A stretch of DNA of 64,000 nucleotides, taken from contig OZ244207.1 of assembly GCA_965216875.1 (NCBI GenBank), positions 3,520,001 through 3,584,000 on the forward strand, written 5' to 3'. The translations under genes were made by a program, and so were the position numbers. Positions 1-64,000 of this stretch are shown here, piece by piece. Below the pieces are notes generated by a model. It saw nothing but the letters and a program-made list of their open reading frames with translations, searched no databases and was not told where the DNA came from. How positions within the stretch are numbered: position 1 is the stretch's first letter; each line of letters opens with the position of its first letter. The DNA is from Rubripirellula sp. Lineage in GTDB: Bacteria > Planctomycetota > Planctomycetia > Pirellulales > Pirellulaceae.

Positions 1-1014
1 GAACGGATGCAGGGCGTCGATCTTGCGAAAGAACCAGAAATCGCCGCCGCGCTCGAGCGACACTTGAAAGCCGTCGCCGGAACGTCCGAGTACTTTCAAC
101 TCCTGAAACGCTTCCGACCCGCAGGAATGGAAGACCGATTGGAAGAAATCCTGGTCGCATCGGATAACGACTCGATGCGTGTCGAAGCGGCCGCAATGTT
201 GGCGGAAACGGCTGACGGCCCCAAGCGTATCCGCACTCGGCTCTTCGGAAAAAACACTCAAGATGCCGCGAGTGTTGCCCGCGTCCTCGGACTGCTCGGC
301 AATGGACGCTCCGTCCGGATGCTCAGCGACGTCGCAGGCGATGCCGAGCAACCGTTCGATGTTCGCAGTACCGCAGTGAGCGGTTTGGCTCGAAACAAAG
401 CAGGCGAGAAATCGTTGCTCGAACTTGCGTCGAGCAAGAAGCTCGCAGCCGACACGCGTTTGCTTGCCGGCGGTTTGTTAGCACGTAGTCGGGATGAAGC
501 GACGAGAAAACGCGCTGCGGAACTGTTGCCGCTGCCAAAACAAAAAGACCAAAAGCCACTCGCGCCACTCGATCAACTGGCCAAGATGAAAGGCAACGTC
601 AAACACGGCCTCGAGCTTTTCCGTACCAAAGCGACCTGCGCTAACTGCCACAAGGTTGCTGGCGTCGGCAAAGAAGTCGGGCCCGACCTTTCGGAAATCG
701 GCAGCAAATTGTCGCGTGAAGCGATGTTCACCGCGATCCTCGACCCAAGCGCCGGGATCAGCCACAACTACGAGAACTACCAAGTCCTTACTGACGCAGG
801 CCAAATGATCAGCGGCCTCAAGATGAGCGAAACGAATGATGAGATTGTCATTCGCACCGCCGAGGCAATCGATCGCAAGATCCCTCGCGACGAAGTAGAA
901 GGCATCAAAAAGAGCGACAAATCAATCATGCCCGACAACCTTCACCAGCTCGTCGATCAACAGGGCCTTGTCGACATCATTGAGTACATGGTGTCACTCA
1001 AGAAGAAGGGCTAG
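1..1014 (+). CDS. C-terminal part of a PVC-type heme-binding CxxCH protein (HEAT-like repeats plus cytochrome c domain); 5' end outside the window
   Basis: Frame is open from base 1. CANCH heme motif followed by GPDLS...ILDPSAGI...SIMP, typical of planctomycete/verrucomicrobial heme-binding domain proteins. Confidence 0.85.
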   Translation, partial: ERMQGVDLAKEPEIAAALERHLKAVAGTSEYFQLLKRFRPAGMEDRLEEILVASDNDSMRVEAAAMLAETADGPKRIRTRLFGKNTQDAASVARVLGLLGNGRSVRMLSDVAGDAEQPFDVRSTAVSGLARNKAGEKSLLELASSKKLAADTRLLAGGLLARSRDEATRKRAAELLPLPKQKDQKPLAPLDQLAKMKGNVKHGLELFRTKATCANCHKVAGVGKEVGPDLSEIGSKLSREAMFTAILDPSAGISHNYENYQVLTDAGQMISGLKMSETNDEIVIRTAEAIDRKIPRDEVEGIKKSDKSIMPDNLHQLVDQQGLVDIIEYMVSLKKKG

Positions 1015-1132
1015 GACGCGTTTGCGCAACTCGGGCAATGCCCGTGAGCCGCCGGCCGTTAAGCCTCGGGCCCTTGCCGACTCCCAACGAGGGTGAAGGC
1101 AAGTAAGGGCCGGCGGCTGACGCGATCGCGGC

Positions 1133-1870
1133 TCAGTTGTGTGATTGGCCGACAGCGACGGGTGGTTCAACTACTTGAAAGCCCTCGGGCACTTTCATTT
1201 CAAATCGATCTTCATTGAATTCGACCCCGTACTCGATGTCTTTGTAGACGCGTCCAAGGCTTTTTCCCGGCATGAATCTCGTTGGTGTCTTGCTCAGATC
1301 CGAGAGGCGAGTCCTGAACTCTGGATCCGAAATTGGCACCGAAAGCCCAACAAGATCTTTGGATTCGCTGTCGAACCATAGATCGACGTGCGTCGACTCG
1401 AAAACATCCGCCTTCCCACGACTGGTTTCTCGCTGCCCCGTGGCCTTCGTTGGCATGTCCTTGATAAAGTTTGCCATCCACTTGAGCATGCTTACGTCGC
1501 CATAGACGTGTATCGGATGCTCGAGCCAGGTCGCTGTCTTCGACTTCATGTCCAAATACAGCTGTTTCTTTCCCTTGTTGTCAACGATGTGCACCGACTT
1601 TACTTTCCCTTGTTCATCCAGAGCCGTGTGTCGCCAAAAACTCGGAGTACGATGCTCCACGTGATCGACGTGACCGACATCCATTGAATCGTCGTCGGCT
1701 TTTTGGAAAGACATCAGCGTGTACTTGAGAGTTTTCGAATCCTCGATGGCTTGACGAGTTCCCAGGTAGGCAATGTCATGTTTCGCTGGTTCTTCTTGGG
1801 CGTTTGAGACGTCGGAACAAAGAGCAATCGCCAGCAGAGACAACAAGCTGATCATTCGATGCGTCGCCAT
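1133..1870 (-). CDS. Secreted hypothetical protein (distal cassette)
   Basis: Signal-peptide-like N-terminus (MATHRMISLLSLLAIALC); half attC-like site at about 1912. Confidence 0.6.
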   Translation of the reverse strand: MATHRMISLLSLLAIALCSDVSNAQEEPAKHDIAYLGTRQAIEDSKTLKYTLMSFQKADDDSMDVGHVDHVEHRTPSFWRHTALDEQGKVKSVHIVDNKGKKQLYLDMKSKTATWLEHPIHVYGDVSMLKWMANFIKDMPTKATGQRETSRGKADVFESTHVDLWFDSESKDLVGLSVPISDPEFRTRLSDLSKTPTRFMPGKSLGRVYKDIEYGVEFNEDRFEMKVPEGFQVVEPPVAVGQSHN

Positions 1871-1980
1871 AAGAGACTCGACTTGAGGATGGTCAAAACC
1901 ACGATTTGCTTCCAGAACGCCGAACATCACTGGGCCAGGAAGGTTGAGTGTCCGGCACACATCGCTTGCTCGACGCCTGC

Positions 1981-2487
1981 CTACTGGAAGATTGGGTAGT
2001 CAGGGAACTCAAAATACCGAGGCACATCAGGTTTTTGAGCGTCATTGTGCTTCACAGCAACGACCGAGTCGAACCTTTCGATAGAGTCAACGTGCAAATA
2101 GATCGTGGGGCGAGCTTGACGATGTATCGAGGGTGCAAGGAGGGCTCCCGCTTGGCCCCGAACAGTCACGCGTTTCCCCTCAAAGTGCTGACGAATATCG
2201 GCAATACCAACCCGTTTTAGCGAGGCGACCACGGAAGGGACAAGCAAGACTCGAAAGCGAGCGTCCTCGGCCGCATCAAGCCAACAGTCGGGTTGCCCTG
2301 ACAGCGAGGACAATGTGACCTGACTGACTGTGAAACAAACAGCTTGTTGACTTGTGTCCAACGACTCTGCGTTTCCCTCGCACCACTGCGTCGGATTCAT
2401 GGCCCGACTTGGCGAATCAGCCTTTGAACGATGCAAAGGATGCGAGACGAGGGATGCGAGAAGCAGCGAAAAAGCGATTCGATTCAT
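1981..2487 (-). CDS. Hypothetical secreted protein, possible OB-fold
   Basis: 168-aa ORF with hydrophobic N-terminus and HFEGKRVTVRG motif. Confidence 0.5.
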   Translation of the reverse strand: MNRIAFSLLLASLVSHPLHRSKADSPSRAMNPTQWCEGNAESLDTSQQAVCFTVSQVTLSSLSGQPDCWLDAAEDARFRVLLVPSVVASLKRVGIADIRQHFEGKRVTVRGQAGALLAPSIHRQARPTIYLHVDSIERFDSVVAVKHNDAQKPDVPRYFEFPDYPIFQ

Positions 2488-2747
2488 GGCAGATCCCGCC
2501 GGTTAGGTTTTACAGATGCAGAGCAGTTCAATTCACACTCGACGGCCTGACAACTTATCTCCGATGACGGCTACGTTTGAGCTCGTTGGAACACCAATCC
2601 AAACGTCATCAGGCACGTTAACGTCAACGTCACCAGCAAGGTCAATAGGTACTGTCGCCGACGCGAGACGGCGCCTCCATCGTACCGGTTTGCCGATACA
2701 ACGCCGAGAGCGAACCCACTCGATCCCAGGCAGCAACGTCGATCTCT

Positions 2748-3323
2748 TCATCGCGTGCCGATTTCAGGATCAGGCTTTGCATAATAGAACAGGAAGTAAG
2801 ACGATTCGCCCTCGGAAATGACAGCTAGCTTGGACGAACTGCTACCGGAGTCATCGTTCGCTCGCGTGTCGATCGCCAGCATGGATTCGACGTTCTGGTC
2901 TGAATATCGATAGTGGTCTCCATCGGTGAGTGGTTCAAACGAGTGGTTGGTGATGTGCGATTCGCCGGCCCTGAGTGTGCCAAGATTGACTTCTAAGAAT
3001 CGCTTCTTAAGCCCGTCGTCAATGTCACCGCGAAATACAGCCATTTGTTCCATCGCAGTGATGTCCCCACCATCAAACGCCAGTTGATATGCCTTGGCGA
3101 GGTTTTCTTTGCTCGTGGCGGGGAGCATTGTGCGGGCCTCTTCAACGACAATCTTGCGTTTCGCAGCCTGCTCGGCATCACTCTTGGCGTTGACGCGAGC
3201 CCACATTGCATCGCGTTTGGACTGGAATGAATCTTCGGCGGATTTTTGATCGCAACCGAGAGCTAGCAGGAAAAGGGCAACGATAGAAGCGAGTGCTGGA
3301 AGCTGAGTGATTCGTGATTTCAT
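2748..3323 (-). CDS. Hypothetical lipoprotein (cassette)
   Basis: Lipobox-like LALGC after a hydrophobic stretch; starts just downstream of the attC-like site 3365-3454. Confidence 0.65.
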   Translation of the reverse strand: MKSRITQLPALASIVALFLLALGCDQKSAEDSFQSKRDAMWARVNAKSDAEQAAKRKIVVEEARTMLPATSKENLAKAYQLAFDGGDITAMEQMAVFRGDIDDGLKKRFLEVNLGTLRAGESHITNHSFEPLTDGDHYRYSDQNVESMLAIDTRANDDSGSSSSKLAVISEGESSYFLFYYAKPDPEIGTR

Positions 3324-3364
3324 GAGGCAAGCGAAACTCAAGTTGGATTGCTCAGAATGAGGCC

Positions 3365-3454
3365 AGGTAACGATGCTAGGCATCGGGCGTGCGTGGTGGA
3401 TTGTTGATCAACAAAGAGCGAAACCGTGTACTCCGGCCTACGCGATGGTCAGTG
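3365..3454 (-). repeat. Degenerate attC-like site
   Basis: aggtaac...gtcagtg, 90 bp, between two co-oriented ORFs. Confidence 0.5.
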
Positions 3455-4009
3455 TTCTTCGACGCTCGAAGAATCTGCCACCAAGTATACGATCTCGATG
3501 AGGTACGAACCGACACCGAAGACCAACAGATGCGAGAGCCCGATCAATACAACAGAAGCCTGCGTCGGAATGGCGAATTGAACGATGGCCGCACAAAGAC
3601 CGCAGAAGCACGACAGGAATGCGATGATCACTACGAAGAACGTCACTAACTGCGATCGTGCATGAGGAAGCTGCTTGAGGTAATTGCGCGACCCCACATA
3701 TGCGAGCTGAGCAGTTGCGAGAAGGTAGAAAGATGCGCCCACTAGTAGCAACGCCCAAAAGCTGGGGAGTCCCGTGCTGTAGGCGACAACAGACGCGACA
3801 AACAACGTTGCCGATAGTGCGACATAGAGGCGAGCGTAGAATCGGAATCCCCGTGCCAGTATCAATCTCGCTTCCAGTTCACTCGAATCAGCGGACACGG
3901 GCTTGCCATGCAGCGCCAGAATCAAACGCCACCAGAGCGAGTACGCACCTGTATCACGAAATGCATCTCGGACTTGAGGAGGACTTCGGACTATCTCAGC
4001 GAATTTCAT
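3449..4009 (-). CDS. Hypothetical multi-pass membrane protein (cassette)
   Basis: About four hydrophobic segments; stop codon lies in the attC-like end box. Confidence 0.6.
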   Translation of the reverse strand: MKFAEIVRSPPQVRDAFRDTGAYSLWWRLILALHGKPVSADSSELEARLILARGFRFYARLYVALSATLFVASVVAYSTGLPSFWALLLVGASFYLLATAQLAYVGSRNYLKQLPHARSQLVTFFVVIIAFLSCFCGLCAAIVQFAIPTQASVVLIGLSHLLVFGVGSYLIEIVYLVADSSSVEEH

Positions 4010-4182
4010 TATTCCAAACACCCTCACGGATTACGTGGACGCCACAAGCGAAAGTCCCTGACAGGTCAGTTGTACTGGGAGCGTAGGGGTCCATCATTTA
4101 GCATTCATTGTCGAGGTAAGAAGACTCGCGTCCTTCGCTGCAAGTCGTTGTTACCGGCATTCTTCGTTGCATCAAGTAGCAA

Positions 4183-5085
4183 TCACTCAAGTGCGTTCGC
4201 AAAAGTACTCTTCAACCGCCGGTTAATGATTCGCAGGGGAATTCCGTACGATACATTTTGACGCTCGGCGAGGGCAAGCAAGTCGTTGAACGTCACACGA
4301 ATGCTCCCGTCATCCGCCTCCCAGATCAACAGTTTTTGGCAAAAGGCATCAAGACCCAGTGTTGGTGCATTCGCCATTGCCTTGCCGCCTGGACCAGGAC
4401 CACCAAATAGAATCATTCGCGATGGTCGAGTGACGGAAACATGCTCTTTCGACCGTTCGGCGAAATCAATCGTGCCAAAGATCACGGTATCGCCCTGTGC
4501 GTTGATCGCCGATGTAACGCGCTGCAATGTTTCGTCGAAGTTGTACGGACTCTCAAGCGTGACAAGTCCTGAATCGGGCATTGCATCGGAACGAAATTCA
4601 GCGATCTCCTCAGCTGGAACGCCTTTCATCGCCAATGCGATCGAATCGCTATATCGTGATCGAAGAGCTTCATCGTCTGGCAATGAATGGCGTCTCGACA
4701 AGAATTCGTAGCGATTGGCGAGAACTCGGGCACTGCCGGACTCTTGGTCCTCGTACACCAGAACCCTAAACGGAAGGTCGATTGCCGCGATCGGATTCTT
4801 CTCGATGATGGCGGCGTCAAAGGACGGATCGGAAAAGATCAAGACATGCGAAGGAGGCATCGGTGATCTTGCTTCGGCCCCGAGTCGAGAATGATCAATG
4901 TCTACGATCACATCCAGTTCGCTACGACTGCGGACGTTGGCTTGGACGACACCGAAAATGCGGTCCGTTTCGAGATAACGTTCGGCCGAAACGGCTTCCG
5001 ATTTGCGCAAAACAAGCCACAGCGTCGTCGCGATGAACACGGCCAGCACAATGACAATCAGATTGCGCAGTGCTTTGCGACTCAT
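4183..5085 (-). CDS. DUF302-domain protein (two domains, N-terminal membrane anchor)
   Basis: DIDH...LIFSDP...AAIDLPFRVLVYED plus a second repeat (SPYNFDET...LDAFCQKLLIWE). Confidence 0.75.
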   Translation of the reverse strand: MSRKALRNLIVIVLAVFIATTLWLVLRKSEAVSAERYLETDRIFGVVQANVRSRSELDVIVDIDHSRLGAEARSPMPPSHVLIFSDPSFDAAIIEKNPIAAIDLPFRVLVYEDQESGSARVLANRYEFLSRRHSLPDDEALRSRYSDSIALAMKGVPAEEIAEFRSDAMPDSGLVTLESPYNFDETLQRVTSAINAQGDTVIFGTIDFAERSKEHVSVTRPSRMILFGGPGPGGKAMANAPTLGLDAFCQKLLIWEADDGSIRVTFNDLLALAERQNVSYGIPLRIINRRLKSTFANALE

Positions 5086-5135
5086 TGTTCCTTGCTCACG
5101 TAAATGGTTCCTTGCTCACGTAAAGCCCTCAAAGA

Positions 5136-5226
5136 GACAAACGGCGGCGTTGACTGAGGACCGTCAATGCGGCAGCCATCTGGCTGAACGCGACACGCCG
5201 TCCTTCGATCGATGTCATGGTTCGCT
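5136..5226 (-). repeat. attC-like site (degenerate)
   Basis: gacaaac...gtcatggttcgct, 91 bp. Confidence 0.55.
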
Positions 5227-5271
5227 GGTGGTAGCGGTGCGTCTAGCTCTAAGTGTCATGCATCCGGCTGC

Positions 5272-5380
5272 CACTCTCCCTTGGGCCCTTGGGAGAGTCG
5301 GGCTCTCAGGCCCGGAGAGGGGCACCGCGAATGGCCCTCCCCGGGCTTTAGGCCCGACCCTCCCACAAGTGAGAGGGTAA
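5272..5380. repeat. Palindromic REP/MITE-like element; second copy at 57274-57380
   Basis: cactctccc...gggagagtcgggctct.aggcccggagaggg...ccctccccgg...ccgaccctccc shared by both loci. Confidence 0.75.
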
Positions 5381-5866
5381 TTCCTGTTGAAACAATGTGT
5401 GACATTTAGAGCGAGATCAAGCAGTAGCAGACCGAAGCACCGATTGCTTCGCAACGTTCATCAACCCTATCGAACGCATCGTCGCGCGCCAAATCCGACC
5501 GCGCACTCGAATCCGAAGAGCACGTGTTTCGCTCGTTTCGAGTATTTCGCGATTGCCCAACTGTCACCACATCGATTTGTGTTGTGCGGAATGAATGGAA
5601 CCGCGAAAGATGCGAAATTGGCGAAAAAGCTGCTTTGATGGGCGGCTTAAGACGGGAGCGACCAGGTTTTCCATCACCGTCAACGGAGGACGCTGGCAAA
5701 CGAGCATCGCGATTAATTCCGAGCGCATCATCAGTGTCGATTAGCGTGAATCAGTGTTCCGTTCGCGCGCATCGCAAGGAACACTGATCGACGACGTCAC
5801 CGAGGACCGCCAATTTGGTTGCCGGTCGTAAGCGCGCCCCGCGCGGCGCTTCGGCGCACGACATTG

Positions 5867-6712
5867 TCACCTGTGCTTTGAAGCGTGGATTGACTCCGCC
5901 ACAGCCGAAACGGCGCAAACAACAACATCTTTGTCACAGCCATAGAGACTCGCGAAACTAAAACCGCCTACCTCGAGCAAACGATATTCGCTGTCGGCAG
6001 TTCGGCAAACATCAACTACCCAGACCGGGTCGGGTTGATAACCTGCGGTCGCAACAGACCGGGCAAATTCCAGTGCAGCCGGATCCTCAGACGGTAGCGC
6101 AACCTCTTCTCCATCATCGACATACTTGGAGCCAGTGACGACCTCGCCATTTGCAACGACATATCGCCACTCCGCGACGATCCGCTTGGGAGAGCTAACG
6201 ACGACCAACGAATCGGTGGGAAATTCGTAGAACCCCATGTACTCGAAGTCCTTGTCGAAAGTCTCGCGAGATATCGTCAATCCAGTAAAGATCTTCAGCG
6301 GTGAATCCGGGCGCACGAACAGCTGGCCGTCTGAACCGAGCGCGTCAAAAAGGAAGCCACGGCAACGTGGAAGTTCGGCGTCTGGCAACATGATGCAGTC
6401 GCGATTCAATAGAAACCGACCAAAGTGTTCGTAGTAGTGCGAGCAGAAGAAACGGGGCACGGTCGCGAACGCCCCCGGCGTCCAGAGGTTGTCATTCCTA
6501 ACACGTGAAACCAAGTCGATGTCAGCGTGTGCGACGACACAGGCGCCTCGGGGAAACGCTTTGCGATACGAAGAACGAACGTCGTCCCATTCGTAAGGAG
6601 GGTTAGGTCGATTAACCGAAGCGACCTCGTGCCCGTTGCGTGTAACAGCTGCGGCAAGTTCGTCATGGTACGAATCAAAGACACCCGCATCGATAAGCCA
6701 GCCAACCATCAT
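5867..6712 (-). CDS. ATP-grasp domain protein (DUF4343/R2K-like), cassette
   Basis: FVRPDSPLKIFTG, EWRYVVANGEVVTGSKY and VVDVC...LLEVGGFSFASLY motifs. Confidence 0.7.
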   Translation of the reverse strand: MMVGWLIDAGVFDSYHDELAAAVTRNGHEVASVNRPNPPYEWDDVRSSYRKAFPRGACVVAHADIDLVSRVRNDNLWTPGAFATVPRFFCSHYYEHFGRFLLNRDCIMLPDAELPRCRGFLFDALGSDGQLFVRPDSPLKIFTGLTISRETFDKDFEYMGFYEFPTDSLVVVSSPKRIVAEWRYVVANGEVVTGSKYVDDGEEVALPSEDPAALEFARSVATAGYQPDPVWVVDVCRTADSEYRLLEVGGFSFASLYGCDKDVVVCAVSAVAESIHASKHR

Positions 6713-7213
6713 TCAATCTTCATCGAGTAACGACCGCGATCACCGGGCCGCGGCAATCGACCTGCCTAGGCGAAAGACACCAATAGCAATCGCGAGCAAG
6801 AGCCAACGTCGAGCAGTCCGCCGAGAGTGACCACTTGTCATCAGATTTGACGACGTGATGAGGACATTTGCTCGTTTGCCGAAGCGCCCGGCAGCCCTTC
6901 GGAGAATGTCATGGTTCGCTGATAGAGAGAAGCAACCGTCGCCCCCAAACGTGCGACAGCATCGAAAAACAAATCGATCGCCTCCATCAGTGTCGAATAG
7001 CGTCGATCAGTGTTCCGACAGCGCTCATTACATCAAGACGGTGTGTGCTTCGCGTCAATTGCAACCTCCTTAATCGTAACCTTTCGAATCACGGGGTCGC
7101 CACGAGCAATCCTCGACTTCAACAACCACGATTCGCCAATCGTCAACCGGCCATTTGCATTCAGTACATCGCGGGGTACGCAATCATTCATCCGACGGTG
7201 GTTGTGTTTGTGG

Positions 7214-7420
7214 TTAGATGCCCGACAGGAAATCGATCAGCGACTCAACGGGCGATTGCCCGGGTGCCCAAGTCCACCCGAAGTGTATCCGGACTGCGCG
7301 GATGCCGGCCGGAAGTAGAATGAAAAATGCAATCAGAAGAAGCCAGAACCAGCGTCGCTTGCGCCCTCGATCTCTGCCGGGCGTGTCGCTCGTTTCGTTG
7401 TGTGCCGTTAGTTTCGACAT
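7214..7420 (-). CDS. Small membrane protein (cassette)
   Basis: 68 aa, basic patch then one TM segment; flanked by attC remnants at about 7074 and 7487-7570. Confidence 0.45.
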   Translation of the reverse strand: MSKLTAHNETSDTPGRDRGRKRRWFWLLLIAFFILLPAGIRAVRIHFGWTWAPGQSPVESLIDFLSGI

Positions 7421-7676
7421 GAGTGTACCAATAACGCGTGCAGTCACATCAAAATCGCAGCCTGCGGAACGTTCCAGCCCGACAAATCGTAACAATCACC
7501 CGGCCGCGGCGTGCGACCCAATCACAGAGTAGCCTCGACTCCGTGTGTTCGTGTGCATCGGTAGTTTCGCCGCTCTGTTCCGAAGGGCCGTCGACCATCG
7601 CCGATGACAGTTCCTTGCTTGTTTCGCCGGCGGGAAACTCGGCCGCTGCGAAAAAGGCGACCACCGCCGCTCCCTA

Positions 7677-8135
7677 TCACCGCTGTTTCGGCCCATCGCC
7701 GCGTTCCGATGGTAGTGTGGTTGGGACCGACGCCCCAAAAGCCTCGTTCCATACCGAACGAATGAAAGGAGTAATCATGAAGTACTCCTCGGCGTTGGAG
7801 GCGTCGAAGCAGCACCAGCGGTACAGCAAGTGGGCAAGTGTATCAGAATCGATAATCAGGATGCGGCGGAGCTGCTCGAGTGTAGCGTCACCAACCGAGC
7901 CGAGTGCGAGGCCCTCGTCCACCGAGCCAATGGTTATCGCAGCCAATGCAAAACGGAAGTTGGAGTCCGGATCGTTGACGTCGTACCCAGCGATAAAGTC
8001 GTTGGCGCGAGCAGGGTCGGCGAGAATGTGCTCCCAGTCCTGATCATGCACACCGTAGGGAAGATCGAATTGACGTTCAACGCGACGGCACGCATCGGGA
8101 ACGGTAAAGCGATCCGAAGGCTCACGAATGGTCAT
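7677..8135 (-). CDS. Hypothetical protein (cassette)
   Basis: 152-aa ORF co-oriented within the array. Confidence 0.55.
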   Translation of the reverse strand: MTIREPSDRFTVPDACRRVERQFDLPYGVHDQDWEHILADPARANDFIAGYDVNDPDSNFRFALAAITIGSVDEGLALGSVGDATLEQLRRILIIDSDTLAHLLYRWCCFDASNAEEYFMITPFIRSVWNEAFGASVPTTLPSERGDGPKQR

Positions 8136-8205
8136 GAAGTAGCAAGCATGTCAGTCGAGTAACAGAATCATCCCTCTCCGCTTGATTCAATCTGCGCAAT
8201 TACGT

Positions 8206-8439
8206 TCAAGGACTCTTGCGATCTGAGAGGACGTCTACAATGATCGATGGTGAACTTCCTTGCCGCTCGTATTCTCCGATTGCCATCTGGACAGCTTCTA
8301 CATCCCCGTCTTGGAGAGCCTCGCCAATAAGCCGAAATGCTGCATTGCTATGGGCGTCTCGCAATTTGATCTCCACGGCATACGCGTAAATCACGGCAAT
8401 CAGGAACAGAATCAATCCTGCGATTAATAAGATTCGCAT
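8206..8439 (-). CDS. Small membrane-anchored protein (cassette)
   Basis: MRILLIAGLILFLIAVIYAY N-terminus, downstream of attC 8509-8597. Confidence 0.5.
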   Translation of the reverse strand: MRILLIAGLILFLIAVIYAYAVEIKLRDAHSNAAFRLIGEALQDGDVEAVQMAIGEYERQGSSPSIIVDVLSDRKSP

Positions 8440-8508
8440 CGAGATATTAAAGATCCTTCTCCCGTTTCCAGGCAAAGGGAGGTTGTCCTCTTGTGCTCCA
8501 CTTCTGTC

Positions 8509-8597
8509 GGGTAACGACCGCGATGACCGAGTCTCAGAATTGTGGTGTCCCAGTAAAAAGTCCCTACCCGCGACTTCGGTCCATCGCTTGGTTCTGC
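8509..8597 (-). repeat. attC-like site
   Basis: gggtaac...gttctgc, 89 bp; inner arms resemble site 17871-17962. Confidence 0.8.
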
Positions 8598-9166
8598 CTT
8601 CTTTTGCGGCTTGCCTCAAGCAACGGCAAGCATATGTCTTCCTCAAGCCAGAAACAATCACGTCGTGCTCGGTCATGCTTCCACCCGCGATCAATGGCAG
8701 CGTCGATGAACGCCTTCGCCAGATCCTCCGTGCAATCGTCGCGGGTGATGGTGCAGTAGGTGGCCAATAGTTGGCCCTTGGGATGCCCCACATTCTTGAT
8801 CTTCAAATGAAGTCCACCCTTTGCGTCCGGGTACCAAGAGAATTGATCGCCCCTGTAATCAAGGATGCGTGGGAATCCGTAAAAGCAATCAAGGACGCGT
8901 TCATCGGTGAGTCCCGTATCTTGATCATCGTTCCCGTGCGGATCCCAGCCGTGCTCCAACGCGACATCGATCAGACGCCGAACGATTGCGGGCGTTACGT
9001 CGCCGTCGTAGTCGCAGCGAGCAAACAGTGATGGTCCGTTGGGATTGTCATCGGCAACAACGGTCACGGTCCGCGTCCATGGACAGTCCATGTCGTAGTG
9101 GAAGCGCCAGCGGAACACTTGCTCGCGGACCGTAATGCGATTCGAGTTTCGTTTTGGAGAAGCCAT
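8564..9166 (-). CDS. Hypothetical protein with internal duplication (cassette)
   Basis: Two similar halves (VRRLIDVALEHGW / AKAFIDAAIDRGW); C-terminus runs into the attC site. Confidence 0.6.
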   Translation of the reverse strand: MASPKRNSNRITVREQVFRWRFHYDMDCPWTRTVTVVADDNPNGPSLFARCDYDGDVTPAIVRRLIDVALEHGWDPHGNDDQDTGLTDERVLDCFYGFPRILDYRGDQFSWYPDAKGGLHLKIKNVGHPKGQLLATYCTITRDDCTEDLAKAFIDAAIDRGWKHDRARRDCFWLEEDICLPLLEASRKRRQNQAMDRSRG

Positions 9167-9176
9167 CAACGCTTGG

Positions 9177-9734
9177 CTATTCGTTCGGCCCAAACAGGTC
9201 TGCAGATCGTATGATCCAACGGTCGCCCTCAAGGCGTGCAATGTAGCAATGCAAGCCAGATGCACACCAATCCGAGCACCGATCCCCAGCAATCAATTGA
9301 ACCGTTCGCTTATCAATCTGTACCATCGCATGAATGCGCGGATCAATCGAAGCCTTGGCAACAATCGCTGCGACGAGTTGTTTCTTGGTCAAATCGCCAA
9401 CCTCCGGAAACTCCTGTGTTTTGAGTTTCCGGTATGCGGCGGTCCGTTCGCTATCGCTCAGACCGACATGCGGACGCGTCATTCGTGCCCGAATACCCGC
9501 AATTGCTTCACGCAACGTTTTTGCAATCGCGGAGTATTCTTCGGGCGTCGCGGCCCCGAAGTCTATGTGCGCGAATGGCGATTCATCACCTCGGTTTTTG
9601 TCGGGCACACTTTCCAGCCAGAGCTGATGATGCACACGGAGTAACTTAGCGACGACCTCATGGGATTCGCCACGTGCGGCCATGCAAAGTGAGACGAAGA
9701 CGATGAGCAGAAGTGCGTATCTCAAGGAATTCAT
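9177..9734 (-). CDS. Secreted hypothetical protein (cassette)
   Basis: Signal peptide MNSLRYALLLIVFVSLCMAARG; ATG lies 2 nt after the attC end box. Confidence 0.65.
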   Translation of the reverse strand: MNSLRYALLLIVFVSLCMAARGESHEVVAKLLRVHHQLWLESVPDKNRGDESPFAHIDFGAATPEEYSAIAKTLREAIAGIRARMTRPHVGLSDSERTAAYRKLKTQEFPEVGDLTKKQLVAAIVAKASIDPRIHAMVQIDKRTVQLIAGDRCSDWCASGLHCYIARLEGDRWIIRSADLFGPNE

Positions 9735-9736
9735 AG

Positions 9737-9825
9737 CGATAACGGAGGTCGTAAGCGAGGACCGCCAATGTGGCTTCCAGATATAAACGCGACATGCGGC
9801 CCTTCGATTCACAACCTAGTTATGC
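9737..9825 (-). repeat. attC-like site
   Basis: cgataac...gttatgc, 89 bp; the upstream ORF stop lies in the end box. Confidence 0.75.
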
Positions 9826-10293
9826 CAAGATCGCGTCTCGTATCCTGGCAAGCCACGGTGATGGCGACGAACCTGCATTCCCCATTTGTGCGATGCATCG
9901 AATACCTTGCGCTTCGCACTCCAATTCGCGAATGAGCCGAATCAGACCGCTTGATCCGTCGGCACCCGATACTGCAAACACGTAATACGCGTGTTCGATC
10001 GCCCAGCGGACATTATCCCTGTTCGATCTTACGAGTTGTCTCCAAGCGTGGGAAGAGAAATTCGAGCAACCCAAGATTTCGATGAATACGTGCGCTAGTT
10101 GTTGCGATTCCGTTTTGCGAGGAATTAGGTCGCCAACACGGATCATGATCTCGCAGTCGCGACCCGTGAACTCAGATTCAGGAACGGTCGAAATGGCGAC
10201 AAGCGTGTCCAACGACCTCAAGCGGCCGTACGTTATTCGATAGCCTATCTGCACGCTTCGTAACGTAGTCAATGAATGAGGATCTCGATTCAA
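9820..10293 (-). CDS. Hypothetical protein (cassette)
   Basis: 157-aa ORF ending in the attC box. Confidence 0.5.
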   Translation of the reverse strand: MNRDPHSLTTLRSVQIGYRITYGRLRSLDTLVAISTVPESEFTGRDCEIMIRVGDLIPRKTESQQLAHVFIEILGCSNFSSHAWRQLVRSNRDNVRWAIEHAYYVFAVSGADGSSGLIRLIRELECEAQGIRCIAQMGNAGSSPSPWLARIRDAILA

Positions 10294-10412
10294 TCAAAGT
10301 GAGCATCCACTAGTTAACCGACATCTTCGTCACCGATCCCCCGGCGGCAGCGAACGCCTCAGAAACGAAAACCAAAAAACCTGCACTCTGCCACTCCGTG
10401 TGCATCGGCTGG

Positions 10413-11105
10413 CTATGGAAGCCCTGATTTGAGACGGAAGGTTCGTGTATCCCCAGATTGATTCGACTGCCATACCGTTTCCGAATCAATATCCATGCAA
10501 GTCAACCATCGTCCCTTGCACACGCCGGTATCAACGCAGATCGCGTGTCCGTTGGTAGCAGGAAGGCCTGAATCCTGTGACTTGTGACCGCAGATGACAA
10601 TCTTCCCGGAAACATGGCCCGGGAACCCGTTCCAGTAATTCCCCCAATACAACGATGAGTCCGGTTGGGCCGACATCGGCTGTGCATGCGACACAATCCC
10701 ATGAACGAAAATGTGGGTATCGGTCTCGAAGTAGGGCAACAGACGTTTGGAAAGAAACTGCCAATGCTCTGGAGTCACATCGTCAAGCGAGCCAATTCCA
10801 TCGGCATCATCTGTGTATGAAGCCAGTGTTTCGGCCCCCCCAAATTTGTACCATCGTTGCAATTCAGTAACTGACGTTCGTGCATTCAGCATCATCACTT
10901 CGTGGTTACCGCGCAAAGGTGTCAGTCGGCATCGTTGTGACTGATCGATCAACCATTGGATGACCCGCTCGGAATCCGGTCCACGATCAACGTAGTCACC
11001 CAACATCACCAGATGGTCATCAGACGAAACCTCAACAAATGCCACCAAATCAAGCAGCGATTGATAACATCCGTGAACATCTCCGATTGCCAGAATCCGT
11101 CCCAC
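10413..11105 (-). CDS. Calcineurin-like metallophosphoesterase (PPP-type Ser/Thr phosphatase family), cassette
   Basis: GDVHG, GDYVDRG, GNHE, HG, GH and DTG motifs. Confidence 0.9.
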   Translation of the reverse strand: MGRILAIGDVHGCYQSLLDLVAFVEVSSDDHLVMLGDYVDRGPDSERVIQWLIDQSQRCRLTPLRGNHEVMMLNARTSVTELQRWYKFGGAETLASYTDDADGIGSLDDVTPEHWQFLSKRLLPYFETDTHIFVHGIVSHAQPMSAQPDSSLYWGNYWNGFPGHVSGKIVICGHKSQDSGLPATNGHAICVDTGVCKGRWLTCMDIDSETVWQSNQSGDTRTFRLKSGLP

Positions 11106-11116
11106 TTCAATTCATT

Positions 11117-11188
11117 CCCTAACGGTAGCAGTCACCAATCTCAGCAAAACGCCCGGCTGCGCGCCCCTGGTGCACTTTCTCGTTATGT
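11117..11188 (-). repeat. attC-like site (shortened, 72 bp)
   Basis: ccctaac..gtcacca...tggtgcac..gttatgt. Confidence 0.7.
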
Positions 11189-11656
11189 GCTGCTTGGTAG
11201 CCTCCGCTCCGTCGCGCACAACTGCGTGTAGTCACCGAACGTTGGAATGTCGGTCCAATTCTCTGCAACGGATGCCACGGTCTCTTTTTCAATCGCTTTG
11301 CCCGCTCCTTCCTCCACCATCAGAATCTCACCATTGGTCGAGAATGAGAAGGTAACAGATTTCGCAATTCGCGAAGTACATTTTTTGTAAACACGATGTA
11401 TCGCCATTGACAGAAAAATTCGGTCATCCAGGACCTTAAAGTCGTAGTTCAAATACGGCCTTGATTCCTTGTCAAAAAAGTCAACGCTGAACCAACCCTG
11501 GGCAACACTCACAACATGGGTTGGGGAGTCAAGTCCGCCGATTACTGCTGAATAGGGAAGACCTTCTATATGGCGATCATTCGCCTCTTGCGTCGCCAGC
11601 GGCTTGATCGGTTGATTCCGTGCAAAGAACCATTTTTCGCTGTAGGCGAGATTCAT
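11183..11656 (-). CDS. Hypothetical protein, possibly toxin-immunity-like (cassette)
   Basis: 157-aa ORF bounded by two attC-like sites; function is inference only. Confidence 0.6.
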   Translation of the reverse strand: MNLAYSEKWFFARNQPIKPLATQEANDRHIEGLPYSAVIGGLDSPTHVVSVAQGWFSVDFFDKESRPYLNYDFKVLDDRIFLSMAIHRVYKKCTSRIAKSVTFSFSTNGEILMVEEGAGKAIEKETVASVAENWTDIPTFGDYTQLCATERRLPSST

Positions 11657-11680
11657 ACAGGCAATCCCTCACTGCCACGC

Positions 11681-11768
11681 ACAGAACTCGCAAAATCACC
11701 GGGTCCGAGCGGAACGGCAACCACTGCCCGACGGACACGCAAGGACTCCGGTGGATATCTTGCTTGTG
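11681..11768 (-). repeat. attC-like site (degenerate right end)
   Basis: acagaac..aatcaccggg...ccggtgga; core nearly the same as site 17249-17336. Confidence 0.7.
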
Positions 11769-11780
11769 CCATCGTTGGTA

Positions 11781-12233
11781 CTAGTCATACGAAGCGCCGT
11801 AATCTCGATCGGGCGCGATTGCATCTAATAGCGGCACATCCGGTGGCAACGTTTGCGGGGCGCTCGGAAATGCGGTCTTGATCGCAGAAATCACCGCCCT
11901 CTCGGCGCGCGATTGCTTGTCGGAGCCGTCGAGACAAGAATGCACCGCGTTGACGAGGTGGTCAACGGTCATGTGCTCCCAAGGACATGAGTCCAGTGTC
12001 ACCGATTCGGGTATTTCAATGCCGAGGTCATCCTCGATCTGCATCATGATTTCGACAGCATTGAAGTATGTCGCGGTCTGGTCGCAGTTCGCCCTCATCG
12101 CAATTCCGATGTCGCGAAGAGACGCTTGGCACTCGGGACAAGTCGCCTCCAACCGAAGAAATGACCGCACAGGCACGGCGGTTGTTGCGCCACACGCGTC
12201 GCAACAGATATGGAGTGGGTCCTGATATCGCAT
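11781..12233 (-). CDS. Zn-ribbon plus acyl-carrier-like hypothetical protein (cassette)
   Basis: CDAC and CPEC motifs; AVEIMMQIEDDLGIEIP resembles ACP helix II. Confidence 0.55.
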   Translation of the reverse strand: MRYQDPLHICCDACGATTAVPVRSFLRLEATCPECQASLRDIGIAMRANCDQTATYFNAVEIMMQIEDDLGIEIPESVTLDSCPWEHMTVDHLVNAVHSCLDGSDKQSRAERAVISAIKTAFPSAPQTLPPDVPLLDAIAPDRDYGASYD

Positions 12234-12242
12234 CAGTCTATG

Positions 12243-12409
12243 GTGTAACGTCCGAAATCACGGGGATCGCTCCGGAGACGACTCATTTGCAAGCGCGCCA
12301 TGGCGATCTCGCGCATTTCGACGAACATTGCGAATCACATGGCGGCTACGGGCACGGTGAATTCAAAACAGCCCCAAGTTCGCCGCTCATGTGCATTCGA
12401 TGGTTATCC
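12243..12409 (-). repeat. Two abutting attC-like sites (12243-12320 truncated; 12320-12409 intact)
   Basis: gtgtaac..aaatcac...gcgcatttc followed immediately by gacgaac..aatcacat...atgtgcattcgatggttatcc. Confidence 0.75.
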
Positions 12410-12435
12410 GCCGGGCCAAAGCATTTCGGCCGCAT

Positions 12436-12798
12436 TCAGATCCACTGGATGTTGTCAGGGAGTGTATCGTTGTTTGCAATTGAGATGAACGCAGCAAGTG
12501 CGTCGTCATAGGCAATGCACTTCTGTAGATAAAATGCGTCCAATTGTCCATTTTCAAGTCGGATGAGCGTTGTTTCATCATCCGGTGCATTCGGGTTGAA
12601 TGGTTCGGCACCATCCGAACAGCGAAAAACGGTTGCGTGCTCTCCGTTGTAAAGGAAACCCGCGATTGCTTCGTCTTCATGGTGTAGCCAATACGCGGCA
12701 TCCCCAGTCGTTGCAAGCAGTTCCTCAACGATCGCCCCCAGCTTAGAGATGTCGGGTACGGGATATGCCCCAGACTCACATACGATCTGATGTGCCAT
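12436..12798 (-). CDS. Imm1-like immunity protein (cassette)
   Basis: C-terminal LENGQLD...I...ALAAF...LP..IQW pattern recalls the Imm1 family. Confidence 0.55.
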   Translation of the reverse strand: MAHQIVCESGAYPVPDISKLGAIVEELLATTGDAAYWLHHEDEAIAGFLYNGEHATVFRCSDGAEPFNPNAPDDETTLIRLENGQLDAFYLQKCIAYDDALAAFISIANNDTLPDNIQWI

Positions 12799-13004
12799 GA
12801 GTATCTTGCGAGAGGTTTCTCATTTGGAGAGCGGCAGACACCAAGGGGCACGGAGAGTCGACTATCCACTGCGAGATCGCCGCAAGCCGTGCTCCCGAGC
12901 ATGTCAACATTCCCCGTCCTTTTGATGCACTGGAGAACGCCAGTCAACAAGAACCAGCTGCCCCGCAAATTGTAGCAAATGATCAGCGAGATATAGGCAA
13001 TCGT

Positions 13005-13337
13005 TCAAACCGAAGCACGATGTCTGCGACGGGCGCGACGGATGAGGTCCCCGAACATCAGAATATTTGGCGTGACAAAGTAAGTAATGAATGGCCAAAT
13101 TGGCCCACTGAATCCTAAGAACTCAGTTTCGTAAACGATTGGACCGTCGGTGAAGAACTCGGATTCACGCCGTAGTTCAAGCTGCAATGAGACGTACGCG
13201 AAACCGATCGCTGAAGCAGGAACCGCAATCAGGATGCCGTTGAGAATCACGATTGGCCGAATCCACCGTCCACGACGGAGGGAATCAGCGGAAGTTGTCG
13301 TGGCTGGTTCGTACGGATTAGGGTTTGCAGCTGGCAA
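13005..13337 (-). CDS. Small two-TM membrane protein with NPY motif (cassette); start uncertain (TTG)
   Basis: NPNPYEP N-terminal motif common in planctomycete membrane proteins; two hydrophobic segments. Confidence 0.5.
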   Translation of the reverse strand: MPAANPNPYEPATTTSADSLRRGRWIRPIVILNGILIAVPASAIGFAYVSLQLELRRESEFFTDGPIVYETEFLGFSGPIWPFITYFVTPNILMFGDLIRRARRRHRASV

Positions 13338-13369
13338 GTTCGTCAGTCGTTGCAGCAAGTAGTTTTGTC

Positions 13370-13459
13370 GGATAACGCCACGGATCAGCGGGGACCGGGG
13401 ATTGAGGATCCATCGGTGAAAACGGACCACCGGCCCAACGTTGCATCCGATCGTCGCAG
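13370..13459 (-). repeat. attC-like site
   Basis: ggataac..ggatcagcg...cgttgcatcc..gtcgcag, 90 bp. Confidence 0.75.
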
Positions 13460-13472
13460 GCATGATGACGTG

Positions 13473-13901
13473 TCAAAGTGCGTCCCGAAGCAGCATGAGT
13501 TTCTTGTCGATGTTCTCGTCGAACCAAGCTCCGTCATCGGCATGAATTGTACCAAAGTGAGTCGCACTCTCTCCGGTCGTGTCGAATAGCCAACCACCGG
13601 CATAGAGCAGTTGGTGTAGTTCAACGCCCTCCGACATGAGTGTGACTGCTTCGGCCTGTGCCGGCATGGTCGCTGTATAAGGAGCCCATCTTGCGTTGCG
13701 GCAAGTCTCGATGAAGCGTTTGACATCCCGGCGTTTGTCGAGTGTCAGTTCATCAATTTGTATCGTGTCGATGGTGTCCAACTCCGCGAGAAACCTCGGT
13801 TGCGAAGTTGAGCCGATGGCAGATTTAGACATTGTACTCGTCGAGATGCAACCACCAACCAATGGCACGAAGCAGACAAGTATGAATCGAAGACGTGACA
13901 T
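13473..13901 (-). CDS. Hypothetical lipoprotein (cassette)
   Basis: MSRLRFILVCFVPLVGGC lipobox-like N-terminus; GAGGGA upstream. Confidence 0.6.
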   Translation of the reverse strand: MSRLRFILVCFVPLVGGCISTSTMSKSAIGSTSQPRFLAELDTIDTIQIDELTLDKRRDVKRFIETCRNARWAPYTATMPAQAEAVTLMSEGVELHQLLYAGGWLFDTTGESATHFGTIHADDGAWFDENIDKKLMLLRDAL

Positions 13902-13911
13902 TCCCTCGTCC

Positions 13912-14002
13912 ATCCAACGCGACGGATCACGCGGTCGCCGCGAGCGATCCTCAACTTCAAAAACCACGACTCGGCGACTCGTCGTGCATCCGATGATTAT
14001 TC
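13912..14002 (-). repeat. attC-like site
   Basis: atccaac..ggatcacg..gtcgccg...cggcgac..cgtgcatcc..attattc, 91 bp. Confidence 0.75.
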
Positions 14003-14419
14003 TCCCTCGTCAGCAAAAAAGTGTGCCATTTGCGATTCGTCCCATTCGTGGGTTGTTGATGCGTCGGCGGGTGGCGGGAAGCCAGTGCGACAGCAACCCA
14101 CGCTGTCAGCGAAATTGTAAACCGCATGGGGGTAGGAATTGATAAAGAGCGCAGCCTTCATTCCATCACCGGACCAAATGATATGCATCTCTGAAGGCTT
14201 GTCTCGATCGGCGACAGATTGAACGTTGTAAATGTGAAGTGCATCAACGATGGGATTGTCTACCTTCTCCCTATCGAGAGCGTAGAAGTACCCGGTCTCG
14301 CCATCGTCTTCGAAAACGGCTTGATACCGTCCGATTGAAGAATCCGATTGCACGACGCTCTCGACGCCGACAGAGAGCGTTTCATTGGTTACGACACTGG
14401 CGGCGAGTCGAGGTGGCAT
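13997..14419 (-). CDS. DUF2251-like protein (cassette)
   Basis: VFEDDGETGYFYALD...DALHIYNV...WSGDG...CRTGFPPP motifs. Confidence 0.75.
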   Translation of the reverse strand: MPPRLAASVVTNETLSVGVESVVQSDSSIGRYQAVFEDDGETGYFYALDREKVDNPIVDALHIYNVQSVADRDKPSEMHIIWSGDGMKAALFINSYPHAVYNFADSVGCCRTGFPPPADASTTHEWDESQMAHFFADEGE

Positions 14420-14489
14420 ATCATTTATCCGCGAAGGTTGAGTGTGTGATGAAGGCGACGGGACATTGGCTAAATCCGGTAGAAACCAT

Positions 14490-15050
14490 GCGGAACGGGC
14501 GAATGACCTGCAAGCAGAGCAATAACCCTCACTCCCGTCCTCGTGTGGAATTCATTGTTCTGTGCGGTTTGTTCGTTTGGTTCCTGGAGCGAAACAAAGC
14601 TGCGATCCGTGAAACCAATGACGGTCTCCGAGGCCACAATGAGCGAAACGCCAGGCGGTCGGTCTTGCGATCACAGAAGTCTTCGAATCTACCAATCTTA
14701 TTGATCACGTCCATGAGCTCGAAAATTTCAGTGTGCGTTCGGCCAAAGCAACACGTCAAAGAATGTGGCTGCGTGGCGAGCATCCGCGTATAGAGCAACG
14801 GAGGCAAATACGGTTGCCACCAGATCACATCCCCGGTGGTCGTGAACGAACCTTGCCACAAGGCGATCCGCCACATCGTTGTCGGATCGGGAATCCGGTT
14901 CGATCAATTCGTAGATTCGTTCGATCAGACAAGTCATCGGTCAAACAAAAGGCAAGGGATTCCTAACCCACAACGGTACAGTCCGCGAGTTTCCACTTTC
15001 CATTGTAGAACACCCGGCTATCGCGACTTGGGTGCACCGCGTGGTTCGCG
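14490..15050 (-). pseudogene. Degraded cassette (only fragmentary ORFs) with shortened attC at 14490-14563
   Basis: No ORF spans the cassette; fragments such as 14728-14937; damaged flanking sites. Confidence 0.4.
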
Positions 15051-15145
15051 GATTAACAATTCGCTCGTGCAGCGGATAGGAAACGATCCAGCGATCATCC
15101 ATTTCAAAATCACGCACAAGACGGACTTCGCATGCATCGCATTGG

Positions 15146-15793
15146 TTATCCCGCGTTCGCAAAAAGTTCGTTCACAACGGAGAGCTGTTTGGGTTGAGGA
15201 GCGAGCTGACGATTCCCATCAAAAAAGGGTTCCAATATCCAATGCTCAGGTCCAATGTATCCAATTTGAGACCAAGCCTCAAAAAAACTATTCAATGGCA
15301 TGTTGAACGTGAACGAATCCGCGTCGTGCGATAGGTAATTCACCGAGGCAGTCTCTAAGTCCAGCCCAAGATAGTCACCATTGCGAAGCGCCATGAATGG
15401 AAGGGTGTTAAGCCAAAACGCCTGATCTTGCCGAAATTCATCATCATTGAGCCATGATGATACCGCGAAGTTTCGGCATTGCTTCAAGTTACCTGTTAGT
15501 AAATCGACATCAATCACGACACCGCCATGAATAAAGTCTCCGAGTCCGATTTGGCCCGCAACTTCAACCAATGGTTCTGGCAGTTCCCATCCGTAGTTGA
15601 AGGAAAGTGCGGCAGTCTTTGTGAGAAGTTCTTTTAAGCCCGTCGGAATTTCAAAACCTAGATCAGTTTCAACTGAGGCTAGGCGTTCCATGGTAGCAGC
15701 AGGGGATTGGCGGAGTGCGAGAGAGTCAAACTCGCCGGGAAGTTCGCCAAGTTTGCCGTGGAATGCTTCGATGTTGTCGGGGATTGGTTTCAT
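15146..15793 (-). CDS. SMI1/KNR4 (SUKH) family immunity-like protein (cassette)
   Basis: PAATMERLASVETDLGFEIPTGLKELL and NGDYLGLD...VNYLSHD motifs. Confidence 0.8.
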   Translation of the reverse strand: MKPIPDNIEAFHGKLGELPGEFDSLALRQSPAATMERLASVETDLGFEIPTGLKELLTKTAALSFNYGWELPEPLVEVAGQIGLGDFIHGGVVIDVDLLTGNLKQCRNFAVSSWLNDDEFRQDQAFWLNTLPFMALRNGDYLGLDLETASVNYLSHDADSFTFNMPLNSFFEAWSQIGYIGPEHWILEPFFDGNRQLAPQPKQLSVVNELFANAG

Positions 15794-15798
15794 GAGCG

Positions 15799-15887
15799 GG
15801 ATAACGGCGGCGTTGACCGGGCGACGCCATGGTGGTGTCCATTTCAATCCGTCTCATGCATCGCTCCGGTCCAACACATGGTTCCCT
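15799..15887 (-). repeat. attC-like site
   Basis: ggataac..gttgaccgg...ccggtccaac..gttccct, 89 bp. Confidence 0.85.
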
Positions 15888-16035
15888 GCTACATCGACCG
15901 TGCCAGCATCGCTCAGATAGTAAATCGGGTGACAAGCTTGCGGTGTAATCCGTAGATGAGCTCATGAAGCACAAGGGGCGATTACATAGCGCAAAGATCC
16001 TCAGCACACAGTCAACAAGGAAACGCCAATAACTC

Positions 16036-16126
16036 GGGGAACGGAGGACATCACGGGGGACGATGAGTTTGGCCTTCATTCTAGCAAACGCCGGGAGGCC
16101 TCCTCCCGCGCATGTCATGGTTCAGC
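16036..16126 (-). repeat. attC-like site
   Basis: ggggaac..gacatcacggg...cccgcgcatgtc..gttcagc, 91 bp. Confidence 0.85.
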
Positions 16127-16792
16127 CTCGGTGTTAACGATTGCATTCAGTTTGCCTTGATACTCTGCGGCCAGAGCATCATCCCCCTTTTTGTTGGCAA
16201 TCAGGATGCCCGCCTCGTATGCGCTGGGATCGTTGGGAAATCCGGTGAGTAGTTTCTGCACGTCCGACTCTGCGTCCGCAATTCTGTCCAGTTTCACCAT
16301 CGCCTCCACGCGAAATCGCAGATTCTGTGCATGAACAGAAGTGTCCGCACAAGCGTCATTTGCCGCATCGAGATACGGGATCGCGTCCTGGTACTTTTTC
16401 AAGAGCACAGCATCTCGGCCCAATGCATGGTTCGCACCACAGTGTTTTGGATCAACCGCTAAGGCTTCACGATAGTGGACGTCCGCCTGTTCCAATTCTC
16501 GCTGTTTCCAGTAGCAATCGCCCAAAGAAGCGTAATTGGTCGCCGTTGGAGATCGATCAACCAACTGCTGAAACAGTTTTACTGCTTCGTCATACTGCTC
16601 GGCGTCGAGACGCTCCTCAGCCAATTCAAGTAGTTGGCCCGCGCTAAGTTCAGCGACAACATCGAGAGACGCAGTTTCTCCCGGTGCAACGCCGTTGGCA
16701 GTACGACTTGAATCGCCACTACAGCCACAGCAGAGGGATAGGGTGGCGATCAAACAGACTTCGGATATGCGTGTGCGTCGAGCAGGATGCAT
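16115..16792 (-). CDS. TPR-repeat lipoprotein (cassette)
   Basis: TPR helices (YASLGDCYW, ANHALGRDA); Cys lipobox-like N-terminus; stop lies inside attC. Confidence 0.8.
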   Translation of the reverse strand: MHPARRTRISEVCLIATLSLCCGCSGDSSRTANGVAPGETASLDVVAELSAGQLLELAEERLDAEQYDEAVKLFQQLVDRSPTATNYASLGDCYWKQRELEQADVHYREALAVDPKHCGANHALGRDAVLLKKYQDAIPYLDAANDACADTSVHAQNLRFRVEAMVKLDRIADAESDVQKLLTGFPNDPSAYEAGILIANKKGDDALAAEYQGKLNAIVNTEAEP

Positions 16793-16827
16793 GATGCTGT
16801 CCTAAAAGTGTTGACAAAGTTTCTTTG

Positions 16828-16918
16828 GCCGAACGACCCGAGTCACCGGGCCCCGTAAGGTGAGCATCCATTCGTGAAAACGATCCCACGGGCCTCCGTG
16901 TACACGCGATGGTTATGC
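16828..16918 (-). repeat. attC-like site
   Basis: gccgaac...gttatgc, 91 bp; same subfamily as 19036-19126 and 20857-20946 (agcatccatt loop). Confidence 0.85.
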
Positions 16919-16926
16919 CTCAGTCT

Positions 16927-17184
16927 TCATCCTTGCGTTGTCAGGTAACAGTGCGACAAATTCGCCCCAGTTCTTACACAACACGTTCGCGTGATCGCTA
17001 ACGTAGGGAAACGCAGATGCCCATATCGCGCCCGATTCAACCGTTTCGCTTCGGTGAGAAACACACCACAGGAGTCGATGATCGTTTTAATGGCGGCCAA
17101 ACGCTCTCCAGCAATGATGAGAGCGTCTATCTCATCTCGCTGCGATTGCATGAGCGCATCAAATTCAGGTGTCGTGCTTGACAT
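16927..17184 (-). CDS. Small hypothetical protein (cassette)
   Basis: 85-aa ORF between two attC-like sites. Confidence 0.5.
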   Translation of the reverse strand: MSSTTPEFDALMQSQRDEIDALIIAGERLAAIKTIIDSCGVFLTEAKRLNRARYGHLRFPTLAITRTCCVRTGANLSHCYLTTQG

Positions 17185-17248
17185 AGCGTGATCGAGTTAT
17201 AACCCATTCGAGAATCTCGAAAGGCGAGTTAATAGGATCGTAGTAGTC

Positions 17249-17336
17249 GCAGAACGGCAATGTTTACCGGGTCCGAGCGGAAAGGCAACCATTACCCAAC
17301 AGCAACTCGAGACTCCGGTACGTCACATGGTCATAC
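17249..17336 (-). repeat. attC-like site
   Basis: gcagaac...gtcatac, 88 bp. Confidence 0.75.
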
Positions 17337-17351
17337 CGCCATTCAGTGGTG

Positions 17352-17442
17352 GGATAACCTTCCGCATCAGCGGGCGGCGGGAGTCGAGTCACCGTTTATT
17401 CAAACGTCTCCACTGCCATTCCGTTGCATGCGATGGTCCGCC
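17352..17442 (-). repeat. attC-like site
   Basis: ggataac..gcatcagcgg...ccgttgcatgc..gtccgcc, 91 bp. Confidence 0.8.
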
Positions 17443-17765
17443 GCGATTTCTGCGTCTAGGGTTGCATTCGGTTCAACACCGGCTGACCGAAGCCCTGACT
17501 TCCATGCAGCGTGCACCAAGTAGAGCATTGCGATTTGCGGGGCCCAGCAACAGGCAGTCCCAGGCACAACAGCGAACGCTGACCTTGGAGAGTCGAAAAT
17601 AGCCGAAACTGAATACGCGATGCATATCATGCCGGCCAAAACAACAACAGCTATGCGGTATCGGATTAGACGCGTGCGGCCGTAACGAGAAAGCCCGAAA
17701 GCAATCGCAGGTCCGAAAAAATAGGTGAATGCAAGTGTTATTAAAGTCCCGGGCAATCCAAGCAT
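17400..17765 (-). CDS. Membrane protein (cassette)
   Basis: Three hydrophobic segments; C-terminus reads into the attC site. Confidence 0.5.
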   Translation of the reverse strand: MLGLPGTLITLAFTYFFGPAIAFGLSRYGRTRLIRYRIAVVVLAGMICIAYSVSAIFDSPRSAFAVVPGTACCWAPQIAMLYLVHAAWKSGLRSAGVEPNATLDAEIAADHRMQRNGSGDV

Positions 17766-17870
17766 TCGGGCAAACGCGAGAACGCATGCCAGAACCGTAG
17801 TGGCAACGATCAGGTGCCAAATACGGAATTGGGTCGGTTCAAGGCGTACGTTCAGTTGGCTACTCCAGTC

Positions 17871-17962
17871 GGCGAACGACCGCGATAACCGAGTCGCGGG
17901 AGTTGATTGTCCATTGCGAAGTCGCCCGACTACCGCGACTTCGGTTCATCGCTTGGTTCGCC
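17871..17962 (-). repeat. attC-like site
   Basis: ggcgaac..gcgataaccgagtcgcgg...ccgcgacttcggttcatcgc..gttcgcc, 92 bp, near-perfect stem. Confidence 0.9.
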
Positions 17963-18496
17963 GCGATTTTCAAAATAGGTGCGAGTGACGTAGTCCGATT
18001 CTCGATAGTCAACATGGCACTCGATGCACGATCCGATTTTACCAGACGCGAATACCCGCCTCGATGTGCCATCGACAATCGAGTATTCCCAGTCGCCATG
18101 CTCGCGATCGTATCCAGTCGGCATTTTTCGCATCACGGTATAAATTTCAATCTTTGGTTTGTCCTTGTCAGGTAGCTTTGCTTTTACGATTAGCGAGTCG
18201 ACAGGATATACGCCACTTCCACTGATCATTGTTTTCTTTGCAGTTTCGTTGACGTAGACGTTGCAATATGCGGTCCGGATGAAACCTTCGTGCAAATTGT
18301 GAGGAAGTTCGATTGGCGGGCGGCAAAGAGCGGCCGTTGAATCAAACATTGGATGCGGCTCTTCGGTGACAAGGTGCAACGATTTCAGATTCGTAATGAC
18401 TGAAACGAGTGCAGAATCATGGGTGCTGTTCTCTGCGGCCAATGCATGGATCGCTGCGATGAAAAGCAAACCAGTAAAGATGAGTAGGTATCTCAT
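17930..18496 (-). CDS. Cytochrome P460-family protein (cassette)
   Basis: Signal peptide; YPVDSLIVK, VMRK, GDWEY and a C-terminal CIECH heme motif. Confidence 0.8.
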   Translation of the reverse strand: MRYLLIFTGLLFIAAIHALAAENSTHDSALVSVITNLKSLHLVTEEPHPMFDSTAALCRPPIELPHNLHEGFIRTAYCNVYVNETAKKTMISGSGVYPVDSLIVKAKLPDKDKPKIEIYTVMRKMPTGYDREHGDWEYSIVDGTSRRVFASGKIGSCIECHVDYRESDYVTRTYFENRGEPSDEPKSR

Positions 18497-18512
18497 TGGA
18501 TCTTTCCCCGTC

Positions 18513-18602
18513 GGCGAACGACTGGGATAACCGGGCCGCCGAGGTTGATGCTCCATTTGAAAACGCGATGTCGGCGGCTACGTGTGCATGCCTTGGTTAT
18601 CT
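18513..18602 (-). repeat. attC-like site
   Basis: ggcgaac...gccgccga...tcggcggc...gtgcat..gttatct, 90 bp. Confidence 0.85.
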
Positions 18603-18655
18603 GGCCTCAGTGCGATCGAAACGAACTGAAGCCGACGTCCAAGCTGGGCAACCAA

Positions 18656-18943
18656 TTACTCGGTTGTTGACGTTGGGCCGTGCGATCCGCCATCAACGAA
18701 CATGTGTGTTGATTGCCAATAGTATCGACAGTCCTTGTCTTCGTTCAAACTGTTCAACCTCATGACTTCGTTTTGAGCCTCCCTAGCATCGAAAACGATT
18801 TCTTTGACCTTTACGTTTGCGGGACCCGGTGCAGGCAATGTCTCGCCATCAATTGTGTATTCGTCAACGTGGCCTTCATTTCCCCAGTTGTCGACGCGAA
18901 TGACCGCATAGCCCTGTTTGTAGGTTGGTTGTTGTTCTGACAT
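18656..18943 (-). CDS. Hypothetical protein (cassette)
   Basis: 95-aa ORF (MSEQQPTYKQGYAVIRVD) between attC sites. Confidence 0.55.
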   Translation of the reverse strand: MSEQQPTYKQGYAVIRVDNWGNEGHVDEYTIDGETLPAPGPANVKVKEIVFDAREAQNEVMRLNSLNEDKDCRYYWQSTHMFVDGGSHGPTSTTE

Positions 18944-19035
18944 AAGAGCAAGGCGATTTGCGGCAGCGCGGCAAGGGAATCGTAGGCCGCCAAATCGCAT
19001 CTGCGTTGCGTAAACGGAGAATTGAAACCTGGGCC

Positions 19036-19126
19036 AAATAGCGTCACGCGTCACCGGGGCCCGTGAGTTGAGCATCCATTGGAGAAAACCAACCAACGGG
19101 CCTCCGCGTGCACGCGATGGTTACCC
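19036..19126 (-). repeat. attC-like site
   Basis: aaatagc (AAC changed to AGC)..cgcgtcac...gtgcacgcg..gttaccc, 91 bp. Confidence 0.85.
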
Positions 19127-19585
19127 CTTCGGTTTTTTGCGGTGCACGCCAATTTTCTCATGTATTTGATTGGGGTCTTCACCAGTCTGAATGTAATCAT
19201 AAATCAACTTGTCTGGATCGCCGGCGTAACTCCATGTGCGACCGCTGGTCAGACGGACGTAGTCCAAAGGTACGTCTGAGTCTTGAATTTCAGCAATGGT
19301 GACCTCCCAGTCGACGATGATAAACGATTGCAGCTGCTCGAATGTCCAAGCGTAGTGTTCGGGAACGGCGAGACGATCATATTCGTCACGCAGATCGTGC
19401 CATCCAGTTGGCCATTCACCCGAAGTGCGTATGTGATCAATGATGAATATTGCAGTCCAGTCTGAAGCGTATGCTTCACGCGGGTTAGGAAGCACTTGCT
19501 TGACGAACGACAACGCTTTTGCAATTCCGAATGCGGCAATCGCACATGTAGTCAACGCCACGACAGTAATCAAGACGGGTCGCAT
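19121..19585 (-). CDS. Membrane-anchored hypothetical protein (cassette)
   Basis: N-terminal TM segment; stop in the attC box; AGGAG upstream. Confidence 0.65.
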   Translation of the reverse strand: MRPVLITVVALTTCAIAAFGIAKALSFVKQVLPNPREAYASDWTAIFIIDHIRTSGEWPTGWHDLRDEYDRLAVPEHYAWTFEQLQSFIIVDWEVTIAEIQDSDVPLDYVRLTSGRTWSYAGDPDKLIYDYIQTGEDPNQIHEKIGVHRKKPKG

Positions 19586-19613
19586 GGAATGTCAGCTCGG
19601 GTGCTCCTAGTTG

Positions 19614-19702
19614 GGGTAACGGCCGCCATCACCGAGCCCGGCCAATGTGGTTTCGATTTGTAATCGCCCCATGCCTTGCTCCGGTGCATGACATGGTTAT
19701 CC
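19614..19702 (-). repeat. attC-like site
   Basis: gggtaac..catcaccgagc...gctccggtgcatg..gttatcc, 89 bp. Confidence 0.9.
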
Positions 19703-19705
19703 GCG

Positions 19706-20269
19706 TCATGATTCGAGTATGCGTTCAAGTTCTTCTCTGCGGTCAAGCAACGGAAGAACGCGTTTGCGAAAGTAACGCAAAGTGCGATCATCCAGCTTAA
19801 ACGATCCGCGCAGCATATTACATAACGTCTCGGAATGCTCGTTAATGTACGAAAGCGCGGCCTGGCCATGATCTTTCCGTTGCTCACGATGAAGCCGGAT
19901 TGCGACGTTCAACACGCCTGGACAACATGTGTAGGATCGAGGGAATGCCAATCCACACTTCTCGCACCAATTTACGCCGGCGGGTAAGTATGCGACGCAG
20001 AATACGCCGAGCGCCTCATCACTCGGAATGCTCGGAACAATGTCGTGGAATTCGTGACCAACGCGATCGGAACTGTGGCGAAACAATTCCGTCCCGCATT
20101 GGGAACAACGACCGCCGTTAGAAGTGTACTCGGCAGATTGGAACGATCCGCCACAGACCGAACAGATCGAGCAGACAGGGTAAAGCGCTTCGTACTCGCG
20201 ACGCTCGTCGAGTGTGGCTGTCCCGTCCAAGAGTCTGGTCGCGAGTTGAGTGGCCCGTTCAGTCGGCAT
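19706..20269 (-). CDS. Cys-rich (Zn-finger-like) hypothetical protein (cassette)
   Basis: CSICSVC, CSQC, CEKC and CCP motifs. Confidence 0.6.
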   Translation of the reverse strand: MPTERATQLATRLLDGTATLDERREYEALYPVCSICSVCGGSFQSAEYTSNGGRCSQCGTELFRHSSDRVGHEFHDIVPSIPSDEALGVFCVAYLPAGVNWCEKCGLAFPRSYTCCPGVLNVAIRLHREQRKDHGQAALSYINEHSETLCNMLRGSFKLDDRTLRYFRKRVLPLLDRREELERILES

Positions 20270-20280
20270 CTATCTTGTTC

Positions 20281-20370
20281 GCATAACGTCACAAATCACA
20301 CGGCGGCGACGAAAATCGTGATTTCAAAACAGACTCGGCTTCGCCGCTCGTGTGCATTCGATGGTTATCC
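20281..20370 (-). repeat. attC-like site
   Basis: gcataac..aatcacacggcggcga...tcgccgctcgtgtgcatt..gttatcc, 90 bp. Confidence 0.9.
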
Positions 20371-20760
20371 GTCTTTGTCCGAGTTGATGCACGTCTGTTC
20401 CTGCGGTCGACCGAAGCGCACACCAAAAACCACAGTAACAACGCCGAGAGGAATAGCCAATCCGAATAATGGTGAGAGGGCTGGGATCGAAACCCCAAGC
20501 CCAAGCGCGGCACAAAGATGTGCACTAGGACTGCGAAACAATTGTACCGAGCCGATGATGGTAGCTGCACTCAGTAGGACGCCGGCGAGATGTACGAATA
20601 GTCCAATTGCGTGGGCTCCTTGAGTCGAGACAATTTCGATGTTGCGGAGGGCGACAGCGAAGCCAGCCGTGTTTCGAGAGTAAACGACCCAGAAGCCGCC
20701 AAGATGAGCCAACAGACCAAGCACGGCAGTCATCAAAATCGCAACGGAAATAATCCTCAT
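20365..20760 (-). CDS. Membrane protein (cassette)
   Basis: About four hydrophobic segments; stop in the attC box. Confidence 0.6.
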   Translation of the reverse strand: MRIISVAILMTAVLGLLAHLGGFWVVYSRNTAGFAVALRNIEIVSTQGAHAIGLFVHLAGVLLSAATIIGSVQLFRSPSAHLCAALGLGVSIPALSPLFGLAIPLGVVTVVFGVRFGRPQEQTCINSDKDG

Positions 20761-20856
20761 GACGATCAGGCGGTAAGTGGAATCGAGCGTACTATTCTGA
20801 CCATGTCACGAACGGAGCTTGGAAAACGATGAGCCGTTCAATACTCACGCGCGAAC

Positions 20857-20946
20857 GGATAACGACTAGGATCAGCGGTGACCGGGAGTTCAGCATCCAT
20901 TCGTGAAAGCTGGCCACCGGTCCTCAGGTGCATCCGAGGGTTATCC
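20857..20946 (-). repeat. attC-like site
   Basis: ggataac..ggatcagc...gtgcatcc..gttatcc, 90 bp, with perfectly complementary end boxes. Confidence 0.9.
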
Positions 20947-21540
20947 AATATGCCCAACGCACTCCTCGAACAAATTGCAATACTCAGGGATCAGCGAGAC
21001 AGTTCGATCGTTCCATTCTTCAGCAAAGCTCGCCGTGAAAGTATGCCAAAGACTGTCGTCTTCAAACTTTTTGTAATACGCGGGACGCCAGTACTCAACG
21101 GGCGATGCCTCGACGAATAGTGATTGCGTCACTGCAAAACGGAAAAAGTCAAATCGAAAGGAGGCAGTACTGCGAGCCGCAACGCTCGGAGTGTAAAAAT
21201 CGTATCGAATGACGCCCAGGATCTCGGGTTCCGAATCATGAAGATGACGTTGTTGCTCGATTGCACTCTTCAAATCGGGGTTTGCATCCAGCACTTGTGG
21301 CGGGCGGATGGACAACTTCGTCGTTGCGAAGTGACCGTCGCCATGCCACTGTAGTTTTTTGCCGAACCCCAATGCGAATCTCTCGACTTCGGAAACGACC
21401 TGGGAGTCAATCGGGTATTCCAACCTGTCCCATATTCGACGCACGCAAGCAACCGCGAAAAGGCGTAGCGGGTTATCGGGAACTGTCCCATGTACCGCAT
21501 CGAGCAGTTGTCCAAGCGGAGAAGACGAAATGGGAAGCAT
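20941..21540 (-). CDS. Hypothetical protein (cassette 2)
   Basis: LRLFAVACVRRIW motif recalls expanded planctomycete families; stop in the attC box. Confidence 0.6.
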   Translation of the reverse strand: MLPISSSPLGQLLDAVHGTVPDNPLRLFAVACVRRIWDRLEYPIDSQVVSEVERFALGFGKKLQWHGDGHFATTKLSIRPPQVLDANPDLKSAIEQQRHLHDSEPEILGVIRYDFYTPSVAARSTASFRFDFFRFAVTQSLFVEASPVEYWRPAYYKKFEDDSLWHTFTASFAEEWNDRTVSLIPEYCNLFEECVGHIG

Positions 21541-21596
21541 GTGAGTACTCTTGTTTACCGCAAACCCAGATTTCAGCGACGAGCACGACTCTCATC

Positions 21597-21688
21597 GGAT
21601 AACGGCCCGGCATCACGGGGCACGAAGAGTTGACTATCCATTGGGAATAACGACGCAAGCCGTGCTCCCGTGCATGTCATTGTTCTGC
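21597..21688 (-). repeat. attC-like site of the first cassette
   Basis: ggataac..gcatcacggggcacg...cgtgctcccgtgcatgt..gttctgc, 92 bp. Confidence 0.9.
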
Positions 21689-22168
21689 TCGTTCTTCTGA
21701 CCGGATGAGCTTCGCAAGTCGGTCAATCGTAGATCGAGACGAAAATGTGGCCAGGAAATCGTCTAAGAGCGTCGGGGCAACGTCCGCGTCAATTGTAGTG
21801 TAGTCGCCATCCGAAATTTGAATCAATTTCTGGGAGGCGGGCAGCTCGACAATGCGATCCTTCAGTTCGATCGTTGCAGAGGATTCGTAGTCACTGCCGG
21901 ACGAGGTGACAGTGAAAAGAGACGTCAGTTCCCGTCGTACAGAAAGTCGTTCTATGACAACAAAGTCAACGGTGTCCAAGGTTGGGTCATGCTTGTGCCG
22001 CCTAATCCCGGTGTGAATCATTGCAATCCCGTTTGCATCGCTTGTGGATCGCGTAGTGATGTCTCGCGGGTGGAACGGTTGATACGGATTGTTTGCGATG
22101 TAGATCGCAGCAACTGCGGTCAACATTAGCAGTGAAGCAATCGAGAACCGGAACCGATGCAATTTCAT
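21677..22168 (-). CDS. Membrane-anchored hypothetical protein (cassette 1)
   Basis: Planctomycete-type RFSIASLLMLTAVAA N-terminus; ends inside attC. Confidence 0.65.
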   Translation of the reverse strand: MKLHRFRFSIASLLMLTAVAAIYIANNPYQPFHPRDITTRSTSDANGIAMIHTGIRRHKHDPTLDTVDFVVIERLSVRRELTSLFTVTSSGSDYESSATIELKDRIVELPASQKLIQISDGDYTTIDADVAPTLLDDFLATFSSRSTIDRLAKLIRSEERAEQ

Positions 22169-22174
22169 TGCGTA

Positions 22175-22194
22175 GCAGAATTTATCTATTAGCT
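22175..22194 (-). other. Putative attI simple site (AGCTAAT-AGATAA-A/TTCTGC)
   Basis: TTCTGC just upstream of ORF1 is complementary to the GCAGAA of cassette 1's own attC end box; no attC hairpin lies upstream. Confidence 0.6.
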
Positions 22195-22203
22195 GTTGAA
22201 CGG

Positions 22204-22343
22204 GTGAGAATACGGCGTGCTGGCTGTTCTCACTGGGTGGACCTTCGGTACGGTCGGTGACACGCGCCTTGATCCTCGTATTCTCACTTGTCGCTCCAGT
22301 ATTCTCACCGGTTAGGTGGCAACCACTCTGGGGGCATTCTCAC
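22204..22343. promoter_or_regulatory. Five copies of a GTGAGAATAC-like motif (putative protein-binding sites)
   Basis: 22204-22213 (+); 22225-22233, 22278-22287, 22299-22308 and 22334-22343 (-). Confidence 0.65.
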
Positions 22344-22364
22344 CGTCGGCCTTTGGGTTGTCAA
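22336..22364 (-). promoter_or_regulatory. Putative cassette promoter Pc (sigma70-type)
   Basis: TTGACA (22364-22359), 17-bp spacer, GAGAAT (22341-22336), pointing into the array. Confidence 0.6.
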
Positions 22365-22539
22365 ATTTTGAATCGCTTCCTGTGAATAGGGGTGTCGCGG
22401 TATCGGAGTCAATCACCGCGAATGGGGCATGTTCTTATGCCGCTTTTTGAGCGAGAGGGACGCAAGGATCGCGACTCAAAATGGGCGAAGATTTGGTTTG
22501 GCAAGCTCGCGAGATGCCACAACAAGGAAGAGTGTCCTG

Positions 22540-23510
22540 GGGAATGATTGGCCACGAAAACGCAAGAAGACACAAAAGGAAGAACGTCGCGATTCGTGTG
22601 CTGGGCTTCTTGTGCTTTTTTGTGTTTCTTGTGGCTAACTCATTGGGCAAAAAAGAGAAACCACGAATTGAACGAATGACACGAATGGGGTTAGCGGGAG
22701 GACGAGGCTCCTGCAGAGATTCCTGGGGAATGGGTGGCCACGAAAAACGCAAGAAGACACAAAAGGGAAGGGTGGGGCCCGGCCGCATAGGCGTTCGCGG
22801 ATCACTGAGGTTCGACCACCTTCTGGCGAAGGTAGCTACGGATGCGCGAGTGTATTTAGGGCTCAGGGATTGTGCCGGATCGGTGTCGCTTTCGCTCCTT
22901 GATGCCGGCCTACAACTACGGATAGGTGAGTAAGAATAGGGCCCGCGGCTAGCGCCGTCGGCTCAGGGGTTGGGTGCCGAGATTCTTGTGGGAAGACTGG
23001 CCACGAGATACACGAGGAGACACAGGTATTCTTGCGATGGGCTTTTTGTGCTTTTTCGTGTTTCTTGTGGCTAACTCATTGGGCAAAAAAGAGAAACCAC
23101 GAATCGAACGAATGACACGAATGGGGTTAGCGGGAGAGCGAGGCTCCTGTAGAGAGTCCTGGGGATTGGGTGGCCACGAAAAACACGAGAAGACACAAAA
23201 GGGAAGGGTGGGGCCCGGCCGCTTATGCGTTCGCGGCTCACTGGGATTCGACCACCTTCTGGCGAAGGTAGCTACGGGTGCGCGAGGAGAAGCAAGGCCC
23301 GCGGCTAGCGCCGTCGGCTCAGGAGGGTGGGTAAAGAGAGGATAGGGTCCGGCCGCTTACGCGTTCGCGGCTCACTGGGATTCGACCACCTTCTGGCGAA
23401 GGTAGCTACGGATGCGCGAGGAAATGTAGGGCCCGCGGCTAGCGCCGTCGGCTCAGGAGCGTGGGCAGAGAGGGGGTAGGGCCCGCGGCTAGCGCCTTCG
23501 GCTCAGGTGT
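22540..23510. repeat. Mosaic of REP-like repeats including a direct duplication of about 250 bp (22603-22850 / 23038-23286)
   Basis: ccaccttctggcgaaggtagctac x3, ggcccgcggctagcgcc.tcggctcagg x4, ggccacga...gacaca x4. Confidence 0.85.
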
Positions 23511-23537
23511 GTGGGTGATGCGCTTGGTCGTGCCGGC

Positions 23538-23657
23538 CTACGCCTTGCTCTCGGATTTCTTGACGATGAAGACGACGATCGCCGCGATCGCCACTGGTAC
23601 TGCGACGAATGAAATCGCCACCGCGGCGATGATCACCAATTCTAGCGGTCCAGGCAT
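23538..23657 (-). CDS. 39-aa small membrane protein (not in the ORF track)
   Basis: MPGPLELVIIAAVAISFVAVPVAIAAIVVFIVKKSESKA*, with GGAG 6 nt before the ATG. Confidence 0.6.
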   Translation of the reverse strand: MPGPLELVIIAAVAISFVAVPVAIAAIVVFIVKKSESKA

Positions 23658-23821
23658 GACATACTCCAAGTAGTTCGTAGGGAAGTCGACCCGTCTGTAG
23701 CTACATTCGCTCGAAGGTAGCTACTCTTGTGTTGGGTGAGTCAGAAACCGGAAGATTCCGGCGAAAGCTCGGTACCACGAACAGTCAGAAGATTCCGGCT
23801 AAAGCTCGGTACTACAAACGG

Positions 23822-25081
23822 CTATTCTTCGTCCGATGCGGCCTCTTCGGCATCGCCTTCGGATTCACCAGCGTCCGCTGTCTCTTCTTCCTTCTCTTCG
23901 ATTGGCGGCCCAAGCTGCTCCTCGAGCAATTCATCAAGGGCACGTCCTCGCGCGCGGAGCGAAAGCACTTTGCCGTCTTTGTCGACGAGGATCGCCGTTG
24001 GGATTCCCGAAACGCCATAGTAGGTTGCCAGTGGATGATCCCATCCCTTCTCGCCATCCTTTTCGGACCGCAGATTCACCCAATCAATTTCGCGATCTTT
24101 GACCAGCTTCTGGTAAGCGCCTTCACGATCATCCAGGTTGACGCCGACGATCGCGAACCCTTTTTCGCCATAGCCCTTCAAGGCGCGTTTCATGTTCGGG
24201 ATCTCTGCCAAACAAGGACCGCACCAGCTTGCCCAAAAGTCCACCAGGACCACCTTGCCACGGTAAGCACTCCAATCAAACTCATCGCCATCGGCGGTGG
24301 TGCCCATGACTTCCATGAAGTTGCCGGGCAGACGCAAACGCCGCGCGGCGCCAAGCATCTTGGGTGCACGGGTCTTGATTTGTTTGTCTTCCGAAGCTTC
24401 CATCCACGACGACATTTCTTCGTAAAGCTCGGCAGCGATTTCGGTGTTGTCGGTGTAACCGATCGAGCGAGCCAAACCTGCCGCCAGCCCATAGCCGTCG
24501 CGATCCAATTTGCCGTCGACCAATTCACGCAGTTCCGAAACGAGCTCTCTTTGACCATCGGCATCGAGCTGTGCGACCGTCATCACCTTTGCTTCGAAGA
24601 GAACAAACTTGGCCCGACGCGCGATCGCCTCTTTTGGATGCTCGAGCAGTTCCTTGGCGAGGTCCTGCAGTTTTTGTCGCGACTCTCTCTCGTAACGCGA
24701 CAACATTTTGAGTGCGCCGAGCTGATCGGTGATCGCCTGCTCTTCCTGTTCGTCGGTCAAACCATCCGCACCACGCATCGCGACCGCACCCTCAATGATC
24801 GCATTTTGCATCTTCTTGAAATCGGGAAGCGACCGAGGACGCATCTTCTTGATGCCAGAGATAAACTCACCCAACTCTTCAACCGAGGCACCCTCGGGCA
24901 CCTTGTAAGGATCCACCTCTTCCTCAGGCTTCTCGTCTTTGGCTTCGGCTGCTGCCTCTTCGCCGGCGTCGGTCGCCTCCTGGCTCCATACAGACATAGG
25001 CGTCAAAGAGAAAACGAACACTGCTGCTGAAAGCACCAGCAGACAGCGCATGGTGTGATGGAACGAAAGGAGGGATTTCAT
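23822..25081 (-). CDS. TlpA/ResA-type thiol-disulfide oxidoreductase with long helical N-terminal region
   Basis: GKVVLVDFWASWCGPC motif and GIPTAILVD; signal peptide. Confidence 0.9.
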   Translation of the reverse strand: MKSLLSFHHTMRCLLVLSAAVFVFSLTPMSVWSQEATDAGEEAAAEAKDEKPEEEVDPYKVPEGASVEELGEFISGIKKMRPRSLPDFKKMQNAIIEGAVAMRGADGLTDEQEEQAITDQLGALKMLSRYERESRQKLQDLAKELLEHPKEAIARRAKFVLFEAKVMTVAQLDADGQRELVSELRELVDGKLDRDGYGLAAGLARSIGYTDNTEIAAELYEEMSSWMEASEDKQIKTRAPKMLGAARRLRLPGNFMEVMGTTADGDEFDWSAYRGKVVLVDFWASWCGPCLAEIPNMKRALKGYGEKGFAIVGVNLDDREGAYQKLVKDREIDWVNLRSEKDGEKGWDHPLATYYGVSGIPTAILVDKDGKVLSLRARGRALDELLEEQLGPPIEEKEEETADAGESEGDAEEAASDEE

Positions 25082-25217
25082 CGACAAAACCTTGGAGAGT
25101 GTTTTGGAGCCAAACGATTTAGGTGGGTTTGTACCGCCAGAGCGATTTTGCAATTTACCACCCGCGAGAACCGGCCGCAAATTTCAGCATCAAAGGCGCC
25201 GTGGCCGAGTGTTTTTT

Positions 25218-25420
25218 GTAGTGGACGAGGCTACGAGTCCTCAGTTTTTAGTCGAGGACGTTGCATGTTTCGCGATTGGCGGCGAATCGAGAGGTGCGAA
25301 TGGCCTCGTAAGGATGCCGGGAAGAGGTAGAGGTAGAGTGAGGAAGAGGGACTCGTGGCCTCGTCCACTACGGAGATGGAGGAACGGATGAGGAGGGACT
25401 CGTGGCCTCGTCCACTGCGG
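25218..25420. repeat. GTAG-type REP cluster (gtagtggacgaggc.acgagtcc x3)
   Basis: One plus-strand copy at about 25218 and two inverted copies at about 25346 and 25393. Confidence 0.7.
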
Positions 25421-25428
25421 AGGATGCG

Positions 25429-26049
25429 TTACTTTTCGCTGGCGTTGTAGATTGCTGGATTGAGCGAGGGGTCGTTGTACATCTTCATTTGCCGGTAGGT
25501 CTTGTGCTGTTTCTTTCCGGCAAAGATGGCGTCGATCAATTCCTGCAGCGATTGTGACAAGTCAGCATGTTGCTGCTGGCAAAGCGCAATACGATCGGCA
25601 ACCTTTTGCCTATGCTCGGCGTCGGCGTCAGCGCGATCGTGCTGTTCTTGGTAGTGATAAAGGCGAAGCGACATGATCGACAGGCGATCGATGGCACTAC
25701 CAGGAGTCTCGGTGTTGATCGGTGCGCCGTCGGCAGGGGTGATCCCGCCCGCATCAAGAACTTCGGTCAACGCATCATCGACCTTTTCGATCATGTCATT
25801 GCGTTGCTGATTGAGCTTGTCGATCGCGCGCTTGACATTGGCGATCTCTTCGTCCGTTGCCGAAGGACTGCGCGCCGTATCCTCTTCGTGCCAAAGACGG
25901 TAATTGAACTCGTGCTGCTTACAAACGAGTTGCTTGAAGCCGTCGTACTCGTTAGCGATCGGTTGCTGATGCCACAACGCGACGGTATCGATTTGCAGCT
26001 GGGTCAATTCGCTGACGGGTGGGATACTGGATGCCGCCGACATCATCAA
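25429..26049 (-). CDS. DUF4254-domain protein
   Basis: LWHEEDTAR, KRAIDKLNQQRND, TETPGSAIDRLSI and YRQMKMYNDP motifs. Confidence 0.8.
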   Translation of the reverse strand: MMMSAASSIPPVSELTQLQIDTVALWHQQPIANEYDGFKQLVCKQHEFNYRLWHEEDTARSPSATDEEIANVKRAIDKLNQQRNDMIEKVDDALTEVLDAGGITPADGAPINTETPGSAIDRLSIMSLRLYHYQEQHDRADADAEHRQKVADRIALCQQQHADLSQSLQELIDAIFAGKKQHKTYRQMKMYNDPSLNPAIYNASEK

Positions 26050-26197
26050 ACTCCGTTTTGGATGGGAAAGCTGATCGCCTACTTGGGCAGCCAGATCATC
26101 AAGCGGCCCAAAGCGTTACCCGTAAAAGTATATCGGCGGCCGAGGGCCGCCGATACAAGTCATTCAAATGGGGGCCACCAAGTGGCCAGAGCCGGAT

Positions 26198-27205
<1,008 letters not shown>

Positions 27206-27344
27206 GAATGAAGTATCTTTGTTTGAGTGTTGAGAGGGACGTGAGAGGCCGAGCGATCAGGCCTCTCGATGGAGCGTGTTTGGTCAGATCGATCGATGTC
27301 GACCGGCAGCGGGACTGCCGTCGTATTCCCGAGATGACAGCAGC

Positions 27345-27884
27345 TTAGGAGACGGCGCGGACGACCGCTTCACCAGCTGTTGATGGGGCGGCGGCACCTC
27401 GGACCATTGCAATCCGGCCAGTACGAACCAGCTCGGTGATGCCATAGGGGCGCATCCGTTCGATGAAGGCTTGGACCTTGTTTTCGCGGCCCGAGATTTC
27501 GATCATCACTTCCTCGGGACCAACATCAACAATGCGGCCACGGAAGATCTCGACAAGCTCACGGATCTCGCTGCGTGAGTTGCCAGCCGGAGCCTTCACT
27601 TTCATGAGCAATAGATCTCGCTCGACAAAATCACGGCTGCTGACGTCCAACACGCGAACCACCGTGACAATCTTTTCCAACTGTTTGCCGACTTGTTCCA
27701 AGACACTGTCGTCACCGACGACGACAAAGGTCATCCGAGAGAGATGGGGATCCTCGGTTTCACCGACCGCGAGCGAGTCGATGTTGAAGCCTCGCGAGGC
27801 AAGCATGCCGGAAATATGAGCCAGCACACCCGGCACGTTCTGGACGAGGGCCGAGAGAACGTGTCGTTGGTTGGGGTTGGACAT
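27345..27884 (-). CDS. ilvN: Acetolactate synthase small (regulatory) subunit
   Basis: ACT domain RGFNIDSLAVG and ELVRTG motif; adjacent to ilvC. Confidence 0.95.
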   Translation of the reverse strand: MSNPNQRHVLSALVQNVPGVLAHISGMLASRGFNIDSLAVGETEDPHLSRMTFVVVGDDSVLEQVGKQLEKIVTVVRVLDVSSRDFVERDLLLMKVKAPAGNSRSEIRELVEIFRGRIVDVGPEEVMIEISGRENKVQAFIERMRPYGITELVRTGRIAMVRGAAAPSTAGEAVVRAVS

Positions 27885-28362
27885 TAGTGGGCTTGTCAGA
27901 AATCAGTTTGAGGGAAAGTTCGAAGAACGTCGCGAAGCATGATAATTTTGGGACCCAAATCCAACAAGGTGCAGCCTTTAGGGCCAACCGGATTTGAGCC
28001 GATCGTCATGTCGCGCCGACGCGATTAGGGAGTCTGGAGAAGCCGAAAGGTTCGCTCCCGCCGAGCACCATGACGTCCCGAATCGGACAGGTGAAAACCG
28101 ACCTGCCGCAGCTTGATCCCACGGCCTGGCAGAGGCTGGACCCTGGATCACCCCGTTGCAAGTAGGGCAAGGTGGCCAGAGCCACCGTTAGGCCGGCCGA
28201 CCCGGCGAAGCAGTCGCACGGAGAGGTCGCCCGCTTTTGCTGTCGTGTCTTGCCGGGGCCTCCGCCGACCGCTCCCGGATCCCAATTCCGCTGACAATTT
28301 CCAGCCCCAGCGCCTAGAATGGTCGTCATCCTGTTTTTTTCTGATCCCGTCCTAGGAACTCC

Positions 28363-29172
28363 ATGTCGGCCTTTCGAATCGAGCTGCCAGCCTACCGCGG
28401 CCCCATGGACCTGTTGCTCTACCTGGTCCGGCGTCACGAGGTCAGTTTGGGCGAAATGCCGATCGCCAAGATCGTCGACCAGTACGTCGAATACATCGAT
28501 GTCCTGCAAGAACTCGACCTCGGTGATGTGGCCGATTTCATCGACCTCGCCACAACGCTTGTCGAACTCAAGAGCCAGGCGGTCTTGCCCAAAGTGGTCG
28601 ACCCGTCCGAAGAGGAAGAGCAGATCGTCGACCCTCAGGACGAACTGGTCGAACGGCTGCTACAGTACCGCGAGATTCGCGACGCCGCCGCGGTGCTCGA
28701 CGAGATGGGTTCGCGTTGGCAACAGCGTTATGAGCGAATGTCCGACGACCTGCCCAAACGCCGTGTCGATATGGGTGACCAACCGATCGTCGATCTCGAG
28801 ATCTGGGACTTGGTCAGTGCCTTTGGCCGGATCATGCGTGAAGCGGCCGGCCCGCCGCAAACCGAAGTGATCTACGACGACACTCCGATCCACGTTTACA
28901 TGCAACGGATTCACACGCGTCTGGCCGACACCGATCGTTTCCCGTTGATCGACCTGATCGAAGGGGGCATCCACAAGTCGTCGCTGATTGGATGGTTCCT
29001 AGCCACACTCGAACTGACCCGTCACCACGGCGCCGTGGTCGAACAGAACGAACATGGTGACATCTTTGTCGTGCGTCCGCAAAACTATTCGGCCGACCTC
29101 GATGTGAACGAGGTCGACAATTACGGCACCGAAGAGTTTGACAAGGTCAACATGCCAGGTCGGCCAAGGTAG
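28363..29172 (+). CDS. scpA: Segregation and condensation protein A
   Basis: YRGPMDLLLYLV N-terminus and FLATLEL C-terminal winged-helix motif. Confidence 0.9.
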   Translation: MSAFRIELPAYRGPMDLLLYLVRRHEVSLGEMPIAKIVDQYVEYIDVLQELDLGDVADFIDLATTLVELKSQAVLPKVVDPSEEEEQIVDPQDELVERLLQYREIRDAAAVLDEMGSRWQQRYERMSDDLPKRRVDMGDQPIVDLEIWDLVSAFGRIMREAAGPPQTEVIYDDTPIHVYMQRIHTRLADTDRFPLIDLIEGGIHKSSLIGWFLATLELTRHHGAVVEQNEHGDIFVVRPQNYSADLDVNEVDNYGTEEFDKVNMPGRPR

Positions 29173-29179
29173 GTACGAC

Positions 29180-29520
29180 GAACGTAGCTACCTTCGCCAG
29201 AAGGTGGATCAAATGGGTGACCGCGCCCGCAGCACCACCACGCTCTAGCTTGGGGCCCGACGCTAGCGCGTGCGGCTCACGGGTGTGGTGCCATGTCGAA
29301 GATTCCGCCTGAAGGCGGTACTACGAACGTAGCTACCTTCGCCAGAAGGTGGAACAAATGGGTGACCGCGCCCGCAGCAGCACCACGCTCTGGCGAGCGT
29401 AGCTACAGTGACTCTTGAGCTTGGGGCCCGAGGCTAACGCGCTCGGCTCGCGGGTGGTGGCGTCATGTCGAAGATTCCGCCTGAAGGCGGTACTACGAAC
29501 GTGCTAGTGGGTTCGGCTCG
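29180..29520. repeat. REP mosaic with tandem duplication of about 145-170 bp
   Basis: gtagctaccttcgccagaaggtgg at 29184 and 29329; gattccgcctgaaggcggtactacgaac at 29301 and 29473. Confidence 0.85.
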
Positions 29521-29542
29521 CGGGTGTCATGCACAGCATGAC

Positions 29543-30982
29543 CTACGAGGTTGCTGCGACAGGCATGTCGGCGACTTGGTACGCTCGCGAGCGGAACAGG
29601 AAGTCGATGATGTTGCCTTCGTGCGGCTGCAACCAATTCAATCGATTGGTTGGAATGGGTCCAATGTTTAATCGATCGATCTCAATGCACGCACCGGCTG
29701 CATCGATCAACGATTGATCTTGCGTCAGCACCGTGCCCACCAAGGTCGGGCCGATACGCCGCAACATCTCGGCTTGCGGGCACTCGACGACACTGACAAA
29801 TGGGAACATGTATTCTTTCGATGCCACTTGGCGATCGGGCGAATCGGCATGAACCACCATTGGCCGCAAGTACGCACAATGCTCGCGTTCGATCAGCTTT
29901 TCGCCGTACTCGGCCGTCATGTCGGTCACTCCAGCTTCAGCCAAATCCTGCTGGACCATGGCGTGAGTTCCCGTGGCCATCGCTGGAACGGTGAACGCAG
30001 CAAGCTGAGCTTCCGGATCACTCGGCGGCGTGACATCGACAGGACCAATTTTTTCGGCAATCGCCTGGGCGATCTCGCGTGTGTGTCGGCTTGCCCAGAT
30101 GCCGCTGCAGTTGATGCAACTGCGTCCCGAGTTGGACAGAACACTCTCGACCATCAAGTCGAGGTAGTCTTGCCAATCGTCGACGATGTCGTCGCCGAGA
30201 AGGATTTTTGAAAAGCCGGGGCCGTGAGCCTGGACCTTGGGGTTGCCAGCGTGTTGGGCAACCGTTTGAGCACTGCCAAAGATCATGCTTCGCGACGCCT
30301 TGGTCATGATCGCGCCACCGGCATCGTGGCCACCTGGATAAAGCCCAAAGGCTTCGGCGGGAATGCCCGCTTCGATGAAGGCCGAAACCATGCGGTAGGG
30401 CGTCCAAGGTTCTTGCGAACCGGGCTTGAGTGCCAAGCCGACTTGCAATGGAATCGCTGGCAGCCAAAGCGTGTGCACGCCGGGTGAGTTGTTCGGCAGC
30501 ACTGCGCCCAGGATTGGCGTTTGACACTGGTAGCTGACAATGACGCCGCGACCTTCTTCACCAAATCCCCGTGAGAGGATCGAGAGGTCTAGGCCGCGAG
30601 TTAGACACTCGAGAATCTGATCGATGTTACTAAGAACAAAACTGTTCTTGGCCATGTTCGAGCGGCACATGTGCTCGGGCAAGCCGGTGCTAGCCGATTG
30701 CTGGTGCACAAAGTCATCGACCGATTGAATCGAATCACCGACCTTCAAATCCGACGACTCGAACAGGACGGCCGCGCGTTTGCAACGTTCGACAAGTTCG
30801 TCGACCGACAATTGCAGCAAAGCATCGCGTGCCGACTGAGCCTTTCGCATGTCGCGACCCACGATGCCACCACCAACCGAGCCGACCTTTGCAATCGGCT
30901 CGCCAGTGTCAAAGTGAACAACGTCATTAACCTCAAGCGACTCGTACGGCTTGCCCCAACGTAGCGGACTAAGAGTGATCAT
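29543..30982 (-). CDS. Aldehyde dehydrogenase / acyl-reductase-like protein (EhpG-like)
   Basis: PNNSPG, LKPG, HGPGFSK, NSGRSCINCS (catalytic Cys) and EYMFPF motifs. Confidence 0.75.
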   Translation of the reverse strand: MITLSPLRWGKPYESLEVNDVVHFDTGEPIAKVGSVGGGIVGRDMRKAQSARDALLQLSVDELVERCKRAAVLFESSDLKVGDSIQSVDDFVHQQSASTGLPEHMCRSNMAKNSFVLSNIDQILECLTRGLDLSILSRGFGEEGRGVIVSYQCQTPILGAVLPNNSPGVHTLWLPAIPLQVGLALKPGSQEPWTPYRMVSAFIEAGIPAEAFGLYPGGHDAGGAIMTKASRSMIFGSAQTVAQHAGNPKVQAHGPGFSKILLGDDIVDDWQDYLDLMVESVLSNSGRSCINCSGIWASRHTREIAQAIAEKIGPVDVTPPSDPEAQLAAFTVPAMATGTHAMVQQDLAEAGVTDMTAEYGEKLIEREHCAYLRPMVVHADSPDRQVASKEYMFPFVSVVECPQAEMLRRIGPTLVGTVLTQDQSLIDAAGACIEIDRLNIGPIPTNRLNWLQPHEGNIIDFLFRSRAYQVADMPVAATS

Positions 30983-31054
30983 ATTTCTTGAACGATTTAT
31001 CTTCGGGATGATTGTGTTGATGTGCCAGTAAGAACGCGAGCGTGGCCACTCGGC

Positions 31055-32188
31055 CTAGTAAACACCGACCGTGGTGGCACTCGCTAACTCGTGGAAGGGT
31101 CGAACACCGCTGACACCATCCCAGGGATAGGTATCGAAGGGGGCTTCGCGTTCACCTTCATCACGTTCCATGAATCCAGGCACAAAGAACTCGTCGGTCA
31201 ACGTGTAAAGTTTGACGCGTCCTGTTTCGCCGTAGCCAACGACTTGGTTGTAGTCATCGAACGAAACCACTTCCGTTGCGGCACGCGGCTGCGGCGCGTA
31301 GTAGCTGATCTTGTAACCATCCGCCGCGTTGATCGGCTTGCTGCAAGCGAGCCCCATGAGTGTGTTGCCGTAGGTTGGCGTCATGTAAACACCGCTCTCT
31401 TCGACAGGCCCACCGAGCAATTCGTCGACACAAAACCGAGTCCACTGGGGCGTGAATTCGGTACCACCTGAAAAGATACCGGTGATGCCAACTTCGGCGA
31501 TGCTCGTGCCGCGTTCTTCCAACGCTTCGCCAAGCGACTCAATCAACTTTGGCGTACCGAACATGCACTTGATGTCGTGGCCCGCGGTCAGCACGGTGAC
31601 CGCTTGGTCGATGCAGTGCTTTTTGTACTCTTCGAGATGTTCCATCCATCCCTTCTTGATCAACTTCACGACCCAGCGGGGGTCGAGATCGATACAGAAG
31701 CAGATGCCGTCTCGATGCTGGGCCAAATGTTCGACGGCCAACCGCAAACGCCGAGGGCCACTTGGGCCAAGCATCAACCAGTTGGCGCCGCGCGGAAAGT
31801 ACTGGTCAGGCAAGGTATCGCTGAACAGCTCGTAGTCCTTCCAATGGTCTTCGATCACGACCCGACTTTTGGGAACGCCCGTGGTGCCCCCGGTTTCGAA
31901 CACGTAGGTCGGCTTGCCGGCATGCCCCTTGGGAACCCAACGGCGAACAGGACCGCCGCGCAACCAATCGTCTTCAAAGAGTGGAAACTTCTTCAAGTCA
32001 TCGAAACTCTTGACATCCGTGAGCGGATCAAAATTCAGCTCGCTTTTCTTTTCCAACCAAAAGGGGCTGCCCGTCTCTTCGCTAAAGTGCCAGTGCACGG
32101 TTTTCAACGTGTGCTCGTTCAACTGGTCGCGTGCTGCGGCGGCCTGCTTGGCGACATCTTCTCCGATGGGGCTGTCGGCCGTGCTCAT
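31055..32188 (-). CDS. Adenylate-forming (ANL-like) enzyme resembling EhpF
   Basis: WHFSEETGSPFWL, ETGGTTGVPK P-loop, IDLDPRWV, GGTE, YG, ERD and terminal GVY. Confidence 0.75.
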   Translation of the reverse strand: MSTADSPIGEDVAKQAAAARDQLNEHTLKTVHWHFSEETGSPFWLEKKSELNFDPLTDVKSFDDLKKFPLFEDDWLRGGPVRRWVPKGHAGKPTYVFETGGTTGVPKSRVVIEDHWKDYELFSDTLPDQYFPRGANWLMLGPSGPRRLRLAVEHLAQHRDGICFCIDLDPRWVVKLIKKGWMEHLEEYKKHCIDQAVTVLTAGHDIKCMFGTPKLIESLGEALEERGTSIAEVGITGIFSGGTEFTPQWTRFCVDELLGGPVEESGVYMTPTYGNTLMGLACSKPINAADGYKISYYAPQPRAATEVVSFDDYNQVVGYGETGRVKLYTLTDEFFVPGFMERDEGEREAPFDTYPWDGVSGVRPFHELASATTVGVY

Positions 32189-32527
32189 CTTCTTTTTCTG
32201 CCTGAAGTAACTGGGGTGGGAAAGGGCTGTCCAATCGGACCTTCGACGGACGAAGTACACCGATCTTGTCGGGATGGTCGGTCATGATATCACGATCATG
32301 GTTGCTGGCGACGACCAACCCGAAACAATGCTGTCAGGTCATTATCCGACGCAGTAAACACCGGTCGAATCGTTTCGGCCTGCATTGCCCCTACTGCGCC
32401 AAGTTGCCCAATCGATACGACTTGGCGTTTTGCAGCGTTTTGCGCATTCGGTCGGATGCGCACCAAAAAACGCCGTGGCAAAATACCACGGCGTCGATGG
32501 GTCAAAATTGGTCTGCTGAAGGCAAGA

Positions 32528-33682
32528 TCAGGGGGTCGCCAAGCTTGCGACTGGTGGGACTGCGATATTGTCTCTCGATCCATTGGAGGCCGCAGCAGCG
32601 ATACCAGCGATCGCGGCAACACCCGCTGCTGGTCCCAAGCCGCCCGATCCACCACCGCCGCCGCCGCCACCTGCGACTCCACCGCCACCGGTGCCACCAC
32701 CAGCAACAGGAGTTCCGAGGCCTTCCTCAGGAACTTCTTCAATGGGGTTTCCGTCCTCATCAAGCATGGACGAATCTTCTTCCTCGTCTTCGTCTTCGTC
32801 TTCTTCCTCACTCTCTTCTTCCTCGAGCACTTCTTCGATCTCTTCGGCGCTCAAAGGAATGACTTCCAATTCAAGTGCTGCATCAGCGGCCTCGTCTTGG
32901 ACGGCAACGAGAGTTCGCTCGCCGTTGCTGACCGAAGTCAACGCCGATTCAGAAAGCTCGAATCCAACAGCAGCCAAACCTTGCTGCCCAACGGACACTA
33001 CCGAATAAACACCCGGCTCGAGCCCGCGGAAGTTGTATGTACCCGACGCATCGCTGACACCCCGAGCAACCAGCTTGCGGTTGTTGAACAAGAAAACGTT
33101 CATGTCCGAGGCGGGCTGGCTCGTCACCGAGCTCATCTGAACCGCAACATGGCCGCTTGAATGCGGAACGCTGATTTTGACGTTGCTAACGCGACTGACG
33201 TGCTTGACCAAGACTTGCTCGTCGGCCGTCAGGTTGTCTCGCGTTTGATCGAATGCGAGGTAAGGAGTGATCGTCGACTTGAATTGACGACCTCCGACCA
33301 AGGCACAGGTGATCTCGGCCGAATCGGGGCAGCTTGACGAATCGTCCTGAGCAAGGACGTGCATCGCGTAGCATGCGAATAGACCGTCCGCTTTCGCGGT
33401 CATCGCATACACGCCCGGCATCACATCGTTGATCTTCACGTCACCGTGCAGGTCGGTCTTTCCTTGAAAGGTCAGCCCCTGCTTGCCGTGAAGCGTCACC
33501 TTCGTGTTCGGGACAACCGTGGCACCACCGCGAAATGGCATCACAACCCGAGCTTTGAACTCGCCAGGGGTGGATGGCATCACGCATTGAGCCACAACCA
33601 TTTGGGTGTCAGCCGCGTCTGTGTTGACCGCACCCAATCCTGCCAGTGCTAGCAGGAGTGTCGCAACAAGTAGTCTCATCAT
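32528..33682 (-). CDS. Secreted protein with two carboxypeptidase-regulatory/prealbumin-like domains and an acidic, Gly-rich tail
   Basis: Signal peptide; TDLHG..PGVY and SDASG..PGVY repeats; poly-E/D and poly-G C-terminus. Confidence 0.7.
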   Translation of the reverse strand: MMRLLVATLLLALAGLGAVNTDAADTQMVVAQCVMPSTPGEFKARVVMPFRGGATVVPNTKVTLHGKQGLTFQGKTDLHGDVKINDVMPGVYAMTAKADGLFACYAMHVLAQDDSSSCPDSAEITCALVGGRQFKSTITPYLAFDQTRDNLTADEQVLVKHVSRVSNVKISVPHSSGHVAVQMSSVTSQPASDMNVFLFNNRKLVARGVSDASGTYNFRGLEPGVYSVVSVGQQGLAAVGFELSESALTSVSNGERTLVAVQDEAADAALELEVIPLSAEEIEEVLEEEESEEEDEDEDEEEDSSMLDEDGNPIEEVPEEGLGTPVAGGGTGGGGVAGGGGGGGGSGGLGPAAGVAAIAGIAAAASNGSRDNIAVPPVASLATP

Positions 33683-33988
33683 GTTCCTCGACAGAATCGC
33701 GTCCCAAGGACGCCACCGGCAGAGATCGCCTGTCAAAATAGGTAAACGTTTGCTTGATAGTAGGTAAACAAGGTGGCAGTATCAACGGGCTGACCGGTGT
33801 TTCTAGCCAAACCGGAACAATCACCACCTCAAAACCCCCTCCGCGGAAGTACACGCAGGCGGTGTACACAAACCCAACAAAAACCCCGAGCCCCGGTTGG
33901 CCGAGCGATCTTCTGGCCATTGTCTGGCGTAGTGACTAGCAATCGCGACTTGGAAACGGAATCCAAGCACTCCTCTCGGAAACATTCC

Positions 33989-34342
33989 ATGGTCAACCCC
34001 TTCCAAGCCCCGCCCTCGGTCAACGAAGAAGCTGTCGTCTTTGGCGAAGCCGTTCGAAAACGGGGCGGACTGTTGCATCGTGAAATCGAATTCCGTCAGC
34101 CGGTTGCCGCCAGACTGGTGTACGACGGAAAGTGGTTTCGTCAGAAGATCGAAATCGATGGCCACGTCGTTTGGTACAGGATCAGCTGGCTGACGATTCA
34201 CCGAACGGCCAAGTTCAAGCTTCCTGGTGCCGCCTCGGCCGATCCGGACGCAAGAATGGAAGTCGATTTCACGAAAGGGCTCGGTATCCGCCGTTTTCGA
34301 GTTTGGATGAACGACGAGCTGGCCTACGACGAAATCAATTAG
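33989..34342 (+). CDS. Hypothetical protein
   Basis: MVNPFQAPP N-terminal motif; 117 aa. Confidence 0.6.
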   Translation: MVNPFQAPPSVNEEAVVFGEAVRKRGGLLHREIEFRQPVAARLVYDGKWFRQKIEIDGHVVWYRISWLTIHRTAKFKLPGAASADPDARMEVDFTKGLGIRRFRVWMNDELAYDEIN

Positions 34343-34374
34343 GCGCCGCAGCGCATTTTTGGAACGTGAGGATT

Positions 34375-34568
34375 CCGTAGCTATCTTCGCCAGAAGGTGG
34401 TCGCGGTGGTGAGAGGCGCGAGAGAAGACTCCGCCTGAAGGCGGTACTACGAACTTGGCTACCGAAGAAAGCCCGGCCGCTTACGCGATCACGGCTCAGA
34501 GGTGAGCGGCTAGGCGCGCGGGAAGATTCCTTCTGAAGGCGGTACTACGAACATAGCCCGACGCTAAC
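34375..34568. repeat. REP mosaic
   Basis: gtagctatcttcgccagaaggtgg; ctgaaggcggtactacgaac x2; cccggccgcttacgcg. Confidence 0.8.
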
Positions 34569-35179
34569 TACCGCGTTTGGCTCACTTCGAGCACCACTCC
34601 GGCCGGGCCACAATTCTGAACTCGGCTCGGGCCGACCGACACTTGCTTTCCCCAGTCATCATGGATGTGACCACAGATGACGAGTTCTGGTTTCTTGGTT
34701 TCGACCGTCGATCGAATCGCTTGGCTTCCCCGCACGCGTCCCGAAGCGTCATGGTCGACCGTATCGATTGGAGGCGAATGAACGACCAGCACGCCACCGT
34801 CCCCGCATCCTTCTAACATCGCCGCGGCTTGTTGTTCATCAAAGTCGTAGCTCCAGTCACCAAAGGGCGTCACCGGTATTCCTCCACCGACGCCCCAAAA
34901 CGAGACACCGTCGAGTTCACATCCGTCACCGTGCAACACGGTCGCGGTCGCCCAAACTTTGGCTGCCTCTTTGAGCTCTTCGGCCGATTCGCCATTGCCC
35001 GGAACAAGCACGGCAGGTTTGTTGATCGCGGCCAGGATATCGAGCGTGTCCGCCAAGCCTGATCGCCGTATCGCAAAATCACCAGCACCGACCACCACGT
35101 CGACATCGGCCGCAAGCTCAACAAGTTTCTCAGCCGCCGATTTGTCGCAATGCAAATCACTAAAACAAAGTAGACGCAC
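34568..35179 (-). CDS. Icc-like metallophosphoesterase
   Basis: SDLH, GD, PGNGE, HSPP and GHIH motifs; GTG start. Confidence 0.85.
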   Translation of the reverse strand: MRLLCFSDLHCDKSAAEKLVELAADVDVVVGAGDFAIRRSGLADTLDILAAINKPAVLVPGNGESAEELKEAAKVWATATVLHGDGCELDGVSFWGVGGGIPVTPFGDWSYDFDEQQAAAMLEGCGDGGVLVVHSPPIDTVDHDASGRVRGSQAIRSTVETKKPELVICGHIHDDWGKQVSVGPSRVQNCGPAGVVLEVSQTR

Positions 35180-35399
35180 GCCAAAGATCCTTTTGCGCGA
35201 TTCGAACAACCAAAGAGAACGACCGGTAATTTAATGGAATGCGCGTCCGCTTCCCACGGTCGACTCGGTCAAGAAGAGGTGCTTTTGCGCCGATGCCGAA
35301 ACGCGTTGGGCAATGGTTTGCTTGGCGGGTGCCAATCCCCTACCTTTGAAGGAGGCATTCGGCGAACTCTCTTCGCCCGACACTTGTCATAGCGATCAG

Positions 35400-36032
35400 A
35401 TGAACGTCGAATCAACCACACCGCTAGCCGACTTTACACAGTTGCTTCTGGAGGAAGGACGTGCGTTGACTCGTGGTGACCTTCACCTGGAGCGGGCGTC
35501 CGAGGCGGATCGCGAAGCAACGGCAATGTTCCTGGTGACTGCAAACGAGCAAGCCGTCTGGGACGCGCCGTTTGCACCACCCAGCTTCAATGTCGAGGTC
35601 GCGGTGTGGAGCGCCGAGGCGTTTGCGTGGGCGTGTGGCATGCTGATCGATCGCGCGGAAACCGACACCGCCGTCCCCGACTGGCTCGCGAAAAAGGTGC
35701 CGCAACCCAATGATCCTTCCCATCATTGGTCGGTCGACCTGGTGTTTCGATTCGGTCGAGATCTTTTCCAGCGTTCAGCGCGACTGGCTGAAGAGGACGC
35801 GTTCCACAAACACCTTTCAGATCTGCTGTCAGCGTGGCCCCTGGCTTGTGTCGGAACGCCGATCGAGAACCCAAACGCGAGCATTGGTGTCCTTACACAG
35901 CATCCCTGCTTGCGAACCCTTTTCATCGAGCGGATCGTTCTCGTCCATGATTCGGAGCGAGCGGCAATCGAACAACTTGCCGACGAGTTTTCGATGCTCA
36001 TTGGCGCCCATCCAGAGCTAGGCATCCAGTAG
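35400..36032 (+). CDS. Putative bpX4-like component of a MoxR-vWA-beta-propeller system
   Basis: HWSVDLVFRF, WPLACVG and HPCLRTLFIERI motifs recalled from this family; directly upstream of the MoxR ATPase. Confidence 0.6.
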   Translation: MNVESTTPLADFTQLLLEEGRALTRGDLHLERASEADREATAMFLVTANEQAVWDAPFAPPSFNVEVAVWSAEAFAWACGMLIDRAETDTAVPDWLAKKVPQPNDPSHHWSVDLVFRFGRDLFQRSARLAEEDAFHKHLSDLLSAWPLACVGTPIENPNASIGVLTQHPCLRTLFIERIVLVHDSERAAIEQLADEFSMLIGAHPELGIQ

Positions 36033-36056
36033 CAAGCCGCAACAAGGAGATCACTG

Positions 36057-37217
36057 TTGAGCGAACCCGCGAACCAAACCCCCGAACTTGGCACGCTCGC
36101 ATCTCGGCTACGCGCAAGTGTCTTGGAACCCATCAAACAATCGCTCGTCGGCAAAGACGAGATCGTCGAAGTCCTCGGGGTCGCACTCGCGGCTGGCGAG
36201 AACGCGTTTTTGTTAGGTCCTCCCGGAACCGGAAAAAGCGCACTGGTTCAGGAACTTGCCGCCCGGCTTTCGGGACGTTCGTTCGACTACCTGCTCACCC
36301 GGTTCACCGAACCAAGTGAACTCTTCGGTCCGTTCGACTTGAGGCGGTTGAAAGACGGCGACCTCGTGACCAACACCGAAGGAATGCTCCCGGAAGCGGA
36401 CTTCGTCTTCCTTGACGAATTGCTCAACGCCAATAGTGCCATCTTGAATAGCCTGCTTTTGGCATTGAACGAACGGATCTTTCGGCGCGGTCGCGAAACG
36501 GTTGCCTTACCGATGCTTTTAGCAGTCGGTGCCAGCAATCGGTTGCCCGATGATGATGCGCTCGAGGCGTTGTTTGACCGATTCCTTTTGCGCGTCGTTT
36601 GCGACAATGTGGAAGACGATGGATTGCAGTCTGTTTTGGAAGCAGGCTGGCGGCGCGAGCAAAAGGGAACGATTGATTCGACCATGAGCATCGACGATGT
36701 TCGATCACTCACGCGTCAAACCGGCACGGTCAACCTGACCCCGGTTGGCCCTGCCTACTTGCAGCTCATTCGACAGCTGCGCAAGGCGGGCATGCCGATC
36801 AGCGATCGCCGAGCGGTGAGGTTGCAACGCGTCGTCGCCGCAAGCGCCGTGCTTTGCGGCCGCAGCGTCGCCGACGTTTCCGACCTTTGGATTCTGCGCT
36901 ACATCTGGGACACCCCAGCTCAATCGGAAATGCTTGCCGCCCAGGTTGCGTCAGTGACCGACCAATTCGCCGATTCGGTCGAAACCAAAGAGCAGCAGCG
37001 CCACCCCCTTTGCGACCATCGCGCCGGTGCCGATCCTGAACGCCTCTCTCAAGCAATCGACGCCGTGTTGGAGGAATCGAATCCGGCCGCCGCGTCCGAC
37101 CAACTGTGCTTGCTTGCGGCGCGGATCGAGTGGGTTGAACAAGAACAGAAGCGAGAACACTTGCGCGAACGTATCGAACAAGCTCGCCGCTCGCTGGCCA
37201 AAGACGGTGTCGCGTAG
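36057..37217 (+). CDS. MoxR/RavA-like AAA+ ATPase
   Basis: Walker A GPPGTGKS, LLTRFTEPSELFGP, Walker B FLDE, ASN, ALFDRF and SDRR motifs. Confidence 0.92.
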   Translation: MSEPANQTPELGTLASRLRASVLEPIKQSLVGKDEIVEVLGVALAAGENAFLLGPPGTGKSALVQELAARLSGRSFDYLLTRFTEPSELFGPFDLRRLKDGDLVTNTEGMLPEADFVFLDELLNANSAILNSLLLALNERIFRRGRETVALPMLLAVGASNRLPDDDALEALFDRFLLRVVCDNVEDDGLQSVLEAGWRREQKGTIDSTMSIDDVRSLTRQTGTVNLTPVGPAYLQLIRQLRKAGMPISDRRAVRLQRVVAASAVLCGRSVADVSDLWILRYIWDTPAQSEMLAAQVASVTDQFADSVETKEQQRHPLCDHRAGADPERLSQAIDAVLEESNPAAASDQLCLLAARIEWVEQEQKREHLRERIEQARRSLAKDGVA

Positions 37218-37229
37218 GCGAGTCGAGAG

Positions 37230-37973
37230 ATGAACGTTTGGCTTCAACTCGAACCACATGTCACGCCCCAGGACCTGACTTTGTTGTTGTCCACCTCGGC
37301 CGAGTTTGCGGTGGACGATGCAGGTGATCGCTGGGTCCGCGCAACCGCGACCACCGACAACGCCGCATCGCTGCTGAGTCAGATTCCGGGCACGCGTTAC
37401 CGTTGCGACGGCCAATGGTTGATCCAATGGGGTTCGTCGGTGGCAACCCAACGCGTACCGAACAGCCTTAATTGGCAGCCGTTGTCGAAGGTGTTTTCCG
37501 TTCAGTTTCCACCAGCGGCAATGGCGGGATCGTCGTCAACGTTGCCGAAGCAGACGTTGACACTTCGTCGTGGCGGCCAGCCCCAACAACCTGCCGCGGC
37601 AATTGTCGATGTCGCGTTGCTCAAAGCTTGGTGTGACCGAACAAGTAACCTTCGTCTGCGTCGTCTGCGGTGGGCGCTGCGTGAAAGTGAAGGGTTTGCT
37701 GACGAAGGCTTGGTCATGGGATGGCCACTCCCCAACCTCTTACCAGCCAAGTTTTTGTGTGCTCAAAAGCGTGTCCTGATCCCGTCCGGTTTCGAGTGGT
37801 TCCCCAAGCTCGATGCCGACGACGTCCTCGATCTCTTTCAAGTGCCCGAACACTGTTGGTTGGTTTGGGAACGACCACAGCAATGGAGCATCGTTGCCGA
37901 CGATGCGTTGGTTGCGCTGCGGCGAAGCAGCATTCGCAAAGTCTGTAGTGAGCAATCGGTCCAGACCGAATAG
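37230..37973 (+). CDS. Putative bpX2-like component
   Basis: Operon position; RLRRLRW, GWPLP, LIPSG and terminal LRRSSIR motifs. Confidence 0.55.
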   Translation: MNVWLQLEPHVTPQDLTLLLSTSAEFAVDDAGDRWVRATATTDNAASLLSQIPGTRYRCDGQWLIQWGSSVATQRVPNSLNWQPLSKVFSVQFPPAAMAGSSSTLPKQTLTLRRGGQPQQPAAAIVDVALLKAWCDRTSNLRLRRLRWALRESEGFADEGLVMGWPLPNLLPAKFLCAQKRVLIPSGFEWFPKLDADDVLDLFQVPEHCWLVWERPQQWSIVADDALVALRRSSIRKVCSEQSVQTE

Positions 37974-37974
37974 C

Positions 37975-40812
37975 ATGAATCACATTGCCCCAACCATTCC
38001 CGATTACCTTCGACCGCCCTGCGACCAGCTCTGGCGTTGGGAAGACAATGGAGATGCCGCAACCTGGTGCGATGACCATGGAACGATCGCGTTTCGGTCC
38101 CAGCTTGAGCAAGTGCTTCGGCAAGTCGTTTCCGCGCTCGATGGTTTGCCGTCGTTGACCTCGGTAATGCTTGTTGTTGATGCGTGCAACGGGCATGTTG
38201 ATGAAGCGATCGTCCATCGCCTTTGGAATCTGAGCGACGCGAGATCTGAAAGCCTTTCGGTTGTGGTGGGTGATTCCAACGAGATCAGTGAAAGCCTTGA
38301 TTCCATTACGGAGATTCGGAATTGGCTTGAAGCGATCGCGCGGCTGCCGGGCGATTTGCGGAGCGGCGTGTCGGCGCAAGCTTCATTGATCACTTTTTCG
38401 CTCCAAAACGCTCCGCGTTCGACATTCGAAGTCGAACAGCAAGCAGCCGTGTCAATGATCGACCGGCTTGCCGTCCAGGGCGAGCTTCGCGATTCGAATT
38501 GGGCCGATGATGCGGAGGGTTTTCGAAACGGGCATCGCTGTCGTCATGCCATTGCCAATCTGCGATTGATGGCGCAACACCGTGTCGATGCCGATGCCCT
38601 GCGACTTTGGAAATCGGCGGGCACAGATCAAGTGCCCGAGGGACTGGACCCACTCTCGAATCATGACGACGAGCCGACCACACTTCGCCAGACACTTGAG
38701 GAGCTGGCCGGCGATGACCTCTGGGGCAGTGTTGCGCAAACCGCACTCGACGTTGCCAGTTGGTTGTCGCTACCGCGTCGTCCGAGCGATCCTGATGTCC
38801 TGCCCGTCGGTGGCGTTTCGGATGTGACCAACCGCGGTGACCCCGAACGTCTGTTGATGACCGAATTGGCCCAGGAACCACTTGCCATGCTCGCGCGCAT
38901 CGCCTCGGGACAGGCGTTGTACTTGCGACGCGAAACTCCGCCGGGTCCGTCACCCGATTTCCGCCCAGTCTTCCTCGAATCAGGCATCCGCACCTGGGGT
39001 TCACCGCGTTTGGAAATCGCCTCCGTCGGTCTCGGCATCGCTGCTTTGGAAGAGTCGCGCACTGGGATGGAGATCAAAATCTTGAGCGTCGCTGGCGACA
39101 AAGCGACGGTCGAAGATTTCTCCGGTCGTGACGGGATCATCGAGCATCTCGAACGGCTTAACACGGCGCCGCATCCAGGCGAAGCGATGATCCAATGGAT
39201 GGACAAGGCGTGTCAGCTCGATCAACCGATTGCGGACCCGATCATGGTCATCACGGCCGCCACGGACCGCGATGCCGAGTTTCGCCGTGTCACGAGCGAG
39301 CTACCGTCCGGATTCCTTGTCGTTCGTATCGAAAGCGACCACTCGGCAACGCTGCTTCGACGCACGCCCCTGGGCGACGAATCGCTGCAGAGCCTTTCCC
39401 TTCAACGTCAACAGCCAAAGCCACAACCCAAATTGGCGGGTCCTTCGCCCAACCTGCGCATCACCGACTCGTCGTTGGCTTTGTTTTTAAACATGAATCC
39501 GTGCCCTCTGCGATTCGCTGATTCGCTCGAAGGCAAATGGGCGGGAGCCTCAGCCTCGCTCGTCACGCCGGGCCTGTTTTCGATCACTTCGGACAAGCGG
39601 CTCCTTTGGTTCCACGATTCAAACCTCGGAGCAAGGCAATTGGTCGACCGTGTTCCGTCGGACGTCGTCCGCGCACAGGAACTCAATGGCGACGAAGCGT
39701 CTTTGGTTGTCGGCGCGACCGGCGCCCCGCAACATGTGCTCAACGTTTGCGCCACCACCGGCGAGATCACTTGCTTGCAGCTCCCCTCGGCGTCCGGCCC
39801 GGCAACCTACGTGTTTGATCAGGGTTCGCTCTTTCGAATCGGCAACCAGATCGAGCTGATTGACCGCCACACTGGCGAAGTGATCGACAAAAGCAACAAT
39901 CGGCTGACGCACATTGGCGGTCCCGTCTTGGGAAGTTCCCAACTTCACGTGATCGCCAACGGTGGCAATCAAATCGTCACTCATCGGATGACCGATCCCT
40001 TCAAACCGTCTTCATGTGCCTACCTTGCGGTCCGAAACAGCGACGGCGTGCTGGTTGTCATTGACCGCAACATGCAACGGTGTGTTCTCGATGCACAAGC
40101 TTCGACGGAAACCGGCGTGGATCAAACCCACCATCCACTCTTGGGTCCTCTCAAACTTGCTTACCAAAGCTCAAACAAACAGACCGTTGTGATCGAAGGA
40201 TCCCGTTCACCAAACCCTTACACTCCCGATCACCAGCGAGACAATCGGCGAGTTTTGAATCTAACAACGGGGCAGGTCAAGGTTCCCATTGTCCGGAGTT
40301 CCAACCTTCTTCACTTGGTAAGCGAATTCGATCCCGTGCTCTCTGGCCTTCAGCAAACACGCAACCTGCTGATCCGGTTGTCGGGGGTTTCTTTTGAGGG
40401 TGAGGATTTCTTTGTCGTGATGAAGCGTGGTCGACGACGTCAGCTGGTCGCGAAACCGGAGCGGAACCGAATGGTAATCGAGCCTACCGTCGGGTTAGCT
40501 TACCGCTACCATGCGTTCTCGAGAGCGACGCGCATTGAAACTCGGGCTGGTGCAACACAATGGAAGCTGCGCACGACGACCGTCGGTGCCAATCGAATCA
40601 CAGCTGACTCGCGCGGCTTGTTGCATCTTCGCCGCGGCGACGACAGAAGCGAAATCACTTTGATGCTGTACGAATCTTGGTTGAGTGGTTGGACAAGCTG
40701 GGGTGCCAAGTTTGGTGACCCTTACTTTACCGGCGAGCCCCAGTCGGACCTTGATGCCGACGTCGTCCTCTGGCTGAAGGAGTTTGCAAGACAATGCAGC
40801 CAATTGAGCTAA
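37975..40812 (+). CDS. Large bpX0/bpX1-type protein with vWA-like and beta-rich regions
   Basis: GGVSDVTNRGDPERLLMTELA...RIASGQALYLRRETPP, ESGIRTWGSPR and C-terminal DSRGLLHLR motifs; ATG 1 nt after the previous stop. Confidence 0.65.
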   Translation: MNHIAPTIPDYLRPPCDQLWRWEDNGDAATWCDDHGTIAFRSQLEQVLRQVVSALDGLPSLTSVMLVVDACNGHVDEAIVHRLWNLSDARSESLSVVVGDSNEISESLDSITEIRNWLEAIARLPGDLRSGVSAQASLITFSLQNAPRSTFEVEQQAAVSMIDRLAVQGELRDSNWADDAEGFRNGHRCRHAIANLRLMAQHRVDADALRLWKSAGTDQVPEGLDPLSNHDDEPTTLRQTLEELAGDDLWGSVAQTALDVASWLSLPRRPSDPDVLPVGGVSDVTNRGDPERLLMTELAQEPLAMLARIASGQALYLRRETPPGPSPDFRPVFLESGIRTWGSPRLEIASVGLGIAALEESRTGMEIKILSVAGDKATVEDFSGRDGIIEHLERLNTAPHPGEAMIQWMDKACQLDQPIADPIMVITAATDRDAEFRRVTSELPSGFLVVRIESDHSATLLRRTPLGDESLQSLSLQRQQPKPQPKLAGPSPNLRITDSSLALFLNMNPCPLRFADSLEGKWAGASASLVTPGLFSITSDKRLLWFHDSNLGARQLVDRVPSDVVRAQELNGDEASLVVGATGAPQHVLNVCATTGEITCLQLPSASGPATYVFDQGSLFRIGNQIELIDRHTGEVIDKSNNRLTHIGGPVLGSSQLHVIANGGNQIVTHRMTDPFKPSSCAYLAVRNSDGVLVVIDRNMQRCVLDAQASTETGVDQTHHPLLGPLKLAYQSSNKQTVVIEGSRSPNPYTPDHQRDNRRVLNLTTGQVKVPIVRSSNLLHLVSEFDPVLSGLQQTRNLLIRLSGVSFEGEDFFVVMKRGRRRQLVAKPERNRMVIEPTVGLAYRYHAFSRATRIETRAGATQWKLRTTTVGANRITADSRGLLHLRRGDDRSEITLMLYESWLSGWTSWGAKFGDPYFTGEPQSDLDADVVLWLKEFARQCSQLS

Positions 40813-43754
40813 CACTCGCCCCCAACCCTCAGCATCGCGGACAGGACCAAGTCGTCTCCACCTCGTGTGCAGCGATGGTTTTCCGCTCGGCGCACGAGAC
40901 GGTCGGTGCGTTACTTGCAAGGATCATTGCGACCGAGAGCTTGCGTGAGGGCACACTCTATCCGGTCCCGACTAGCCGAGACGATATCACTTGCGCCGGT
41001 ATTGTTTGGATCAACAAGGATGACGAAGCGCGGGTCGACTGTTTACCCGATGCGATCCCTTTGTACAAACCAGCGTCCGATCTCGAGATTTGGTTGCCGC
41101 GGTTAAGTCAAATCGCCCCCGCGTTGCCAAGTGGAATGTTGCGAGATGCCGCGGCCAAGGATCAACTGATCCGCGTCTGGCTACCCCATCTCGGGCTGGT
41201 TGGTTTTGCCAAAGACGATGCGATTTGCGCGCGTGATTGGGTCACCACCGCAGATCGAGGCAGCGCCAGACCTTGGTCGATGCCACCGGAAACGTGGTCG
41301 CCTCCCCAACACCTTTCCGAGCTGTCGATGTTGCAGCCACCATCGCTCGAATCGTTTCTGTCAGGTCTTCAAAGTGAGCTTGGCCCCTCCGACGAGCGTT
41401 TGATCGACGTTGACAGCGATGGAATAGCAGAAACGCCAAACCCCGCCGGAAAAATGCGAGGTTGGGTCCTACGCAAACTCGACCAACTTGCCGAGTTCGG
41501 CCGGTCCAAAAAGAAACCTGACGAAGAAAGCCAATCCTCAGGGAAACTTAGCGAGAAAAACAAAAACCCAGCCTCCGGTGCCGCCGGTGCTGCAGCGGCG
41601 GCCGGTCTGGCAGGCGCCGCTGGCGCTGCCGGTGCGGCGGCAGCCATGGGCAAAATGCTCGGCAAGATATCGGCTCCGATGGCGGCCGCCATGTCACGAA
41701 TGATGCAAGGTGAGCGCGAAGATCAAATCGAGAAGTTGCTCAAGATGATGAGCAAGAATCCTGATGAAGCACTCAAGTACGCGATTCCTCTTAACAGTCT
41801 TGCGGAAACGTTCCGTGGTTTCTCGATGCCCGGCGCAGCACTCACCTCGCGACTGACCGATTTCTCGATGGGGTCGTTGTTTGGTGGCGGCAGCGCGCCT
41901 GCTGATTTTTGGTCGATCAACCACGATCTGCAAATGAAGCTGCAGCAGAAGTATCGCGAGCAAGCCAATCGCGAGATCGCAGCGGGGCGTTATCGTCGTG
42001 CCGCCTACATCTTTGCCCACCTTTTAGCCGACCTGCGCGCCGCCGCTTCGGTACTTGAACGGGGAAAGTTCTATGCCGAGGCTGCAGTGCTTTACCGTGA
42101 CAAATTGCATGACAAACCTTCAGCAGCGCGGTGCTTCGCATCCTGTGGCATGTACGTCGAAGCTTGCGAGCTCTTCCTTTCGATGAATCAATACGAGCGT
42201 GCTGGTGAAATCTGGGTCTCGGCGGAGGAGCCGGACCGGGCTCGCGAGATGTTTGAACAGGCCTTCCGTAATTACAAGAGCCAGGGCGCGATCGTCTCGG
42301 CAGCCAAAGTGCTTGACGCACGATTGCAGCGCCGCGATGAAGCGATCGAACTGCTGTGCGACCAATGGCCGACTGGACCAGATGCCCAACAAGGTGCGCT
42401 GCTCGCGTTTCAATGGATGGGGGAAGACGGTCGTCATGAACAGGCGGATCGCACGATTCGTCAAATGCACGAGTCCTCGGTGCCGCACTACCGAGCCAAC
42501 TTTGCAGCGCTCGCTGCCGATACCGCCAAACGCTACCCTGATCGAACCGTGCGTGAGATCAGCGAAGACCTTTGCCGATTGAGTGCCGCGTCTTCACTCA
42601 AATCGGGCGCTCCGATCGAACGCAATTCCGTGCTTGAGTCCCTTGGCGAGCTCACACCTTCGGACCCTCAGCTCAAACGCGACGCGATCCGGTTTGCAGA
42701 TCAACAGCGCGAGCGGGAAAGAGCCCAACAGTTACCAAGGAAGAAACCTAAACGAGGAGCGCCGCATCATCTTGGTGATTGGGATCTTCCCCCGGACTAT
42801 CGTTACCTTGGTTGTCGCGCAGTCGAGCACTGGAACAGCCAACAACTTGTTGTCATCGCTGCCCGCAACCAAAGTCTTGTACTGCGGCGAATTACGAACA
42901 CAAAGCGATATAGCGTCGGCGAAGTCACGACGCCGATTGCACTGCGTCGAGATGCCGATTCGATATCGGCAAGCGATATCATGTTCGGCAAAGTCGGTGA
43001 CTCGCCGCACGATCGCTCGATATTGCGCGTCGAAGTCTACGCGCCCATCATCGAGAACGGGGTCAGCCAAGCGGCTTCCTTCCCCATTGCTCGACTACAA
43101 GCCAAGCGTAGTGATCAAATCGTTGCCGTCGCCTGCGGCCCCGATGATGAACCATGGGAGCTGAGCTTCGATTCGCAGTCGCTTGAGCTACGTCATCAAC
43201 ACCACCGCACCTATGACCTGACCGAACATCTCGTCGAAGCGGTGACGGCGAACCCGTTTGAGCAAGTTCTTGAAGATGACGACTTGTCCAGCGGCGGAAT
43301 GCGTTTCACTCTCGCCGTCGCGGCGGGCTGGCCAGTGATTGGTATCAATCGCCACCTCTTTGAACTTCGCCGCGGTGAGATTGTGGCTCTCGACGTCATC
43401 ACCGGTGAAATCAACTACCTTGCACCTTCGCCTCGACACAGCCGCAATCGAGTCGCGATTGCACATGATCGCGGATTGGACGTCATGTATTTGGATGTCA
43501 ACGAATCGGTGTCGGTCTGCAGCCACCGATCCTACGAACGAGTGATTTGGGCTGGTCAGGGGCGAATCGTCGCAATCAGTGGAACGACGCTGCACTCCTT
43601 TGAATACGACCAGACGCGTTTCCGCCCAACGGGACGTGCCCACTTGAAACGCCCCGACGGGGAAACGTCTCCGATCGAACTCCTAGCGTTGAACACGGAC
43701 ATTGTGGCGGTCGTCTGGACCAACGGATCGATCGCTCGTTATCTTCTACCGTGA
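40794..43754 (+). CDS. bpX3-type protein with TPR-like helices and a C-terminal beta-propeller-like region
   Basis: NPDEALKYAIPL and YRRAAYIFAHLLAD...YAEAAVLY motifs; overlaps the upstream gene. Confidence 0.65.
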   Translation: MQPIELTLAPNPQHRGQDQVVSTSCAAMVFRSAHETVGALLARIIATESLREGTLYPVPTSRDDITCAGIVWINKDDEARVDCLPDAIPLYKPASDLEIWLPRLSQIAPALPSGMLRDAAAKDQLIRVWLPHLGLVGFAKDDAICARDWVTTADRGSARPWSMPPETWSPPQHLSELSMLQPPSLESFLSGLQSELGPSDERLIDVDSDGIAETPNPAGKMRGWVLRKLDQLAEFGRSKKKPDEESQSSGKLSEKNKNPASGAAGAAAAAGLAGAAGAAGAAAAMGKMLGKISAPMAAAMSRMMQGEREDQIEKLLKMMSKNPDEALKYAIPLNSLAETFRGFSMPGAALTSRLTDFSMGSLFGGGSAPADFWSINHDLQMKLQQKYREQANREIAAGRYRRAAYIFAHLLADLRAAASVLERGKFYAEAAVLYRDKLHDKPSAARCFASCGMYVEACELFLSMNQYERAGEIWVSAEEPDRAREMFEQAFRNYKSQGAIVSAAKVLDARLQRRDEAIELLCDQWPTGPDAQQGALLAFQWMGEDGRHEQADRTIRQMHESSVPHYRANFAALAADTAKRYPDRTVREISEDLCRLSAASSLKSGAPIERNSVLESLGELTPSDPQLKRDAIRFADQQRERERAQQLPRKKPKRGAPHHLGDWDLPPDYRYLGCRAVEHWNSQQLVVIAARNQSLVLRRITNTKRYSVGEVTTPIALRRDADSISASDIMFGKVGDSPHDRSILRVEVYAPIIENGVSQAASFPIARLQAKRSDQIVAVACGPDDEPWELSFDSQSLELRHQHHRTYDLTEHLVEAVTANPFEQVLEDDDLSSGGMRFTLAVAAGWPVIGINRHLFELRRGEIVALDVITGEINYLAPSPRHSRNRVAIAHDRGLDVMYLDVNESVSVCSHRSYERVIWAGQGRIVAISGTTLHSFEYDQTRFRPTGRAHLKRPDGETSPIELLALNTDIVAVVWTNGSIARYLLP

Positions 43755-44107
43755 TGACCGAGCGTTCGAACCCACCCGCCAAAGACCACCGCCGCACGAT
43801 TGTGCTGGTACTGGCTATCGTTCTACTGACCACCTACGTGTTTTCCTCGTGGTCCAATCTTGGTGGCGCTTCGGGAGAATTCACGCGAGCGGCGAGTGGT
43901 CGAATCGGATTGTTATTGATCGCACTCTGGCTAGCGTGGCCATCGCTTCGCCGTCCAGCAAGCTGGTTGCCGCCCGGCATGGCGGTCGCGGGTGTGATCA
44001 CCCTTGCCGTCCTCGCCGCCCAACCCAAGTTGATCATCGCCGCAGTGCCAGCATTCTTGACCCTATTGACCGTCGCCGGGTTTGTGCGAGCGTTCAAACA
44101 GAAATAG
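43751..44107 (+). CDS. Small membrane protein
   Basis: About four TM segments; start overlaps the upstream stop. Confidence 0.7.
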   Translation: MMTERSNPPAKDHRRTIVLVLAIVLLTTYVFSSWSNLGGASGEFTRAASGRIGLLLIALWLAWPSLRRPASWLPPGMAVAGVITLAVLAAQPKLIIAAVPAFLTLLTVAGFVRAFKQK

Positions 44108-44129
44108 GTTGCTGCGAGAACTGGCGGAG

Positions 44130-44400
44130 CCAGTAGCTACCTTCGCCAGAAGGTGGTTCTTGTGTGACCGTGCCGGATCTGTGTCGCTGTCGCTCCTTGA
44201 TCCGGCCTACGAAAGATTCCGGCTAAAGCTCGGTACTACGAACTGGATCCCGCCCCGTAGCTACCTTCGCCAGAAGGTGGAAGGCGATCACGGACGCCTA
44301 TCACGAAAGTCACGAGAAGGCTTGGTGCGTGCAAGCACACACCCTACGGCCTTTCCTTGCCGGATCTGTGTCGCTGTCGCTCCTTGATCCGGCCTACGCC
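44130..44400. repeat. REP mosaic
   Basis: gtagctaccttcgccagaaggtgg at 44133 and 44257; tgccggatctgtgtcgctgtcgctccttgatccggcctac x2; gattccggctaaagctcggtactacgaac. Confidence 0.85.
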
Positions 44401-44405
44401 GACGC

Positions 44406-44807
44406 CTACTGAATCAATCGCCAGTTGACTGGGTACTCATAGTGCTGGCCGTCCTTGACCGCCAATGCGGCGATGATTCCAAAGATCACCTGCATCAACA
44501 TGGGGACGAAGATCAGCGGGAACAGCATCCCACAGCTGACGGCGATCAGCACACCACAAACGATTGCGATCAAGAACATGGTGATTTGAAAGTTCAGCGC
44601 CTCTTTCGCCTGCGTTTCGACGTAGGGCGAAGAATCCTTCTTCATCAGATAGATCACCAGCGGGCCGACAAACCCAAGGTAACCGCCGGTGAACAAACCA
44701 ACCAAACCCGACAGGTGTGCAATCAAAGCGAGATTGCGATCATCGCTGGAGGGAGTGAATTCAAGATCGTTCACGGGAGGTGGGTAGGGGTTGGTTGGGT
44801 CGCTCAT
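44406..44807 (-). CDS. DUF4870 (Tic20-like) membrane protein
   Basis: AHLS, GPLVIYL, QAKEALNFQIT and YEYP motifs. Confidence 0.85.
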   Translation of the reverse strand: MSDPTNPYPPPVNDLEFTPSSDDRNLALIAHLSGLVGLFTGGYLGFVGPLVIYLMKKDSSPYVETQAKEALNFQITMFLIAIVCGVLIAVSCGMLFPLIFVPMLMQVIFGIIAALAVKDGQHYEYPVNWRLIQ

Positions 44808-45074
44808 CGTTGTTCCTTTTTCTCTTCTTCTATCACGGCAATGCCGGATCTGTCTGTCGGCAATGCCGGGTTTCTCATGCGGCTAAGTCTCTTGGCAGCG
44901 TGAGATTCGGGCGCCAACAAGCTTGCGGTTCTATTTTGGCGGTTTCCGAGGTGGCATGCCAACGCGTCGATTGCGGGATTGAGTTTGTTTTTTCGACCCG
45001 CTCATCATTTGCCTGCCACTTAAAGAGGCTCGAAAAGGTGTTCGTTTTGGCGCGACAACTCTTGGCCCTGCTCC

Positions 45075-45202
45075 CAGAATTGGCGTATTGGCCACTACGG
45101 TTTGGCGTATTGCTTGATGCGATTTGGCGATTGGACCGGTGCAATTTCGCGATTGACCCAGTGCAATTTCGCGATTGGCCCGTGCAATTTTGCGATTGGC
45201 TA
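45075..45202. repeat. 21-22-bp direct repeat array (gtgcaatttcgcgattggccc)
   Basis: Near-identical copies at 45139, 45161 and 45182; degenerate copies upstream. Confidence 0.75.
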
Positions 45203-45477
45203 CGTCGGAATCCCGCGTGTTGCCGCGACCTGGCAAGGCTGGGAGAGTTTGCGGCCGGGAAAAAACGTGAAACACGAGTTCGCCCGTAATCAGCCACAAA
45301 ATCCGAAAAAACCTACCACGTCTCCCTCGGTACGACCGAAACAACCAACAACACCGGTCTGGTTGGACCGTTCGACGATAATCACGACCCGCGGTGATAC
45401 CGTCCTCTCGTGAAGTGCGATTGGATTTCGGATGGCGTTGGGCCCAGAGTGATTTAGGACTGCAGGGAGGCATTTCG

Positions 45478-46731
45478 ATGCGACGCAAGTATTTCGGATT
45501 GGCGATTGCCGCGATCGCTACTCTCGGGCCAATGCAGGCCTGGGGTGGTGACCGTGAGATCGCAGAACAAATCATCAAGCGACTGAAAACCAATCGCGAT
45601 TCAGGTGCTTTGAAGGACTTCACCCTCGACATGAAGGTCGACAAGGGTGTGGTACTTTTCCGCGGCAATGTGGCCAAAGATCAACAGAAAGATCTTGTCC
45701 TCAGTGCTGCCAAAGGCATCGAAGGCATCAGCAAAGTGGTTGACGAAGTGACCGTCACCAAAGCTGAAGCAACGGCCAAAGTATTCAAGCCAAAGGCTGC
45801 GGTTGCTGCAAAAACCGAAGCCAAGCCCGCCAAAGACAAGTTCTCGTTCCGAGAAGCCTTGGCTGCACAGGCTGGCAAAATTCAAGTTGCAAAGCCAGCA
45901 CCGCTGCAAGTGATGCCAGGCGAAGTTCGCACGACAGCGGCCGTCGAGCCTGCTGCCGAGCCACTTCCAGCACCAGCACCGGTTGCTGCACCAGCACCTG
46001 TCGCGACTCCCGCACCAGCACCTGTCGCTGCTGCTCAACCTAGCAGCGACCAAGAGGTCGTTTCGGCAGTCGTTTCGGCTCTCAGCAAAGCACGTGACAA
46101 CGGCCAACTCAAGGGTTTCGGCGTCGACGTCAAGAGCCACAACGGTGTTCTGCAATTGACCGGACGCGCTAGCTCGCCCGCTCAACGCGACACGATCTTG
46201 CGTATCGCAGAAAGCATCCCAGGTGTTTCGGGCGTCCGCGAAGCCATTGCCATTCCAACGGCAGCTCCCGCTTTGCCACCACTTCCGAAGCCACCCGCAC
46301 TGCAAGAAGCTGCGGTTGCTAGCTTGAGCCCCGTTGCGGTTGACCAAGTCAATCGCCCAACTCGCCAAGGAACGCCAGCCGCTTTCGCTGCTGCTCCAAT
46401 GAACATCCCTGGCCAAATGGCTCACTACCGCATGCAAGGTCAAATGCAGGGCCAAGCTGCACCGGTCGCTGGCCAACCCGTCCCAATGGCACCTTATGGA
46501 GCCGCTGGTGCAGGTCCTCGCTACGACACGCCAAACCTGCCCAACTACGCATGGCCAGGCTACGCAGCTTACCCCAACTACGCCGCTGTGACTTACCCAC
46601 AACAGTACAGCCCATCGGCGTTCCCTTACATCGGACCTTTCTACCCCTACCCACAAGTCCCACTGGGATGGCGTAAAGTCTCCCTCGAATGGGATGACGG
46701 TTGGTGGTTCCTCGACTTCACCGACAAGTAG
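45478..46731 (+). CDS. BON-domain protein (two BON domains, Pro/Ala linkers, Tyr/Pro-rich C-terminus)
   Basis: VDKGVVLFRG..GIEGISKVVDEV and SHNGVLQLTG..IPGVSGVREAI; GGAGG RBS. Confidence 0.85.
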   Translation: MRRKYFGLAIAAIATLGPMQAWGGDREIAEQIIKRLKTNRDSGALKDFTLDMKVDKGVVLFRGNVAKDQQKDLVLSAAKGIEGISKVVDEVTVTKAEATAKVFKPKAAVAAKTEAKPAKDKFSFREALAAQAGKIQVAKPAPLQVMPGEVRTTAAVEPAAEPLPAPAPVAAPAPVATPAPAPVAAAQPSSDQEVVSAVVSALSKARDNGQLKGFGVDVKSHNGVLQLTGRASSPAQRDTILRIAESIPGVSGVREAIAIPTAAPALPPLPKPPALQEAAVASLSPVAVDQVNRPTRQGTPAAFAAAPMNIPGQMAHYRMQGQMQGQAAPVAGQPVPMAPYGAAGAGPRYDTPNLPNYAWPGYAAYPNYAAVTYPQQYSPSAFPYIGPFYPYPQVPLGWRKVSLEWDDGWWFLDFTDK

Positions 46732-46762
46732 TTGAAGTCGACTCCGATCGAATGAACGATAG

Positions 46763-46796
46763 ACCCGCGAGCAACCCGATTGCTCGCGGGTTTTTT
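46763..46796 (+). terminator. Rho-independent terminator
   Basis: acccgcgagcaa-cccga-ttgctcgcgggt followed by a T-run. Confidence 0.85.
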
Positions 46797-46815
46797 GTTA
46801 GGGGTCAGGCGGCGC

Positions 46816-46983
46816 CAGGCTTCAGGCTTCAGGCTTCAGGCTTCAGGCTTCAGGCTTCAGACTTCAGGCTTCAGGCTTCAGGGATCAGGGAGCAGGGAGC
46901 AGGGATCAGGTCAGCTTTCAGGGGCCTCAGGGGTCGATTTCCAGTCCTGAATTCTGAAGTCTGAAGCCTGACGCCTGAAGCCT
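46816..46983. repeat. Heptamer tandem repeat (caggctt, about 9 copies) with inverted copies
   Basis: 46816-46880 direct; ctgaag.c copies at 46954-46983. Confidence 0.85.
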
Positions 46984-47139
46984 CACCCCTGCCCCCTCAC
47001 CCGCAATCTGGAAACTTCTGACGGTTATTCCGGATTTACCCGCAAGATCAGCATAAGTTCACACGATACAACTACTACACAAGGCGCTGATCGTGAGCAC
47101 AGTCGGCGCGATAGTTACGAACCATGGAAGGTTGCTCGG

Positions 47140-47781
47140 ATGACCAGCACGCAACGTAGTCGCACAATCGAAGACAAGGCGACGGCCGCTCCGAAAAAAC
47201 GTCTTGTTTACTCTCTCGCCGGTAAGGTGACGTTGGGGGCAATGGCATTGTTGGCCGTCTCCACAACCGGTTGTTATGGGATCGGCGGAACGAACATTAA
47301 CCTTGGCTTCCTCGGATACCCCATTCCGGTAAGCCCTTACTTCCAGCACAAGCAAGAAGAAAAGTTCTGGAAGAACGAACGCTACGAGCGTGTGCCTATC
47401 TTGGGACCAACCACCAAGGGTGGACCCGCTGTGGCACTCGACCCGCCAACCGATGACGAGGTCATGCACGCGTTGGAAGAGGCTCGTCCTGTCCAAGGTG
47501 GCATTCCAATGCTTTGGGAAACCCAACGCAACAACGTTCGCATCATCAAAGAGAAGATCGCGGACTATGTTGACCCGCCACGCTTCTATCCTTTGATCGG
47601 GCCAGCCCAGCTGCACCACGCACACTACAAGTGCACGATCTACTTTGACGAAGAAACGATCGTGGGCTACCCCGTGCCGCACACCAAGCAAGACAACGAA
47701 GTGATTGAGACGATCTACATCGACCACAACCACTTCCACATGGTCGGCGACGTCGAACCTTACACGACACCGAACCTGTAA
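47140..47781 (+). CDS. Hypothetical lipoprotein
   Basis: TTGC lipobox-like motif; ordinary globular composition; terminator follows. Confidence 0.75.
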   Translation: MTSTQRSRTIEDKATAAPKKRLVYSLAGKVTLGAMALLAVSTTGCYGIGGTNINLGFLGYPIPVSPYFQHKQEEKFWKNERYERVPILGPTTKGGPAVALDPPTDDEVMHALEEARPVQGGIPMLWETQRNNVRIIKEKIADYVDPPRFYPLIGPAQLHHAHYKCTIYFDEETIVGYPVPHTKQDNEVIETIYIDHNHFHMVGDVEPYTTPNL

Positions 47782-47811
47782 ACCAAACACCGACACACAC
47801 GTGTGGGCACC

Positions 47812-47846
47812 AAGAAAGCCGGCCTCGAAAGAGGTCGGCTTTTCTT
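47812..47846. terminator. Probable bidirectional terminator
   Basis: aagaaagccggcctc-gaaa-gaggtcggcttttctt between convergent genes. Confidence 0.8.
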
Positions 47847-47945
47847 CGTTAGTGTGGACAGGGCAAATCGATCCGCATCTGGATGCGCAGGACACGCGCG
47901 TGAATCCTCGCGACCCGGTTGCGGGTCAATCGAAGGCATTAAGCG

Positions 47946-50900
47946 TCAAACCTGTTGAAGCTTCTTGGCCTTGCGTTCCATCATCTGCTCGAGCGTCTCG
48001 CTCTTGCCCTTCATTCCCTGCATGATGGTCAGCGGGTCAATCGCTTGCCATGCGGGCAGCTGGGCAAGCACGCCCGAAAGCACAAATCCGCTTCGGATCG
48101 CCCAGGCAACGTACCCAATCGTCACACTCGATGCCGCGGCGCCAGCAAGCCCGACCGCGATGATGTCTTGTTGAATGTGCGACTCAACTTTTGCTCGTTG
48201 TAGGTCCATGCCGTCCCACATTGCCCCAGACTGACTCATCAATTCGAAGTCGAGCTGCTGAAGCGCCGTCATCGCGACCTGCTCCTGAAGCGTAAGCTCA
48301 CTTTGAATGGAACGCGAGCCACCACCCGATTCGGTCGTGAGCGTGGTACGCCATTGATCAGCGATGTCAAAGTCGAAGCTCGTCGAGACCAAGAAGACAT
48401 CTTCGCCAGCCTTCGTCGGCAACAACACGAACAGCTCGTCATCGTCGTCATCGTTGGGAGAGCCAACCGCCCCCGAGCCACCGCTGCTCGAATCGGAACT
48501 GCCACCTGAACCGCTGTCGCTATCGGAATCCGAATCCGAATCGTCATCTGAATCGGAGTCATCATCGGAATCACCGTCGCCGTCGCCGTCGCCGTCATCA
48601 TCGGGATCGGGATCAGGGTCCGGGTCGGGATCAACATCGGGGTCGGGTGTCACAAAGATGGCCGGCTGGACGTCGATCGTGATCGTTCCCGTTCCACTGG
48701 GAACTGTCCCATCAAACGCATTCCACTGGAATGAGTCAGTCCCGACAAAGCCGTCATCAGGCGTGTAGGTAAAGGAACCGTTGCCATTGAGCGTCAACAC
48801 GCCGTTGGCTGTCGTCAGGACCAAACCAGCTGTCAACACATCGCCGTCGACATCCGACGCGAGTGAATTGAACAGGCCGGTGTTGACCGTCAGCGTGTTT
48901 CCGGTGACGACGGTCACCGTCGAGTTGGCAAGGGTCGGAGTGTCATTGGTACCGGTGATGGACGCGCCGAGTGCCCGCATCGCGCCACCGAAGGGACTCG
49001 ATGCGGTCGGTGTCGACGTATCGACCATCTGGCGAACTTGGGCACCCGCCGTAGTCGAGAATGCGCCGGCGTAGGAATCGTCCAGCCCACGCATCGCCAA
49101 TCCGTTCGGAGTGCCTGCAAAATCGGCGACGGGAACGAATCGCACAAGCGAAGCTGCGGCGATCGCAAGCCCATTGCCGCTGTCGTTGACCGAACCGATG
49201 TTGAACCAGTTCGTCCCGCCGTTGCTACTGTATTGCCAAACCCCTTGGCTTGATGCGTTTGCCGTGTTGCCAACCACCACCACTCCGGCAAACGACGCTC
49301 CGGCATCAGGATCCACAAACGAGCCGCCGAAGAGGGCTGCGATGGTGTTGCCGGCTGGATTGAAGTCATCTTCAACGGTGGGTGCTAAACCGGCGTTTCC
49401 AATCGTGGGGGCATCATTGATCGACGCCGCGTCCACCGACGTCCCCGAATTGATCGCCGCGCCACCGTCATCAACGGTGATCGTAAAGGTCGTCAGGACC
49501 GAACCGCCGACCCCCACCTGATTTTCGGTCGGCTCAAAGTTCAGCAGACGGATCGCCGTCTGAGCCGCCGCTGGCGTCGTCGATGCCAACGTGTATTCGC
49601 CGAATCCCGTTTTTGTGAATCCACTTGCAACCAGGGATGCGACGGTGAACCGCCCATTTGCATCACCACTGCTGAGTTGAACCACCACGGAAACATTGTC
49701 GCTCTCGGCGTCATTGATCGTGATCGTCGAAAACGGAGTGATCGTTTGGTTGTCGGCAACCAATTGCCCAGCAACATCTCCGCCAATCGTCGGCGCGGCA
49801 TTGGCCGTCACCGAAGTACTTAAGGTGGTCGTCGGATTACTGAACGCAGCTTGGCCAGTCGGCGTCGAAGTGTCGACCGTTTGCCGCGTCTGAGCACCTG
49901 CTGCGACGGAGAATGCGCCCCCATAGCTGTCGTCGAGACCGCGAACGACCAGGTTGGTGGGAACGCCATTGAAACCAAGCACGGGAACGAAACGAACGTG
50001 TGACGAAGCCGATACCGCCAGTCCGTTACCAACGTCGTCAACGGCTGCAATGTCGTGCCAGTTCGTACCGCCGTCGGTTGAATACTGCCAGCGTCCCTCG
50101 GTGACCGGGTTGGCCGCGTTGCCCACCACAACAATGCCGCTCAAAGATGATGAGGCATCGCCGTCGCTAAACCCACCACCAAACAGACTCGAAACGGTTG
50201 CCCCCGGTCCGTTCTGATCGTTTTGTGCGATCGCGGCAAGTGTCCCGCCCGTCATCGTCGGCGCGTCGTTGACACTCGTGGCCGTCACGTCAGTCGTTGA
50301 GTCGGCCGTTGGTCCCGTGCCATCGTCGACCGTGATCGTGAACGTCGTGACCACGGTTGATCCCGCAGCCACTTGATTCTCGGTTGGATCAAAAACCAAT
50401 TGGCGAATCGCCGTTTGTGCTGCTGCCGTGGTCGTCGATGCGAGCGTGTATTCACCAACGCCGGTCTTTGTGAAACCACTGGCGACCAACGAAGCAGCCG
50501 TGAATTGGCCGTTGGCGTCTCCGCCCGAAAGGGTCACCACCACCGAAACGTTGTCGGCATCGACATCGCCAATCGTCACACTGGCAAACGGAGTCCCCGT
50601 TGCATCGTCGTCGATCGAAATGTCACCGACGCCACCGATGGTCGCCAAGTCGTTTTGGGCGTTGACCGTAGTGGTAATCGTTGCCGTTGGATTACTGAAC
50701 GAAGCGGTCGCTGTCGGCGTCGACGTGTCGAGCATTTGACGCGTTTCTGCACCAGCCGTTGTCGAGAAGGCGCCACCGTAAGTATCGTCTAATCCTCGAA
50801 CGACCAAGTTCGTCGGAGCGCCGTTGAAGTCGCCCACAGGAACAAAGCGAATCATCGAACCAGCTGCGATCACCAAGCCATTGCCAGTGTCGTTGACTGT

Positions 50901-53900
50901 GCCAATGTCAAACCAATTCGCACCACCGTTACTGGAGTATTGCCAGGCGCCTTCGGTCGTCGGATTGGCAGCATTGCCAACCACGGCGATACCCGCGAAG
51001 CTCGACGAGGCATCAGCATCACTGAACGCCGCGCCAAGCAAGTTGGTGACGGTGTCGCCGGCAGGGTTGGTGTTGTCTTCATTGATCGCCGCAAGAGTCC
51101 CGCCTGTCATCGTCGGTGCGTCGTTGACACTCGTGGCCGTCACGTCGGTCGTTGAGTCGGCTGTTTGTCCCGTGCCGTCATCAACCGTAATCGTGAACGT
51201 TGTGACTACGGTTGATCCCGCAGCCACTTGATTCTCGGTTGGATCAAAAACCAGTTGTCGAATCGCAGTTTGAGCTGCTGCCGTGGTCGTCGATGCAAGG
51301 GTGTATTCACCGACGCCCGTCTGAGTGAAGCCACTAGCGACTAGCGAAGCAGCCGTGAATTGCCCGTTGGCGTCGCCTCCAGAAAGCGTTACGACCACCG
51401 AAACGTTATCGGCATCGACATCGCCAATCGTAACACTGGCAAACGGAGTCCCCGTCGCGTCATCGTCAATCGAAATGTCACCGACGCCGCCGATGGTCGC
51501 CAAGTCATTTTGGGCGTTGACGGTTGTTGTAATCGTCGCCGTTGGATTACTGAACGAAGAGGTCGCCGTTGGAGTCGACGTGTCGAGCATTTGCCGCGTT
51601 TCTGCACCAGCCGTTGTCGAGAAGGCGCCACCGTAAGTATCGTCTAATCCTCGAACGACCAAGTTCGTCGGAGCGCCGTTGAAGTCGCCCACAGGAACAA
51701 AGCGAATCATCGAACCAGCTGCGATCACCAAGCCATTGCCAGTGTCGTTGACTGTGCCAATGTCAAACCAATTCGCACCACCGTTACTGGAGTATTGCCA
51801 GGCGCCTTCGGTCGTCGGATTGGCAGCATTGCCAACCACGGCGATACCCGCGAAGCTCGACGAGGCATCAGCATCACTGAACGCCGCGCCAAGCAAGTTG
51901 GTGACGGTGTCGCCGGCAGGGTTGGTGTTGTCTTCATTGATCGCCGCAAGAGTCCCGCCTGTCATCGTCGGTGCGTCGTTGACACTCGTGGCCGTCACGT
52001 CGGTCGTTGAGTCGGCTGTTTGTCCCGTGCCGTCATCAACCGTAATCGTGAACGTTGTGACTACGGTTGATCCCGCAGCCACTTGATTCTCGGTTGGATC
52101 AAAAACCAGTTGTCGAATCGCAGTTTGAGCTGCTGCCGTGGTCGTCGATGCAAGGGTGTATTCACCGACGCCCGTCTGAGTGAAGCCACTAGCGACTAGC
52201 GAAGCAGCCGTGAATTGCCCGTTGGCGTCTCCGCCCGAAAGGGTCACCACCACCGAAACGTTATCGGCATCAACGTCGCCAATCGTCACGCTGGCAAACG
52301 GAGTCCCCGTTGCATCATCGTCGATCGAAATGTCACCGACGCCGCCGATTGTGGGCAACGTGTTTCCTGCCGCGTTGACGGTGGTCGACAGCGTATTGGT
52401 CGCGTTGCCAAACGGCGAAGTCGCAAGTGGAGTGGACGTGTCGACCGTTTGACGAGTTTCTGCGCCGGCTGTGGTGGAAAAGGCGCCGGCAAAGGAATCA
52501 TCGAGGACGCGAATGACGAGTGCTGGCGGGTTTCCGTTGTAACCCGTAACTGGCAGAAATCGAACGAGGGTTGCGGCCGAGATTGACAGACCATTGCCAG
52601 CGTCATCGACCGTACCGATGTCGAACCAGTTCGTGCCACCGTTGCTTGAATATTGCCACGCACCTTCGGTCACGGGATTGGCCGTATTCCCGACGACCAC
52701 CATGCCGCTCAAGCTCGCCGCCGTGTCGCTGTCGGTGAGTGTGCCACTAAAGAGCGAGTCGACGCTCGCCCCTGGCGGATTGGTATCGTCCTGGTTGATG
52801 GCAGCAAGGTTTGCATTGCTGGCCGAGGGTGCATCGTTGACACTCGCAACCGTCACGTCCGTGTTGCTGTTGCCCACGCCACCAGTGCCATCGTCCGCGA
52901 TGATCGTGAACGTGCTAACAACGTTTTGTCCTGATGCGACTTGGTTCTCAGTTGGGTCGAACACAAGCGCACGAATCGAAGCCTGAGCGACCGACGTGGT
53001 ACTTGATCCAAGGTCGTAGACACCGGCGCCTGTTTTCGTGAAACCGCTCGCGATCAGCGAAGCGGCTGTGAATTGCCCGTTCGCGTCACCGCCGCTAATG
53101 ATGACTTGAAGCGTGACGTTTTCGCCGTCAGCCTCGCCGATAGTGACTGTCGAGAACGGGTTTAGCGTCGCATTGTCGTCGATATTCGCATCCGCTGTGT
53201 TATCGATTGCGGCTGGGTCGTTGACAGGCGTGATGGTGGTCGACAGGTTGACTGTCGAATTGCTAAATGAGCTGGTCGCTGTTGGGGTCGATGTGTCAAA
53301 CGTTTGACGGACCTCGGCTCCCGAAGTTGTCGAAAAACTACCGCCATAAGTATCGTCCAAACCTCGAACGACAAGGTCTGCAGGTGCTCCGTTGAAGTCT
53401 TCGACAGACAGAAAACGCAACGACGAACCTGCCGCGATCACGAGGGCGTTGCCGGTGTCGTCGACGCTGCCGATATCCCGCCAACTCGTGCCGCCATCGC
53501 TGGAGTATTGCCAGACACCTTGAGTGGTCGGGTTGGCAGTGTTTCCAACCACGGCGATTCCCAAAAAGCTTGACGTCGCATCGGCATCCGCAAAACCTGC
53601 GCCGAACAGATTGGTCACCGTTTCGCCAAAGGAATTGGTCGTATCCTCGAGTACCGCAGCAAGCACCGCACCGGTCATCGTCGGGGCGTCATTGATACTC
53701 GTGGCCGTAACATCGGTCTGGCTGTCGCCCGTGTTGCTCGTGCCATCGCCAACGGTCAAGGCGAACTTCGTCGCGACGTTGCTTCCCGCGGCAACTTGAT
53801 TTTCGGTTGGATCAAAGACGAGCTGACGAATCGCTGCTTGGGCGGTGGCAGCGTCTGTCGAGGCGAGGCTGTATTGCCCAACTCCGGTCTTCGTAAAGCC

Positions 53901-56900
53901 ACTTGCCACTAAGGAAGCGCTGGTGAACAGACCGTTGTCGTCACCGCCGATCAGGTTGATCACGATCGAGACGTTGTCGCCGTCGGCATCATCGATCGTC
54001 ACCGACGTAAAGGGAGCGACGGTCGCGTTGTCATCAACAGCCGAGTCGCCCGTCCCACCGATTTGCGGCAGATCGTTTTGGGCGGTGATCGATGTCGAGA
54101 GCGTCGTCGTGGCAACGCTAAACGCCCCGCTCGCCGTTGGCGTCGACGTGTCAAGCATCTGACGGGTCTCGGCACCCGCTGTCGTCGAAAAGCTGCCTGC
54201 ATAGGTGTTGTCCAAAGCACGCAGGGTCAAGTCGGTCGACGTTCCATTGAAATTGGCGACGGGCAAAAAACGAACCAAGGTGCTGGCGGACAAAGTCAAC
54301 GCATTGCCGGAATCATTGACCGACCCGATCGCGAACCAGTTCGTCCCGCCATTACTCGAGTACTGCCACGCTCCCTCGGTTGTCGGATTCGCAGTATTTC
54401 CAACCACCGCCACACCGCTCATGCTTGACGTCATGTCGGCGTCAGAAAACCCGCCGCCAAACAAGTTGCTGATCGTGTCGCCGGCGGGATCGGTATCGTC
54501 TTCATTGACCGCCGTCAGATTGCCTGTCGTCACGGTTGGCGCGTCATTCACACTGGTCGCCGTCAAGTCGGTCGAGTTGTCGTTGACCGGACCGCCCCCA
54601 TCATCAACGCTGATCGTAAACGTGGTGAAGACGTTCGAACCGACCGTGACTTGGTTTTCCGTCGGATCAAAGACGAGCTGACGAATGGCGGTTTGAGCCG
54701 AAGCTGCCGTCGTCGAACTGAGCGTGTATTGGCCGAGCCCGGTTTTCGAAAAACCACTCGCAACCAAAGACGCGGCCGAGAATTGGCCGTTGCTGTCACC
54801 ACTGCTGACGGTGACCACGACCGTCACGTTGTCGCCATCGGCATCTGCAATCGTGACCGCGGAAAAGAGCGTTGAGGTTTCGTTGTCATTGATCGCGTCG
54901 TCCGCTGCGCCACCAATCACGGGCGCGTCGTTTTGCGCCGTCACGCTGGTTCCCAAAGTCACCGCAGGGTTGCTAAAAGGCGATGTCGCTGCCGGCGTTC
55001 CCGTATCAAGCGTTTGGCGCACCTCGGCGCCAGCGGTCGTTGAAAAGGAGCCCGCATAGCTGTCGTCTAACCCGCGGACCGAAATCTGTGTCGGTGTGCC
55101 GTTGAAATGTTCGGCCGGTAAAAACCGAATCGACGATGCCGCGGCGATCACCAATCCGCTGCCCGAGTCATTGACCGTCCCAATGTCAAACCAGTTGGTG
55201 CCGCCATTGCTGGTGTATTGCCAAAGCCCCTCGGTTGTCGGATTTGCGGTGTTGGCGACCACCACGACTCCGCTAAGCGAAGAGGACGTATCGGCGTCGC
55301 TGAAGCCACCACCGAACAGACTTGTGATGGTTGCTCCGGGTGGATTGGTCGCGTCTTCCAAGATCGAAGCAAGGTTGTTTGCCGTGATCGTCGGCGCGTC
55401 GTTGACGCTGTTGACCGTAAGATTCAGCGAATCGAATGCCGGTGCCGTTCCGTCGTTGACGGAAACGGTAAAGGTGGTGACGACATTGGATCCGGCTGCG
55501 GCTTGGTTTTCGGTGGGGTCAAACACGAGTTGGCGGATCGCCGATTGTGCTGCCGCTGGCAGCGCCCCGGTCAGGCTGTATTGGCCGGCGCCCACCTTGG
55601 AAAAACCACTCGCACTCAACGACGCCGCAGTGAAGACTCCGTTGGCGTCACCACCGGAAAGGCTGATGTTGACCGTCAGGTTGTCGTTGTTCCCGTCGGT
55701 CAGTGTGGTTGCAGCAAAAGGATTGACCGTCGCGTTGTCGCCGATCGTGTCGTCCGGCATTCCCCCAATGACCGGTGCAACATTTGGCGGCGCGCCGTCG
55801 TGCTCGATTTGCACGTTGTCAATGAAGAGGTAGTCGTTGCCCTGATTAAAACCGCTGGTGTTAAAACGCAAACGCGTGTCGTTGTCGATGTAGGCGGTCA
55901 AGTCAATGTTGCCGCTGCCGGTCATCACACCATCGGCGCCAAGGTTATTCAAAACGCCTGGCCCCACTTCGTTCCAAACGCCGCCCCCGTCGGTCGAAAT
56001 CTCGATCATCGCTGTGTCACCAGCTTCGGTATCGATCCGAGCGAAGTCGAAGGTCAACGTTGCGTACGTAGCACCGGTCAGGTCCACTTCCCGCCAGATC
56101 GTATTGGTGCGTCCGATGAAAAGGCCATCATTGCCCAACGTGTTCCCAACATAAATCGTTCCAACCGTCGGCCCATTTCCCTCCGTATCTTCTTGCCAGT
56201 CGTTCGCCCAGTTCTGCGTTCCGTCGTTGTTGTCAAAGGCCGTTGCATTGAACTCATCGCGAACCGTTTCAATCGGCAGCAGGTTGACCCAATTGGCCTG
56301 GAGCGTCTGAGAAAAAGCGATTTCCGTTTCGATCGAACCAACGGCGAATTCAAGATCCCAGTCGCCACCCAACGTTGCGTGCCCGGTGTCGTCCGAACTG
56401 GCCGCGACATCCGCCCCAGTCAGTGCAGCCAGCGAGTGGGTGAATTGTTGCCCGGATGGAGTCTCCGCGAAGTCGCAACCGTAAATCAGAATGTCGGCAC
56501 TCGCGGTTAGCGCTGATTGCCAACTCGCGATCTGGCCGGCATAGCCATCCAATTGGCCGTCGCCGAGCAACGTGTTGCCGAGCTTGAGCGAGTCGCCAGT
56601 CGAGTGCGAAACGAGATGCAGTGAAGCGATGTCGCTGCGTCCGTCCAAGATCTCGGTGATCTGGTCGACGCCGTCGCGATCCGAATCGAGTACGAAGACT
56701 TCGAGGTTGCGAGTCGACGCATGCAGGTCATCGAGCAGTTGCTCGAGGTCGTTGACCGATCCATCGATGACCACAAGCTCTTTCGGGGCAACTTGCACGA
56801 GTGTAGGGGTTTGCCCTGAGAAGTCGACGTCCGAATCCTCTGGCGGCGCAATCGCCTCGTCAGCAACACCAAGGGCTCCGTCACCGCCAGCCATCATCGC

Positions 56901-57065
56901 CGGGTCGATTGGCGTGGCACTAAAGAGGATGCGTGGCTCGAGTGCGTCGAGTTCAAGCGAATCGGAAGGTCCGGGGGCACTTCGCAAGGCGCGCACCGCG
57001 ATCGTTGTCACGGCATCGGCCGAGATCAAACAGTGTTGCCAGAGATTGTGTGCCCAGTTGCGCAT
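47946..57065 (-). CDS. Giant surface adhesin (LEPR-XLL motif, DUF4347, eight repeats of about 285 aa, Ig/cadherin-like domain, Asp/Ser tract, C-terminal membrane region)
   Basis: 3039 aa; LEPRILFSA; DILIYGCD...TGADVAASSDDTG..GGDWDLE; NDAP repeats; GSFTYTP; GYVAW...PAWQAIDPL. Confidence 0.92.
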   Translation of the reverse strand: MRNWAHNLWQHCLISADAVTTIAVRALRSAPGPSDSLELDALEPRILFSATPIDPAMMAGGDGALGVADEAIAPPEDSDVDFSGQTPTLVQVAPKELVVIDGSVNDLEQLLDDLHASTRNLEVFVLDSDRDGVDQITEILDGRSDIASLHLVSHSTGDSLKLGNTLLGDGQLDGYAGQIASWQSALTASADILIYGCDFAETPSGQQFTHSLAALTGADVAASSDDTGHATLGGDWDLEFAVGSIETEIAFSQTLQANWVNLLPIETVRDEFNATAFDNNDGTQNWANDWQEDTEGNGPTVGTIYVGNTLGNDGLFIGRTNTIWREVDLTGATYATLTFDFARIDTEAGDTAMIEISTDGGGVWNEVGPGVLNNLGADGVMTGSGNIDLTAYIDNDTRLRFNTSGFNQGNDYLFIDNVQIEHDGAPPNVAPVIGGMPDDTIGDNATVNPFAATTLTDGNNDNLTVNISLSGGDANGVFTAASLSASGFSKVGAGQYSLTGALPAAAQSAIRQLVFDPTENQAAAGSNVVTTFTVSVNDGTAPAFDSLNLTVNSVNDAPTITANNLASILEDATNPPGATITSLFGGGFSDADTSSSLSGVVVVANTANPTTEGLWQYTSNGGTNWFDIGTVNDSGSGLVIAAASSIRFLPAEHFNGTPTQISVRGLDDSYAGSFSTTAGAEVRQTLDTGTPAATSPFSNPAVTLGTSVTAQNDAPVIGGAADDAINDNETSTLFSAVTIADADGDNVTVVVTVSSGDSNGQFSAASLVASGFSKTGLGQYTLSSTTAASAQTAIRQLVFDPTENQVTVGSNVFTTFTISVDDGGGPVNDNSTDLTATSVNDAPTVTTGNLTAVNEDDTDPAGDTISNLFGGGFSDADMTSSMSGVAVVGNTANPTTEGAWQYSSNGGTNWFAIGSVNDSGNALTLSASTLVRFLPVANFNGTSTDLTLRALDNTYAGSFSTTAGAETRQMLDTSTPTASGAFSVATTTLSTSITAQNDLPQIGGTGDSAVDDNATVAPFTSVTIDDADGDNVSIVINLIGGDDNGLFTSASLVASGFTKTGVGQYSLASTDAATAQAAIRQLVFDPTENQVAAGSNVATKFALTVGDGTSNTGDSQTDVTATSINDAPTMTGAVLAAVLEDTTNSFGETVTNLFGAGFADADATSSFLGIAVVGNTANPTTQGVWQYSSDGGTSWRDIGSVDDTGNALVIAAGSSLRFLSVEDFNGAPADLVVRGLDDTYGGSFSTTSGAEVRQTFDTSTPTATSSFSNSTVNLSTTITPVNDPAAIDNTADANIDDNATLNPFSTVTIGEADGENVTLQVIISGGDANGQFTAASLIASGFTKTGAGVYDLGSSTTSVAQASIRALVFDPTENQVASGQNVVSTFTIIADDGTGGVGNSNTDVTVASVNDAPSASNANLAAINQDDTNPPGASVDSLFSGTLTDSDTAASLSGMVVVGNTANPVTEGAWQYSSNGGTNWFDIGTVDDAGNGLSISAATLVRFLPVTGYNGNPPALVIRVLDDSFAGAFSTTAGAETRQTVDTSTPLATSPFGNATNTLSTTVNAAGNTLPTIGGVGDISIDDDATGTPFASVTIGDVDADNVSVVVTLSGGDANGQFTAASLVASGFTQTGVGEYTLASTTTAAAQTAIRQLVFDPTENQVAAGSTVVTTFTITVDDGTGQTADSTTDVTATSVNDAPTMTGGTLAAINEDNTNPAGDTVTNLLGAAFSDADASSSFAGIAVVGNAANPTTEGAWQYSSNGGANWFDIGTVNDTGNGLVIAAGSMIRFVPVGDFNGAPTNLVVRGLDDTYGGAFSTTAGAETRQMLDTSTPTATSSFSNPTATITTTVNAQNDLATIGGVGDISIDDDATGTPFASVTIGDVDADNVSVVVTLSGGDANGQFTAASLVASGFTQTGVGEYTLASTTTAAAQTAIRQLVFDPTENQVAAGSTVVTTFTITVDDGTGQTADSTTDVTATSVNDAPTMTGGTLAAINEDNTNPAGDTVTNLLGAAFSDADASSSFAGIAVVGNAANPTTEGAWQYSSNGGANWFDIGTVNDTGNGLVIAAGSMIRFVPVGDFNGAPTNLVVRGLDDTYGGAFSTTAGAETRQMLDTSTPTATASFSNPTATITTTVNAQNDLATIGGVGDISIDDDATGTPFASVTIGDVDADNVSVVVTLSGGDANGQFTAASLVASGFTKTGVGEYTLASTTTAAAQTAIRQLVFDPTENQVAAGSTVVTTFTITVDDGTGPTADSTTDVTATSVNDAPTMTGGTLAAIAQNDQNGPGATVSSLFGGGFSDGDASSSLSGIVVVGNAANPVTEGRWQYSTDGGTNWHDIAAVDDVGNGLAVSASSHVRFVPVLGFNGVPTNLVVRGLDDSYGGAFSVAAGAQTRQTVDTSTPTGQAAFSNPTTTLSTSVTANAAPTIGGDVAGQLVADNQTITPFSTITINDAESDNVSVVVQLSSGDANGRFTVASLVASGFTKTGFGEYTLASTTPAAAQTAIRLLNFEPTENQVGVGGSVLTTFTITVDDGGAAINSGTSVDAASINDAPTIGNAGLAPTVEDDFNPAGNTIAALFGGSFVDPDAGASFAGVVVVGNTANASSQGVWQYSSNGGTNWFNIGSVNDSGNGLAIAAASLVRFVPVADFAGTPNGLAMRGLDDSYAGAFSTTAGAQVRQMVDTSTPTASSPFGGAMRALGASITGTNDTPTLANSTVTVVTGNTLTVNTGLFNSLASDVDGDVLTAGLVLTTANGVLTLNGNGSFTYTPDDGFVGTDSFQWNAFDGTVPSGTGTITIDVQPAIFVTPDPDVDPDPDPDPDPDDDGDGDGDGDSDDDSDSDDDSDSDSDSDSGSGGSSDSSSGGSGAVGSPNDDDDDELFVLLPTKAGEDVFLVSTSFDFDIADQWRTTLTTESGGGSRSIQSELTLQEQVAMTALQQLDFELMSQSGAMWDGMDLQRAKVESHIQQDIIAVGLAGAAASSVTIGYVAWAIRSGFVLSGVLAQLPAWQAIDPLTIMQGMKGKSETLEQMMERKAKKLQQV

Positions 57066-57273
57066 TGGGGAAATCGCAATAAAAACGGGGACTTTTGCCC
57101 ACCGTTGAAACGTACGACATTCGGGTGGCTCGCGAGGTCACCGGTGGGATGGCAAGAGTGACAAACCGAATCGGTTGTTCCGATCGAATCGATTTCAGCG
57201 ACAACTGCCCATCCACAGGATGGGATCAAAACGATTGAGTAATGCCCATTCCTATGAGACTAGGCTTCGAAAA

Positions 57274-57525
57274 CACTCTCCCTTGGGAGAGTCGGGCTCT
57301 AAGGCCCGGAGAGGGTCTTTTGCAACGGTTCATTCCCTCCCCGGACTTTGCGTCCGACCCTCCCGCAAGCGGGAGGGTGATTGTTGGAGCGCGCGTTAAC
57401 CTGGGCAAGCACTTCACCGTAACTCCAATCCGTGGCGTCAGCCGCCGGTACTGCGACAGTCCGCCGAGTTCATAGAGCCGGGAATTCGAGTACGAGTACC
57501 GCTCTGCTGAGTACGAGCACGAGCT
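57274..57525. repeat. REP/MITE-like palindrome (57274-57380) and a gagtacgagtaccgctctgctgagtacgag repeat (also at about 60457 and inverted at about 61080)
   Basis: Direct comparison of copies within the window. Confidence 0.75.
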
Positions 57526-57865
57526 CGAGAAAGAACCAATAGGCACGAACCACAAACATGAGCGGCTTCGACGCTCACCGCCAGTACTACGAGCGTCGTG
57601 CCCCGCTCCTTTGCGCATCAACATCGCCACCTCGCGCGACGCGAATCATCCGCATAACCCGAATGCATCCAGTGGCTTTAGCGAGCCCCCTAAGTGGCCA
57701 TTTGTAAACGACCGCTACAACCGTCACCAATGACTATTAAGAAAACCCGATTTTCGCAAAGTGGTTTTGCCAACACTCTTTTTGCGCGCACTCAGGGTTT
57801 TCTCCCATAGAGTTCGTTCTGTCGAGTCAGGCCAGCAGGCCGATTCGCGCGTAACTTTATCCCGG

Positions 57866-57942
57866 ATGATAAAGGCAAACCGCATGTGAGTGCGGGACGC
57901 AAAGCCATGGGTCCGATGAATGTCGGATCGCCAGGTTGCCGC
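57866..57942 (+). ncRNA. Cyclic di-GMP-I (GEMM) riboswitch
   Basis: AAAGGCAAACC-stem-GTGA tetraloop-stem-GGGACGCAAAGCC..GGTCC...GGATCGCCAGGTTGCC matches the GEMM consensus; 56 nt upstream of an ATG. Confidence 0.9.
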
Positions 57943-57998
57943 GTGAGTGAGCTTTCTGACTTCGACACTCGTCCGCTACTCAAATCCGGGAAAGTCTG

Positions 57999-58640
57999 AT
58001 GAAGATCGCTACCGTTGCGCGCATGTCGAATCTGCGTGCTCACTGTGTCCGTGCCGCTGTTCTTTTCGCAACGGTTTCATGTTCGGTTTGCTTCGCGAGC
58101 GAACCTCAAATCTATTTGATCGAAGAAGATTGGGAGTTGACGGTCAACGACCCCGATCCCATTTGTAACTCACCGCAAATCACCTTCTTCACTTCGCCGA
58201 CCGCGTCGGAATCCGATTACTTCCAACTGCAAATCAACTACGCCGCCGATGACGAGTTCTCCAGCGGCGGGTTTCATGTCGCTGCGTTTCGCCACGACGC
58301 GATGGTCGATGAAGCTCGCAGCTATACACGCAAAGTCCTTTCCACCGATGGCGATTTGATTCGTTGGACCAACGTGATGGCGGTCTTTGATCACAAACTT
58401 CACTTCGCCGTTTCCAATGGCGATGGCCAGGAATGGGGAAGCTTTGGCGGACCGGAATACCTGGTCCGTATGCATGCCGAAAACGTTTCGAATCTCTCGC
58501 AGTACCATCCGCAAAAGAGCCTCGATGCCGTTGACATTGGTTTTGGCGCCAACCGCGTCGAATCCTTGGTGCTGGCACGTGTGCGATTGGTCTATACCGA
58601 TGGCAACATCGTCACGATCCCCGTCAACATGAGTCCTTGA
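57999..58640 (+). CDS. Secreted hypothetical protein (first gene downstream of the riboswitch)
   Basis: Signal-peptide-like N-terminus; IEEDWEL..PQI motif; beta-rich. Confidence 0.7.
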   Translation: MKIATVARMSNLRAHCVRAAVLFATVSCSVCFASEPQIYLIEEDWELTVNDPDPICNSPQITFFTSPTASESDYFQLQINYAADDEFSSGGFHVAAFRHDAMVDEARSYTRKVLSTDGDLIRWTNVMAVFDHKLHFAVSNGDGQEWGSFGGPEYLVRMHAENVSNLSQYHPQKSLDAVDIGFGANRVESLVLARVRLVYTDGNIVTIPVNMSP

Positions 58641-58696
58641 GTCGCCGCGTCTGGCTTCACTCATCGACTTGCGAAACACCCAAGGGAGACTTCGTG

Positions 58697-59845
58697 ATGC
58701 ACTCGAAACAACCACAACTGAGCCGATTCACAAAAGGCAAACAGCGTCAGGGGGCTGCCGCCGTCTTTGGCGTCGTGCTCATGCTAAGCCTGATCGCGTT
58801 GATGGCGTTCACACTCGATTACGGCAACATCTACGTTGCCCAAACCGAACTGCGCCGCTCTGCCGATTCGTCCGCGATGGCCGCCTGCTGGGAACTCTTT
58901 GACGGCCAAGTCGAAGACGATCCCATGTCGGTCATTGAATGCGAAGTCGCGGTGGCCGCCAACCAAATGGCGACCGCCAACACCGTCGGCAGCGACGAAC
59001 TTTCGTTCGCAACCAATGACGTGGAACTGGGGACCTACGACGCCAGCCAGCCGGGTGATTTTGACACCACCGACCCGTCCACCTTCAACGCCGTTCGCGT
59101 GACGTTGCGGCGGCAAACCGGATCCAACGGTGAATTGCCGCTGTTCTTCGGTGACATCACTGGAGTCGACAGCCAATCGCTGCACATTTCGGCAACCGCA
59201 GCGATGCTCAACACGGTCGAAGGCTTTTACGATCCGGCACAGACCAATTCGAACATTGAATTGTTGCCAATCGCGTTGGACCTGCCGAGTTGGCTCGACG
59301 CCCTCGCCAATGCGACCGACGATGACTACGCCTATGCCGACGGCGTCGTCTCCAATGGTTCGGACGGCATCTTTGAAACCAACCTTTATCCAAAGGGGAC
59401 CGGTCTGCCGGGCAACCGAGGCACCGTCGATATTGGTGGCGCCAACAACAGTACCGCCGACCTTGCTCGCCAAATTCTTCATGGCATTTCAGCGCAAGAC
59501 TATGTCGACCTCGGGAAGCCGCTTCAATTGGATGAGAACGGTGAACTTGAACTCAACGGTGACACAGGAATCAGCGCCGGCATCAAAGACGAACTGGCGA
59601 CCCTGATTGGCAAGACGCGGATCATCCCGATCTATTCATCCGCCTCGGGCAACGGCAACAACGCGATGTTCACCATCGTCCGTTTCGAAGGCGTTCGCAT
59701 CTTGGATGTGAAGCTCACCGGCAAGAAAGACCAAAAGCGCGTCATAATCCAGCCCGCAAAGGTGCTGGCCCGCGGCGCGATCATCGACTACACCGGCACG
59801 CGCACAAGCAGCCACCTCGTGACCCCCGTCATGCTCGTCCAGTAG
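58697..59845 (+). CDS. TadG-like (Tad domain) pilus-associated protein
   Basis: RQGAAAV + TM + LDYG....QTELRRSADSSAMA; AVRVT; LPLFFG. Confidence 0.85.
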   Translation: MHSKQPQLSRFTKGKQRQGAAAVFGVVLMLSLIALMAFTLDYGNIYVAQTELRRSADSSAMAACWELFDGQVEDDPMSVIECEVAVAANQMATANTVGSDELSFATNDVELGTYDASQPGDFDTTDPSTFNAVRVTLRRQTGSNGELPLFFGDITGVDSQSLHISATAAMLNTVEGFYDPAQTNSNIELLPIALDLPSWLDALANATDDDYAYADGVVSNGSDGIFETNLYPKGTGLPGNRGTVDIGGANNSTADLARQILHGISAQDYVDLGKPLQLDENGELELNGDTGISAGIKDELATLIGKTRIIPIYSSASGNGNNAMFTIVRFEGVRILDVKLTGKKDQKRVIIQPAKVLARGAIIDYTGTRTSSHLVTPVMLVQ

Positions 59846-59875
59846 CGAGTCCACCCTTTCAACGAAGGCAAAATC

Positions 59876-60286
59876 ATGTTTCGCAAACACCAACAACGAC
59901 AGCGTGGGGTCGCGGCCGTCGAATTCGCAATGATCGCACCGCTGATGATCCTGTTTACCTTTGCCATGGTCGAAATCGGCAGGTTCATGATCGTCAAAGA
60001 AGCAGCCACGCACGCGAGCCGTGAGGGAGCCAGAATGGCGGTGCGACCCGCGGCGACGGTCGACGAAGTGATCTCGCGAGTCAATGACGAACTTGCGGTC
60101 CTCTCGATCAACGAAGCGACCATCACCATCGACCCGCCGCAACTCGAAAACGCGCAGCCAGGCGAGATGGTGACCGTCTCGATTTCGATAGCGCCCGAAA
60201 CGATCAGTTGGACCTCGGGCGTTTTTGAGCTCGAGATCGCACAAATCGTCGCCGAATCGACCATGCGCCGCGAAAGCACTAATTGA
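59876..60286 (+). CDS. TadE-like pseudopilin
   Basis: RGVAAVEFAMIAP...EIGR...ASREGAR. Confidence 0.9.
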   Translation: MFRKHQQRQRGVAAVEFAMIAPLMILFTFAMVEIGRFMIVKEAATHASREGARMAVRPAATVDEVISRVNDELAVLSINEATITIDPPQLENAQPGEMVTVSISIAPETISWTSGVFELEIAQIVAESTMRRESTN

Positions 60287-60709
60287 ACTTCACAGGTTCT
60301 AGTCGAGAGGGGATCACCTCGCGCGAAGACGCTCGAAACGCAAAGTTTGAATAGGGGCTTTGCACTTCGGCGCCTTCGCGTGAGGATCCCTTCACGAGCC
60401 CTGTGAGCGGCCGCCGGATCTGCGACAGCCCGTCGAACTCTCCGAGCCGGAAACTCGAGTACGAGTACCGCTCTGCTGAGTACGAGCACGATCCATTGCC
60501 TCGCGCCACGCCCTATTCTCAGTCTCCTCGGTGTCCTCTTTGGCTCCTTCCATAGTCTGGAGTTCACAGACTGAGCGACCTGTGGCTCCGCAGGAGCGTC
60601 GCCCTCCCATTGTCGGCCTCGTGCTTTTCTTCGCGCAGTAGCAATCGACCGTTGGGCTCTTGCATTGGAGAAACAGCTACCTCTCCTACTCGCGCCGAGA
60701 ATCAACCGA

Positions 60710-61048
60710 ATGTCTCTCCCACCGATCATTGGCTACATCCTCGTGGCAGCATTTGGCGCTGGACTCATGCTGCCAATTGCATTGGCTGCCAGAGGCCAAC
60801 GGCATCGCCCAGGGGCAATTGCCGGCCTGATCGTCGGAATGGGATTGAGTGTTCCAGCAGGACTAGTTGCCGGGATCTTTTTGTGGAGTCTCTTTGAAGA
60901 GGCGACCTCCCTGCCGTTAGCATTCTTGATCTTCTACTGTCCACTGATCGGCTCTTTTGTGGGCACCTACGCAGTCGCCATCCTCACGCGAGAGGCGGGT
61001 GCAGTGATTGCGGTAGCGAGCGACCGAATCCAACGGCGTGCGAGATAA
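60710..61048 (+). CDS. Small membrane protein flanked by inverted repeat elements
   Basis: Three hydrophobic segments. Confidence 0.5.
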   Translation: MSLPPIIGYILVAAFGAGLMLPIALAARGQRHRPGAIAGLIVGMGLSVPAGLVAGIFLWSLFEEATSLPLAFLIFYCPLIGSFVGTYAVAILTREAGAVIAVASDRIQRRAR

Positions 61049-61403
61049 TACCCGCCTTGGATGAGGACGCTTGTTCCTACTCGTACTCAGCAGAGCGGTA
61101 CTCGTACTCGAATTTCCGTCTCGGTGTCCTCTGTGGCTCCGTCTGGAGCTCACAGACCGAGCGACTGGAGTCTCCGCAGGAGCGTCGCCCTCCCGAAATC
61201 GCGCGTCCCGCTTGTCTCGCGCGTCTTCCGCTCACTTTCACTTTGACTTGACGCACAGGTGTGCGGGGCTGACACGCCTTGAGTGGCAAATCCGATTCAT
61301 TCGGAGTCGGATTGGGGCCGAAGTGGTTTGGTACGAGCCTTGCACGCAATTCGTCGTGCACAACGACCTCGGAAGCAACCATCCATTCATGCGAGGTGGC
61401 ACG

Positions 61404-62237
61404 ATGAAGACGGCATCCAACAACACTCGTCGTTATGAAATCGTTCATTGGCTTTGGCTTTGGGTTTTGGCCGCCATGGCGATCACGGCACTCGTCCGGC
61501 ACGCATCCGGCTCGCCGCCGCCACTGCCGATGCTTCCCAAAGGGGATGCCGATGCGGTCACCCCGATGCCGATTCCCATGCCCAACGTCGATCGGCCTGA
61601 TCTGTTTCGCTTCCCGACCGTTGTGGCGCCCATCGCAATCGACGACGTGTTGGACATGAACCGAAGAGGTCAATGGACCGATGCGATCGATGCCTGGGAT
61701 CAAGTCCCCGTTACCGACGATTCGGTGGTGTGGAAAGAGGTCGGCGTGGCAGTCGCCTTTCTAAGACTCAACCAACCCGAGTCGGCTCACCATCACCTCA
61801 ACTTGGCGATGCAGCAAGAAACCGACAACGCTGTCGTGCATTACTTGCTGGGCCGCGTCTACCAAGCGAAGAGTCGCCAAGTCCCCTTCTGGTATGACAT
61901 CGATGATAAGAATCCGTTCCGCTTTGCGGTCGCGGGCTCAAACGAAGTGATCGTGCCGCCCACGCGCGAGCCAAGTGAACGCGGAGGCGTCTTCCTGCCA
62001 CAACTACGGTACCTGCAGTACGACAAACAGGCTCACCGTCACTTCCAACGAGCCGCCGAACTGGCGCCCAAGTTCCGCATGGACCGCGTCATTCATGTCA
62101 TTCCAACCCCCATGACGATGATTGACTCGCCATCGGCCTTCACCGGTCCCGTCACGGTTTACCAACTCCTCGACTCAGTCGGTGAAACCGACTTCGAGAC
62201 CAAGATCGAACGAGAGATTGTCGGAGTATCAATCTAG
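61404..62237 (+). CDS. TPR-containing membrane-anchored protein
   Basis: N-terminal TM segment, Pro-rich linker, NAVVHYLLGRVY; GAGG upstream. Confidence 0.7.
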   Translation: MKTASNNTRRYEIVHWLWLWVLAAMAITALVRHASGSPPPLPMLPKGDADAVTPMPIPMPNVDRPDLFRFPTVVAPIAIDDVLDMNRRGQWTDAIDAWDQVPVTDDSVVWKEVGVAVAFLRLNQPESAHHHLNLAMQQETDNAVVHYLLGRVYQAKSRQVPFWYDIDDKNPFRFAVAGSNEVIVPPTREPSERGGVFLPQLRYLQYDKQAHRHFQRAAELAPKFRMDRVIHVIPTPMTMIDSPSAFTGPVTVYQLLDSVGETDFETKIEREIVGVSI

Positions 62238-62259
62238 GCAGTCGCGCGGTCACCCCGTT

Positions 62260-62415
62260 CGCTCCACCTTCTGGCGAAGGTAGCTACGGTTGCCGTACCG
62301 CCTTCAGGGGCTCGTGAGCCGAACGCGCTAGCGTCGGGCCTCGAGGTCATGATTCATCGTCACCATGCTCGCCAGACCGCGAAGATTCCGGCTAAAGCTC
62401 GGTACTACGAACTTG
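62260..62415. repeat. REP mosaic
   Basis: ccaccttctggcgaaggtagctac; gagccgaacgcgctagcgtcgggcc; gattccggctaaagctcggtactacgaac. Confidence 0.8.
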
Positions 62416-62426
62416 CTGGCGAGAAT

Positions 62427-63647
62427 TCATCTCAACGATTCGACGACGCCTCGCAGAACGAGTTGCCGGATCCAGCGATCGTCCCAGGCAAACATCAACT
62501 TCGAAAGCGGATCGACCAAACCCTCTAGCCAATCGATCTCGGGGCGAATCACCAACACGTCGGCCGACGCACCCGCTTTGAGTTGACCGACATCATGCCA
62601 ACCCATCGCGCGCGCATTCCCCGTGGTGATCGTGTGCCAGGCGGTGGCGGCATCGGGGTAGCCTTCATCGATTGTCGACGCCGCCTCGATCATTGCTCGC
62701 GCGACGCGCACCATTGAACGTTCGTAGCCTGCGCCAATGTCACTTCCGAGTGTGATGCCGAGGCCTTCCTCGATCCAGCGCCGGCGGGGCATCGTCCCGC
62801 TTCGCAGAAACGTGTTTGCCGTCGGACAGTGCGCGATCATTGACTGGGATCGCTTGAGTCGTTGGCGTTCGTCTTCGCAAAGATGGATGCCATGCCCCAG
62901 CACGGTACGTGGTCCAAGCAACCCCGCATCGTCATAGACCGACGTGTAGTTTTTTGAATCGGGAAACGTGCGTTTGACCAATTCACATTCCGCAACCGTC
63001 TCGGCCAAATGCGTTTGCACCACAGCGCCGGTCTGTCGAGCAATCTCACCACATTGCTCGAGTAGCGTTGGGGTACAAGACACGGCAAACCGGGGCGTGA
63101 CGGCAGCAGACATCCGCGCGTCCGGTGGAAACTGACTCAACAGCTCGTGCGTCTGATCGACGAGCCGGGCTTCTTCGAAACAAAGCGGCTCGGGAGCTTC
63201 ACGATTGATCAGCGTTTGACCGATCACGCCCCGCATTCCCGCTGCGCCAGCCACTTCGATCGCCGCCAACGTCGCCTCGAAGTGTGCGGTCGCATAGGCT
63301 GCGATCGCCGTGGTTCCAACCGACTTCAACTCTGCAATCACTCGACGGGTCATGGCGCGAGCATACTCCGTATCGCCCCACTTTATCTCCGCAGGAAACG
63401 TCACCTCGTGAAGCCATTTCAAGAGCGGCATCCCGTGGGCGCCAATGATCTCGAACTGTGGCAAATGCAAATGCGTGTCAACAAAACCGGGCGTGATCAA
63501 ACAATCGTGTCCGCCCAAATCGGCTCCTTCCGCAATCGTTCCTTCCACGACCTCGGCGATCACGTCATCGTCGATTCGCACGTACCCAGGGACAAGTCGA
63601 CATCGATTGCCGACCTCTTCAACCAGCAATTGGCCCGTAATGATCAT
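62427..63647 (-). CDS. guaD: Guanine deaminase-like amidohydrolase
   Basis: PGFVDTHLHLPQ, TFPAE, TPRFA, QTHLAE, HCPTAN and GSDIG motifs. Confidence 0.8.
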   Translation of the reverse strand: MIITGQLLVEEVGNRCRLVPGYVRIDDDVIAEVVEGTIAEGADLGGHDCLITPGFVDTHLHLPQFEIIGAHGMPLLKWLHEVTFPAEIKWGDTEYARAMTRRVIAELKSVGTTAIAAYATAHFEATLAAIEVAGAAGMRGVIGQTLINREAPEPLCFEEARLVDQTHELLSQFPPDARMSAAVTPRFAVSCTPTLLEQCGEIARQTGAVVQTHLAETVAECELVKRTFPDSKNYTSVYDDAGLLGPRTVLGHGIHLCEDERQRLKRSQSMIAHCPTANTFLRSGTMPRRRWIEEGLGITLGSDIGAGYERSMVRVARAMIEAASTIDEGYPDAATAWHTITTGNARAMGWHDVGQLKAGASADVLVIRPEIDWLEGLVDPLSKLMFAWDDRWIRQLVLRGVVESLR

Positions 63648-63669
63648 CGTCGCCTCTCCCTCCTTGGAC

Positions 63670-64000
63670 TCAAGTCGCGTCGCCACGAGGCCCGTCATTC
63701 TCCTTGGCAACCAATCGGCTGCGATACCAAAGATTGATCGCAACCAGAACGACTCCCACCACGCCACCAAACACGCATCCCTGTGTTAGGCCCAGTCCAA
63801 TTCCGACCGCAACCGGATTGACCGCGGTTCCCGAGCCACCGAAAACCGCTTCGTAGTAGCCCGGCACGAACACGCCCAAGGCGCCACCGATCGCCAGCCC
63901 AATCAGCCCACCGACGGCCGCGCAGCCAAACACACATCCGGCGCACCAGACGAAAAGTCGTGTGCTGGGCGGTGGCGTCTCACTCGTAGCGCCAGGCGTT
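63670..64000 (-). CDS. Small membrane protein; start uncertain, possibly beyond the window
   Basis: Gly-rich TM segments with PGYYEAVF. Confidence 0.55.
   Translation of the reverse strand, partial: TPGATSETPPPSTRLFVWCAGCVFGCAAVGGLIGLAIGGALGVFVPGYYEAVFGGSGTAVNPVAVGIGLGLTQGCVFGGVVGVVLVAINLWYRSRLVAKENDGPRGDAT

Follow-up and report, generated by a model that had tools for sequence, protein, structure and literature searches.

A candidate satellite integron in Rubripirellula sp.: an integrase-less cassette array headed by a duplicate of the intI-linked attI platform

Clusters of attC sites without a nearby integrase gene (CALINs) occur roughly as often as complete integrons, and their origin and activity are described as open in the available passages of PMC4889954 and of Neron et al. 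2022 (PMC9024848). According to the same passages, CALINs contain on average 5-6 attC sites, half of them reside in IntI-encoding genomes, loss of intI is listed as one origin, and attI is unknown or undetected outside class 1-3 integrons. It is partly because attI cannot be searched for outside these classes that the question has stayed open. Here we analyzed a 64-kb stretch of DNA from Rubripirellula sp. (the window; contig OZ244207.1, positions 3,520,001 to 3,584,000). Like the CALINs of these passages, its array combines an attC cluster with the absence of a neighbouring intI.

attC sites and cassettes of the window array

Using a DNA profile, 33 attC-like sites were detected in the 64-kb window (1913-21688), all in a single orientation and between minus-strand ORFs. 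A covariance model trained on 20 hand-picked window sites returned 29 same-strand sites in 1912-21688, i.e. the 20 training sites and 9 others, together with two opposite-strand echoes and one weak match (E 0.74) in the rest of the 64 kb. A hand-written hairpin scan produced many false sites and profiles were used in its place; Rfam gave no matches, and our own attC models were used instead. In the bottom-strand stems of the 20 chosen sites 86.3% of the cells were paired, versus 62.0% after shuffling and 28-43% in slid controls. Compensatory changes were found in 15 of 17 stem pairs, the covariation score was not reached by any of 500 shuffles, and the sites possess the bulged (extrahelical) columns of attC sites. 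The attC architecture recognized in an earlier note on this DNA is thus confirmed by both models and by covarying stems. The bottom strand folded better than the top strand in just 12 of 25 window sites, giving no bottom-strand advantage. AAC and GTT boxes were both present in 18 of the 33 sites, 13 of them 88-92 nt long, in agreement with the tight length constraint noted before, and an AAC or a GTT box was missing in the other 15.

The proximal ORFs fill their cassettes, and the cassette start (xTTNNNN) is perfectly complementary to its own R'' box in cassettes 1-3. The earlier note had called the newest cassettes intact; this is correct for the ORFs and R-boxes of cassettes 1-3, but not for the attC sites, many of which lack a box and have eroded stems. 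Few distal ORFs had Pfam matches, among them SMI1/KNR4, DUF2251, metallophosphoesterase, R2K ATP-grasp and DUF302, and PADLOC gave one weak match for 30 ORFs. The array had been delimited as 1133-22364, but the ORF at its distal end (1133-1960) is located past the final attC found (1912-2005), and the cassette status of this ORF is therefore putative.

Table 1. Features of the array and of its platform (positions within the window)
Feature	Position	Strand	Remarks
REP-like dispersed repeat, distal end	1104..1135		17 loci; past ORF 1133-1960
Distal block	1912..15798	-	21 attC (progressively degraded) and ORFs; profile
Dispersed repeat (~190 bp) inside array	5230..5425		10 other genome matches at at least 120 nt
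attI-proximal block	15799..21688	-	12 attC and ORFs; profile and covariance model; attC starts 21597, 20857, 20281, 19614, 19036, 18513, 17871, 17352, 17249, 16828, 16036, 15799
ORF-less unit	between attC 17352 and 17249	-	
Cassette 1	21597..22180	-	ORF 21677-22168, no Pfam match; attC 21597-21688
attI crossover	22175..22181	-	A/TTCTGC; G/TT in the other three copies
Pc-attI leader	22181..22367	-	one of four genome copies
Pc-like promoter	22336..22364	-	TTGACA-17-GAGAAT; consensus match, 10/12
61-bp deletion junction	22398..22399		segment C1:1814943-1815003 of the intI locus missing, upstream of intI start
intI 5' stub	22437..22537	+	101 nt, ~89% identical to intact gene
Dispersed-repeat cluster	22538..23510	+	homologous (~85%) to DNA directly 3' of intact intI

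The Pc-attI leader, its genomic copies and the lost integrase gene

A genome search for copies of the leader, as proposed in the earlier note, revealed four Pc-attI copies, each heading one of the genome's four attC clusters (the intI-linked array I, C, D and the window array). At E<1, 85 of the 86 genome matches fell inside these clusters, and a reversed-genome control gave none. The window leader contains recurring GTGAGAA(T/C)A motifs along with an inverted TATTCTCACC; the four copies are 88-92% identical, with 15-23 differences per pair in 190 nt, and the homology among them stops at the crossover. With 15 differences in 190 nt, the window leader is a copy of the intI-linked site; the attI-like site and the Pc-like promoter postulated before are both substantiated. 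All four copies have the same Pc-like hexamers, and in C and D the homology begins about 10 bases upstream of the -35 box. In each of the four arrays the start of the first cassette complements its own R'' box; in the window, TTCTGC is the complement of the cassette 1 R'' box GCAGAAC. The crossover triplet is GTT in I, C and D but ATT in the window, and a contig of run X4, which may be source-related, crosses the window crossover with no differences. Three of the six window-private attI changes lie within the last 10 nt (p 0.002, for a region picked after inspection).

The integrase expected elsewhere in the genome was found as one intact intI (C1:1815045-1816538, 497 aa), located 1.7 Mb from the window. 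Its product belongs to the IntI family (TIGR02249, 412.8 bits against a cut-off of 265, full model, positions 1-315) and also matches PF00589 and PF13495. An intact intI beside attI, and with it a complete integron, is present at this locus and not in the window; intI adjoins just one of the four Pc-attI copies, leaving three satellites without it. None of the genome's six PF00589 matches is in the window, so no tyrosine recombinase is encoded there. The statement that the window contains no integrase therefore stands for an intact gene, but a 5' stub of intI is present. Given this distance and the clustering of far more than two attC sites, the window array falls into the CALIN class, for which at least two clustered sites are needed.

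In the alignment, the window matches the DNA on either side of intI, leaving a gap of 1,449 bp between the stub and the 3' repeats. This deletion starts at the stub end, and in the intact locus both of its ends carry AGAGAGTC. The second, 61-bp deletion may have removed the integrase promoter; a promoter scan at the deleted segment of the intI locus called no promoter. One repeat type of the cluster behind the stub occurs at 13 genome loci, four of which are the four platform heads. Compared with the intI locus, the leader is 91%, the dead stub 89% and the repeats 85-89% identical, i.e. the leader is barely better kept, a difference too small to indicate selection on this attI. This alignment identifies the window platform as a copy of the intI locus from which the integrase gene has been deleted.

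Probable service in trans and the present state of the array

We favour, with a probability of roughly 70%, the reading that the window array is a satellite integron: the intI locus was duplicated, the copy lost intI, was served in trans and is now mostly a reservoir. As the alignment shows, the duplication took in the platform as a whole, that is, intI with the repeats behind it as well as Pc and attI, and the copy then lost intI, presumably via a deletion between short matching sequences; Pc-attI, the 5' stub and the repeats were left behind. Since IntI is diffusible and, from known chemistry, recognises its own attI wherever this is placed, the single intact enzyme would have inserted cassettes at the copy in trans. 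Every satellite would provide an additional promoter-proximal slot, so that more cassettes might be expressible together without extra integrase. After entry of cassette 1 the crossover G of the window would have changed to A, with the array eroding since; measured by the IntI1 data below, these two changes would leave it mainly a cassette reservoir and not a capture site.

For satellite D there is good support for service in trans: its cassette 2 is 100% identical, crossover to crossover, to cassette 2 of the intI array. A second shared-cassette case was found in the relative G002 (99.6% over 557 nt, at two different attI cores). The window array has no cassette in common with the other three arrays of the genome. 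That it was served in trans in the past is likely, resting on a sister strain (run X7, a metagenome, 1-5% different), a comparison suggested in the earlier note. One X7 contig crosses both deletion junctions, yet all four X7 attI contigs switch at 22175 to letters unlike those of the window; past service in trans is considered likely because the deletion is shared while the attI contigs lead elsewhere. The deletion-bearing contig itself ends at 22306, without a physical link to any cassette. Run X7 leaves 19475-22126 uncovered and covers 16823-19474 only thinly, a gap given no evidential weight. Two X7 joints (6962-14590 and 3562-4169) considered as IntI events were rejected as lying off GTT crossovers, and no excised-circle joint occurred among the joints listed for the sequencing runs; runs X5 and X6, which resemble thin traces of the source strain, were left out. 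None of the runs listed as containing this DNA was an RNA run.

These data also bear on the alternative that survives best, a plain fossil, in which a second complete integron was filled by its own intI, lost the gene and then only decayed. The stub and deletion, the lack of shared cassettes, the decay gradient with a mutated crossover and a leader conserved no more than the stub all suit it, and intI loss is one of four CALIN origins in the passages of PMC4889954. We nevertheless consider it unlikely, because in X7, with the same deletions, four of four attI contigs leave cassette 1 at the crossover, satellite D exchanged a cassette recently, and the R-box matches of window cassettes 1-3 are perfect.

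The decay is graded. A perfect match between cassette start and R'' was found in 4 of 11 testable window cassettes, the corresponding counts being 30 of 31 for the intI array and 9 of 10 for D, and the window score declines with distance (rho -0.78). For the first 12 sites the median fold z was -1.0 in the window versus -3.25 in the intI array and -2.9 in D (pooled p 0.02; p 0.07 against the intI array alone). With a profile made from relatives' sites, the first eight attC had medians of 46 (window) and 45 (intI array; p 0.88). Together with the folding p of 0.07, these near-equal scores indicate that proximal decay is modest. For IntI1, assays found insertion to be lowered 10^3-10^4 fold by a one-sided change of the crossover G (passages of PMC2811028). 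With these data as a yardstick, which concern IntI1 and not the enzyme of this genome, the G-to-A change makes it probable that the window array has ceased to function as a capture site.

A satellite fully active now, with IntI inserting at the window attI and Pc expressing the cassettes, would agree with the intact Pc-like hexamers, the first eight attC on par with the intI array and the ORF-filled proximal cassettes. It is still less probable than the fossil; against it stand the crossover A with its cost for IntI1, the 15 of 33 sites without a box and the lack of a recently shared cassette. The trans-served platform of the earlier note thus finds good support in satellite D and likely in the window's past, but not in an array that is probably retired today. 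The duplication of the intI locus, the three satellites and the G-to-A change had escaped that note. That a rearrangement broke the array off the main one, or that it was built at a secondary attG site, both described CALIN routes (passages of PMC4889954; bioRxiv 2022.09.11.507474), is highly improbable, since neither yields an attI copy. The window carries an attI that differs by 8% from that beside intI and has intI flanks on both sides, and the intI-locus alignment contradicts such an origin.

Relatives and comparison with known systems

Of the 18 family genomes searched, 8 contained satellites of this kind, and 7 gave no attI match to queries other than their own attI. None of 40 relatives contained the leader DNA, and an exact motif matched no metagenome contig. 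At the attI-flanking loci of 10 relatives (~1.5 kb per locus) 8 showed no shared cassette-sized block of at least 300 nt, and the shared blocks of G182 resemble mobile elements. In G002, homologues of window-flanking genes lie ~500 kb apart, and around three homologues examined no attC was found within ~1.5 kb, so that synteny does not date the insertion. A family-wide distributed integron, with repeated duplication, intI shed and Pc-attI units kept by selection as additional expressed docking points of one integrase, is a tentative idea to which we give slightly less than even odds. If true, many CALINs of the lineage would be working or recent satellites, born by duplication, served in trans and dying by crossover mutation, and this genome would hold all stages at once, with I still complete, D active, and both C and the window array declining.

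The window array is probably the worn-out member of its set, and its weight alone is thus limited. In the genome as a whole, arrays that lack an integrase possess an attI and a promoter of their own, and a cassette has been exchanged between distant arrays; with the intI-adjacent leader as query for copies, the genome also offers a direct route to the origin and activity of CALINs. Four natural attI variants with one enzyme provide a ready test of trans service and of docking-site retirement.

No report of duplicated attI platforms was found in the literature searched, which included few subscription papers. Compared with CALINs as described in the passages of PMC4889954 and PMC9024848, the window array is far larger and keeps a cognate Pc-attI, and there are three satellites per genome. 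The pseudogene search of the CALIN study, based in these passages on the IntI_Cterm profile, is blind to the N-terminal intI remnant of the window, as such remnants are invisible to C-terminal profile searches. With sedentary chromosomal integrons the system shares the same parts and chemistry, homogeneous attC lengths and an intI-linked array of ~40 attC sites, but here one integrase is accompanied by four attI-headed arrays across the chromosome. In Xanthomonas (bioRxiv 2025.06.18.660453), intI, deleted or inactivated, likewise decays beside an array and CALINs are called trans-mobilisable; the decay there concerns the single ilvD locus, and the available passages report no attI copies at other CALINs, whereas here an intact intI exists alongside duplicated attI platforms. 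The attG secondary sites and SALINs of bioRxiv 2022.09.11.507474 also have IntI acting off its own locus; in the passages of that source the sequence and structure of attG sites are unlike those of attI, whereas the sites of the present genome are true attI duplicates with their promoter.

Attachment sites, leader copies and the integrase

The genome is a single contig of 8.26 Mb (window: C1:3520001-3584000) whose genes suggest a planctomycete. A DNA profile, seeded by 20 hand-picked window sites and then refined on the genome's four arrays, placed 33 attC-like sites in the window between 1913 and 21688, every one with its cassette strand on the minus strand. A covariance model trained on the same 20 sites found 29 sites on a single strand, of which 9 had not been used for training, plus one weak match in the rest of the 64 kb. 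In the bottom-strand hairpin 86.3% of cells were paired (62.0% after shuffling, 28-43% in slid controls) and 15 of 17 stem pairs showed compensatory change on both sides, a covariation that supports the hairpin. Length was 88-92 nt in 13 of the 18 sites retaining both AAC and GTT; a long open frame is retained in 24 of 28 cassette-sized units, and 7 of 30 array ORFs match Pfam. The minus-strand attC array claimed in the earlier note is thus upheld, as is the lack of a tyrosine recombinase ORF, since none of six genome matches lies inside the window. At 17249-17442 about 16 nt separate one attC site from the next, which makes this an ORF-less cassette; 12243-12409 holds a comparable tandem remnant.

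A genome-wide attC scan gave 95 matches at E<10, 87 of which fall into four clusters with one leader copy at the head of each; at E<1 the clusters held 85 of 86 matches and the reversed genome gave none. The leaders differ pairwise at 15-23 of 190 positions. They are alike between a point just 5' of a TTGACA-17-GAGAAT promoter-like site and the crossover (the recombination point), and in all four arrays the start of the first cassette complements its own R'' box, which argues that the leader is attI preceded by a candidate promoter, Pc. The previously claimed attI-like site and Pc-like promoter therefore recur in three copies besides the window's own.

Leader copies in the genome
Copy	Position	Description
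W	22181-22367 of window	Pc + attI
I		beside intI
C	1.148 Mb	
D	0.237 Mb	

The integrase suggested earlier to lie elsewhere in the genome was found as the only integron integrase, at C1:1815045-1816538 (497 aa, no internal stops, 412.8 bits on TIGR02249). The protein (locus L001:1144-2637) has about 118 additional N-terminal residues ahead of the family-model start, and the intI stubs beside the satellites, i.e. the attI-headed arrays without intI, are pieces of this extension.

Origin of the window platform

The genome's only integron integrase has three satellites, among them the window platform. This platform aligns with both flanks of the gene at the intI locus: identity is 91% over 22181-22398 and, after a 61-bp gap, 89-94% over 22399-22537, taking in the first 101 nt of intI; a 1,449-bp gap follows, and then 85-89% identity to the repeats 3' of intI. 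In the intact locus the ends of the 1,449-bp gap have AGAGAGTC in common. C and D retain less of these flanks than W. One repeat type (13 genome loci) is present at all four platform heads, suggesting that C and D are likewise whole-platform duplicates.

Beyond the array, the window carries ilvC and ilvN-like genes (26198-27884, 4 kb past the platform head), whose likeness to the ilvD site of Xanthomonas integrons is probably coincidental. It also holds a MoxR-vWA-beta-propeller ternary system cluster (35313-43754; bpX4, bpMoxR, bpX2, bpX0/bpX1, bpX3) and, at 47946-57065, a protein of 3,039 aa that carries DUF4347 and Ig/cadherin-like domains.

Probable past service in trans and present state

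The second cassettes of D and I are identical, and the identity begins and finishes at G|TT crossovers. Because D has no integrase yet shares this exactly bounded cassette with I, IntI most likely acted recently at D; gene conversion is disfavoured, as it would not be expected to halt at both crossovers. In a relative of the same genus (G002), the first cassette at an attI with no intI within the 10 kb covered matches the first cassette of the intI-bearing array at 99.6% identity over 557 nt, again exactly bounded.

Evidence on W is indirect and comes from a sister strain in metagenome X7, which differs by 1-5% from the source genome. One X7 contig covers 22306-22760 and crosses the junctions of both deletions. 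The leader has roughly fourfold single-copy depth, and four contigs depart from it at 22175 into unlike letters. The intI deletion would therefore predate the split of the strains, and the array head appears to have changed at the crossover since, as read from metagenome contigs of which the deletion-bearing one has no physical join to any cassette. Earlier service of W in trans is thus probable. Another sister-strain contig joins 6962 to 14590, neither an attC crossover, omitting 7.6 kb of array. The intI array (C1 1791100-1814725) contains two cassette duplications within itself, one of 547 nt at 95% identity and one of 553 nt at 97%, which point to earlier reshuffling.

The crossover triplet is ATT in W versus GTT in I, C and D, and a contig from run X4, possibly source-related, also has the A. 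Since the AAC box of cassette 1 is normal, the G-to-A change would postdate its insertion. For IntI1, PMC2811028 gives a 10^3-10^4 fold cut in recombination when only one partner is changed at this base. In I and D nearly all cassettes compared have a start that matches the R'' box perfectly (30 of 31 and 9 of 10), against 4 of 11 in W and 3 of 7 in C. The attC scores of W drop with distance from attI (rho -0.78). For the newest cassettes, described earlier as intact, the results point both ways: the first 8 W sites score like those of I on a relatives-built profile (p 0.88), but the first 12 fold more weakly (median z -1.0 versus -3.25 in I and -2.9 in D; p 0.07, 0.03 and, pooled, 0.02). Comparison of the four arrays revealed no cassette common to W and I, C or D. 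Conservation against the intI locus is barely higher in the W leader (91%) than in the dead stub (89%), so this comparison gives no sign of selection on the leader. Of the trans-served platform proposed in the earlier note, past service is favoured for D by the D/I cassette and for W by the changed X7 head; with its ATT crossover W is probably mostly closed to new cassettes now.

Satellites in relatives and known CALINs

IntI matches occur in 125 of 200 family genomes. Seven intI-adjacent leaders, searched in 18 hand-chosen genomes of the family that are complete or nearly so (17 of them with intI), gave 48 loci in 11 genomes. At 24 loci in 8 genomes attC lies within 1.5 kb downstream and full intI is absent within 1.5 kb upstream, although intI could sit farther away, as at G192's own locus; 5 of the 24 have a 5' intI stub. 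Where a genome's own leader was the query, 4 of 7 genomes carry satellite-like copies of it; G100 has none, G133 has them for another leader type only, and G192 has an identical second copy with attC absent within 1.5 kb. Speaking against a more distant intI, G204 has 10 and G182 7 leader matches versus one intI match each among the 10 candidates scored per genome for intI. In the same genus, G001 (84% complete) has two leader types in 10 and 4 copies and six intI matches, several partial, and G002 has three copies of one type. These genomes are kin, hence the counts are not independent.

In G001, six attI copies belonging to two types (L055, L059, L060, L061, L063, L068) are followed by related first units that begin TTCTGGCATT and carry CGTACT repeats, and many cassettes of about 590 nt recur across its arrays at 98-100%. 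An IS91-family transposase (PF04986, PF14319) is the first unit at G|TT in L128:1834-3350 (G204), L147 and L150, with attC 1.43 kb downstream; the unit at the intI-linked attI is 99% identical to the one at a satellite attI. Visual inspection places a similar gene after attI in G113. In G002 a transposase-like insert (L033:5000-6860), presumably IS1380-like, appears to interrupt the attI next to the intact intI.

CALINs are defined as attC clusters without intI, and Cury et al. name intI loss, rearrangement and secondary sites among their origins, report IntI_Cterm pseudogenes near 15 of 279 CALINs and call an attI search impossible for most integrons (PMC4889954), as does the IntegronFinder 2 paper (PMC9024848). 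Service in trans is named as a possibility in PMC9668308 and bioRxiv 2025.06.18.660453. No description of duplicated Pc-attI satellites was found in the literature searched, mostly open-access articles. Against this background, W is a genuine CALIN of a separate kind, the duplicate of an integron platform from which intI has been lost.
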